From NCBI GenBank assembly GCA_017881285.1, contig JADGRD010000003.1, positions 1 to 28,758 of the forward strand: a stretch of 28,758 nucleotides of DNA, written 5' to 3'. Shown here piece by piece: positions 1 through 28,758 of this stretch. Made by a program: the position numbers and the translations under genes. How positions within the stretch are numbered: the first letter of the stretch is position 1; the number at the start of each line of letters is the position of its first letter. The stretch is from Pseudomonadota bacterium. Its GTDB lineage: Bacteria > Myxococcota_A > Polyangia > Fen-1088. Under the pieces are notes generated by a model. That model was not told the origin of the DNA and did no database searches. It worked only from the letters and a program-made list of their open reading frames with translations.

Positions 1-1242
1 GCCTGCGGGCGCGCCCACCCAGTCGCGCATGGTCAGCGGCGTCCACACGTCGATGATGCGCGGTTCGTGGAGCGGCCCCGTGGCTTCCTCGACTTCTCGC
101 AGGGCTTGCTGCGCTCGACGCGTCTTTTCCACGCGATACTCGGGACCGCGGTGGCCGGTCGTGGTGTCGTGCCAGCGCGCCCACTCGGCGTAATTGGTCT
201 CGACGAGTACGGTGAGCCGGGTCTTGCCAGGCACGCCGGATGGTCGCAACTGACCGTACACACCCTCGAGGAGACGGCTGGGATCGCCGCGCACGCGGAA
301 GAGGTTGAAGTCCTGCGCGGGATGGTGCTTCTCGTCGAGCAAGGCCGCCACGCACAGGAGGCCACCGGTTTCCGTGAGCCGTCCGATGCCCTCGCGATAG
401 CTCGCCGGCAAGGCCTCGTGCGGGAGCAGTCCGACCATGGTCTTGGGGTGGATGGCCGCAACCACGGTGTCCGTGGCGATGCTCCGGCCCGACTGCAACC
501 GGACGCCGGAAGTGCGCCGCTGGTCCACCAGGATCCCGGCAACGGGATCCCCGACGATCAAGTCGACCCCCAGGGCAAGCGCGCGGTCCGTCAGGGCCGC
601 GGCCATCTCGACCCCGGTGCAACCGAGCTCCCAGGCCGACATGAGCAGGGAGGCCGTGGCCACCATGAGAAACGCAGCCGGGCACGCGGAGAGATTTACA
701 CCGATGAGACACCCCTGCAGGGCGAGGATATCGACGAGGCGCTTGGGCAGGTTCATCTCCGCCAGCACCTCGGCCGCGGTGCGCGTCATGGGCAGCGGCG
801 GCGGCGCTCCCCTGGCGTTCGTACGCAGACTCGCCATGGCGGCGTGGCAGATCTGCATGACGAAGCCGACGGCGTCCGGCGCGTGGGGAAAGCGCGCGGC
901 CAGCGTGGCCTCGAGCTTCTCCACCGTGCTCGGCAGGTCGAAGATCTCGTCGTCGAAGAAGAAACGATCGATGACCCCGCCGGTGCCCAGGCGGCGCAAC
1001 TTGAGCGCGGGGCGAATCTCCAGCAGGTCGAGGAAGTCGCCGAGCAGTTCGCCGGGCGCGGCCGACCCGAAATAGTGGACACCAACCGGACAGTCCACGC
1101 CTTCGCGCGTGTAGCTGCGCAGGGCCCCGCCGGGTCGCGCCTCGCCCTCGACGAGGGTGACGCGCAGACCGAGGCGCGCCAGCACGATCGCCGTCGATAG
1201 CCCGCCGAAACCGGCACCGATCACCGCCACCGCCGCGCTCAC
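1..1242 (-). CDS. Phytoene desaturase/dehydrogenase-family NAD(P)/FAD-dependent oxidoreductase, 3' end truncated by window edge (not in ORF track)
   Basis: Manual translation from GTG at 1242 (GTGA overlap with KS stop at 1239) gives MSAAVAVIGAGFGGLSTAIVLARLGLRVTLVEGEARPGGALRSYTREGVDCPVGVHYFG, a Rossmann GxGxxG motif plus a family-like GG..SY.R.G...GVHY segment. The frame stays open to the edge, ending ...IDVWTPLTMRDWVGAPAG, which resembles the TPLT motif near the C-terminus of this family. Confidence 0.88.
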   Translation of the reverse strand, partial: MSAAVAVIGAGFGGLSTAIVLARLGLRVTLVEGEARPGGALRSYTREGVDCPVGVHYFGSAAPGELLGDFLDLLEIRPALKLRRLGTGGVIDRFFFDDEIFDLPSTVEKLEATLAARFPHAPDAVGFVMQICHAAMASLRTNARGAPPPLPMTRTAAEVLAEMNLPKRLVDILALQGCLIGVNLSACPAAFLMVATASLLMSAWELGCTGVEMAAALTDRALALGVDLIVGDPVAGILVDQRRTSGVRLQSGRSIATDTVVAAIHPKTMVGLLPHEALPASYREGIGRLTETGGLLCVAALLDEKHHPAQDFNLFRVRGDPSRLLEGVYGQLRPSGVPGKTRLTVLVETNYAEWARWHDTTTGHRGPEYRVEKTRRAQQALREVEEATGPLHEPRIIDVWTPLTMRDWVGAPAG

Positions 1243-3440
1243 GCGAACACCTCGATGGCCGCCAGGCGCGGGCCGAGCTCCAGGAGGAGAAGGCGGCGGT
1301 GGGGAAGTGCGATGGGCGCGCCGGTGAAAGGAAGCATTCCCACGGCGACGGCACGGCCAGCGATGGCGGCCGCGGTCGCGCCGATGCTCGCGTGCTGGCC
1401 AAGCCGGTCGCGGTAGGCGACGATGGACGCGGACGGCAGGAGTTGGCCGAGGCGGGCGTAGGCAGGGTCCTTCGCCAAGTCATGCCCGGCCGGGATGCCG
1501 ACGACGACCGCATCATAGTCTGGCGTGACTCCGGCAAAGCGATCGACCAAGGCGACCGCGCCATCGTTGCCGCCTTCGCCGAGCCAGCGCAGGCGTACGC
1601 CGGGATCGCCGTCGTCGGGAATCAGCAGGAAAGCCGCGCCGCCATCGGAGACAAGCGGACCGCGTGCCCCCTCGGGATCGAAGAGCGGCGACAGCCGGGG
1701 TTCGAAGGCCTCGGCCGCCACGACGAGCGCGCTGCCCGCGCCAGACACGATGTGCAGGGAGCCGCACAGGAGCGCCTGGCTGAATGAGCGCTCGCCCGCG
1801 GAGGAGGTCAGGTTGGGCGCCTGGCTGCCGAGGAGCAGGGCGATTTGCCCGGTCGGCGCGTTGTGAACCGAGCCGATGAAATCCATTGGACTCGAGAACT
1901 GGTCCCCACTCTCGAAGAGCTTGCGCAAGAATTCCTGGGTCTCGGCCAAGGGGCCCCACGCCGTGCCCACGGCGATGGCCTCGGGCGGGGCGGCCCGGCC
2001 GCTCGCCGTGTGCACGGTCTGCGCGAGCGCAAGCATCAAGCGCGGCAGGCGCTTGAGCCGACGGACGAAGGCGGCGGGCGCCGCCCTGGCGAAAGCCGCG
2101 TCGGGCACCAGGCCAGCGGTGGAGTCGCGGGAGAGGAGGGCGTTCCAGGTCTCGTCAAGGCCGCCGCGCGCCGTGAGGCAAGCCGAGGCGGCGATGCGCA
2201 AGGCGGGCAGCCCCGAGGCAGGGGGAACATCCCCGGTCGTCGCGCGGAGGTCCCCTCTCCCCGCGTAGCGGGGAAAGGGATGGGGTGAGGGGCTGGACGG
2301 CGCCTTCTCGAAGATCACGCAGGCGTTGTTGCCGCCGAAACCGAAGGAGTTGGAAAGGACGGCGGAAATCGGCGCCTGGGTAGGCGCGCGCACCGGAGAG
2401 ATCTCGAGACTGGTGTCGAGTGTTTCAAGTCCGGTGTTGGCGGGCAGGAGACCGTCGCGCAGGGCGAGGATCGAGATCACCGCCTCGATGCCACCCGCGG
2501 CGGCCAGGGCGTGGCCGGTCAGTCCCTTGGTCGACGACAGCGCGGGTTGCACGTCGGCGAAGACCTGCTTCATGGCGCGCGCCTCCGCCTGGTCGTTGTC
2601 GGGCGTGCCGGTGCCGTGCAGATTCACGTAGCTGATGGCCCGTGGCTCGAGGCCCGCGTCGGCCAGGGCCCGGCGCATCGCCAGCACCGCGCCCTGGCCT
2701 TCTGGATGCGGGCTGGTAGCGTGGTAGGCGTCGCAGCTTAATCCCGTGCCGGAAAGCACGGCGAGAACCGGACGCTCGTCCGGCGCGGTTTCGAGCACCA
2801 GGAATCCCGCGCCCTCGCCGACGGTCATGCCGTCGCGATTCGCGTCGAGCGGCATGCACCCATGGGCAGCCACGAGCTGAAGCTGGCGGAAACCGTGGAA
2901 GGTCAGCCGGCTGAGGGAATCAGCGCCGCCGGAGAGGACCCGCCGGGCCAGACCCGCGCGCAAGAGGGCCGCCGCGACCGACAGCGCGACGGCCGCGCTC
3001 GAACAGGCCGTCGAGATGGTGATGACCGGCCCGCAGACGCCAAGCGTTTCCGCCAAGTGCAGCGCGACCGTGTCGAGACCATGGTAGCGGTAGGCGTCGG
3101 GCGAGGTGATGCCGGCTTCCAGCGCGCTCTCCGTCGCCGCGATGCCGCCCGTGCTGCTGCCCAGAACGATCGCATCGGGCAGCGGCCCGGTGCCCACTGC
3201 CTCGCGCGCGGCCAGCAGCGCGAGCCGGTGGGTGCGGGGCCGGCCCGCGACCTCGCCAGCCTCGAGGGCGGTAGCCTGCGCGACCGGCAACTCGCCGCTC
3301 GGGTGCTTGATGGGCCACACCGTCGGTGTCTGGAAATGCGCGACCGGATGCGCGAGAAGGTCGCGGAGCTCGCCGACATGGTTCGCTCCGGCGCATACCA
3401 CACCCATGCCGGTCACGCAGACGGGCGGCCGCGAGCTCAT
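1239..3440 (-). CDS. Beta-ketoacyl-ACP synthase fused to a C-terminal chain-length-factor-like (inactive KS) domain, 733 aa
   Basis: The N-terminal KS has STACSS (Cys), NLHGTGT (His), KGLTGHALAAAG (His) and NSFGFGGNN. The second half has KS-N-like motifs (VGTAWGPL, SPMDFIGSVHNAPTGQIA) with PNLTSSAGERSF, where Glu aligns to the catalytic Cys of PVITISTACSS. ATGA overlap with the upstream ACP. Confidence 0.9.
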   Translation of the reverse strand: MSSRPPVCVTGMGVVCAGANHVGELRDLLAHPVAHFQTPTVWPIKHPSGELPVAQATALEAGEVAGRPRTHRLALLAAREAVGTGPLPDAIVLGSSTGGIAATESALEAGITSPDAYRYHGLDTVALHLAETLGVCGPVITISTACSSAAVALSVAAALLRAGLARRVLSGGADSLSRLTFHGFRQLQLVAAHGCMPLDANRDGMTVGEGAGFLVLETAPDERPVLAVLSGTGLSCDAYHATSPHPEGQGAVLAMRRALADAGLEPRAISYVNLHGTGTPDNDQAEARAMKQVFADVQPALSSTKGLTGHALAAAGGIEAVISILALRDGLLPANTGLETLDTSLEISPVRAPTQAPISAVLSNSFGFGGNNACVIFEKAPSSPSPHPFPRYAGRGDLRATTGDVPPASGLPALRIAASACLTARGGLDETWNALLSRDSTAGLVPDAAFARAAPAAFVRRLKRLPRLMLALAQTVHTASGRAAPPEAIAVGTAWGPLAETQEFLRKLFESGDQFSSPMDFIGSVHNAPTGQIALLLGSQAPNLTSSAGERSFSQALLCGSLHIVSGAGSALVVAAEAFEPRLSPLFDPEGARGPLVSDGGAAFLLIPDDGDPGVRLRWLGEGGNDGAVALVDRFAGVTPDYDAVVVGIPAGHDLAKDPAYARLGQLLPSASIVAYRDRLGQHASIGATAAAIAGRAVAVGMLPFTGAPIALPHRRLLLLELGPRLAAIEVFA
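2251..2292. repeat. REP-like palindromic element (CCCCTCACCCC..CCCT.TCCCCGC-loop-GCGGGGAGAGGG type) inside the KS-CLF linker
   Basis: 2253-2264 ccctctccccgc pairs with 2268-2279 gcggggaaaggg (11/12) around a gta loop and is followed by tggggtgagggg. On the coding strand it reads SPSPHPFPRYAGRGD. Confidence 0.7.
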
Positions 3441-3712
3441 GCAGGCGAGGCCGGCCGGCGCTGCCGGAGGAAGGCGGCGAGCGCGTTGAGCGAGGCGAAG
3501 GCCTCGACGCCCGCGGCGCGATTGTCGATCTTCACGCCGTAGTCCCGTTCGATGAGGACGACCAGTTCGAGCGTGTCGATGGAATCGATGCCCAGCCCGG
3601 CGCCGATGAGCGGGGCGGCCGGGTCGACGGCTTCGGGCTTCAGGTCGAGGCCAAGGGTTTCGACGAGCTTGCGTGCGAGCTCGGCGACGAGGGGATCGGT
3701 TTGTCCAGTCAC
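3437..3712 (-). CDS. Acyl carrier protein (ACP 1), 91 aa
   Basis: PLIGAGLGIDSIDTLELVV contains the phosphopantetheine Ser (DS). GTG start preceded by AGGAG; the gene lies between two KS genes. Confidence 0.93.
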   Translation of the reverse strand: MTGQTDPLVAELARKLVETLGLDLKPEAVDPAAPLIGAGLGIDSIDTLELVVLIERDYGVKIDNRAAGVEAFASLNALAAFLRQRRPASPA

Positions 3713-3751
3713 GGTGGCTCCTGCCGGGGGGTGAACGGAAATCTCATGGGG

Positions 3752-5011
3752 TCACGCCAACCGGTGAAAGACCAGGCAGGTGTTGGTGCCGCCGAAGCCG
3801 AAGGCGCTCTTGAGCACGTATTCCTGATTGGCGAGCGGCCGCGTTGTGGTCACCACGTCGAGGTGGATGTCGGGATCGGGGGTCAAGTTGAGGGTGGGCA
3901 GCAACACGCCGTCGCGCATACCCTCGAGGGCGAGCATGGATTCGATGACGCTGGCCGCGCCCATGGCGTGGCCGAGCTGCGACTTGTTCGCGCTGACCGG
4001 CGGAACCCGGTCGCCGAAGACGTCGTGCAGTGCCTCGTCCTCGATCTTGTCGCCCACCTTGGTGGACGAGGCGTGCGCATTCACCGCCGCGATGCCGTCG
4101 GTCCGGACTTCCGCCGTTGCGATGGCTTCGGCGATGCAGGCTGCGATGGTCGGGCGGTGGGGCGAGACCGGGTGGTGCGCGTCCGAGGTCAAGGACCAGC
4201 CCGCGAGCTCGAAGTCGGCGGCTAGGCCGTGGGCGCGCGCGAAGTCGGCGCTCGCCATGATCACGCAGCCCGCGCCTTCGGAGATGACGAAGCCGCGGCG
4301 GTCGAGCGAGAACGGCCGGCTGGCCCTTTCCGGATGGGACCTGTCCTCGTCGGTCTTGGGCTTGAAAGCGCCGTTCATGGTCGAGAAACCCGCGACGATG
4401 GGCTCGACCAGCGGGAAATCGACGGCGCCCGCGATGACCACGTCGGCCCGGCCGGTGTCGATGAGCAGGGCGCCCATGGCCAGGGAGGTGCTGCCCGTGG
4501 CGCAGGCCGTGACCGTGGTGATGCACGGTCCGGTGGCGCCGGACAGCATCGAGATCTTTCCCGCGATCATGTTCACGCAGGAATTCGGGTTCATGTAGGG
4601 CAGGGGCAGGGTACCGGTGGCGACCAGGGCCCGGTCCGCGTCCACCACCGCGTCGAGCCCGCCGATGGCGGTGCTGAAGGTGACGGCCACGCGCGGGGCG
4701 AGCGCGGGTGTGATCTCGATGCCCGCCTTGGCCAGCGCGCGATGCACGACCAGCATGCTGTAGCGAAAGACCGGCGACTTCCAGTGCGCCATCTCACGGG
4801 GACGCAGGCAAGGTGGCAAGGGCTCGATGGCGGCCGGATCGAAATCGACCTGGCCGGCGATGCGCACCGGAAAATCAGGCCGGAGCGGAAAACGCGTCAG
4901 CGGCCCGATGCCGCTTTCGCCGGCGGTGGCGCGTTTCCACGCGGCGGCCCAATCCACGCCCAGCGAGGAAACTCCATCCCATCCCAGCAGCCGAGGTCGC
5001 GACTTGCCCAT
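3752..5011 (-). CDS. fabF: Beta-ketoacyl-ACP synthase II (FabF family), 419 aa from ATG 5011
   Basis: TVTACATGSTS (Cys), VNAHASST (His), KSQLGHAMGAA (His), SRPFSLDRRGFVISEG, SAFGFGGTN. The symbol is a family-level call only. Confidence 0.92.
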   Translation of the reverse strand: MGKSRPRLLGWDGVSSLGVDWAAAWKRATAGESGIGPLTRFPLRPDFPVRIAGQVDFDPAAIEPLPPCLRPREMAHWKSPVFRYSMLVVHRALAKAGIEITPALAPRVAVTFSTAIGGLDAVVDADRALVATGTLPLPYMNPNSCVNMIAGKISMLSGATGPCITTVTACATGSTSLAMGALLIDTGRADVVIAGAVDFPLVEPIVAGFSTMNGAFKPKTDEDRSHPERASRPFSLDRRGFVISEGAGCVIMASADFARAHGLAADFELAGWSLTSDAHHPVSPHRPTIAACIAEAIATAEVRTDGIAAVNAHASSTKVGDKIEDEALHDVFGDRVPPVSANKSQLGHAMGAASVIESMLALEGMRDGVLLPTLNLTPDPDIHLDVVTTTRPLANQEYVLKSAFGFGGTNTCLVFHRLA

Positions 5012-5024
5012 GGTCAATTCTCGG

Positions 5025-6020
5025 CTACCACGGAATGAATCGGTAGAGCTTGGCGAACATCTCGTAGACCTCGATCCAGTTCTGCAGATCGCGCGCGGTG
5101 CGGATGTGCGCTCGCTTGTTGACCATGACCCAGCTCATGTGGGCGGCGCCGTCCTTGCACGTGGCGCAGTCGCGCGTGGCGGAGGTGCAACAGCGATGCG
5201 TGGTCTTGAGATCCGCAGACCAGCGGCGGAAGCGGATGAGCCGGCGCGGCTGCGGGTTGCGCGTGTCGTGCGTCTCGGACACCGAGGGGCATTCCTGCCA
5301 GCCGAAGCGGCGGCCGAGCATGCTGCCCGTGGTGAGCACCTCGTGGTAGTAGCGCGAGGAGATGACGGTGTCGGGGTAACGGTCGAGTAGATCGTCCAAC
5401 TCGTCGCGCACGTCGGCGAGTTGCGCGGGCGACCAGGAGAAGCCATCGGCGCCCTCGTCGTTGGAGAGGAGCTGGAAGTGGACCTTGACGCCGATGTCAC
5501 GAATGCGGCGGACCATGGTCTCCACCCGGCCCAGTTGCTGCGAGGTGATGGTGTAGAGGTAGTAGGTGTTGGGGTCGCCGGCGTAGTTTTTCGACGAGAC
5601 CGCGAAGGCGTCCTTTCCACGCAGCGACTTCTCGGTGCCGGCGTCGCCCCACAGCGAGATGCCTACCATCATCTGCGGGAAGCGGTCGCGCGGCACCTTG
5701 ATGAGTCCGTTGGTGGCGCAGAAGGTGGGCAGGCGCTTGAAGAAGGCCTCGACGCGGTCGGGGTGCAGCGTCGGCTCGCCGCCGATGAGGATGGGCAGGT
5801 TCGCCCCGCGCGCTTTCTCGGCATCGATGAAGGTTTCCCACGTGGCAACGTCGTTGGCCTCGCCCGTCAGGTGCTCATTCGAGGAGAAGAAGAAGCAGCC
5901 CTTGCAGCGCAGGTTGCACGTGTTGGTCACGTCGTAGATCGAGCTGCGGATGTTCAGGTTGCAGATCTTCTGGTAGCGGTGGTGCCAGGCGTCGTCGAGC
6001 AGCGACCGGACGGTGATCAT
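5025..6020 (-). CDS. Radical SAM protein (non-B12), paralogue A, 331 aa; start corrected to ATG 6020
   Basis: TNTCNLRCKGCFFF (CxxxCxxC) and LIGGEPTL, with C-terminal ECPS...RCCTSATRDCATC extra cysteines. ATG 6020 forms an ATGA overlap with the stop of the upstream gene (6017). Confidence 0.9.
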   Translation of the reverse strand: MITVRSLLDDAWHHRYQKICNLNIRSSIYDVTNTCNLRCKGCFFFSSNEHLTGEANDVATWETFIDAEKARGANLPILIGGEPTLHPDRVEAFFKRLPTFCATNGLIKVPRDRFPQMMVGISLWGDAGTEKSLRGKDAFAVSSKNYAGDPNTYYLYTITSQQLGRVETMVRRIRDIGVKVHFQLLSNDEGADGFSWSPAQLADVRDELDDLLDRYPDTVISSRYYHEVLTTGSMLGRRFGWQECPSVSETHDTRNPQPRRLIRFRRWSADLKTTHRCCTSATRDCATCKDGAAHMSWVMVNKRAHIRTARDLQNWIEVYEMFAKLYRFIPW

Positions 6021-7123
6021 CGGGCGGCTCCGGTCTGCCGGGCCAGCGCGGGCGCGATAGGGACGGCGCACAGATTGGGTTCCTTGGCGTAGCCTTGCAC
6101 CCATACCGCGAGGTAGGTATCGACGTAGTCGAGCCAGGCTCGGAACTGGTCCGGGCTGCCGATGTGGCGGTTCATGCGCGCGGTGACGATGGCGCTACCC
6201 GCCGCATAGTGGCGACAGTCGGCGCAGTCGGTGTCGGGCACGCAGCACGCGGCCTCGCGAATCCACGTCAGGTCCGAGCGGTACTGGCGGAAGGAGCGCC
6301 CGAGGCCGAACTGCCCCTGGTTTTGCCGCGGGTACGGGCAGGAATAGAGATCGTGCAGCGAGAGGGTATCGGTGTGCGCGGCGGCGCTGTAGGGCGAGAA
6401 GAGCACCTGCTCGGGATAGTCGGCGAGCAGCGACAGCATGGCCTGGCGGGTCTCGGCGAGCGAGGTGGGCGTGTGGCTGAGCGAGCCCTGGTAGCCGACC
6501 GTGGCTGAGAACATGTTGAAGGTGACCTTGCAGCCGTGGCGGGCCAGATTCTCGACGACCCCGCGCGCCTCGGCGATGTTCTCGCGCGTGAAGGTGTAGA
6601 CGAAAACCGCGCGCGGATCGCCGGCGTAGATCTCGATCTGGCGCTCCAGCATGCGCTTGGCGCGGCGGACGCGCTCGGAGGTCGCGTCGTTGCCCCATAC
6701 CGAGATGTGGATGCGGTAGCCGACCTCCGACGAAATGTGAATCAAGCCATTCGAGGCGATGGCGCCCAGCGGGATCTCGGCGGAGCAGGCTTCGAGCAGA
6801 TCGGGCACGAGCGCGGGTTCGGCGCCGGCCAGCACGACAAAGGTGATGCCGCGCGCCTTCTCGGCCTGGAAGAGCTTGCGCCAGGCCTCGGGGTCGAGGT
6901 TGTCCTGCGCGTTCTGTTTGTCCCCCTCGTAGTAGTAGCAGCCGTCGCAGCGCACGTTGCACCGGCGGGTCATGTCGTAGGTCGACTCGCGCAGGAAGAA
7001 GTAGCGGCGAACCTTCGCGAAACGCGCGGCGATGTCCGGCAGCTTGACGATGTCCGCGAAGGTGCCGGACGTGGCCGCGGGCGCCGTATTCGCTGGGGCC
7101 GCGGCTAGAACGTCGAGGTTCAT
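6017..7123 (-). CDS. Radical SAM protein (non-B12), paralogue B, about 368 aa (alternative start 7138)
   Basis: TRRCNVRCDGCYYY (CxxxCxxC) and VLAGAEPAL, with C-terminal SCPY...ACCVPDTDCADC extra cysteines. Shares motifs with 5025-6020 (AEKARG, ISxWG, YAGDP, DL..., WxxV). Confidence 0.9.
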   Translation of the reverse strand: MNLDVLAAAPANTAPAATSGTFADIVKLPDIAARFAKVRRYFFLRESTYDMTRRCNVRCDGCYYYEGDKQNAQDNLDPEAWRKLFQAEKARGITFVVLAGAEPALVPDLLEACSAEIPLGAIASNGLIHISSEVGYRIHISVWGNDATSERVRRAKRMLERQIEIYAGDPRAVFVYTFTRENIAEARGVVENLARHGCKVTFNMFSATVGYQGSLSHTPTSLAETRQAMLSLLADYPEQVLFSPYSAAAHTDTLSLHDLYSCPYPRQNQGQFGLGRSFRQYRSDLTWIREAACCVPDTDCADCRHYAAGSAIVTARMNRHIGSPDQFRAWLDYVDTYLAVWVQGYAKEPNLCAVPIAPALARQTGAAR

Positions 7124-7151
7124 GACCGTGTCTGGCAACCCCCGTGCGCCG

Positions 7152-7421
7152 CTAGCTGACTGTGCCTTGCAGCTGACGGATCTGCTCCGCGATGGCGCGC
7201 ACCGTCGTGAGGGATGGGTAGTTGTCCTCGTCGAACTTCACCTTGTACTCGCCCTGCAGCACCAGCACCACCGTGGTGAGGTCCATGCTGTCGATGCCCA
7301 GCTCCTTGACCAGATCGGTTGTCACGTCGAAGGTATCGGGAGTGACATTTTCGAGCTTGAGTTCTTGGATTAGGATCTCGGCAATGCGCCGTTCCATCAA
7401 GCCATTCTGCGTCTGCGGCAT
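7152..7421 (-). CDS. Acyl carrier protein (ACP 2), 89 aa
   Basis: DLVKELGIDSMDLTTVV contains the DS motif; acidic helical ACP pattern; first gene of the leftward operon. Confidence 0.92.
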   Translation of the reverse strand: MPQTQNGLMERRIAEILIQELKLENVTPDTFDVTTDLVKELGIDSMDLTTVVLVLQGEYKVKFDEDNYPSLTTVRAIAEQIRQLQGTVS

Positions 7422-7452
7422 CTGGTTGGACCACCCTAAAAACGTGTCCCGC

Positions 7453-7482
7453 CGTTTAGCACGCCCGTTCGCGGAGAGTCAA
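7453..7482 (-). promoter_or_regulatory. Candidate sigma70-like promoter for the leftward operon
   Basis: Minus strand TTGACT (7482-7477), 18 nt spacer ending in TGc, then TAAACG (7458-7453), about 30 nt upstream of the ACP start. The -10 match is weak. Confidence 0.3.
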
Positions 7483-7554
7483 GGCACGGCCCGGCAGGCT
7501 TGGCGGGGAAAATCGTCGGTATTTCGAGGTCCTGCGCCTGATTTTCGGCGTGGC

Positions 7555-7583
7555 TTGCCAAGCAGGATTGCTTGGGCTATGCG
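7555..7583 (+). promoter_or_regulatory. Candidate sigma70-like promoter with a perfect palindrome (possible operator) in its spacer
   Basis: TTGCCA (7555-7560), N17, TATGCG (7578-7583). The palindrome CCAAGCA-ggat-TGCTTGG lies at 7558-7575. Confidence 0.3.
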
Positions 7584-7621
7584 GGGTATCCCACCGAGCC
7601 GGTGAGTCCCGGGAAGGTGCC

Positions 7622-9217
7622 ATGGCCCCGCAGAAAAAGCGCATTTATCTCATCAACCCCAAGACCCCCGAGAACTTCTGGGCGATGCAGGGGACTCTCG
7701 ACATCGTGGGCCGGCACAAGACCCTGATGCCCAATGCCGCCCTGCTGACCCTGGCGGCCTTGACCCCGCCCGGGCTCGATATCGAGTACGTGTTCTGCGA
7801 CGAGAACCTCGCGCCGGCGCGCCTCGACCTGGCCTGCGACCTGGTGGCCATCACCGGCTATACGCTGCAAGCCGAGCGCATGCGGGCCTTGAGCGACGCC
7901 TTCCGCGCGCGCCATGTGCCGGTGGCGGTGGGCGGCGTCTTCGCGACCTTGGAGCCCCAGCGGGCGCGGTCCCTGGCCGACCACCTGTTCCTCGGCGAGG
8001 CGGAGCTGACCTGGCCGCGCTTCCTCGGCGACTGGCTGGCGGGGCGGGCCGGGCCGCTCTACCAGCAAGAGGAATTCATCGATCTCAAGACCAGCCCAGG
8101 GGCTGATCTGTCGTACGTGCACGCGTCCGACTACCTCTACTTCTCGGTGCAGACCTGTCGCGGCTGCCCCAATAACTGCGATTTCTGCGACGTCGTACGC
8201 CTGGTGGGCCGCAAGTTCCGCACCAAGTCCATTGCGCAGATCGTGCGCGAAGTGAAGGCCGCGCACGCCTGCGGCGCCGAGACGGTCTTCTTCTCGGACG
8301 ACAATTTTCTGGTCAATCGCGCCTTCACGGTCGATCTCTTGCGCGAGCTGGTCGCCTGGAATCGAACCTTGGGGAGGCCGCTGTCGTTTTCCACGCAGGC
8401 CACGGTGCAGATCGGCGCCGACGACGAGATCCTGAAACTGCTCGCCGACGCGCGCTTCAGCGTCATCTTCCTGGGGCTCGAAACCCTGCGCAAGGAATGT
8501 CTCGACGAGGTCAACAAGGGGCAGATGGCGTGCTTCGATCCGCGCACGGTCATTCCGCGCATCGGGAGCTACGGCATCATGCCCTTCCTCGGCATGATTG
8601 TCGGGTTTGACCATGACACCCCGGCGGTTTTCGGCGACATCGAGAGCTTCCTCGACGAAACTGGCAGCCCCATCGCCTCGATCAGCGTGCTCAATGCGCC
8701 CCGGCACACGGAGCTCTACCGGCGTATGCAGGCCGAGGGCCGCTTGCAGGAGGAATTTCGCGGCTTCTGGCACCTCACCACCAACATCGTGCCCAAGGGC
8801 ATGACGCTGCAAGAGTTGTATCAGGGGCACAAGGCGCTCTTCCAGCGGCTCTATGAACCCGAGCATTTCGAGCGCCGCATGATCAAGTGGCTGGGCAACG
8901 TGCGCTACTTGACCGACCTCTACTCGACGAAGAAGAAGACGCTCCACCGGCTCTTCCTCATCTTGCGGGTCGGGCGGCATTTCCTTTTCCGGGTGCCGCC
9001 GGTCGTGCGCCGCATGTTCTGGAATGTGGTCAAGTCCGCCTGGCGCACCAATCCGCGCCTCATCTCGCGCGCCGTCTCCGTGCTCGTGCAGTACTGGCAC
9101 TACTACGACTTCGCCCGCCGGGAAGCGTGGCAGAGGGCGGGGTTGGATGAGGGGCCACTTTATGCCTCGCCCTGCGCAGCGGGCGAGGGCGCGGCGAAGC
9201 CGCGGGGGCAGGGGTAG
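7622..9217 (+). CDS. B12-binding-domain radical SAM protein (BchE/HpnP-like superfamily, probable DUF4070-like C-terminus), 531 aa; start corrected to ATG 7622
   Basis: N-terminal IYLINPK...NAALLTLAALTP...DLVAITG...VAVGGVFAT is a cobalamin-binding-type Rossmann domain. QTCRGCPNNCDFC (CxxxCxxC), FFSDDNF, GLET, GMIVGFDHD. GGGAAGG lies upstream of the ATG. Confidence 0.92.
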   Translation: MAPQKKRIYLINPKTPENFWAMQGTLDIVGRHKTLMPNAALLTLAALTPPGLDIEYVFCDENLAPARLDLACDLVAITGYTLQAERMRALSDAFRARHVPVAVGGVFATLEPQRARSLADHLFLGEAELTWPRFLGDWLAGRAGPLYQQEEFIDLKTSPGADLSYVHASDYLYFSVQTCRGCPNNCDFCDVVRLVGRKFRTKSIAQIVREVKAAHACGAETVFFSDDNFLVNRAFTVDLLRELVAWNRTLGRPLSFSTQATVQIGADDEILKLLADARFSVIFLGLETLRKECLDEVNKGQMACFDPRTVIPRIGSYGIMPFLGMIVGFDHDTPAVFGDIESFLDETGSPIASISVLNAPRHTELYRRMQAEGRLQEEFRGFWHLTTNIVPKGMTLQELYQGHKALFQRLYEPEHFERRMIKWLGNVRYLTDLYSTKKKTLHRLFLILRVGRHFLFRVPPVVRRMFWNVVKSAWRTNPRLISRAVSVLVQYWHYYDFARREAWQRAGLDEGPLYASPCAAGEGAAKPRGQG

Positions 9218-9282
9218 GGCGTGTTGGACCCGAAGTGCTCGCAGGGCTGAGAGGCGGCCGAGCGCAGCGAGGTGGTGAGGGG
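9165..9282. repeat. Cluster of REP-like palindromic elements related to the 2251-2292 element
   Basis: cctcgccc (9165-9172) pairs with gggcgagg (9181-9188); a cgcggc-gaa-gccgcg hairpin follows, then gggggcagggg. A second copy, gagaggcggccgagcgcagcgaggtggtgagggg, lies at 9249-9282. Both share the GAGGG...GGTGAGGGG-type tail of 2251-2292. Confidence 0.55.
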
Positions 9283-9379
9283 TCAATGACCACGACCCCA
9301 TGCGCCTGGCGTGGGATAGATGGCGCTGGGGGCGCTTGCGCTTGGGCGAGGGGGCGTGCAGACTCCGCCCCGTTCGCAG

Positions 9380-10942
9380 ATGTCACGCATATCCCATGAG
9401 ATTCTCGAGCCCGTCGTGGTGGGGCCCGGCCCGCTCGATATCGATACCTTCATAGGAGTGGCCGTGCACGGCCGCAAAGTCCGTCTGGCGAAAGATGCCG
9501 CGTGGCTGCGGCGGATGGAAGCTTGCGAGGCACAGCTGGCGAAGGCGGTCGCCGACGGCACGCCCATCTATGGCGTGACCACCGGGTTTGGCAGCAACTG
9601 CGGCGCGCGGATCACGGGTGAAAGCGCGCTCGTCCTGGGCGAAGGGCTGCTGCGTTTTCACGGCTGTGGCACCGGGCCGGCGCTGCCGGTGGCGGCGGTG
9701 CGCGGGGCGATGCTCTGCCGCATCCTGTGCCTCGGACTCGGCTACTCCGGCGTGCGGGTCGCGTTGCTCCAGCGCCTGGTCGAGTTTCTCAACCATGGCA
9801 TCACGCCCGTGGTACCCGCGCAGGGCTCGGTCGGCGCGTCGGGCGATCTGACGCCCATGTCCTACGTGGCCGCGGCCCTGGTCGGCCAGCGCGAGGTGTT
9901 CTGCGCAGGCGAGCGTATGCCCGCCGCGCGCGCCATCGAACTGGCCGGGCTGCCTGCCTTCGCGTTCGCGGTGAAGGAACCCATCTCCCTCCTCAACGGG
10001 ACGCCGATCATGACCGGCGTGGCCATCATGGTCGTGGACCAGTGCCGGCGCATTCTCGCGGCGGCCACGCGCGCAACCGCCATGGCCGTGCACGCGATGG
10101 CGGGTCACGAGCACCATCTGCATCCCGTGCTCTTCGAGGCCAAGCCCTTCCCTGGGCAAGGTGCGGTGGCGGCGCAGTTACGCGCGCTGATCCGAGCCGA
10201 GGGCGACGTGCACGAGGCCGAGGTGCCCGAGTCGCTGCAAGACCCGTATTCTCTGCGCTGTGCGCCGCATGTCCTCGGCGTACTGGCCGACGCGCTGGTG
10301 TGGGTCGAGCGCTGGGTGGAAATCGAAGGGAGTGGGGCTTCCGACAATCCGCTCTTCGATCCCGAGTCGGGCGCGCCGCTCATGGGTGGCAATTTCTACG
10401 GCGGGCACATCGCCTTCGCCATGGACGCCGTGAAGGCCGCCGTGGCCTCGGTCGCGGATCTGTGCGACCGACAAGGCGCGCTGCTGGTCGACCCGCGCTT
10501 TAGTCGCGGGCTGCCGGCGCAGTTGGCCGTGCCGGTGGAAAACGGCTTTGTCCCGCGCCACGGATTCAAGGGCATGCAGATCACCCTCTCGGCGCTCACC
10601 GCCGAGGCTCTGCAGGCGTCGATGCCGGTGGCGTCGTTCTCGCGCTCGACCGAGTCGCACAACCAGGACAAGGTCAGCATGGGCACCATCGCCAGCCGCG
10701 AGGCCCTGCGCGTCTGCGAGTTGACCGCGCACGCGGTCGCGGTGCACCTGCTTGCGGCCGCACAAGCGTGCGAGCTGCGCGGTGGCTTGCCGGGGCGGCC
10801 GGCCATCGAGGCGGTGGTGCGCGCGATCCGCGGCATCAGCCCGGCGCTCGCCGACGACCGGCCCCTCGACAACGACATCGAGGCGGTCTACCAGGCCGTG
10901 GTCGGCGGGGCGCTCGGGCAGCCGGTGCCGGCGGAGGGATAG
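9380..10942 (+). CDS. MIO-dependent aromatic amino acid ammonia-lyase (HAL/PAL/TAL family), about 520 aa
   Basis: IYGVTTGFG, GSVGASGDLTPMSY (ASG forms MIO), LLNGT, QDPYSLRCAPHV, DNPLFD, GGNFYG, SHNQDKVSMG. The specificity segment is LLRFHGCGTG (Phe-His), not the Ser-His of HutH. The start is uncertain (9320 or 9380). Confidence 0.93.
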   Translation: MSRISHEILEPVVVGPGPLDIDTFIGVAVHGRKVRLAKDAAWLRRMEACEAQLAKAVADGTPIYGVTTGFGSNCGARITGESALVLGEGLLRFHGCGTGPALPVAAVRGAMLCRILCLGLGYSGVRVALLQRLVEFLNHGITPVVPAQGSVGASGDLTPMSYVAAALVGQREVFCAGERMPAARAIELAGLPAFAFAVKEPISLLNGTPIMTGVAIMVVDQCRRILAAATRATAMAVHAMAGHEHHLHPVLFEAKPFPGQGAVAAQLRALIRAEGDVHEAEVPESLQDPYSLRCAPHVLGVLADALVWVERWVEIEGSGASDNPLFDPESGAPLMGGNFYGGHIAFAMDAVKAAVASVADLCDRQGALLVDPRFSRGLPAQLAVPVENGFVPRHGFKGMQITLSALTAEALQASMPVASFSRSTESHNQDKVSMGTIASREALRVCELTAHAVAVHLLAAAQACELRGGLPGRPAIEAVVRAIRGISPALADDRPLDNDIEAVYQAVVGGALGQPVPAEG

Positions 10943-10947
10943 GCAGC

Positions 10948-11379
10948 ATGGCGGACGCACGCCGAACAGCCACGGTCGCTTTCAGCGTTCCTTTCGCCGA
11001 CGTGGACGCCATGCAAATCGTGTGGCACGCCAACTACCTCAAGTACTTCGACCTGGCTCGCGATCGGCTGTACTGCGACGCCGGGTTGGATCTCTACCAG
11101 GTGGCCGTGGACAGCGGGATGATCTTCCCCATCACGCGCACGCAGACCAAGCACGTCCGCCCCTTGCGTTTTCGCGACGAGGCCGTGTGCACGGCCACGC
11201 TGCTCGAGTTCGAGTGTCGCCTGGTCGTGGAATTCGAGATCCGCCTGGCCAAGGATGGGCAGCTTTGCGCCAAGGGCCGCACCGAGCAGGCCGCGGTACG
11301 GTTTGCCGATGGTGGCTTGGAACTGCGAATTCCGGAACCCATCCGGCGGGCGCTTCGCACTGTCGGCCATGACGGCTGA
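10948..11379 (+). CDS. Acyl-CoA/ACP thioesterase (4HBT/YbgC hotdog family), 143 aa; start corrected to ATG 10948
   Basis: VPFADVDAMQIVWHANYLKYFDLAR matches the DxDxxGxVxxxNYxxYF motif, with PLRFRD downstream. Confidence 0.9.
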   Translation: MADARRTATVAFSVPFADVDAMQIVWHANYLKYFDLARDRLYCDAGLDLYQVAVDSGMIFPITRTQTKHVRPLRFRDEAVCTATLLEFECRLVVEFEIRLAKDGQLCAKGRTEQAAVRFADGGLELRIPEPIRRALRTVGHDG

Positions 11380-13114
11380 CGTCTCCGTGGCTGGGGATCT
11401 GCGCCGGGCGCTCGCCGATGGCTGCGCCGCCGTCGGCGCCTGGGCCGAGGTTCTCGACCGCATCAACGTCTTCCCGGTTCCCGACGGAGACACCGGCCGC
11501 AACCTGGTGTTGAGCCTGGCGCCTCTGCGCGATGTCGGCGCCAGCGACCATGCCATTGCGGAGCGGTTGCTGCTGTCGGCTCGGGGGAATTCGGGCAATA
11601 TCGCTTGCGCCTTCGTGCGCGCGTTGCTGGATGGGGTCGCGGGCGCAAGCCTGGCCGCCCGCTGCGTGGTCGGAGCCGCCAGCGCGCGCAAGGCGGTCGC
11701 GGTTCCGCAGCCGGGGACCATGCTGACAGTGCTGGATGCGCTGGCGGAGGCGGCGAGGGCAGGGTTGGCGGCGAAGGACGTACCCTCGCTGCTCGGGCGC
11801 CTGTCGACCGTGGTGCGGGAAACCACCGGGCAGCTGGAGTCGTTGCGCAAGGCCGCGGTGGTGGACAGCGGCGCGCTCGGCATGCTGGTGTTTCTCGACG
11901 GGGCTCTGCGTGGCTACCACGGGCTACCTGAGCCTGGCGAGAGCCTGGCCGCTACTTTTCGTTCGCTGGTGCGCTTCGATCGTTCGCGAGCCGCCGGGCA
12001 TGAGGAGCACGGCTTCTGCGTTGACGCTGTCTTGCGCGTACCCGCGGGTGGCCGGCCGCCCGACGAGCAGTTGGCCCGCATCGGCAGCGAGGTTGTGGCC
12101 CTGCGCGAGGGTCCGCTGTGGAAGATCCACCTGCACGCCGGCGACGCGCAGGCGGCGCGCGCGGCCCTGGGTGAAGTCGGCGAAGTGCTCGCCTGGTCGT
12201 GGGACGATTTGCACGAGCAGATGTCGACAAGCCCGCCCGTCGCGGCCGAGGGAGAAGTGCATATCGTGACCGACGGCGCGGCCTCGCTCGCGCGCTCAGC
12301 GGCCGAAGCCTTGGGCGTGAGCCTGCTCGACAGTCTCGTCAATTTCGGCGGGCGATCACTGCCCGAGACGCGTCTCGACCCCGACGACGTTTATCGGGCC
12401 ATGCGCCGGGGCGTGCGCGTGTCGACGGCGCAGGCGTCAACCCACGAGCGCCACATGTGCTACGGGCGGCTTGTCGCGCAGTGGCAGCACGTGCTCTACC
12501 TGTGCGTGGGCTCGGTCTACACCGGCAACCACGCCGTGGCCACCGCCTGGCGAGCGTCGCATAAGTCGGGCGAGCGTCTGATCGTGCTCGACAGCGGCGC
12601 CGCCTCCGGCCGCCTGGCCGTGGTGGTGCGAGCAACGGCAATCGCCGCTCGGAGTGGCGTCGACATTGGGGACCTGACGGCCTTCGCCACCGCTGCCCTG
12701 TCGCGCGCCGAGGAGTACATCTTCCCCGATCGCCTGGAGTACCTGGCGCGCGGCGGGCGTTTGTCGAAGGCGGGCGCGTGGTTCGGCGACGCCCTGGGCC
12801 TAGCCCCCGTGGTTTCGCCCTTTCCCGACGGTGCCCGCAAGGTCGCGCTGCTGCGCAAGCCGGAAGATCGCCTGACCTTCGCTTGTCAGCAGGTGAAACG
12901 CGCCTTCGCCACCGGCTCGCGCCGCGGCTACCTCCTCGCCGAATACACCGACAATCGCGCCTGGGTGGAGGGCGTCCTGCTGCCGCGATTGCGCGCGGCC
13001 GCGCCCGAGGCCGAGCTCGCGGCGGGCCCGCTGTCCCTCACCACCGGCGCCCACACCGGCCCGGGAGCCTGGGCGGTGGCGATGCTGCCCGATTCGCCCG
13101 CGCAAGGTGTGTGA
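11369..13114 (+). CDS. DAK2 (FakA-like) / DegV (FakB-like) fusion, putative fatty acid kinase, 581 aa; start corrected to ATG 11369
   Basis: DAK2 motifs INVFPVPDGDTGRNL, ARGNSG, TMLTV and VVDSGA; middle domain GFCVD...KIHLH; DegV motifs IVTDGAASL, VSTAQAS, DSGAASG, LARGGRL and GAHTGPG. Confidence 0.88.
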   Translation: MTADVSVAGDLRRALADGCAAVGAWAEVLDRINVFPVPDGDTGRNLVLSLAPLRDVGASDHAIAERLLLSARGNSGNIACAFVRALLDGVAGASLAARCVVGAASARKAVAVPQPGTMLTVLDALAEAARAGLAAKDVPSLLGRLSTVVRETTGQLESLRKAAVVDSGALGMLVFLDGALRGYHGLPEPGESLAATFRSLVRFDRSRAAGHEEHGFCVDAVLRVPAGGRPPDEQLARIGSEVVALREGPLWKIHLHAGDAQAARAALGEVGEVLAWSWDDLHEQMSTSPPVAAEGEVHIVTDGAASLARSAAEALGVSLLDSLVNFGGRSLPETRLDPDDVYRAMRRGVRVSTAQASTHERHMCYGRLVAQWQHVLYLCVGSVYTGNHAVATAWRASHKSGERLIVLDSGAASGRLAVVVRATAIAARSGVDIGDLTAFATAALSRAEEYIFPDRLEYLARGGRLSKAGAWFGDALGLAPVVSPFPDGARKVALLRKPEDRLTFACQQVKRAFATGSRRGYLLAEYTDNRAWVEGVLLPRLRAAAPEAELAAGPLSLTTGAHTGPGAWAVAMLPDSPAQGV

Positions 13115-13148
13115 CCCTTCGCCTCGCCCACCACGAAGACACCTAAGG

Positions 13149-13184
13149 ACGATGGTCGTTTGGCGCCAACTCGCAGACCATCGT
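13149..13184. terminator. Possible hairpin between convergent genes
   Basis: acgatggtc (13149-13157) and gaccatcgt (13176-13184) form a perfect 9-bp stem enclosing the ttggcgccaa palindrome. No U-tract. Confidence 0.2.
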
Positions 13185-13276
13185 GCGCAACGGCACGTCG
13201 TGCGACGAGGTCAGGTCCGGGGCAGCAGCGGTGCAAATCCTCTTTGGCGGTCCGGGCGGGCCGGTGCCGCCGCCGA

Positions 13277-13804
13277 TCATACCCTGGCAGGCCTTGGTCG
13301 TGGTCGGCGCTTGCCGCTGCGCGGTCTTGGTCGCCGGGGCGGGACGGCAGGCGCGACGCGCAGATCGAACCGGATCTCGTGCGGATAGAGGATGCGCAGT
13401 GTCCGGATGCCGCGGGTACGGATGGCCGCGCCGCGAACCGCCGCGACGATCTGGCCAACGACGCCAGCGTTGGCCCACTTGCCTTGCGAGGTGAAGTCCT
13501 CGTGCACGGCAAGGTGCAAGACAAGTAAACAGGCACGCTTGTCCCTGGCGAACATGGCCACGCCGACCAGAGACGCGGGCGGCTCGGTTTCGTCGAAGGC
13601 GTACAAGGTTTGCAGCATGCCGAAGGCATCCACGCGAAAGCGCAGACAACCATCTTCCTCGACGATGGATGGCACCCCGTAGCGGTGAACGGAATCGAGC
13701 AGAGGCGCGGTGACGGAACTCTGCTCCGGATTGAAGAACACGATTCGCTCGAGCTCGTCGCGAAACGAAGCGGCAAGCACGGAAGAGAGTCGAATCTTAC
13801 GCAT
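13277..13804 (-). CDS. Hypothetical protein with degenerate GNAT-like motif, 175 aa; start corrected to ATG 13804
   Basis: GAAGGTG precedes the ATG. The globular-looking sequence includes VLHLAVHEDFTSQGKWANAGVVGQIVAAVRGAAIRTRGIRTLRILY, which resembles GNAT motif A/B; it ends in a Pro/Arg-rich tail. Confidence 0.65.
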   Translation of the reverse strand: MRKIRLSSVLAASFRDELERIVFFNPEQSSVTAPLLDSVHRYGVPSIVEEDGCLRFRVDAFGMLQTLYAFDETEPPASLVGVAMFARDKRACLLVLHLAVHEDFTSQGKWANAGVVGQIVAAVRGAAIRTRGIRTLRILYPHEIRFDLRVAPAVPPRRPRPRSGKRRPRPRPARV

Positions 13805-14129
13805 TGCATCACCTTCTTTGCCAGGACGTCGCGGGGAACTGCCTTCCGGTTTGCCGACCGAGGAACCGTCGGTCACTCGGAACGAAGTGTGCCCCATGAC
13901 CTCGGGACGAGGCTAGCTTACTCCAAGTTGGCGTGCTTGCCCCGCTGGAGCGCAATCCGGCTTTCGCCTGGGTGATGGCGCGAGCGAACAGAGCGTGCTC
14001 TCGCTGCGCATGGGTCCGGCAGCAGACTGGACCTGCAAAGCGGCAGTTCGAGCCTTTCTGGCCAGCCTTCCCGCACTCGCGCAAGGGGCGTGACAGGGGC
14101 ACCTTCTCCCTGGCATTCTACCTCTCCAC

Positions 14130-15365
14130 ATGTGTAAAGGACACCGCGTCGTCGTCACGGGAGTCGGCCTGCGCTCGCCGATAGGGCACACGCTCACGGC
14201 GCTGCGCGATGGCCTTCTCGCGGGCAGGAGCGGCGTGCGCGCCATGCCGGGGTGGGAGTCTCTCGACGGGCTGCGCACGCGCGTGGGCGCGCCCTGCGAC
14301 GGCATCGACACCAACGACATCCCGCGCAAATTCGCCCGCACCATGGGTCGGGTGGCGGTGCTGGCCGCACTCTCGGTGCGTGACGCGGTCGCGGACGCGG
14401 GGCTGCCGGCCGAGGTGGTGGCGTCCCCAAACTGCGGCGTGGCCTACGGCTCGACCGTGGGAAGCACGGCCTCGCAGGAGGACTTCCTGCGTCCCATCCT
14501 CAACGACACATCCATCCGCGGGCTTCTGGCCTCCACCTACTTGCAGTTCATGAGCCATACCTGCGCCGCCAACATCGCGCTCATGTTCGGGTGCAAGGGG
14601 CCGGTCATCGCCTCGTGCACGGCCTGCACCTCGGGCTCGCAGGGCGTCGGTATCGCCTACGAGCAGGTGCGCTTTGGCCGCGTGCCCATCTGCCTGGGCG
14701 GCGGCGCCGAGGAGCTGCACATCCTGCACGCCGGCATCTTCGACATCATGCGCGCCACCTCGGCGGGCTATGCCGACACGCCCGAGCGCACGCCGCGGCC
14801 GTTCGACCGCAAGCGCGACGGTCTGGTGGTGGGCGAGGGCGCCGCCTGCCTGGTGATGGAAGAGTACGAACGCGCGCGGAAGCGCGGCGCGAACATCTAT
14901 GCCGAGATCATCGGCTACGGCCAGGGCTGCAACGGCACCCACCCGACCAATTCCGATCCCGGCGGGATCTGCATCGCCATCAACGCGGCCCTGCGCGACG
15001 CCAAGCTGGCGCCGTCGGACATCCAGCACGTCAACGCGCACGCCACCGGCACCGACGTGGGCGACGCGGCCGAGGCCGTGGCCATCCACCGCATCTTCGG
15101 CGCCAAGGTGCCGGTCAGCGCGCTCAAGGGCTACTTGAGCCACACCCTGGGCGCCAGCGGCGCCATCGAGTCGGCCGCCACGATCGTGATGATGCGCGAC
15201 GGCTTCATGGCCGTGTCGAAAAACCTCGACGAGCCCGATCCCGCGCTGCCGCCCATCGACCATGTGCTGGGTAGCGCGCGGCAGGCGCCCATTCGCATCG
15301 CCATGAACAACAACTTCGCGTTCGGCGGCATCAACACCTCGCTCGTCTTTCGTGCGCTTTCGTGA
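14130..15365 (+). CDS. fabF: Beta-ketoacyl-ACP synthase (FabF/FabB family, ApeR-like), 411 aa
   Basis: RVVVTGVGLRSPIG, YLQFMSHTCAAN, CTACTSGSQGVG (Cys), VNAHATGT (His), KGYLSHTLGASG (His), RPFDRKRDGLVVGEGA, NNFAFGGINTSL. Family-level symbol. Confidence 0.93.
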   Translation: MCKGHRVVVTGVGLRSPIGHTLTALRDGLLAGRSGVRAMPGWESLDGLRTRVGAPCDGIDTNDIPRKFARTMGRVAVLAALSVRDAVADAGLPAEVVASPNCGVAYGSTVGSTASQEDFLRPILNDTSIRGLLASTYLQFMSHTCAANIALMFGCKGPVIASCTACTSGSQGVGIAYEQVRFGRVPICLGGGAEELHILHAGIFDIMRATSAGYADTPERTPRPFDRKRDGLVVGEGAACLVMEEYERARKRGANIYAEIIGYGQGCNGTHPTNSDPGGICIAINAALRDAKLAPSDIQHVNAHATGTDVGDAAEAVAIHRIFGAKVPVSALKGYLSHTLGASGAIESAATIVMMRDGFMAVSKNLDEPDPALPPIDHVLGSARQAPIRIAMNNNFAFGGINTSLVFRALS

Positions 15366-16159
15366 TGGATGAATCCGCGCCCTCGTGGCCAGAGCTGCGT
15401 GCGCGCTTCGCGGGCTGCGGGTCGGCCTTTGCGTTCGTCATCCCGGTCTTCAACCATGCGCGCAACGTGGGCCAGGTGGTCGCGGCCGCCGCGGAGAGCG
15501 GCGCGCCGGTCATCGTCGTCGACGACGGCTCGACGGACGGCAGCGCGGAGGCGGTCGCGGCCGTACCAGGCGCGACGGTGGTTCGCCATGAGAGGAATCT
15601 GGGCAAGGGCGCGGCCATTCTCACCGGGCTGGCGGCGGCGGCGACGCCCCTGATCGCTGCGCGATTCGCCATCACCGTGGACGCCGATGGGCAGCACCGT
15701 CCGGACGAGGCGCGCCGTTTGCTCGCGGCTCTGTGGCCGGGCACGGCCGCGCGACCCCAGGTTGCTCTGGTGCTGGGCGCGCGCACGGGTATGGACCAGG
15801 CCATGGTGCCCTGGTCGAGCCGCATGGGCCGCGGGTTTTCCGGATTCTGGGTGTGGGCCGCGGGGGGGCCGCGCGTCGCGGACTCGCAGTCCGGCTTCCG
15901 CGTGTACCCGGTGGCCGAAACCCTGGCGCTGCCCACCCGTGCCCGGCGCTTCGAGTTCGAAGTCGAGGTGCTGGTGCACGCGCGGTGGGCCGGCATCCCG
16001 ATTCGGGAGGTGCCGGTGTCCGTGGCCTACGAACCACCAGGCGGCCGGGTGTCGCATTTCCGCCCATGGCGCGACTTCGGGCGCAACTCGGCCACGTTCA
16101 CGCGGCTCATCGTTTCCAGATTCGTGCCGCGCGCGAGGGGAACCCGGCATGGCACGTGA
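15362..16159 (+). CDS. Glycosyltransferase family 2 (DPM-synthase-like), about 265 aa
   Basis: VIPVFNHA, VVDDGSTDG, NLGKGAA, TVDADGQH (DxD), DSQSGFRVYP, FEFEVEVL. GTGA overlap with the KS stop. Confidence 0.92.
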   Translation: MMDESAPSWPELRARFAGCGSAFAFVIPVFNHARNVGQVVAAAAESGAPVIVVDDGSTDGSAEAVAAVPGATVVRHERNLGKGAAILTGLAAAATPLIAARFAITVDADGQHRPDEARRLLAALWPGTAARPQVALVLGARTGMDQAMVPWSSRMGRGFSGFWVWAAGGPRVADSQSGFRVYPVAETLALPTRARRFEFEVEVLVHARWAGIPIREVPVSVAYEPPGGRVSHFRPWRDFGRNSATFTRLIVSRFVPRARGTRHGT

Positions 16160-19100
16160 ATCGACCATCCGCTGGCGGGTCTTGCTTATCGCTTGCGCCG
16201 CGACGGGGCTGCTCGCCTGGGTCGGCCAGCGGCGGCTGCGCATCGACACAGACGTCACCTCGGCGGTGCCCACGGGGAATCAAGCATTCGAGAGCGCCCG
16301 GCAGGTTCTGGCGCGGCACTCTTCGCTCGACAAGGTCGTCATCAACCTGTCCTTGCGCGACGGACGCGCCGATCCCAGCGCGCTTCTCGCCGCGGGGGAC
16401 GCGTTGGTGGCCGCGCTCGATCGGTCCGGGCTCTTTTCCTCCGTGGGTACCGCGGCTGCCGCCTCCGGCCTGGCCTCGCTCTACACCAACCTGCCCCAGC
16501 GACTGCCGCTGCTCTTCTCGGAGGAGGAATTGCAGCGGCAGGTATCGCCACGGCTGGAACCTGCCGCTATCGGCATGCGCTTGCAGAGCCTCGCCGCCGA
16601 CGCCTCGGACATGGCCGGTATCGGGGCCGCCGCGCGCGTGGCCGAGGATCCGCTCGGGCTCGGCGACCTGGTGCTCGCGCGCCTGGGCGATCTCGTGCCC
16701 ACGCAACAGGCGCGCATCGAGAAGGGCCACATTCTCGACGCCGACGGGAAGAACCTGCTCATCATGGCCACGCCGCGCGAGGGCATGCGCGACACGCGCT
16801 CCTGCCACGCCATCGACGATCTGCTACGCGCGGCGGTCGCTCGCTTCGCAACCAGGCAGCCGGGTGAGCCAGGGCACGGCGTTCTGCTCACGCCGGTCGG
16901 CGGGTACCGCGCCACCATCGACAACGAGACGCTGGTCACCAGCGACGCGAACCTCGCCATGCTGGCCTCGACCGTCGGCATTGCCCTCTTGCTCTTGCTG
17001 TGCTTTCCCCGGCCGTGGCTGGGTGTCTTCGCCTTGCTCCCGGCCGTCGCCGGCGGCTGTCTGGCGCTCTTCGCCTACACCTTGATCGAGAGCGACATCT
17101 CGGCGCTGGCCCTCGGATTTGGCGGCGCGCTGATCTCGATCACCGTGGACCAGGGCGCGGTGTACCTGCTCTTCGTGGATCGCAAGACCAAGACCGCCGG
17201 GCACCGGGCCGCGCACGAGGTCTTCTCGATCGGCTCGCTGTCTACCATCGTCAACATCGGTTCGTTTCTGGCGTTGCGGCTCACGGGCTTCCGCGTGCTC
17301 GGACAGATCGGCCTCTTCGCCGCTCTTGGCATCCTGTTCTCGTACCTCTTCGTGCACCTGGTCTTCCCGCACATCTTCCCCTCGGTGCCCGCGGCCACGC
17401 GCGCGCCGTGGGTGCCGGTGGACGAGTTCTTGCGGCGGATCACCGTGGGCCGAGGCTGGCGCGCGTTGGCCGTGGCAGCCGTGCTCTTCGTCGTGGCCCT
17501 GGCCTTCGCACGGCCCAAGTTCGTCGTGGATCTGGCGGCCATGAACACGGTGCGGGCCGAGACCGCACGCGACGAGGCGCGGGTAAAGGCGGTGTGGGGC
17601 GACATCTTTTCTCGCCTGTATGTTCTCGTCGACGCCAAGGACGAGGTGGACTTCCAGCGCAAGTCCGACGCCTGGCTGGCGATGCTGGAGCGGGAGAGGA
17701 GCGACCAGGTTCTGAGCCGGGGCTTCTCGCCGGCCATGCTTAGCCCGGGCGTGTCGCGCGCGGGGAACAACGCGCGAGCTTGGGCTCTCTTTTGGACCAG
17801 CGAGCGGATCGCGGCCGTGCGCGCGGCCCTGCGCCAGGGCGCCGAGGCGGCCGGTTTCGCGCCGGACGCCTTCGCGCCGTTCCTGGCGCGCTTGTCGGCG
17901 CCGGCGCCAACCCATACTCCGATGTCCGCTGGCGAGCGAGCCCTCTACGGTATCGAGCCGGGCCGCGACGGCAAGGGCGTGGTCTGGCTGGGCAGCATGT
18001 CGCCGGGACCGCGCTACGCGTCCGAGGCATTCGCGGCCGAGGCGCAGCAGGCCGGGCTCTTCGTCTTCGACGGCGGCAATTTCTCCCAGACCCTGGCCGG
18101 CTTCCTGGCCAAGTCGTTCCGGCTGATGTTCGTGGTGGTGGTCTGCTTCGTGACAATTTCCGTCTTTCTCTTCTTTCTCGACCTGCGCGTTGCCGCCATC
18201 GCGCTCGCGCCGCTGACCTTCTCCTTCGTGATGACCATCGGGACGCTGCACCTCCTGGGGCGGTCCATCGACATCGTGGGCCTCATCCTCTCCGTGCTCA
18301 TCTTCGGCATGGGCGTCGACTACTCGTTCTCCTTCGTGCGCGTCTACCAGCGCTGCCTCGACGAGCACCACCCCTCGCACGGCCCCGTGCGCACCAGCAT
18401 TTTCCTGGCCGCCAGCGCGACCATGGTCGGCATGATCACCATGGCCTTCGCTAAGCACAACGTGACCCGCAGCGCGGGCATCATGGCCAGCCTGGCCATC
18501 GGCTACTGCGCCGTCGGGGCGTATGTCATCCTGCCGCCGCTCCTGCGCCGCCTGTTCGCGCCGCGCCCGTTGCCACGGCCCGATCGCGAACATCCCGAGC
18601 GCTGGGTGAACGAACGCTTCCGCCGGCTCGGGGCCTATCCGCGCTACTTCGCTCGTGGCAAGATGCGACTGGACCCGATGTTCGCGCGGCTGTCGGACTT
18701 TCTCCCCGACGCAGGCACCGTGCTCGACATCGGCTGCGGCTTTGGCGTGGCGGCCGCCTGGGCCCTGGCGCGCTCGGCGGAGGTGCGCGTGGTCGCGGTC
18801 GAGCCCGACGAGGATCGCGCCGGCGTTGCCCGCTTCGTGCTGGGCGAGCGCGGCGAGGTGCAGGTGGGGGCGGCACCCGACCTATTGCCCGAGGTGAACG
18901 CGTCCGCCGGGCTCTGTCTCGATGTGATCCACCACCTTGACGACGATGGGCTGGCCAAGACCCTGGCCCACGTGCGCCACTGCCTGCGCCCCGGCGGAAA
19001 ATTCGTCCTGCGCGCGACGGTGCCGGGAGCCGGCCGGACGCCCTTCTACCGCTGGATCGAGACGCGGCGGCTGGCCCTGTCCGGGCTTCGGCCCCACTAC

Positions 19101-19241
19101 CGGCAACGCGAAGCCGTCGTCCGCGCGCTGGAAAACGCGGGACTCTCCCCCAACCTCGTGGAGCTGACGGCCCCGGGCCGCGAAGAGACGTGGTTCATTG
19201 CCCTGGCCACGCCGGCCGAGGGCGACGGGGAAGCATCGTGA
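16149..19241 (+). CDS. MMPL/RND-family exporter fused to a C-terminal class I SAM-dependent methyltransferase, 1030 aa; start corrected to ATG 16149
   Basis: Two blocks of multiple hydrophobic helices with MMPL motifs (LISITVDQG, GMGVDYS) separated by large soluble loops. The C-terminal ~210 aa have YFARGKMRLDP, VLDIGCGFG (SAM motif I) and LDVIHHL. Confidence 0.9.
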   Translation: MARESTIRWRVLLIACAATGLLAWVGQRRLRIDTDVTSAVPTGNQAFESARQVLARHSSLDKVVINLSLRDGRADPSALLAAGDALVAALDRSGLFSSVGTAAAASGLASLYTNLPQRLPLLFSEEELQRQVSPRLEPAAIGMRLQSLAADASDMAGIGAAARVAEDPLGLGDLVLARLGDLVPTQQARIEKGHILDADGKNLLIMATPREGMRDTRSCHAIDDLLRAAVARFATRQPGEPGHGVLLTPVGGYRATIDNETLVTSDANLAMLASTVGIALLLLLCFPRPWLGVFALLPAVAGGCLALFAYTLIESDISALALGFGGALISITVDQGAVYLLFVDRKTKTAGHRAAHEVFSIGSLSTIVNIGSFLALRLTGFRVLGQIGLFAALGILFSYLFVHLVFPHIFPSVPAATRAPWVPVDEFLRRITVGRGWRALAVAAVLFVVALAFARPKFVVDLAAMNTVRAETARDEARVKAVWGDIFSRLYVLVDAKDEVDFQRKSDAWLAMLERERSDQVLSRGFSPAMLSPGVSRAGNNARAWALFWTSERIAAVRAALRQGAEAAGFAPDAFAPFLARLSAPAPTHTPMSAGERALYGIEPGRDGKGVVWLGSMSPGPRYASEAFAAEAQQAGLFVFDGGNFSQTLAGFLAKSFRLMFVVVVCFVTISVFLFFLDLRVAAIALAPLTFSFVMTIGTLHLLGRSIDIVGLILSVLIFGMGVDYSFSFVRVYQRCLDEHHPSHGPVRTSIFLAASATMVGMITMAFAKHNVTRSAGIMASLAIGYCAVGAYVILPPLLRRLFAPRPLPRPDREHPERWVNERFRRLGAYPRYFARGKMRLDPMFARLSDFLPDAGTVLDIGCGFGVAAAWALARSAEVRVVAVEPDEDRAGVARFVLGERGEVQVGAAPDLLPEVNASAGLCLDVIHHLDDDGLAKTLAHVRHCLRPGGKFVLRATVPGAGRTPFYRWIETRRLALSGLRPHYRQREAVVRALENAGLSPNLVELTAPGREETWFIALATPAEGDGEAS

Positions 19242-20110
19242 TCGAATGGCTCTACAGATTCCTGGCTCGGCTTTCGCGCTTCGTGGGCCTGTGGCTCATG
19301 CGGGTCACGGCGGCCATCGTCGCCAGCGGATACTTCGTCCTCTTGCCGAGGCGGCGAGCCCACAGCGTCCGTTTCTACCGCGCGCTCTTCCCCGAGCGAT
19401 CGGCCATGCACGCGCTCGGCAGCGCCTGGCGGCAATACCAGGACTTCGCGCGGCTCTACTGCGAGCGTCTGGAAATCGAGCGCCGGCCCGACGTGCGCAT
19501 CGAAAGCGATAGCGAATGGAAGTTGGCCGAAACGAGAGCAGCCGGGCGCGGCGCCATCCTGGTCATGTCCCACTTTGGCCGATGGGAGATTGGTGCGCGC
19601 CTGCTCGCTCGGCGAAGGGAAGGGCTGACCCTGGTCATGGGCGGATTGGCGGATGGCGGCGCGCGGGCGGGCGTCGACGCGGATCTGCGCTCGGCCGGCC
19701 TCGACGTGGTGACCGTGCCGGAAGGGCAGGGGCAAGCCTTCGACATCTTGCAGGCGTTGCAGATCCTGCGCGCGGGCGGCATCGTTTCGCTCGCCGCCGA
19801 TCGCGCCCACGGCGATGCGCGCATGCTACGCTTGCCATTTCTCGGGCACGTGGTGTCCGTTGCGGCGGCGCCCTTCGCCCTGGCCCTGGTCAGCGGCGCG
19901 CCTTTGCTGGTGGTCTTCGCCGTGAAGATCGCTCCGCGCGCCTACCGATTCACCTGCGAGGGCCCGGTCACCTTGACCGCGGCCAATCGCGGCGACCGCC
20001 AGAAGGTCATGGAGCAAGCGGCTTCGGGCTACCTGCAACGGCTGTACGAGATGGCGCGCGCCTATCCCGAGCAGTGGCAGACCTTCGGCGAGTTCTTGCA
20101 GCGAGGCTGA
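19238..20110 (+). CDS. Lysophospholipid acyltransferase (LpxL/HtrB-like), 290 aa; start GTG 19238
   Basis: ILVMSHFGRWE (HxGxWE), SLAADR, LPFLG, YPEQW. GTGA overlap with the MMPL stop. Confidence 0.9.
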   Translation: MIEWLYRFLARLSRFVGLWLMRVTAAIVASGYFVLLPRRRAHSVRFYRALFPERSAMHALGSAWRQYQDFARLYCERLEIERRPDVRIESDSEWKLAETRAAGRGAILVMSHFGRWEIGARLLARRREGLTLVMGGLADGGARAGVDADLRSAGLDVVTVPEGQGQAFDILQALQILRAGGIVSLAADRAHGDARMLRLPFLGHVVSVAAAPFALALVSGAPLLVVFAVKIAPRAYRFTCEGPVTLTAANRGDRQKVMEQAASGYLQRLYEMARAYPEQWQTFGEFLQRG

Positions 20111-20112
20111 AA

Positions 20113-21390
20113 TCACCGGCGAGAGGGCACGGTCGCCGGCCGGCCGAAACGCTGGCTGGCCAGTTCCCCGCGCCGCGGGACGAAGGTGCCGTCCGCCATT
20201 TCCTTGCTCACCACTTTCTGCAGCAGCTTATACATCTTGTAGGTCTGCGGCTCGTCCCGATAGAAAACCTCCCAGGCGTAGTGGTACAGCTCCAATAGCC
20301 GTTCGGGCGTCATGTGGCGTGGCTGATACACCACGTGGTCAGCGGTGTAGAGGTCCCAGTCCGAGGTCAGGAGGCGGCCGTCTTTGACCAGGTCGTCGCG
20401 CGAGCGGGTGTGCGGGAAGGGGGTCAGTACCGTGAACTCGGCCAGGTCGAGCTTGATCTCGAGCAGGAAGTCCACCAGCCGCTTGATGTCGTCCTCGGTC
20501 TGCTCGTCGAGTCCGAGCAGGATGGTGCCCTCGACGGCGATGCCGTAGGCGTGATAGCGCTCGATGCGGCGGCGGATGAAGTCCGAGGTGTCGAAGACGG
20601 CCTGGTAGACGTACCAGGCGCCGGCCTGCGCCGCGAGGTCGAGCACCTGGTCGTCGTCCTCGATGGGGTGCGAGCACCACTTCTTCTTGAGCGGGATCAT
20701 CTCGCGGAAGAGATCGAGCTCCCACGGCTTGCTCTGCGCGAGCGAGTTGTCGACGATGAAGAGGCGGTTGTTGTCGATGCCGGCCAGCTCTTCCACCACC
20801 CGATCGATGGGCCGCGGCCGGAAGTGGCGGCCACCCAGGTAGTTGACCGCGCAGGGATAGCAGTTGAAGCGGCAGCCGCGCGAGGCGTGGAACAGATCCA
20901 CCATGCGCACGCCCTTGTAGTTGTAGAGCTCGGGCTGGAGGATCGAGCGACGCGCGGGACCGATCAGCTCCGTCGGCGCCGGGTCGTTCAAGTAGTCATA
21001 CGTTGGTTTGAGCTGGCCCGCCCGCCAATCGGCGATGACCTGTGCCATGCGGCCCTCGGCCTCGCCCAGGAAGACCGCGTCGGCGTGCGACTGCGTTTCC
21101 TCCGCGTGCAACATGGTGGCGATGCCGCCGCAGATGACCTTGACGCCGCGGCGCCGGTACTCGTCGGCGATGGCCCAGCCGCGCTTGACCTGACTGGTCA
21201 GCATCATCGAGATGCCGACGAAGTCCAAGGGATCGTCGAAGTCGATCGTCTGGACGTTCTCGTCCACGAAATTCACTTCGACCTCGGGCGGCAGCGCCGC
21301 CGCGAACACCACCGGTCCGTGCGGCGGCAGGTGAAACTCGGTCTGGCCCGTCAGCTTGGCCCACTTGGGATAGATGAGGCGAAACTTCAC
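20113..21390 (-). CDS. B12-binding-domain radical SAM protein, 425 aa
   Basis: FRLIYPKW...PPHGPVVFAAALP...DFVGISMM...VICGGIAT is a cobalamin-binding-type domain. ASRGCRFNCYPC (CxxxCxxC), FIVDN, LLGLD, TPFPHT. GTG start with AGGAAG upstream. Confidence 0.92.
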   Translation of the reverse strand: MKFRLIYPKWAKLTGQTEFHLPPHGPVVFAAALPPEVEVNFVDENVQTIDFDDPLDFVGISMMLTSQVKRGWAIADEYRRRGVKVICGGIATMLHAEETQSHADAVFLGEAEGRMAQVIADWRAGQLKPTYDYLNDPAPTELIGPARRSILQPELYNYKGVRMVDLFHASRGCRFNCYPCAVNYLGGRHFRPRPIDRVVEELAGIDNNRLFIVDNSLAQSKPWELDLFREMIPLKKKWCSHPIEDDDQVLDLAAQAGAWYVYQAVFDTSDFIRRRIERYHAYGIAVEGTILLGLDEQTEDDIKRLVDFLLEIKLDLAEFTVLTPFPHTRSRDDLVKDGRLLTSDWDLYTADHVVYQPRHMTPERLLELYHYAWEVFYRDEPQTYKMYKLLQKVVSKEMADGTFVPRRGELASQRFGRPATVPSRR

Positions 21391-21429
21391 AGGTTACTTC
21401 CTAGCATGTGGGAACTGGATGATCACGAC

Positions 21430-21461
21430 CGAGGACACAGAGGGGGAAGAGAGCACGGAGG
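21430..21461. repeat. Left arm of a 32-bp imperfect inverted repeat (partner 22202-22233)
   Basis: cgaggacacagagggggaagagagcacggagg matches the reverse complement of 22202-22233 at 29/32 positions. Each arm is itself a doublet of GAGGGCACAGAGG-like units. Confidence 0.8.
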
Positions 21462-21478
21462 AAGCGAATAGGGCCATC

Positions 21479-22157
21479 TCAATTCCCGGATTGCCCTCGG
21501 GGGCGAGGGCTTGGCGGGCGCGTGAGGGCGTCACAGCGCGCTTGCCAGGCACCGGGGGCGTTCATGGCGCGGTCGTATTCTGCGATGGCTTGCTTGGTCT
21601 CCGGCAGGTCCGAGCTGGCAACCCACAAACAAAACGCCCTGGGGAATTCCATGCCGCCGAGAGGATCGTGGTGGTCGCCGACGGGAGCGGCCAGGAAGAG
21701 CTTGGTCAGAGGCTTGATCGCCGGCAGATGGCCAAGCTCGATGAGCGCCATGGCCGCCTGCAGGCGTGCCTCGTGCTCCTTCTCCGCCACCAGCATCCAC
21801 CAACCGGGCTCCCGATGCCAGGGGCTCCAACCGGGGGTGGGCTTCGGCTCGAGCAAGGATACGAGCGCCTGCAGGAGTGCAGGCGTATGCAGCTGTTTCA
21901 CGGTGGCGAAGGCCGCCTCCCGCGTGCGGCGTGAGCGATGGAGGAGCAGAGTGGACAGCAGCGGTTCCCATCGCGGGATCGCTTGCAGCGTGGCCGTAGA
22001 CTTCGCGTCCAGCCTCGTCTCGCAGGCGGAGCACAGCTTCTCGCATGCCCCCGTCCTGATCCACGCCTGGCACAGCCATTGGCTGCGGGCTCCGCTTGCA
22101 CCCCAGCGCGGCAACCGTCAACGCCACAATCGTCAGCTTCTCGATGGTAGGAGCCAT
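21479..22157 (-). pseudogene. Probably frameshifted lipoprotein with HEAT/PBS-like repeats (split between ORFs 21531-22157 and 21479-22114)
   Basis: Frame A has AGGGG, then ATG 22157 and a lipoprotein signal MAPTIEKLTIVALTVAALG-C, after which codon use looks non-coding. Frame B has no good start but carries GC3-rich codons, a Cys motif CQAWIRTGACEKLCSAC and HEAT-like helices (LLLHRSRRTREAAFATV; EARLQAAMALIELG). The frames switch near 22075-22095. Confidence 0.55.
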
Positions 22158-22201
22158 GCGCCCCTAAACCATACTCGTGTTCTCCTCCCGAGTGGAGCGC
22201 C

Positions 22202-22233
22202 CCTCTGTGCCCTCTTCCCCCTCTGTGCCCTCG
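22202..22233. repeat. Right arm of the 32-bp imperfect inverted repeat (partner 21430-21461)
   Basis: cctctgtgccctcttccccctctgtgccctcg, with an internal direct repeat cctctgtgccctc present twice. Confidence 0.8.
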
Positions 22234-22247
22234 ACCGGCTCCCGAGA

Positions 22248-22898
22248 TCATTCGTGATCCACCAAGCTCATGTCGAGCGTGTAGCCGCCGGCGCCGGGCA
22301 CGATGAGACGCACCTCGGGAAAGAAGCCGCCGGCGGGCGTGCCCAAGAGCTCGACCTGCCGGGTGAGGTGCAGGTTGCGATAGGTGCGGATGCGCGCCGG
22401 CCCGCCGCTGGCCAGTTCCACGTCGGTGACATCGCCGCCCCCCGGCGACCAGCGGCAGACGGTTTCGCCCGTGGCGTAGCTACCGATGGCGGTGGGGGCG
22501 CCCGCGGGTGACAGGAAGACCTTGCCCACGTCGGACATGAGTGCCGCGGCGAAATCGGGGCGGTCGAAGGGCGGCACCGCGCGCCGGGCGACTAGACGGA
22601 CGCGGCCGTCGCCGCCGACTTTCTCAACGCCGTCGAAAAGGCTGATGCCCTCGGCAGAGAGCAGGATCGCGTGCAGTCCCTCGGCATCGGCCGCGGTGAC
22701 GCCGATGAGCGCGCCATTGTGCCCGAAGGGCAGGGTGGCGAAGATGGTGTGCGTGGCTCGCCAGGGCTGCGGCGGGAAGGCCTGGTGGCAACGGGCGAGG
22801 GTGGCCGCTCGGGTTTCATCCGGTAGCGGCGCCAGTGGCGGCAGGTGGGCGCAGGCCGCGCAGAACAACACCAGAAAGGCCGCGGCGCGCATGATCAT
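22248..22898 (-). CDS. Lipoprotein, possibly DUF3261/ApeN-like, 216 aa
   Basis: Signal peptide and lipobox MIMRAAAFLVLFCAA-C. It follows a LolA-like gene with an ATGA overlap, as in APE-type clusters. The family call rests on position and general pattern only. Confidence 0.7.
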   Translation of the reverse strand: MIMRAAAFLVLFCAACAHLPPLAPLPDETRAATLARCHQAFPPQPWRATHTIFATLPFGHNGALIGVTAADAEGLHAILLSAEGISLFDGVEKVGGDGRVRLVARRAVPPFDRPDFAAALMSDVGKVFLSPAGAPTAIGSYATGETVCRWSPGGGDVTDVELASGGPARIRTYRNLHLTRQVELLGTPAGGFFPEVRLIVPGAGGYTLDMSLVDHE

Positions 22899-23524
22899 CG
22901 CGGCGGCTCGAAGCGCTCGTCCGGGATGGCCTGGCCGTAGCGCGGATTCTCAAAGGCGATGTGCGTGACGCCTTCGCCCTCCTCGAAGATGTCGATGGCA
23001 TCCACCGTGCCGGGGCGCTCGCCGAAAAGGATGGCGATTCGCGAGATGACCTTGCCGAGCGAGGGGTCCACGGGCAAGAGGTCGACGTGGGCGGGCTGGC
23101 CCTTGTCGGCCGGCCGCAGCTCGGGGCGGAAGGTCTTGCTCGCCGTGAAGTTGCCGTCGAGCCACAGGCCAATCTCGCCGAGCACGATCTTCATGGCTTC
23201 CAGCTTGGCGCTCGCATCCGGCACCCAGGCCCCGCCGTGCTTGATGAGGCGGCGGACGCTGCCCCCGCGCACCACCAGCAGGGTTTCGAGCGGGCTCTGG
23301 TATTCCCAGCGCAGATCGTTCGGCCGCCGGTAGGCCATCACCCCACGCGAAACCAGCGGCTTGCGCAGGATCTTGAGCGTGCGCGTCTGCACGAACGACG
23401 TCTCGATGGTCTTCACCGTGGCGGCGGCCTGGCGGACGCCGTTCCAGTCCTGATGCCAGGCCGGCGGCGCCGCGCTCTCCGCGCCAGCCGCAAGGAATCC
23501 GGCAATCGCCAGCAGCCAGTGCAC
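22895..23524 (-). CDS. LolA-like outer-membrane lipoprotein/lipid carrier, 209 aa; start corrected to GTG 23524
   Basis: Signal-like N-terminus, then TSFVQTRTLKILRKPLVSRG...RRPNDLRWEYQSP, the typical LolA-fold FxQ...G...P..lRWeY pattern. Confidence 0.85.
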   Translation of the reverse strand: MHWLLAIAGFLAAGAESAAPPAWHQDWNGVRQAAATVKTIETSFVQTRTLKILRKPLVSRGVMAYRRPNDLRWEYQSPLETLLVVRGGSVRRLIKHGGAWVPDASAKLEAMKIVLGEIGLWLDGNFTASKTFRPELRPADKGQPAHVDLLPVDPSLGKVISRIAILFGERPGTVDAIDIFEEGEGVTHIAFENPRYGQAIPDERFEPPR

Positions 23525-23526
23525 CG

Positions 23527-24267
23527 CTACACCATCCCGCCGTTGACGGAGATAACTTGCCCCGTGATGTACGAGGCGTCGTCGGAGCACAGGAACCGTA
23601 CCACCCGCGCGACTTCCTCCGGTTTTCCGTAGCGACCCATGGGGATCATCTTCTTCAGCATGTCGAGCGGCAGGTCCTTGGTCATGTCGGTGTCGATGAT
23701 CCCGGGCGCCACCACGTTCACGCGGATGCCGATGCGGGCGACTTCCGAGGCTAGGGCGCGCGTGGCGCCCATGAGGCCGGCCTTGGCCGCGGCGTAGTTG
23801 GCCTGGCCGCGATTGCCGATCAGGCCGGACACCGATGAGATACTGACCACGCTGCCCGTCTTGTTCGGGATCATCTTCTGGATGACTGGCTTGGTGACGT
23901 TGAAGAAGCCGCCCAGGGAGGTCTCCGTGACCTTGTGCCAGTCCGCGCTCGGCATCATGGCAAAGAGCCCATCGGCCACGATGCCGGCGTTGTTGACTAG
24001 CACGGCGACGCGCTCGTGCCGCGCGAAGAGATCCGTCAGGGCCGCCTTGACCGCGGCCTCGTCGGCGACGTCGAAGGGGCAAAGAGTCCCGGTTCCGCCA
24101 CGTTCGTCGATGAGCGCGAGGGTCTGCCGGGCGGCTTCCTCGTTACTCTTGTAGTTCACCGCGACGTGGAGGCCGGTGGCGGCCAGTTCCACGGCGATGG
24201 CGCGACCGATGCCGCGGCTGGCGCCGGTGACGATGGCCAGAGGGCGGGAGGTTGGCGGCTGGGTCAT
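23527..24267 (-). CDS. fabG: 3-oxoacyl-ACP reductase (SDR), 246 aa; start corrected to ATG 24267
   Basis: VTGASRGIG, LVNNAGI, NYAAAKAG (YxxxK), VAPGIIDTDM, YITGQVISVNGG. ATGA overlap with the upstream DH. Confidence 0.95.
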   Translation of the reverse strand: MTQPPTSRPLAIVTGASRGIGRAIAVELAATGLHVAVNYKSNEEAARQTLALIDERGGTGTLCPFDVADEAAVKAALTDLFARHERVAVLVNNAGIVADGLFAMMPSADWHKVTETSLGGFFNVTKPVIQKMIPNKTGSVVSISSVSGLIGNRGQANYAAAKAGLMGATRALASEVARIGIRVNVVAPGIIDTDMTKDLPLDMLKKMIPMGRYGKPEEVARVVRFLCSDDASYITGQVISVNGGMV

Positions 24268-24725
24268 GGTTGTTCTCCGGGCAGGGGAACGCGGTCGGGG
24301 CGGAAGGCCTGGATCGCTCCGGTCAGCCATAGCATGCCGGAGTCATCCTTGACCTCGCCTTCGAAGGCCTGATAGTTCGTGGCGCCGTGGGAAGTGCGCA
24401 CCGAGCAGAGCAGCCGCGTTCCCACGGGCACGCTGGGCCGGGCAGGAGTGGCGGTGTGTATGCCAACCAGGAGGCCGCCGATGCGGGCATCCTTCTCATG
24501 CCGCTCTTTCCAGCCTTGCAGGACCGCGGCGGATTGTGCGATGAGCTCGACGAGCACCAGGGCGCGCACGTGGCCGCCCTCCGCCGTGGGCCACGCCTCG
24601 CGGACGACCGCGCCGATCTCTATGGAAGTCTCGTCGACCCGGAGGATGTCCTCGACCAGGCGCATGGGCAAGCGATGGGGAATCAGCCTCTCGATGTCGC
24701 TTGGGGAAGCGGTGGGTTCGCTCAT
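24264..24725 (-). CDS. Hotdog-fold 3-hydroxyacyl-ACP dehydratase subunit (ApeP/FabZ-like), 153 aa; true start ATG 24725
   Basis: LIPHRLPMRLVE and ELIAQSAA, GLLVGI. ATGA overlaps at both ends. The upstream part of track ORF 24264-25853 is a shadow frame. Confidence 0.85.
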   Translation of the reverse strand: MSEPTASPSDIERLIPHRLPMRLVEDILRVDETSIEIGAVVREAWPTAEGGHVRALVLVELIAQSAAVLQGWKERHEKDARIGGLLVGIHTATPARPSVPVGTRLLCSVRTSHGATNYQAFEGEVKDDSGMLWLTGAIQAFRPDRVPLPGEQP

Positions 24726-25561
24726 TCTCGCTCCTTGGCGGCAGTGATCCAGGCAGGCGGCGGGGCGCCAGCGGCAAGCGGCGACATGGCCAGGCCGATG
24801 ACCGCGTCGCAGACCGCGCCTTCTTCGTCGATGAACCAGAGGTTGCAGAGAAGACTCCGTGGTTCGACGCGTGTCGGGACGACGATGCAGCGGCGCTCGC
24901 CAGCCGGGGTCGGCTTCGTCAACACCCGGGCCAGGAAGCCGGTCGGGTACGCCACGATCCCGGCGTACCGTTGTCCCCACACGCAGGCCAGGTGCATGGC
25001 CGCGTCGAACAGGTAGGGGCAGCTCGCCAGCGGGGGGGGGTGTCGCGGTGGCTCGGGGGAACGCACGCGGGCGACGCCGCCGCTCGGCCCCAGGCGAACG
25101 GTCCCGCGCAGATTGCAGTAGCGCGGCCCGAAGGGAATCAGCTCGCGATAGACGCGCTCGGCGGGCAGCTCGAAGGCGCAGGCGAGATCCGCCGGCGGAC
25201 GCGGTGGCGGTGCGATCGGGGCCCCCAGCGTAACTCCGGCATGCACACGCGAGCGGCGCATGTCCCCCACCAGAGCGATCCGCGAGGTCAAGGTCGCACG
25301 CAGGGCGCCGTCGCTTGCTTCCACGGCAATCTCGAAGGTGCAGCGATCGATTTCGTCGGCCGGCAGAAAGCGAGGGAAGCTCACGTCGGTCATGGCCAGG
25401 GGCAGGGGCGGTCGACCGGCCCAACCCTCTTGCCCGGCCACGGTTCGGACCAAGAGCTCGAGCAGCTCGACGGCGGGCACGGTGGCTTTGCCGCCGATGA
25501 CGTGGTCCGCCAGGTCCGGTAACTCGGGCAAGGCGACGGACCAGGCGGCCAGCACGGGCAT
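24722..25561 (-). CDS. Stand-alone type I PKS-like dehydratase (double hotdog), 279 aa; start ATG 25561
   Basis: LADHVIGGKATVPA matches HxxxGxxxxP; YLFDAAMHL matches the DxxxH/Q catalytic motif; FGPRY. TGATG overlap with the upstream thioesterase. Confidence 0.8.
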   Translation of the reverse strand: MPVLAAWSVALPELPDLADHVIGGKATVPAVELLELLVRTVAGQEGWAGRPPLPLAMTDVSFPRFLPADEIDRCTFEIAVEASDGALRATLTSRIALVGDMRRSRVHAGVTLGAPIAPPPRPPADLACAFELPAERVYRELIPFGPRYCNLRGTVRLGPSGGVARVRSPEPPRHPPPLASCPYLFDAAMHLACVWGQRYAGIVAYPTGFLARVLTKPTPAGERRCIVVPTRVEPRSLLCNLWFIDEEGAVCDAVIGLAMSPLAAGAPPPAWITAAKERE

Positions 25562-26040
25562 CACTGGGGAAAGCGCTGGAAGATCCCGACGGTGATCGGA
25601 TCGACCGCGACCGGCCGGCCCTTGCGGTTGGTCGCGCAGTGGCGCGTGAACCCGCGGCACAGCACGCTCCCGTCTTCCGCGTTCGTGATGATGTAGTCGA
25701 AGTCGACCCGCACGGCCGCCAGCTCGCGGAAGCGCGTATGGACGAAGATGGGCGCGTCGTAGTCGATGGGCCGGAAGAAATCGAGGCCGAGCTGGAAGAT
25801 GGGGTAGACGTGGCCATCCGCCTCGACCTGCCGGAGCGGGAAGCCCGCGTCACGCAGCAGGGTCGCGCGCCCGAGCTCGAAGAAGCGGAAGTAGTTGCCG
25901 TGGTAGACGACGCCCGTGCGATCCGTGTCGGCGAAGAGGATGCGATGGGAGACGCGGTGCCAGACCTGCCCGGAAACCTGGTCGCGCACGTAGCGCTGGT
26001 CGGATTCGTAAGGGACGGGCTTGAATTCAGTCGCGCGCAT
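25561..26040 (-). CDS. Acyl-CoA/ACP thioesterase (YbgC/FadM hotdog family), 159 aa
   Basis: RILFADTDRTGVVYHGNYFRFFELGR; FFRPIDYD. Confidence 0.92.
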   Translation of the reverse strand: MRATEFKPVPYESDQRYVRDQVSGQVWHRVSHRILFADTDRTGVVYHGNYFRFFELGRATLLRDAGFPLRQVEADGHVYPIFQLGLDFFRPIDYDAPIFVHTRFRELAAVRVDFDYIITNAEDGSVLCRGFTRHCATNRKGRPVAVDPITVGIFQRFPQ

Positions 26041-27300
26041 CTAGATTCCCCGGAAGATCACGCAGCAGTTCGTGCCCCCGAACCCAAAGGAGTTCGACAG
26101 TGCGAATTCGTGGGGGTGCGGCCGGCTGGTGGCGACGAAGTCGGCGCCCGCGAGCTCGGGATCGGGAAGGTAGTTGAGCGTGGGCAAGACGGTCTGCCGT
26201 TCGAGAGCCATGATCGCGAGCACAGCCTCGACCGCGGCCGCGGCGCCGAGCGAATGGCCGACCTGGCTCTTGTTGGCGGTGATGGGTACGTGGGACAGGC
26301 GGTCGCCGAATATCTCGCGCAGGCAACCCACCTCGACGGCGTCTCCGGAGGGCGTCGAGGTGCCGTGCGCATTCACGCTGCCAATGGCGGCCGCGTCGAT
26401 CTCCGCGTCGGCGAGTGCCTCGCGGATGGCGCGTACGATGGTCGGCTGATGGGGGCGGGTGAAGTGATGCGCGTCCGAGGTCCAGCCGATGCCGGCGACT
26501 TCGGCCGTCGGCGCCAGGCCGTGCGCGGCGACCGCATCCTCGGCGGCCAGGACCACGGCGGCCGCGCCCTCGGCGAGCACGAAGCCGCGCCGGTCCACGC
26601 TGAACGGGCGTGAGGCTTGCCCCGGATCGGCGACGGCCCGGTCCGTGCTGCGCAGCTTGAAGCTGGCGTTCATGTTGGCGAAGCCGAGCACGATCTCGGG
26701 GATGAGCGGCATCTCCACGCCGCCCACCACGGCGAAGTCCACGTCTCCGTCGCGCACCATGCGCGCGCCGAGCGCGATGGCGTGGTTGCCCGAGGCGCAG
26801 GCGCCCTGGGGCGAGAAGATGGGGCCCGTGAAGCCGAGCACGGCGCCGGCCTTGCCCGCGGGCACGTTGGCGCAGATGTTGGGCAGCAGAAAGGGGCTGA
26901 CGCCGTTGGCGCCGATGTTGCCGTAGCGCACGAAGGCCTCGCGCAGGCTATCCGAGCCATTGATGGCCGAGCCGATGAGACAGGCGGTGCGCGGCCCGGT
27001 GCCGTCGTTCATCGGCAGCTTCGCGTCGGCGAGCGCGTCCTGGCAGATGGCCATGGTCTCGATCACGTAGGCGGCGTTCCAGTTGTGCCGCTCCTTCGGC
27101 GTGTCGAAGGCATAGCGGTCGCCCTCGCGTCCCGGCATCTCGCCGACGATCATGGTGGTGCCCACGTTGCAGCGCGAGAGAGGGCGCAGGCCGGACTGGT
27201 TGGCGGCGGCGCGCTCCCAGGTCGCCTCCGCGGTGGCGCCCAGCGCGGTCCTGGCTGAGCGGCCGATGACGAAAACGCGGCGGTTCTTGGGGGCTCTCAT
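26041..27300 (-). CDS. fabF: Beta-ketoacyl-ACP synthase II (FabF family), 419 aa; start corrected to ATG 27300
   Basis: SPQGACASGNHA (Cys), VNAHGTST (His), KSQVGHSLGAA (His), SRPFSVDRRGFVLAEG, NSFGFGGTN. Family-level symbol. Confidence 0.93.
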   Translation of the reverse strand: MRAPKNRRVFVIGRSARTALGATAEATWERAAANQSGLRPLSRCNVGTTMIVGEMPGREGDRYAFDTPKERHNWNAAYVIETMAICQDALADAKLPMNDGTGPRTACLIGSAINGSDSLREAFVRYGNIGANGVSPFLLPNICANVPAGKAGAVLGFTGPIFSPQGACASGNHAIALGARMVRDGDVDFAVVGGVEMPLIPEIVLGFANMNASFKLRSTDRAVADPGQASRPFSVDRRGFVLAEGAAAVVLAAEDAVAAHGLAPTAEVAGIGWTSDAHHFTRPHQPTIVRAIREALADAEIDAAAIGSVNAHGTSTPSGDAVEVGCLREIFGDRLSHVPITANKSQVGHSLGAAAAVEAVLAIMALERQTVLPTLNYLPDPELAGADFVATSRPHPHEFALSNSFGFGGTNCCVIFRGI

Positions 27301-27395
27301 GCGAGGGGTAGGTGGTGTTCTATGGCATGCCGCTGGGCGATTCCGCAAGGCTTCGTTGCGCGAGGCGCAGCGGGCGCCAGCGGCGTAACCTTCGA

Positions 27396-27425
27396 TTGAC
27401 GGCCCAAAAGGGCGCGTGGTAGTGC
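27396..27425 (+). promoter_or_regulatory. Candidate sigma70-like promoter for the ACP3/DH-ligase operon
   Basis: TTGACG (27396-27401), N18, TAGTGC (27420-27425), 28 nt upstream of the ACP ATG. The -10 match is weak. Confidence 0.25.
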
Positions 27426-27452
27426 GAGGAAGCGCGTCTGGAAGCGCCGCAG

Positions 27453-27713
27453 ATGGATCACAGCACGGCCTATAGACTCATCGTCGAATATCTTTCGCAA
27501 CGTTTCGGCGTCCCCCTCGACAAGATCAAGCCCGAGTCCAAGATGTTCGACGACCTCGGGCTCGACAGCATCGATGCTCTCGACATGCTGGCCCTGCTCG
27601 ACAAGCAGTACCGGGTCAAGGTCAACGAGGAGCAGGCCCGGCGCATCCGCACCGTCGAGGATGCCGTGCAGTACGTGCTGGCGAACCTGCCCGCGAACGC
27701 GTCGCCGCCCTGA
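27453..27713 (+). CDS. Acyl carrier protein (ACP 3), 86 aa
   Basis: MFDDLGLDSIDALDML contains the DS motif; RIRTVEDAV. Confidence 0.94.
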   Translation: MDHSTAYRLIVEYLSQRFGVPLDKIKPESKMFDDLGLDSIDALDMLALLDKQYRVKVNEEQARRIRTVEDAVQYVLANLPANASPP

Positions 27714-28758
27714 TGGTCCGCCTCCGGCCGACGCTTGAATTTCGCCGGGGCGGCGAGCTCGTGACCCACGTGGTCGCGTCGCCGGACGCGACCTGGTTCC
27801 AGGGGCATTTTCCCAACGCGCCGCTTCTGCCCGGGGTGGCCATGATGGCCTTGGTCGAGGACTCGCTGCTCCACTTCTGGTCGGACGCGGACCAGCCCGC
27901 GGTCGAGGTGGCATCCTACCGGCGGGTTCGCTTTCGCCAGCGGGTGGAGCCGGGGGCGAACCTGCGCGCGCGCGTACGCCGGATGGACGGGGAGCGCTTT
28001 CGGTTTTCCGTCGAACTGGGCGGAGCGGCGGCGTGCACCGGCGAGTGCAGCGTGAAGTCGCGGGACGGGCAGGAGACTCCAGCCCGGCCGAGCCCGGCCG
28101 AGGGTGCGTGGTCGGGCATCGATCGTTCCGGTCGTGCCCGATTCACCTCGGACGGCGCCACACTGGGCGAGGTGGCGCGGCTGGCGGCCCGATTGTGCGC
28201 GCTCGCCGCGGGTGGTCCGCCAGCCACGGTTTGCGTGGCGTCCGAGGATCGGGTCGAGGTCGCGGCGGCGGTGCTGGCCGCCCTGGCCGGGGGGATCGAG
28301 GCGATCTTCCCGGCCGCGCTGACTGCCGAGGCCGTGGCGGCGACGGGGCCGGCCAGGCCGTTTTCGCACTGGCTGGGGCCGGCCGAGTGGTCGGAGAAAC
28401 TGGCGGGACTGGCGGCGGTTCGCGTTTTGGCCGATGCGTCCTTACGCGCGGGCCCTGCCTTGGATCTGGCGGACCCGGATGTCGCTCGCATATTCCTGCA
28501 AACCGGCGGCACCACTGGGCAGCCGCAGGTTTGGCCCAAGACGGCGCGCAATCTGCTCGACGAGGTGGCGGCGCATGTGCGCGGCCTGCGCGTCGAAGCG
28601 GACGACCACATCCTGGCTACCGTGCCACCACACCATATCTATGGCCTCCTGTTCTCGCTGCTGCTTCCCCTGTGCTCGGGCGCCACGGTCGAACGGATCT
28701 CGCCTTTTTTTCCGCAGGAGATCGCCGAGCGTGTCGCGCGGACGCAGGCGACCATCCT
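27713..28758 (+). CDS. FabZ/ApeI-like dehydratase fused N-terminally to an AMP-binding acyl-CoA/ACP synthetase, 3' truncated (not in ORF track)
   Basis: Manual translation from ATG 27713 (TGATG overlap with ACP3) is open to the window end. It contains WFQGHFPNAPLLPGV and VRFRQRVEPG (hotdog DH), then IFLQTGGTTGQPQVWPK (P-loop/A3-like) and ATVPPHHIYGLLF (ApeH-like adenylation domain). Confidence 0.87.
   Translation, partial: MVRLRPTLEFRRGGELVTHVVASPDATWFQGHFPNAPLLPGVAMMALVEDSLLHFWSDADQPAVEVASYRRVRFRQRVEPGANLRARVRRMDGERFRFSVELGGAAACTGECSVKSRDGQETPARPSPAEGAWSGIDRSGRARFTSDGATLGEVARLAARLCALAAGGPPATVCVASEDRVEVAAAVLAALAGGIEAIFPAALTAEAVAATGPARPFSHWLGPAEWSEKLAGLAAVRVLADASLRAGPALDLADPDVARIFLQTGGTTGQPQVWPKTARNLLDEVAAHVRGLRVEADDHILATVPPHHIYGLLFSLLLPLCSGATVERISPFFPQEIAERVARTQATI

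Follow-up and report, generated by a model that had tools for sequence, protein, structure and literature searches.

A probable aryl polyene-type lipid gene cluster with four radical SAM genes in an uncultured peat Myxococcales bacterium

Described relatives and the place of the new cluster

The APE/APEL clusters (ApeA-R) are known from Xenorhabdus doucetiae, E. coli CFT073, and Acinetobacter baumannii. The APEL reference model has two cluster-made chains on two ACPs, and characterized APE clusters also yield a non-aryl conjugated C26:5 fatty acid (bioRxiv 10.1101/2020.12.19.423268). A second relative is the flexirubin cluster of Bacteroidota (FlxA TAL, FlxB reductase, LolA2), in which an ammonia-lyase supplies the aryl starter. 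For Kuenenia, Desulfotalea, Geobacter, and Pelobacter, a further, “ladderane-type” cluster is on record (Rattray et al. 2009, PMC2649909), and genome-mining surveys have listed “ladderane” clusters for Myxococcota and Desulfobacterota as well (PMC9902471). Despite its syntenic cluster, D. psychrophila has no ladderanes; its lipid extracts gave polyunsaturated hydrocarbons only, not tied to the cluster (PMC2649909). The anammox cluster has no experimental link to ladderanes (PMC10139942).

The window, meaning the whole stretch of 28,758 nucleotides analyzed here, is an entire contig of a MAG (74% complete, 789 contigs) from an uncultured peat Myxococcales bacterium. It contains the full APE-defining core, namely, KS (ApeO, ApeR), CLF (ApeC), ACPs, DH (ApeI, ApeP), KR, and the RND transporter, together with a methyltransferase, an AMP-ligase, a thioesterase, GT and acyltransferases, and LolA-like and LolB-like proteins, and Ape proteins are the closest solved structures for its KS-CLF and KS3. 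When tested for separately, ApeO/ApeC, ApeR, at least two ACPs with a KR (ApeQ equivalent) and an ApeI/ApeP pair, and ApeM/ApeL/ApeN equivalents were all found, and no ApeG-type membrane protein was seen in the window. In contrast to APE clusters, the window has a MIO lyase, a CrtI-like flavoenzyme, a Dak2-DegV fusion, and four rSAM genes, to which the full cluster adds a fifth; a second arm, of the FabF type, brings an ACP, a TE, and a PS-DH of its own. Moreover, the window fuses Ape functions as KS-CLF, MMPL-MT, and DH-ligase, and the hosts of this type of cluster are anaerobes.

Likeness to flexirubin clusters lies in the lyase and in KR and LolA: for all three, flexirubin equivalogs are at or near the top of the matches, but below their cut-offs (FlxB_rubin_SDR, 319.2 versus 340 bits; LolA2_flexi, 93.3 versus 125; FlxA for the lyase, 276.2 versus 700). 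Since all flexirubin and APE equivalog models stay below their cut-offs, the window genes are relatives rather than orthologues in the curated sense. The dialkylresorcinol genes (DarA/DarB) were not found in the window, and we know of no characterized flexirubin cluster with rSAMs.

By their published gene description (PMC2649909), the Kuenenia stuttgartiensis and Desulfotalea psychrophila clusters have the unusual gene combination of the window: several rSAMs, additional FabF paralogues of which one lacks the active-site Cys, a flavoenzyme of the amine-oxidase type, a GT, a membrane protein, and an enzyme that resembles CoA-ligases. The window differs from them in having no TIGR04072 enzyme inside its bounds and in adding the rSAMa/rSAMb arm, the DUF4070-type B12rSAM1, and the lyase. 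It does have the KS, inactive KS paralogue, and phytoene-dehydrogenase-like flavoenzyme of the anammox candidate cluster (Kuste3603-3608).

Thus, the cluster is a new member of an already catalogued type, and “undescribed” in the initial annotation was an overstatement in view of Rattray et al. 2009 (PMC2649909) and the surveys (PMC9902471). The core of that annotation, an aryl-polyene-like set joined to a “ladderane-like” FabF/B12-rSAM/phytoene-desaturase-like set for a radical-tailored exported membrane lipid, is supported; the literature searched gave no counterpart whose product is known. We conclude that the contig probably holds about 26 of the about 29 genes of one APEL-type outer-membrane lipid pathway, oxygen-independent and rSAM-tailored.

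Polyene, starter, assembly, and export genes

Because the GC content of the window is ~69%, genes were picked by GC3 frame plot. Pfam, NCBIfam, motif checks, and orthologues recovered every item of the initial gene inventory: four active KS, each with Cys-His-His intact, plus a CLF-like domain; three ACPs, each with the DSx serine; three dehydratases (one FabZ/ApeP-like, one double hotdog of the PS-DH type, and one ApeI-like that shares a chain with the AMP-ligase); two thioesterases of the 4HBT type; and two B12-rSAMs plus two paralogous rSAMs, all four with CxxxCxxC. Contigs from RNA libraries overlap most window genes, which is not proof of transcription. The genes of the polyene arm, listed together with the flavoenzyme, ACP1, and ACP3, are as follows.

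1..1242, minus strand: FAD amine-oxidase/CrtI (phytoene-desaturase)-like flavoenzyme (Pfam Amino_oxidase, NAD_binding_8), its C-terminus cut by the window edge
1239..3440, minus strand: KS-CLF single-chain fusion (ApeO plus ApeC equivalent), 733 aa (Pfam ketoacyl-synt N/C, Ketoacyl-synt_2)
3437..3712, minus strand: ACP1 (PP-binding, DSI serine; PRK09184-type, 67.9 bits versus cut-off 70)
14130..15365, plus strand: KS3, ApeR-type ketosynthase (PRK09116, 444.6 bits)
23527..24330, minus strand, true start probably near 24240: 3-ketoacyl-ACP reductase (KR), FabG/FlxB-like (adh_short_C2, 213 bits)
24264..24725, minus strand: FabZ/ApeP-like dehydratase (6qsr_B the sole strong PDB match, E 3e-10)
27453..27713, plus strand: ACP3 (PP-binding, DSI serine)

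The best PDB match of KS-CLF is 7f28_B (E 3e-64), from the A. baumannii ApeO-ApeC complex (PMC8358021); its N-terminal half has Cys-His-His, and in the CLF half Glu replaces Cys and His is absent. KS3 scores 365 bits to 4EWG and 360 to 7F27, both structures of ApeR, the FabB-like second KS of APE clusters, for which stacking of an aryl group has been reported (PMC8358021), versus 247 bits to the best FabF. ACP1 matches 9ls6_A best, and KR exceeds the cut-offs of FabG models (NCBIfam). The only PDB matches of the FabZ/ApeP-like dehydratase at E <= 0.1 are 6qsr_B, which we take to be ApeP, and 4h4g, with no anammox/amxFabZ chain among them; its Pfam ApeP-like score of 14.4 bits is under the cut-off of 27, and its Desulforhopalus orthologue has the Pfam ApeP-like domain. 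The flavoenzyme scores far under all carotenoid-enzyme cut-offs (NCBIfam), and its orthologues (34 to 36% identity) adjoin KS-CLF in other phyla.

Genes assigned to starter supply, lipid assembly, and export are as follows.

9320..10942, plus strand: MIO aromatic amino-acid ammonia-lyase (Lyase_aromatic, 492 bits; ASG motif)
10945..11379, plus strand, start approximate: second 4HBT-type thioesterase (66% identical to the L015 gene; Pfam 4HBT_2/4HBT)
11369..13114, plus strand, start approximate: Dak2-FakA middle-DegV fusion, fatty-acid-kinase-like (Pfam, NCBIfam)
15362..16159, plus strand: GT2 glycosyltransferase (Pfam Glycos_transf_2)
16149..19241, plus strand: fusion of an MMPL/RND transporter and a class I SAM methyltransferase (ApeM plus ApeB equivalents; Pfam MMPL, Methyltransf_25/23)
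19190..20110, plus strand: LpxL/HtrB-type lipid acyltransferase (Pfam Lip_A_acyltrans, NCBIfam matches)
22248..22898, minus strand: LolB/LolA-fold putative lipoprotein (ApeN equivalent), 216 aa, with a signal peptide ending in Cys
22895..23524, minus strand: LolA-like periplasmic carrier (ApeL equivalent; Pfam LolA)
27713..28756, plus strand, truncated at the window edge: fusion of an ApeI-like dehydratase with an AMP-dependent ligase (ApeI plus ApeH equivalents; Pfam AMP-binding, FabA, and ApeI-like, the last at 30.5 bits over a cut-off of 28.5)

The lyase has a non-canonical Phe-His selectivity dyad, and its best PDB matches are 2o78/2o6y, presumably R. sphaeroides TAL. In two or more phyla the cluster includes a lyase, with 33 to 34% identity between phyla and differing dyads, and the compact Desulforhopalus cluster has none; this divergence and absence suggest that an aryl starter may not be universal. 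The second thioesterase was detected solely via its Pfam-verified L015 orthologue. The Dak2-DegV fusion is also found within the Desulforhopalus cluster, and the MMPL-methyltransferase fusion has ~10 hydrophobic segments. GT2 matches polyprenyl-phospho-GalNAc synthase best in NCBIfam, far under the cut-off; this sub-threshold match to a GalNAc-phosphate transferase family and the acyltransferases are the sole hints of an APEL-type product, an aryl polyene esterified to a glycerol-phosphate-GalNAc lipid. The putative lipoprotein matched no family in Pfam (including DUF3261) or NCBIfam searches, and its model (pLDDT 89) has LolB, LolA, or LolA-like proteins as all of its best 15 PDB structural matches. 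For the DH-ligase fusion, the best ligase model is 4-coumarate-CoA ligase, weakly, and the open frame with the match spans ~580 to 775 aa in relatives.

Radical SAM genes and their conservation

The FabF-type arm that carries the paralogous rSAM pair, and the two B12-rSAMs, are as follows.

3752..5017, minus strand: KS2, FabF-type elongating ketosynthase (Cys-His-His intact)
5025..6020, minus strand: rSAMa, 331-aa radical SAM (CxxxCxxC plus five more invariant Cys, a predicted auxiliary Fe-S site)
6017..7138, minus strand: rSAMb, paralogue of rSAMa (30% identity; GAEP in place of GGEP; ATGA-coupled to rSAMa)
7152..7421, minus strand: ACP2, carrier protein of the rSAM arm (PP-binding, DSM serine)
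24722..25564, minus strand: PKS-type double-hotdog dehydratase, PS-DH (Pfam PS-DH, PKS_DH_N)
25561..26040, minus strand: 4HBT/YbgC-type thioesterase, TE (family profile matches)
26041..27348, minus strand: KS4, FabF-type ketosynthase (triad intact; FabF models)
7622..9217, plus strand: B12rSAM1, B12-binding radical SAM whose C-terminal domain is DUF4070 (Pfam)
20113..21390, minus strand: B12rSAM2, 425-aa B12-binding radical SAM (profile matches, CxxxCxxC)

Ordinary FabF structures are the best PDB matches of KS2, with ApeR lower, and KS2 adjoins rSAMa in every other genome examined. The order ACP2-rSAMb-rSAMa-KS2 is kept in nearly all related loci, and the KS4-TE-PSDH block recurs in other phyla. 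rSAMb adjoins rSAMa in nearly all related loci covering that stretch; it is absent from L039 and L040 and split or frameshifted in L014. For rSAMa, whose start was corrected from 6104 to 6020, a sequence search found no PDB relative and a structural search gave generic rSAM folds only (TM <= 0.45: TigE, viperin, TYW1, PylB, BtrN). The Pfam scores of rSAMa and B12rSAM2 are slightly under gathering cut-offs, with clear motifs and large homologue families.

Among 201 sampled genomes, rSAMa is present in 14, and all 14 have B12rSAM2, on the same contig at a distance of 4 to 12 kb in 12 of them; all eight fused KS-CLFs belong to rSAMa-positive genomes. The rSAMs are the most conserved cluster proteins: rSAMa is 70 to 74% identical across phyla (cross-phylum median, 72%), whereas KS-CLF has a median of 42% and the flavoenzyme one of 35%. 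The initial annotation had set co-conservation as a check, and the rSAM genes are indeed conserved together with the FAS/PKS genes, though in shuffled order, across Myxococcota, Desulfobacterota, and Spirochaetota. Since the grouping recurs across phyla, it is not due to chance. The cluster family is widespread in anaerobes. Desulforhopalus sp. 52FAK has a compact version with 13 gene types in common with the window; Desulforhopalus and Desulfotalea belong to the same order.

B12rSAM2 has more than 6000 homologues, the best 120 at >= 72% identity, and is also encoded inside the Desulforhopalus cluster; it is a core member of the cluster family. B12rSAM1, with QCMT (9CCB) as its nearest solved relative, weakly, is present in 5 of the 14 rSAMa-positive genomes and unlinked in about half of the loci; it is an accessory, often unlinked member. 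Both score far below the TIGR04072 cut-off of 360 bits (51.8 and 45.5), and no TIGR04072 member was found in the 74%-complete genome of the window. Same-genus relatives, however, have one immediately outside the left edge, with a PlsC-type acyltransferase after it: the TIGR04072 gene lies directly beyond the edge-cut flavoenzyme gene in G005, G006, and G009 (366 to 378 bits), and a fourth genome, G011, has it (390 bits) on a 3.3-kb contig without neighbors. The full cluster in this genus therefore has five rSAMs, so that the four counted initially hold for the window but not for the cluster, and same-genus contigs bear out the earlier view that the locus runs past both window edges. TIGR04072 members score above cut-off in 38 of the 201 sampled non-anammox genomes (19%), and hence the family is not ladderane-specific.

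Proposed pathway, competing readings, and genes outside the pathway

By homology with the APE pathway of Xenorhabdus and E. coli, the MIO lyase would provide an arylacrylate. Following the APE pathway further, the ApeI-DH/AMP-ligase fusion would load it onto an ACP, and KS-CLF, the ApeR-type KS3, KR, and the ApeI/ApeP-like dehydratases would extend the polyene; its assembly on a glycerol-phosphate-sugar backbone may be the task of GT2 and of two ATs, the LpxL-type enzyme and the PlsC-type enzyme encoded outside the window, and delivery to the outer membrane would fall to LolA, the LolB-like lipoprotein, and the MMPL-methyltransferase fusion. Gene order suggests that the second acyl chain of the lipid could come from the FabF-type arm (ACP2, rSAMb, rSAMa, KS2, KS4, TE, PS-DH), that the paralogous rSAM pair could modify it while carrier-bound, and that the Dak2-DegV fusion may re-activate the thioesterase-released chain as acyl-phosphate. 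More speculatively, B12rSAM2, the accessory B12rSAM1, and the off-window TIGR04072 enzyme might carry out C-methylation or C-C bond formation, and the CrtI-like flavoenzyme might desaturate or isomerize the chain. That the product is cyclized, cross-linked, or methylated, as first suggested, is pure inference.

Instead of one pathway, the window could hold two that are merely neighbors, an APE/TIGR04072-type lipid cluster and a small, independent fatty-acid operon (ACP2-rSAMb-rSAMa-KS2, KS4-TE-PSDH) making a radical-modified acid for ordinary phospholipids. The rSAM block does move as a unit, on another contig or several kilobases off in G044, G121, and G041, and in 13 genomes it is absent although the B12rSAM2/TIGR04072 core is present; moreover, KS2 and KS4 are of ordinary FabF type and the block has its own thioesterase. 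However, in the sampled genomes rSAMa was never found without B12rSAM2 and is mostly close to it, the block lacks a KR, acyltransferase, and export genes of its own, and in the window it sits inside the cluster, between ACP1/KS-CLF and B12rSAM1. We consider two separate pathways unlikely. Quite unlikely, in our judgment, is a product without an aryl primer, that is, a phospholipid with a modified (conjugated, methyl-branched, or other) long-chain fatty acid, the lyase being a lineage-specific add-on. The cluster contains a lyase in more than one phylum, the ligase half resembles 4-coumarate-CoA ligase best, if weakly, and KS3 of the aryl-stacking ApeR type (PMC8358021) is conserved, whereas the lyase-free Desulforhopalus cluster, the divergence of lyases and their dyads, the Dak2-DegV fusion and PlsC-type AT, which point towards phospholipid assembly, and the non-aryl C26:5 product of characterized APE clusters speak for a chain without an aryl primer.

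Ladderane (concatenated cyclobutane) lipids, as proposed for homologous anammox clusters, are an extremely improbable product. The gene types shared with the anammox candidate (ACP, KS plus dead KS, phytoene-desaturase-like enzyme, B12-rSAMs; PMC2649909, PMC10139942) and the TIGR04072 “rSAM_ladder_B12” member that same-genus relatives have beside the flavoenzyme gene are set against the frequency of TIGR04072 in non-anammox genomes, a window dehydratase that matches 6qsr_B and, at E <= 0.1, no amxFabZ chain, the ladderane-free D. psychrophila with its syntenic cluster (PMC2649909), and an anammox cluster that itself is not tied to ladderanes by experiment (PMC10139942).

The nearly invariant ACP2-rSAMb-rSAMa-KS2 unit might form radical C-C bonds (ring closure or cross-link) on a carrier-bound enoyl/alkyl chain between FabF-type elongation rounds. 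This is a long shot; it corresponds to a stepwise mechanism (“type c”) that has been suggested for ladderanes but never demonstrated. If it were true, many non-anammox anaerobes would produce a class of ketoacyl lipids, carbocyclic or cross-linked, that has so far escaped detection, with the anammox pathway as a specialized offshoot of the cluster family. Only one rSAM in a 2026 review, Jaw5 (jawsamycin), acts on a growing ketoacyl chain. The likeness is that of an rSAM modifying a chain made by a KS system, and the structural search gave no specific similarity of rSAMa/b to Jaw5. Jaw5 is a HemN-like cyclopropanase that works with a type I iterative PKS.

The remaining features are as follows.

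13277..13897, minus strand: lineage-specific ORF without a family match, with a coding-like GC3 pattern
21430..22233: inserted cassette of 32-nt inverted repeats (29/32 complementary) flanking a HEAT-like ORF (21479-22114, minus strand)

The ORF at 13277..13897, with no match in Pfam or NCBIfam and no homologue in any related locus, probably lies outside the pathway. The HEAT-like ORF is absent from every related locus, and the inserted cassette is not a pathway component; one contig of RNA run X16 jumps over 21414-22272.

Cluster identity and gene content

We found that the window is a real, nearly complete gene cluster and a new Myxococcota member of an already catalogued family, adding this member, the cluster edges, a two-arm anatomy and co-occurrence numbers rather than a new kind of system. 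The FASII clusters of Kuenenia contain radical SAM (rSAM) genes, phytoene-dehydrogenase-like genes and FabF paralogues without the active-site Cys, and their synteny with D. psychrophila, which does not make ladderanes, was described as "striking", including a CoA ligase, a glycosyltransferase and a new membrane protein; Geobacter and Pelobacter have similar clusters (Rattray et al. 2009, PMC2649909). A survey reported expression of "ladderane" clusters, function not known, in Desulfobacterota, Myxococcota and other phyla (PMC9902471). The initial annotation read the locus as an undescribed hybrid of aryl-polyene-like and ladderane-like types: the hybrid character is matched by gene content and relatives, and "undescribed" has to be withdrawn, since the family is already catalogued (PMC2649909, PMC9902471). 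The literature searched contained neither a gene-for-gene match with a cluster of known product nor a paper characterising, or giving a product for, a non-anammox "ladderane-type" cluster.

The window spans one whole contig of its source MAG (4.5 Mb, 789 contigs, 74% complete). This MAG has as its closest relatives "Myxococcales bacterium" MAGs from fen and peat, and near-identical DNA also turns up in metagenomes from permafrost, peat, soil and wetland. As the GC content is high (~69% in the window), genes were called by third-position GC plus family matches. Every item of the inventory first drawn up was recovered by family searches and motif checks: Cys-His-His is retained in four ketosynthases, the phosphopantetheine serine in all three ACPs, CxxxCxxC in all four rSAMs, and the ASG (MIO) motif in the ammonia-lyase. 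The C-terminal half of the 733-aa ketosynthase fusion (KS-CLF) is CLF-like, since Glu replaces the Cys and both His are missing. Three genes are specified as follows.

start 6020: rSAMa, an rSAM protein of 331 aa, ATGA-coupled to its paralogue rSAMb
~10945-11379: second thioesterase (Pfam 4HBT), found only via its 66%-identical orthologue in the related locus L015
22248-22898: "lipoprotein" of 216 aa with a signal peptide ending in Cys, without a sequence family

The predicted model of the 22248-22898 protein (pLDDT 89) has LolB, LolA or LolA-like structures as all of its 15 best PDB matches. Family searches gave no family name for this protein, for a 206-aa ORF or for the small ORFs at 13.1-13.9 kb, and no riboswitch or other known RNA was found in the window. 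Contigs of four soil metatranscriptome libraries, 93-99% identical, cover parts of most genes from 3.4 to 23.4 kb; they are compatible with transcription of the cluster, DNA carry-over being uncontrolled in these libraries.

The 206-aa ORF (13277-13897) has a coding-like GC3 pattern, no family match and no homologue across related loci, and it lies in the sole long gap of the cluster (13.1-14.1 kb), between the Dak2-DegV fusion and the ketosynthase KS3. A HEAT-like ORF (21479-22114, minus strand) sits inside a segment, 21430-22233, flanked by 32-nt inverted repeats (29/32 complementary); the ORF was found in no related locus, and no transposase is encoded. A contig of RNA library X16 links 21414 to 22272 with 33 other letters between, and therefore represents a close relative without the cassette.

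Two acyl-chain arms and a proposed pathway

Homology assigns the polyene arm to the aryl-polyene (APE) type. Among solved structures, KS-CLF is closest to 7F28, the A. baumannii ApeO-ApeC complex, and KS3 scores 365 and 360 bits against the ApeR structures 4EWG and 7F27, versus 247 bits against FabF. The sole strong PDB match of the small dehydratase is 6qsr_B, which we take to be X. doucetiae ApeI:ApeP; the Desulforhopalus orthologue of the small dehydratase matches Pfam ApeP-like, and Pfam ApeI-like is passed by the dehydratase domain of the AMP-ligase fusion. For the lyase, the nearest structures are 2o78 and 2o6y, presumably both R. sphaeroides TAL. The lyase has a Phe-His selectivity dyad (in the same alignment, Phe-Leu in cyanobacterial PAL and Ser-His in tyrosine aminomutase), which matches none of the canonical TAL, PAL and HAL patterns, so that no substrate was assigned. 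The lyase scores ~3 bits higher to 2o78 than to 2o6y; if 2o78 is the His89Phe mutant, as we assume, the Phe of the window lyase would occupy the switch position. Since the dyad is non-canonical, and is Phe-His throughout the genus whereas lyases in clusters of other phyla have Ser-His, the aryl starter may differ among lineages.

The second arm (ACP2, rSAMb, rSAMa, KS2, KS4, a thioesterase and the double-hotdog dehydratase PS-DH) is, by its gene families, fatty-acid-like; the best relatives of KS2 are ordinary FabF. The paralogues rSAMa and rSAMb are 30% identical and have five further invariant cysteines in common, consistent with one auxiliary Fe-S cluster. The rSAMa family has at least 1,896 proteins; the best 120 homologues, 331-333 aa in length, each reach 72% identity or more and carry generic names only. 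A sequence search found no PDB relative of rSAMa, and a fold search with its predicted model (pTM 0.80) matched generic rSAM folds alone (TM <= 0.45). A protein-atlas hint that rSAMa is HpnH/DUF3463-like was dropped, as the fold search gave it no backing. For B12rSAM1, a B12-binding rSAM of DUF4070 type, the closest solved structure is that of the sp3 C-methyltransferase QCMT, matched weakly (E 1.6e-7). In one same-genus contig (PNBO01000197.1; L014:6316-7376), the rSAMb match is split into 6316-6861 and 6828-7376, which points to a frameshift or a misassembly.

The complete product of APE synthesis is a glycerol-phosphate-GalNAc lipid with two chains made by the cluster, the aryl polyene and a conjugated C26:5 acid, which are assembled on separate ACPs; the chains are attached by ApeD and ApeJ, and the lipid is exported by ApeM, ApeL and the LolB-like ApeN (bioRxiv 10.1101/2020.12.19.423268). 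By homology with this synthesis, the lyase would form an arylacrylate, the ligase fusion would put it onto an ACP, and KS-CLF, KS3, the ketoreductase (KR) and the dehydratases would build the polyene, which GT2 and the acyltransferases would mount on a glycerolipid backbone for export via the MMPL-methyltransferase fusion, LolA and the LolB-like protein. The addition of the present family to the scheme would be oxygen-free radical tailoring. Gene order suggests that rSAMa and rSAMb act on the second arm's chain while it is bound to ACP2; release and re-activation of that chain may be the work of the thioesterase and the Dak2-DegV fusion. Reactions of the two B12-rSAMs and of the phytoene-desaturase-like flavoenzyme are speculative.

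Co-conservation of the radical SAM genes

When all window proteins were compared with 88 fetched loci by tblastn, the window genes recurred, in shuffled order, in contigs of Syntrophales and other Desulfobacterota and in other Myxococcales. Roughly half of the B12rSAM1 orthologues (50-71% identity; Spirochaetota, Syntrophaceae and others) lack any cluster gene within 10 kb, and a search for a conserved neighbour of these solitary copies found none. All five genomes tested with a solitary copy hold the remaining blocks at other sites: ACP2-rSAMb-rSAMa-KS2, KS4-TE-PSDH, and B12rSAM2-LolB-like-LolA-KR-DH-ACP1-KS-CLF.

Co-occurrence was counted in 201 genomes from the phylum of one Syntrophaceae MAG. 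A single copy of rSAMa is present in 14 of them; B12rSAM2, the other B12-binding rSAM, occurs in all 14 versus 13 of the 187 others, and lies on the same contig as rSAMa, 4-12 kb apart, in 12. Full-length fused KS-CLF proteins fall in rSAMa-positive genomes in 8/8 cases, and B12rSAM1 is found in 5/14 of these genomes and in one other. Fisher tests gave p values between 1e-14 and 4e-6, which overstate the association, as relatedness makes the genomes non-independent samples. The rSAMs are the best-conserved cluster proteins across phyla (median identity 72% for rSAMa, 65% for rSAMb and 66% for B12rSAM1; 70-74% for B12rSAM2 where orthologous), above KR (60%), KS-CLF (42%) and the flavoenzyme (35%). 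Of the refuting conditions set in the initial annotation, a lack of co-conservation between the rSAM and FAS/PKS genes was checked, and in the 88 loci and 201 genomes these genes are co-conserved.

The B12rSAM2 family includes a protein of the named strain Desulforhopalus sp. 52FAK, sited in a compact cluster. One strand encodes a methyltransferase-like gene, the flavoenzyme, a member (386 bits) of the family TIGR04072 (rSAM_ladder_B12), a KS-CLF fusion and an ACP; the other encodes an ApeP-like dehydratase, KR, LolA, an ORF with 30% identity to the LolB-fold protein of the window, B12rSAM2, AMP-ligase, Dak2-DegV fusion, GT2 and LpxL-type acyltransferase.

The experimental link from the anammox cluster to ladderanes is still missing, anammox bacteria have no genetic system, and no anammox rSAM enzyme has been obtained by heterologous expression (PMC10139942); a 2026 review calls ladderane synthesis unresolved (PMC13459092). 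Since the present family has the same unusual enzyme types and occurs in 7-19% of genomes of the sampled phylum and in a named strain, hosts easier than anammox bacteria might reveal the enzymes' roles. Knowing these would identify a lipid in the outer membrane of anaerobes from peat, sediment and permafrost, and would strengthen or eliminate the main gene candidates for ladderane synthesis.

A Spirochaetota MAG (DAIUKG010000004.1; L066:10001-16092) has four tandem B12rSAM1-like genes, 56%, 47%, 24% and 32% identical to that of the window, which looks like a local expansion of this type. Genome G141 of the sampled phylum has both cluster subtypes. Contig C3 carries rSAMa with a 71%-identical B12rSAM2, contig C87 a high-scoring TIGR04072 member (636 bits) with a 61%-identical B12rSAM2, and contig C5 a B12rSAM1-like stretch interrupted by three in-frame stops. 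The arrangement is different in two Myxococcales fen MAGs (L023, L037), where B12rSAM1 and ACP2 come immediately after B12rSAM2, without lyase, Dak2-DegV, KS3, GT2, MMPL and acyltransferase genes between.

TIGR04072 and the cluster edges

Neither B12-rSAM of the window belongs to TIGR04072 (51.8 and 45.5 bits; cut-off 360), and no member was found in the window's MAG, which is 74% complete. TIGR04072 is not ladderane-specific, because it scores above cut-off in 38 of the 201 genomes and adjoins KS-CLF in most rSAMa-positive ones. That TIGR04072 and B12rSAM1 are mutually exclusive alternatives was ruled out by three genomes with both (G044, G096, G123).

Four same-genus genomes have a TIGR04072 member above cut-off. 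Three of these share the order PlsC-type acyltransferase, TIGR04072, flavoenzyme, KS-CLF, ACP1, KS2, rSAMa, rSAMb, ACP2, with unrelated genes (M16 peptidases, Ser/Thr kinase, UvrD) farther out. The left end of the window falls within the flavoenzyme gene, so the genes immediately outside it very probably include a fifth rSAM and a PlsC-type acyltransferase. At the right edge, relatives have the complete dehydratase-ligase fusion and one small ORF (120-127 aa), then unrelated genes. Same-genus relatives thus bear out the earlier statement that the locus runs beyond both window edges. A few kb past the right end of the cluster, two same-genus loci (L107:18153-19754 and L108:15525-17312) encode an alpha/beta-hydrolase of 530-600 aa with a weak thioesterase match.

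Follow-up and report, generated by a model that had tools for sequence, protein, structure and literature searches.

A pair of adjacent radical SAM genes, set between a dedicated acyl carrier protein and chain-extending enzymes, raises the question what the two encoded enzymes act on and whether they work as one complex or one after the other. The two genes belong to an extensive membrane-lipid cluster in a Myxococcota-like soil bacterium, here analysed over a stretch of 28,758 nucleotides (the window), where the minus-strand order from position 7421 down to 3437 is ACP1, rSAM-A, rSAM-B, KS1 and ACP2. The dedicated carrier protein ACP1 (7152..7421, 89 aa, serine in the motif GIDSMD, PF00550 E 2e-9) is situated at the operon head and is followed after 28 nt by rSAM-A (6017..7123, 368 aa), for which the ATG start at 7123 is backed by homologue alignment and a further TTG is found upstream at 7138. 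rSAM-A ends and rSAM-B (5025..6020, 331 aa) begins within a shared ATGA, and 7-13 nt past the rSAM-B stop KS1 (3752..5017), a FabF-like ketosynthase with Cys-His-His (PF00109 and PF02801), starts at either TTG 5017 or ATG 5011. Coordinates and overlap as read in the sequence agree with the initial annotation, which had described the two genes as ATGA-coupled and flanked by an ACP and a KS. No terminator-like sites were found in the operon interior on the minus strand, and in soil/wetland metatranscriptomes (n=4) short contigs match KS1, rSAM-B and rSAM-A at ≥95% identity, to be read as weak evidence. ACP2 (3437..3712, PF00550; NF006617, 67.9 bits) is the carrier protein of a KS-CLF/desaturase-like set, also on the minus strand, with a fused KS-CLF-like protein of 733 aa (1239..3440, PF00109/PF02801 and PF13723) and a phytoene-desaturase-like flavoprotein (1..1242, PF01593 and PF13450) truncated by the window edge; this order recurs in two Myxococcales relatives (L001 and L091).

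The translation of rSAM-A contains CNVRCDGC, AGAEP, SCPY and CCVPDTDCADC and that of rSAM-B CNLRCKGC, GGEP, ECPS and CCTSATRDCATC, so that both have the CxxxCxxC motif and a C-terminal Cys set of one upstream Cys and CC-x5-C-x2-C (rSAM-A) or CC-x6-C-x2-C (rSAM-B), with GGEP in one and GAEP in the other, as first noted. An alignment of the two gave 31% identity across 305 residues (E 1e-41), which by sequence makes them ancient duplicates and upholds the paralogy that had been proposed. Alignments of the A and B families show no variation in CX3CX2C or in the four cysteines of CC-x5/6-C-x2-C, and the latter are present in most of the ~60 full-length clusters (50% identity) into which the wider family falls; conservation of the single upstream Cys is limited to the A and B families. 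The profile PF04055 (cut-off 29.5) scores above its threshold for rSAM-A (40.4 bits) and slightly below it for rSAM-B (29.2 bits, E 1e-6), and together with CX3CX2C and the fold, taken from the rSAM-A model, it places the pair in the radical SAM superfamily. A homologue search returned 2065 homologues of rSAM-A, and the pair occurs in at least 479 species in the searched genome collection. Pfam, NCBIfam and the PDB hold no entry for the family past the generic radical SAM core, rSAM-A has no specific NCBIfam match and a literature search found no biochemically studied member. The family is thus unnamed and unstudied, and no characterised family of unrelated function, the case that would have spoken against the first reading, claims either protein.

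Nearby classes were compared as well. The N-terminal B12-binding domain PF02310 is absent from rSAM-A and rSAM-B, which are thus not class B, and is present in the two other radical SAMs of the window. One of these is a divergent protein with DUF4070 (7550..9217, plus strand; PF02310, PF04055, PF13282) heading a lyase-thioesterase-Fak operon; the other, a second B12-type enzyme (20113..21390, minus strand; PF02310/PF04055), has 69-75% identical orthologs in 5/5 genomes where it is unlinked to the pair and co-occurs with the pair genome-wide. Testing for HpnH gave no match of PF11946 (DUF3463 C-terminal domain) at E 10, and HpnH-like clusters in the Atlas are solely lower-ranked feature neighbours.

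To the C-terminal Cys set a SPASM/twitch-like character had been ascribed. The AF2 model of rSAM-A (pLDDT 82.8, but 54-81 in the Cys region; the rSAM-B model is poor, 56.5) aligns with many radical SAM structures at Z 10-17, the nearest in the PDB being BlsE, SkfB and anSME at Z 16-17. The SPASM/twitch enzymes BlsE (7vob), SkfB (6efn), anSMEcpe (4k36), SuiB (5v1q) and CteB (5wgg), which share with the pair the radical SAM core, CX3CX2C and a Cys-bearing C-terminal extension, are the top structural matches (Z 13-17 over residues ~40-340), aligning up to about residue 341, and SkfB is also the top sequence match (profile E 2e-11, core only). Identity to these enzymes is however low (10-18%), the SPASM domain PF13186 gave no match at E up to 10 in rSAM-A, rSAM-B and three relatives, and the seven-Cys SPASM pattern CX9-15GX4C ... 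CX2CX5CX3C ... C is replaced by the one Cys and CC-x5/6-C-x2-C. The ascription therefore stands for the structural neighbourhood and falls for the domain model and the Cys pattern. The invariant cysteines alone suggest a putative auxiliary Fe-S cluster at CC-x5/6-C-x2-C. Since two adjacent Cys seldom both ligate one cluster, the site could instead hold Zn, or a three-Cys cluster next to a free catalytic Cys.

An extra cluster might also act as sulfur donor in a LipA/BioB-like insertion of sulfur into the chain. LipA, an enzyme with an auxiliary cluster, modifies an octanoyl chain tethered to a protein, and many hosts of the pair are sulfur-cycling anaerobes. Against this, LipA and BioB come out mid-rank among the structural matches (Z 10.6-11.6), the Cys motifs of both are absent and the organism of the window is from permafrost, peat or soil, and sulfur insertion is considered the least probable of the explanations weighed here.

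When comparing 80 loci from other species (Desulfobacterota, Spirochaetota, Myxococcota and one Chromatiaceae isolate) the conserved order DH-ACP1-A-B-KS-KS-thioesterase-DH appeared. rSAM-A adjoins rSAM-B in 74/75 loci, an ACP1 ortholog (mean identity 63%) is located immediately 5' of rSAM-A in 70/73 and KS1 follows downstream of rSAM-B in 69/75, confirming by genome-neighbourhood analysis that carrier proteins and ketosynthases surround the pair and that its homologues stay near ACP/KS genes rather than away from them. The ApeI-like DH is found in 62/71 loci, KS3 in 54/65, the TE in 50/61 and PS-DH in 45/56. In most other species PS-DH and KS3 come right after KS1, while in the window they occupy 24722..27348 on the minus strand (PS-DH, a double-hotdog dehydratase, 24722..25660; KS3, 26041..27348; both assigned by Pfam and synteny). 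Among the 53 loci that reach far enough PlsY is next in 25 and a PPTase is found in 13, and there are full-length operons with both the PPTase fusion and PlsY; PlsY is absent from the window, and the sole PlsY of the host genome is on another contig. The most conserved genes are rSAM-B (73%), rSAM-A (65%) and ACP1 (63%), compared with ~31% for TE and DH, and rSAM-B is 70-87% identical across the 80 species and several phyla. Cultured carriers of the pair are Desulfogranum japonicum DSM 18378 (L020) and Thiorhodococcus mannitoliphagus DSM 18266 (L076).

Strict co-occurrence and adjacency, the ATGA coupling in the window and the very high and similar conservation of both proteins fit an obligate heterodimer performing one reaction, with one catalytic subunit and the other binding substrate or ACP. 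However, the ATGA overlap is kept in just 4/80 loci, adjacency and order being conserved instead, both proteins retain all catalytic motifs, and relatives occur in which a lone A-like or B-like protein accompanies a carrier protein and the other paralog is missing. An A-like rSAM is found beside an ACP in a glycan cluster, a single B-like rSAM beside an ACP, another B-like rSAM with FAAL and SnoaL-ACP, and a fusion of docking domain, TE and rSAM behind a PKS module that is fully reducing and ends in ACP. In the tree the A-type and B-type clades are each supported at 100/99 and joined at 99/96 against 28 other clusters, where no ACP was found nearby in the four members examined. Together with the pair the four further architectures make five independent ties to carrier proteins. 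Since A-like and B-like relatives occur singly, each enzyme appears autonomous, which makes the obligate heterodimer doubtful. Of the heteromeric or sequentially acting pair first suggested, the sequential alternative has gained support; the heteromer received none from complex prediction, whose A-B score of 0.00 counts neither for nor against contact.

Because single relatives of the same clade adjoin other carrier proteins, the suggestion that the pair acts on ACP-tethered chains is also strengthened, and gene context thus points to acyl-carrier-protein-linked substrates for the clade, whereas those of SPASM/twitch enzymes are peptides, sugars and nucleotides. A RiPP-maturase style modification of a protein or peptide, possibly ACP1 itself, would agree with the nearest structure and sequence neighbours (the peptide-modifying SkfB, SuiB, CteB and PqqE), with the unusually high conservation of ACP1 and with solitary sister-group relatives adjoining small ORFs, once a PqqD-like gene. 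It is nevertheless quite improbable, as ACP1 retains its phosphopantetheine serine, in 13 loci the operon includes a fused PPTase, and clade members partner unrelated carrier proteins and a PKS-terminal ACP. Two separately active, sequentially acting radical SAMs of a carrier-protein-dependent clade are our main reading, to which we assign a probability of about 0.5.

Clusters that resemble FASII and also carry genes for radical SAM and phytoene-desaturase-like proteins have been described (Rattray 2009, PMC2649909; Javidpour 2016, PMC4790861), one from Kuenenia stuttgartiensis (kuste3335-3352) and one from Desulfotalea psychrophila. When set against these published gene lists, the Pfam annotation of the window revealed the same co-location, with shared FabF paralogs, ACPs, FabG, hotdog dehydratases, phytoene-desaturase-like protein, glycosyltransferase, acyl-CoA-ligase-like protein, membrane protein and adjacent radical SAM genes (kuste3342/3343), a likeness of gene content, with Kuste3342/3343 and DP1853/DP1855 as candidate orthologs of rSAM-A/B at most; an ammonia-lyase and a Fak fusion are additional in the window. 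Since D. psychrophila, with its syntenic FASII/radical-SAM cluster, makes acyclic polyunsaturated products (PMC2649909), the pair might be oxygen-independent regiospecific acyl-ACP desaturases giving polyunsaturated chains in anaerobes, as in the 'novel anaerobic PUFA pathway' suggested by Rattray 2009. PS-DH and FabA-like dehydratases resemble those of PUFA synthases, and two paralogs would suit two positions. On the other hand, no enoyl reductase was found in the cluster and the dehydratases would already supply unsaturation, so extra desaturation is not obviously needed; one relative, a fusion protein, sits behind a fully reducing PKS module, and to our knowledge no radical SAM fatty-acyl desaturase is known. 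This reading of the pair as suppliers of polyunsaturated chains is regarded as unlikely.

Returning to two sequential enzymes, the pair probably performs O2-free radical chemistry on a carrier-bound fatty chain, judging from motifs and gene context, and for substrate, reaction and destination of the product we infer the following route. In each enzyme SAM bound at the CX3CX2C [4Fe-4S] cluster would give a 5'-deoxyadenosyl radical, which would attack an acyl or enoyl intermediate tethered to the ACP1 phosphopantetheine and remove a hydrogen. The auxiliary Fe-S cluster at CC-x5/6-C-x2-C would accept the second electron, each step therefore being a net two-electron oxidation that either closes a ring within the chain by a C-C bond or desaturates it without oxygen; two-electron oxidations are typical of SPASM/twitch enzymes. 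Chain extension may rest with KS1 and KS3, working with hotdog dehydratases and FabG, and release of the acid with the 4HBT thioesterase, whose gene is followed by that of a Dak2-DegV (fatty-acid-kinase-like) fusion (10948..13114, plus strand; PF13279; PF02734, PF02645 and PF21645). The Fak-type kinase here, and PlsY in the 25/53 loci of other species, could then pass the acid to glycerol-3-phosphate. The product thus probably enters glycerolipids, as far as gene content tells, although PlsY is found in only about half of the loci, which counts against this route.

Outward transport of the lipid could be accomplished by an aryl-polyene-type export set (LolA-like protein, lipoprotein and MMPL). 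With Ape/flexirubin-type type II PKS clusters the window shares KS/CLF, ApeI- and ApeP-like dehydratases, KR, thioesterase, AMP-ligase, GT2, LpxL-like acyltransferase, MMPL, LolA-like protein and lipoprotein, and a tyrosine/histidine ammonia-lyase is listed with this gene set. Among the profiles identified are PF22818 (ApeI-like), PF03548 (LolA), PF03176 (MMPL), PF03279, PF00535, PF13279 and PF00501, with PF22817 (ApeP-like) found in one ortholog locus (L090). We know of no described Ape cluster with radical SAM genes, a full-text literature search found no paper joining aryl polyene, radical SAM and ammonia-lyase, and the ACP1-A-B-KS-KS-TE-DH(-PlsY) module is an addition compared to such clusters.

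Hardly any radical SAM reactions are known for fatty-acid-type (ketoacyl) lipids; in a review of 2026 only Jaw5 and hypothetical ladderane enzymes are named (PMC13459092). Jaw5 and C10P, HemN-like cyclopropanases working with iterative PKS, are the sole established radical SAMs acting on a carrier-bound ketoacyl chain during elongation (PMC13459092). Their class differs from the pair, HemN being a weak structural match to rSAM-A (Z 9.7) and an NCBIfam search giving no HemN-family matches for rSAM-A or rSAM-B. It is a tentative and rather unlikely proposal that the pair represents founding carrier-protein-dependent radical SAM cyclases, which would form O2-free carbocycles or other new C-C bonds in a growing fatty or polyene chain, leading to an undescribed glycerophospholipid class. 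Such a lipid would be common among anaerobes of the Desulfobacterota, Spirochaetota and Myxococcota, and its formation would have a mechanistic link to the unsolved problem of the ladderanes. The spread over at least 479 species, the top conservation within the cluster, the five architectures tied to carrier proteins and the probable feed into glycerolipids make the pair worth study, and it offers an experimentally tractable handle on the gene clusters called 'ladderane' BGCs in genome-mining papers. A solved reaction of rSAM-A and rSAM-B would define a new enzyme family and would probably bring to light a membrane lipid of anaerobes that has gone unrecognised, with possible use as a biomarker.

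The gene order ACP-rSAM-rSAM-KS-ACP proposed in the initial annotation was borne out by coordinates and Pfam matches, all on the minus strand: the carrier protein ACP1 (7421-7152) is followed by the two radical SAM genes rSAM-A (7123-6017) and rSAM-B (6020-5025), the ketosynthase KS1 (5017-3752), a second carrier protein, ACP2 (3712-3437), a KS-CLF-like fused protein (3440-1239) and a phytoene-desaturase-like flavoprotein (1242-1) truncated by the window edge. The proposed ATGA coupling could be read in the sequence, where the stop of rSAM-A and the start of rSAM-B share these bases, and the remaining intergenic gaps are 7-28 nt. As a family-wide trait the ATGA overlap was ruled out, only 4 of 80 loci having it. 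When analysing 3300-7700, no terminator-like sites were found on the minus strand and a sigma-70 promoter scan gave no match; the GC content of the window is 63-71%. The other genes of the cluster form an aryl-polyene/flexirubin-like set, with an ammonia-lyase, a fusion of an ApeI-type (aryl polyene) dehydratase and an AMP-ligase, a KR, a GT2, an LpxL-like acyltransferase, an MMPL-methyltransferase, a LolA-like protein, a lipoprotein, two B12-type radical SAM genes and a Dak2-DegV (fatty-acid-kinase-like) fusion, and no enoyl reductase was found in the cluster.

The translations of rSAM-A and rSAM-B contain all the motifs quoted earlier, and their paralogy was confirmed (31% identity over 305 residues, E 1e-41). 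By sequence both are intact radical SAM enzymes with an invariant extra four-cysteine site, CC-x5/6-C-x2-C, all four cysteines being invariant in the alignments of either protein. Each protein has ~2000 homologues. At 50% clustering the wider family comprises 497 clusters, 80 of these with E < 1e-30; CN[LIM]xCxGC and G[AG]EP are common to ~60 full-length clusters and the four-cysteine site is present in most, while a single upstream cysteine is conserved only in the rSAM-A and rSAM-B families. Pfam revealed the generic radical SAM core alone in both proteins, SPASM and DUF3463 being absent even at E 10, and membership of a specific NCBIfam family was ruled out, as the best score was ~30 bits (a core match) against cut-offs of 300-650. 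Kinship with HpnH, suggested by an Atlas feature search, was rejected because DUF3463 was absent and the HpnH family was only a low-ranked neighbour. A PDB profile search reached SkfB alone, in the core region (E 2e-11 for rSAM-A and 3e-4 for rSAM-B). For rSAM-A, AlphaFold2 gave a good model (pLDDT 82.8, pTM 0.86), whose top structural neighbours are BlsE (Z 16.8), SkfB (16.6) and anSMEcpe (16.2), followed by viperin, SuiB, ChlB and CteB; among Swiss-Prot models the matches were limited to the AhbC, MoaA and PqqE types. By these neighbours the predicted structure belongs near the SPASM/twitch enzymes, with identities of 10-18% and no close relative. The earlier description "SPASM/twitch-like" thus stands for the structural neighbourhood of the rSAM-A model but not for SPASM membership by profile. 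The model of rSAM-B, with a mean pLDDT of 56.5 because its alignment was too uniform, was left out of the fold search.

With one genome scanned per species, rSAM-B relatives were found in at least 479 species. The best 80, which are 70-87% identical, occur in Desulfobacterales, Syntrophales, Desulfobulbales, Spirochaetota, Myxococcales and the isolate Thiorhodococcus mannitoliphagus, and the nearest relatives of the window are uncultured Myxococcales MAGs (rSAM-B identity 87% in locus L001 and 85% in L075). Counting only loci that reach far enough to show the given gene, rSAM-A lies immediately 5' of rSAM-B in 74/75, ACP1 5' of rSAM-A in 70/73, an ApeI-like dehydratase 5' of ACP1 in 62/71 and KS1 3' of rSAM-B in 69/75, so that the embedding of the pair among ACP and KS genes holds well beyond the window. 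Further downstream follow a second ketosynthase, KS3 (54/65), a 4HBT thioesterase (50/61), the double-hotdog dehydratase PS-DH (45/56), PlsY (25/53) and a PPTase domain fused to PS-DH (13/53), with loci in Spirochaetota (L023) and Desulfosarcina (L090) as annotated example operons. Measured against the window, the genes with the highest mean identity are rSAM-B (73%), rSAM-A (65%) and ACP1 (63%), and the thioesterase and PS-DH average ~31-32%. A rearranged module is found in the window and in its Myxococcales relatives L001 and L091: after KS1 come ACP2, KS-CLF and the desaturase-like protein, and KS3, PS-DH and the thioesterase are placed elsewhere within the 28-kb cluster. Orthologs of the shorter B12-type radical SAM, 69-75% identical, are present in each of the five genomes in which its gene does not adjoin the pair, and the parts of the cluster therefore behave as one system even if split.

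Orthologs of the shorter B12-type radical SAM in two genomes (G004:C6:245498-246749 and G005:C4:1043235-1044500) are interrupted by in-frame stop codons; one has two TGA and a split match, the other a single TAA, and these may reflect pseudogenes, assembly errors or recoding. In the Spirochaetota locus L023 a Na+/H+ antiporter is situated between KS1 and KS3 (L023:12417-14429) and an integrase just 5' of the module (L023:6943-7920), which looks like a local insertion in an otherwise conserved operon. DNA of the window was matched in permafrost, peat and soil metagenomes, and 16 short contigs from four soil/wetland metatranscriptome libraries match KS1, rSAM-B and rSAM-A within 3878-7166 at ≥ 95% (95-100%) identity, such matches being no proof of transcription.

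A relative is paired with a carrier protein in four architectures besides the ACP1-A-B operon. P0246 (L084:8001-9255; 42% identical to rSAM-A, 26% to rSAM-B) is solitary, with no partner paralog, and is overlapped by the next gene, an unrelated ACP, in a glycan cluster that also encodes sulfotransferases, WcbI, an epimerase and a GT61 glycosyltransferase and in which no ketosynthase is present. P0342 (37% to rSAM-B) has an ACP directly after it, and P0347 (35% to rSAM-B) is flanked by a PaaA-like protein on one side and, on the other, by a FAAL and a SnoaL-ACP fusion protein. P0345 (L095:6001-8175) is one 724-aa protein in which a TubC_N docking domain precedes a thioesterase and a radical SAM part with CC-x7-C-x2-C comes last; it is located right behind a reducing PKS module (DH-MT-ER-KR-ACP) and ahead of an LCM-type methyltransferase. 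That 391-aa and 375-aa neighbours of single-copy relatives are hidden rSAM paralogs was ruled out. A maximum-likelihood tree groups rSAM-A with P0246 and P0265 (support 100/99) and rSAM-B with P0342, P0347/P0373 and P0379/P0345 (100/99), and unites both groups at 99/96 against 28 other clusters; the duplication into A and B types is thus old.

All architectures examined in this A+B clade involve a carrier protein, and we consider it probable (about 0.75) that the pair acts on a carrier-tethered chain. The sister group, partly aerobic Alphaproteobacteria, includes Beijerinckia mobilis and an alphaproteobacterial MAG, and no carrier protein was found near its members in the four loci examined (L087, L088, L096 and L097). 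Some of these solitary relatives lie beside ORFs of 58-63 aa and one beside a PqqD-like gene and a second radical SAM, which hints at peptide substrates there.

The initial annotation left the pair as either heteromeric or sequentially acting. An uncontrolled complex prediction for rSAM-A with rSAM-B scored 0.00, a value that speaks neither for nor against binding. Since the A type and the B type each occur alone, autonomous sequential catalysts are favoured over an obligate heterodimer, and we lean towards the sequential arrangement.

In the proposed route each radical SAM enzyme would abstract hydrogen from an intermediate tethered to ACP1, a dedicated and highly conserved carrier with its serine present, for which some operons encode a PPTase. 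Other SPASM/twitch-neighbourhood enzymes use an auxiliary cluster as electron acceptor; were the putative extra cluster to take up an electron here, each step would be a two-electron oxidation that closes a ring through a C-C bond or else desaturates the intermediate, an assignment put forward tentatively. Ketosynthases with Cys-His-His are located directly downstream of the pair, and the cluster exits are a thioesterase with PlsY or with a fatty-acid-kinase-type fusion. In the window a 4HBT thioesterase is followed by the Dak2-DegV fusion (10948-13114, plus strand) and in 25/53 other species a dedicated PlsY terminates the module, which together suggest a route from free acid via acyl-phosphate to glycerol-3-phosphate; the observation also draws on L090:15500-16081 and L023:17505-18488. 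The completed acid would be freed, turned into the acyl-phosphate, esterified with glycerol-3-phosphate and exported via Ape-type machinery, and we give even odds that the product ends in a glycerolipid.

FASII-like syntenic clusters that include radical SAM and phytoene-desaturase-like genes have been described in Kuenenia stuttgartiensis, Desulfotalea psychrophila, Geobacter and Pelobacter (Rattray 2009, PMC2649909), and kuste3342/3343, radical SAM genes lying side by side, were undetected upon expression in E. coli (PMC4790861). Kuste3342/3343 and DP1853/DP1855 could be compared with rSAM-A/B through their published descriptions, which give neither sequences nor domains. A set of genes at 1-3712 and 7550-9217, for ACP2, the KS-CLF fusion, the phytoene-desaturase-like protein and a B12 radical SAM that is divergent, resembles in content the anammox "Cluster I", but this B12 enzyme scores only 52 bits on TIGR04072 against a cut-off of 360. 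Some genome-mining work lists "ladderane" BGCs of unknown function in Desulfobacterota and Myxococcota (PMC9902471), and the only radical SAM enzymes that a 2026 review names as acting on ketoacyl lipids are Jaw5 and the hypothetical ladderane enzymes (PMC13459092). Full-text literature searches found no characterised ACP-dependent radical SAM of the rSAM-A/B type. Clusters of this type have been on record since 2009, but the rSAM-A/B family itself is undescribed, and rSAM-A and rSAM-B are a real, widespread and uncharacterised pair with a well-defined context.

Follow-up and report, generated by a model that had tools for sequence, protein, structure and literature searches.

The window analysed here, that is the whole stretch of 28,758 nucleotides, is the entire contig C91 of a genome (G000) that is 74% complete. 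A single uninterrupted open reading frame of 581 aa at 11369-13114 (+) codes for a predicted single-chain fatty-acid kinase, a fusion of Dak2 and DegV domains, whose nearest named relatives belong to uncultured Myxococcales/Polyangia metagenome-assembled genomes (MAGs). All the motifs quoted in an earlier reading of this DNA, made from its letters (the sequence-only reading), are present in it. The start is backed by homologues of 581 aa with 97% identity; a longer start at 11255 was rejected, because it would overlap the thioesterase gene and homologues have about 581 aa.

The overlap with a thioesterase gene that the sequence-only reading had pointed out is there and amounts to 11 nt. The gene, TE1 (10948-11379, +), codes for a hot-dog thioesterase of the 4HBT family with 143 aa and lies in the ApeK position. 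It is preceded by a MIO aromatic amino-acid ammonia-lyase (HAL; 9320-10942, +, start maybe 9380), which would supply the aryl starter, and by a B12-dependent radical SAM enzyme (Pfam; 7550-9217, +, start probably near 7622), the first gene of the same run. On the opposite strand lie a pair of radical SAM paralogues (Pfam/NCBIfam; 5025-7138, -), whose family was found only in kinase-carrying genomes, and a phytoene-desaturase-like oxidoreductase cut at the contig end (1-1239, -), which no single listed ORF spans.

Between the kinase gene and KS there is a gene of about 170 aa without a Pfam match (13277-13897, -, start likely near 13804). It was seen in only one of the 79 loci compared (L007, 83%), and close relatives have KS directly after the kinase. 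Further downstream are a GT2 glycosyltransferase (15362-16159, +), the glycosyltransferase half of ApeJ, an MMPL exporter with a SAM methyltransferase domain fused to its C-terminus (16149-19241, +) and a lipid-A-type acyltransferase (19190-20110, +), the acyltransferase half of ApeJ and the likely acceptor of the ACP-bound aryl chain. A PKS-type dehydratase (24722-25660, -), which in many relatives, not here, has a variant PlsY next after it, lies beside TE2, a YbgC/FadM-type thioesterase (25561-26040, -) and possible alternative source of free acid. The last gene, an ApeI-like dehydratase fused to an ApeH-like AMP ligase (27713-28758, +), is cut by the contig end. In Desulfobacterota the module around TE2 has the order rSAM-rSAM-KS-KS-TE2-DH-PlsY.

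In terms of APE-lipid equivalents we identified KS/CLF, ACP, ApeH, ApeI/P, ApeQ, ApeJ, ApeK, ApeL and ApeM. The window, truncated on either side, contains no ApeD/PlsC; the genus relatives G301, G340 and G349 have it at the cluster edge. Judged by its genes, the cluster is APE-lipid-like with radical-SAM additions. A promoter and terminator scan gave nothing above chance.

Domains, fold and active-site residues

The HMM scan that the sequence-only reading had proposed found both Dak2 (residues 36-179) and DegV (residues 297-574) with Pfam, and the NCBIfam DegV model TIGR00762 is above its cut-off (125.9 vs 99.7). FakA-like_M scores 21.7 bits at residues 215-286, which is below the Pfam cut-off of 24.9, and FakA_C (Pfam: PF13684) has no Pfam match in the 581-aa protein. 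The NCBIfam models FakA (NF038248; 64 vs 975) and YloV (147 vs 396) are both below cut-off. The resulting layout is Dak2/FakA_N at about 9-190, FakA_M with C217, H254 and H256, and a complete DegV/FakB at about 295-576. This protein is the only Dak2 match and also the only DegV match in the genome, in which no separate FakB was found.

In the AlphaFold model (pLDDT 87.9, pTM 0.89) residues 1-188 resemble FakA_N with a Z score of 22.8 to 7RM7, compared with only 17.0 for DhaL. Residues 290-579 align to complete FakB/DegV structures over 265-284 residues with Z 28-32 and a rmsd of about 2.5 Å, and to DhaK with a Z of about 16. FakA_C is itself a reduced DegV fold without the tunnel inserts (S. 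aureus FakA paper), and therefore the modelled protein is best described as FakA_N and FakA_M joined to a true FakB, with the complete FakB in place of FakA_C. A fragment of S. aureus FakA consisting of N and M alone is able to phosphorylate the acid on FakB, which makes the single-chain design plausible. When the Dak2-M and DegV halves were predicted as two chains, docking reached 0.89 against 0.50 for the best control, with at least 75% of the contacts agreeing between runs and a partner pLDDT of at least 88. The mark applied is passed by 58 out of 80 solved pairs and 2 out of 110 mismatched pairs, and passing it may here stem from the likeness to FakA_N/FakA_C and DhaL/DhaK. The predicted interface takes in residues 356-372, adjoining T353.

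Using the residue roles given for FakB and FakA in PMC10848957 and PMC8892158, N33, D39, D41, T42, N74 and D166 align to the ADP/Mg residues of S. aureus FakA, and C217, H254 and H256 to the Cys-His-His set of its middle domain. Across 112 sequences the Cys-His-His residues are invariant and the nucleotide residues invariant or nearly so, in agreement with the earlier statement that the kinase motifs and the middle domain are intact. The FakB carboxylate set Thr61, Ser93, His264/266 and Arg170 corresponds to T353, T385, H562 and R464, the sole change being Ser93 to Thr, and the equivalent of Arg202/Arg205 is R496. The GGR and GAHTGPG motifs of the DegV domain are kept, as had been noted. From the conserved residues and the fold we strongly infer that the protein acts as an ATP-dependent acyl kinase.

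DhaL has the Dak2 fold as well, and opposite H226, which in S. suis FakA_M is the fourth Zn ligand, the alignment places R205, within a linker that aligns badly and shows no conserved His. Both points would suit a carrier without activity, or a kinase that acts on a different small molecule, for example dihydroxyacetone. We consider this extremely improbable, since FakA_N beats DhaL (Z about 22 vs 17), FakB beats DhaK (about 30 vs 16), the catalytic residues are invariant in the 112 sequences and the gene is linked to PlsY.

Distribution of the fusion and linkage to PlsY

FakA and FakB had been presented in the sequence-only reading as separate proteins only, which is not the case: Dak2-DegV fusions are widespread, occur in Listeria and Enterococcus and go back to Erni et al. 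2006, according to the passage citing that work in bioRxiv 10.1101/2021.02.16.431466. The profile search for fusions yielded three tiers. In a FastTree tree with midpoint root, from which fragments were excluded, 68 core and sister sequences split from 44 general fusions with a support of 100; with this method and rooting we claim neither a donor nor a direction. None of the distant fusions was found in a biosynthetic cluster among the contexts seen (four informative examples). In Listeria monocytogenes (L168:4564-7516) a general-type fusion lies beside a photolyase in a DUF2177-DegV-DUF1295 operon, which is known from heliorhodopsin neighbourhoods. On these sequences the Dak2-DegV architecture is old and general and the cluster-bound branch specific.

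In 77 out of the 79 GTDB loci of the branch (40-82% identity) cluster genes are found nearby; of the two exceptions, one lies on a contig of just 3 kb, and in the other (G307) about 15 kb separate the kinase from the cluster. The branch is present in 5 of 301 genomes of the host phylum, in 10 of 13 genomes of the genus and in none of 24 from other genera of the family. A housekeeping role for this branch, which the sequence-only reading had named as a way for its proposal to fail, was rejected on this distribution. In one genus relative (G340/G303; L009, L157) two kinase copies lie 7 kb apart (C17:30364-32080 and 37240-38952), the first of them split into two frames at residue 408-410. Two loci of the host phylum (L086 in G077 and L087 in G092) have a run of DegV, a Dak2 plus middle-domain protein and PlsY, apparently a split form of the system.

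Among 301 Desulfobacterota genomes, 27 carry the fusion. The radical-SAM family of the cluster is found in 24 of these 27 and in none of the 274 non-carriers, so that the kinase is kept in 24 out of 24 genomes with this family; related genomes are not independent and such tallies overstate the significance. Three carriers have neither the rSAM pair nor TE2 with the queries used, in assemblies that may be incomplete, and the substrate therefore cannot be tied to one module. With the same three carriers, the rSAM/TE2 module is a doubtful candidate for an obligate source of the acid. Cultured carriers are Desulfobulbus oralis and Desulfogranum mediterraneum, whose orthologues are WP_104937252.1 and WP_028584018.1, respectively. 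The compact cluster of the human oral D. oralis (L170-L172) includes kinase, rSAM pair and TE2, with HAL, TE1 and variant PlsY absent from the region mapped.

The substrate of PlsY is acyl-phosphate. In 12 of 37 genomes the distance between a PlsY gene and the fusion is at most 30 kb, and the fusion-linked copies form one divergent branch (support 100/98), separate from the housekeeping PlsY. The variant is divergent, as it scores 111 on TIGR00023, below the cut-off of 137, and keeps the glycerol-3-phosphate pocket, with Ser35, Asn37, Arg45, Lys104, Ser142, His177 and Asn180 invariant in our alignment (A3). His92 to Asn was set aside as a sign of a special substrate, because the housekeeping PlsY of this genome also has no His there (Gln). 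The variant was found in 18 of the 27 Desulfobacterota carriers, in 10 of those 18 within about 21 kb of the kinase, and in none of the 274 other genomes; in the host phylum it is present in three of the four other carriers and in no non-carrier. Where it is distant from the kinase, it usually stands last in the other half of the cluster, in the order KS-KS-TE2-DH-PlsY. In the case of sister and distant fusions, plsY adjoins the fusion gene or is coupled to it in translation. In G319 (L145:16097-17500) the variant makes up the C-terminus of a frame of 467 aa and in G460 (C50:15713-16249) it is inside a 632-codon open frame, both possible fusions.

Among Desulfobacterota, the variant PlsY is kept in 9 of 9 PlsX-less carriers vs 9 of 18 with PlsX (Fisher p 0.012), and among all 74 carriers in 38 of 43 vs 12 of 31; in both tallies kin are not independent and MAGs are incomplete. 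In the Smithella/Syntrophales-type genomes (G308, G316, G334, G336) and in G042 no plsX was found and the cluster PlsY is the only PlsY. The same genomes have a PlsB-like gene under the TIGR03703 cut-off, and such a below-cut-off gene was present in 5 of 5 PlsX-less hosts examined. Judging from gene content, no source of acyl-phosphate other than the fusion is apparent for the single PlsY of these five hosts. Outside any cluster, the sister branch has plsY-kinase operons in G374 (C6:59121-61528), G383 (C56), G390 (C135) and L166; no PlsX was found in the first three, which have no PlsY besides that of the operon and might make lysophosphatidic acid without PlsX.

The genome studied here has housekeeping PlsX and PlsY on other contigs and retains the kinase; neither PlsB nor variant PlsY was found in it (74% complete). 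Variant PlsY is present in 1 of 13 genomes of the genus, most of which have PlsX and a housekeeping PlsY and keep the kinase. That the kinase is kept where PlsX and PlsY exist indicates that housekeeping supply is no substitute for it; we infer that the acceptor is replaceable by a host enzyme and the kinase is not.

Source of the acid and the proposed route

TE1 is immediately upstream of the kinase in 67 of the 79 loci, and HAL is present in 54. The best plasmid matches of TE1 are Ralstonia APE thioesterases located after HAL, so the HAL-TE order is inherited. The sequence-only reading had taken the overlapping thioesterase as the enzyme that frees the acid. Against this, TE1 occupies the ApeK slot after HAL, ApeK gave no hydrolysis of ACP-APE in vitro (PMC8253772), and TE1 is absent from 6 of the 27 Desulfobacterota carriers, all six of which have TE2. 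As an obligate partner of the kinase, TE1 was rejected with its 21 of 27 carriers. Three carriers have TE1 and neither TE2 nor the rSAM pair; every carrier has one cluster thioesterase, and neither is obligate.

The same reading had described the fatty-acid-binding motifs as altered and the pocket as one that may fit a bulky or aryl acid. The carboxylate binders T353, T385, R464 and H562 are kept, and the TAQ motif also occurs in 1PZX, a solved lipid-binding DegV protein. What stands is that neighbouring positions are true clade signatures: A356 in 53 of 58 core sequences (Pro in 42 of 44 others), an aromatic Y/F384 in 58 of 58, T385 in 57 of 58 (Ser in 44 of 44 others) and N387, to which G414/R415, E449 and W568 can be added as further core-specific positions. 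Since the DegV domain contains 25 of the 36 clade-diagnostic positions, it appears to have been retuned in the branch.

One way to read this is a remodelled pocket in which the kinase activates an aryl(-polyene) acid released by TE1. The common HAL-TE1-kinase order would fit, as would the several fixed changes near the tunnel mouth, among them the aromatic residue 384 and the invariant G414. We consider this very improbable, because the HAL-TE pair is an inherited APE layout and because ApeJ passes the aryl chain of the solved APE lipid from ACP on to the sugar (bioRxiv 2020.12.19.423268). With both ApeJ halves and an ApeH-like ligase in the window, the aryl chain needs no kinase; the ligase, present from 27713, also led us to reject the kinase as a replacement of the starter ligase. 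Moreover, the D. oralis cluster has the kinase without HAL or TE1 in the mapped region, Ser to Thr and Leu to Tyr are changes toward larger residues, and A356 sits at the predicted Dak2-M/DegV interface. Nothing in the substitutions seems to point to room for an aryl ring.

The reading we favour, with modest confidence, is a dedicated acyl kinase that activates a non-aryl acid made by the cluster and feeds PlsY for the glycerol anchor of the cluster lipid. The non-aryl chain would be built on a cluster ACP and released by one of the two cluster thioesterases. The DegV domain would hold the free acid via T353, T385, H562 and R464 against Dak2, and the tethered Dak2 would very probably transfer the gamma-phosphate of ATP to give acyl-phosphate. 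From this the variant or a host PlsY would probably acylate sn-1 of glycerol-3-phosphate, after which PlsC, GT2 and the lipid-A-type acyltransferase may complete an APE-lipid-like glycolipid, by analogy, for export by MMPL/LolA. The transfer to lipid put forward by the sequence-only reading is backed by a co-occurring dedicated PlsY and by a precedent in E. faecalis (PMC12288450). In this genus, where the variant PlsY is mostly absent, host PlsY (or PlsX) would have to accept the product.

Several points, however, run counter to the favoured reading: the genome has no variant PlsY, the window has no cluster PlsC and neither thioesterase is obligate. The glycerol of the one solved APE lipid bears two acids, a conjugated one attached via ApeD and a saturated one, the latter an ordinary C14/C16 chain. 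The same chemistry could serve an ordinary substrate, a common saturated acid being activated to give the cluster's own lysophosphatidic acid for the anchor. The myristoyl or palmitoyl group on the glycerol of the X. doucetiae APE lipid fits this, as do the canonical carboxylate residues and the need of PlsX-less hosts for an acyl-phosphate source for any PlsY. We nevertheless regard it as unlikely, because hosts with PlsB or PlsX/PlsY already make ordinary lysophosphatidic acid and yet the kinase is in all 24 rSAM-family genomes, and because of the diagnostic positions concentrated in DegV.

Alternatively, the kinase might stand off the main path and recapture acids from proofreading thioesterases or lipid turnover. 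TesE-Fak recycling is known in E. faecalis, ApeK has been suggested to proofread, and TE1 so often adjoins the kinase; the private PlsY within a biosynthetic module suggests a forward step instead, and with retention of the kinase near-universal we find salvage or editing rather improbable.

A bolder version of the favoured route is held tentatively, as somewhat doubtful: the kinase and variant PlsY would have adapted to each other as a private acyl-phosphate route, by which an unusual cluster acid reaches sn-1 of an undescribed glycolipid of anaerobes. Jointly with this, and no less tentatively, the acid may be radical-SAM-modified, polyunsaturated or hydroxylated near the carboxyl.

FakAB is viewed as a Gram-positive route for using outside fat (PMC10146087). 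If the proposal is true, a cluster-bound one-chain kinase with its own PlsY means that diderm anaerobes use acyl-phosphate chemistry for specialised lipids too. On the bolder version, no earlier acyl-phosphate step would be known from the biosynthesis of such lipids, nor an earlier single-chain Fak with a specificity other than the standard one. The proposal predicts that the product of the radical-SAM cluster is located at glycerol sn-1. DegV domains co-purify with bound acid, which would offer a shortcut to that product, and, as the S. aureus and S. suis papers are at odds over the way FakA gains access to the acid, a single chain without FakA_C could help to decide the matter. The contributions of this study are the nested pattern of co-occurrence, the dependence on PlsX, the arguments against TE1 and against an aryl substrate, and the cultured carriers.

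Comparison with known systems

In the literature searched, from which subscription papers were mostly outside coverage, we found neither the cluster-bound kinase branch with its PlsY partner nor, among the top-ranked papers, DegV/Dak2 together with APE, ladderane or flexirubin. By sequence, the protein is a member of the known Dak2-DegV fusion group. The general fusions, including that of Listeria, have the same three domains and about 590-620 aa, and some of them abut plsY. They differ in their 21-30% identity, separate branch, canonical QP and SGT motifs and, as far as the few available contexts go, a location away from biosynthetic clusters.

With the APE clusters apeA-R (E. coli CFT073, X. 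doucetiae; HAL form in Ralstonia) the cluster shares KS/CLF, ACPs, ApeH/I-like proteins, the thioesterase in ApeK position, GT2, the lipid-A-type acyltransferase, MMPL, LolA and, in genus relatives of the host, PlsC. Radical SAM and B12 enzymes, a desaturase-like gene, a second thioesterase, the kinase and often PlsY are added here. Described APE clusters have no acyl-phosphate step, so the kinase step lies outside them, as the sequence-only reading had said. FAS-II clusters of the ladderane type, described from Kuenenia and Desulfotalea (PMC2649909), are alike by gene type in deltaproteobacteria, with several FabF paralogues besides genes for radical SAM and phytoene-desaturase-like proteins; the paper makes no mention of DegV, a kinase or a thioesterase.

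Like FakA and FakB of S. aureus and S. suis (7W7H, 7RM7, 4X9X, 5WOO), the protein has a Dak2 ATP domain, a Cys-His-His middle and a DegV Thr/Ser/His/Arg site. Unlike them, it is one chain with a complete FakB instead of the FakA_C docking domain, and belongs to a diderm host with no separate FakB in the genome and to a biosynthetic cluster instead of the scavenging of host fat. It thus appears to resemble FakAB in its working and, lacking FakA_C, is not a FakA. The closest functional parallel to the proposed route is TesE-FakAB-PlsY of Enterococcus faecalis (PMC12288450), where a thioesterase frees the acid from acyl-ACP, Fak phosphorylates it and PlsY acylates sn-1; in contrast to the cluster described here, that system is housekeeping, consists of separate proteins and handles ordinary fatty acids.
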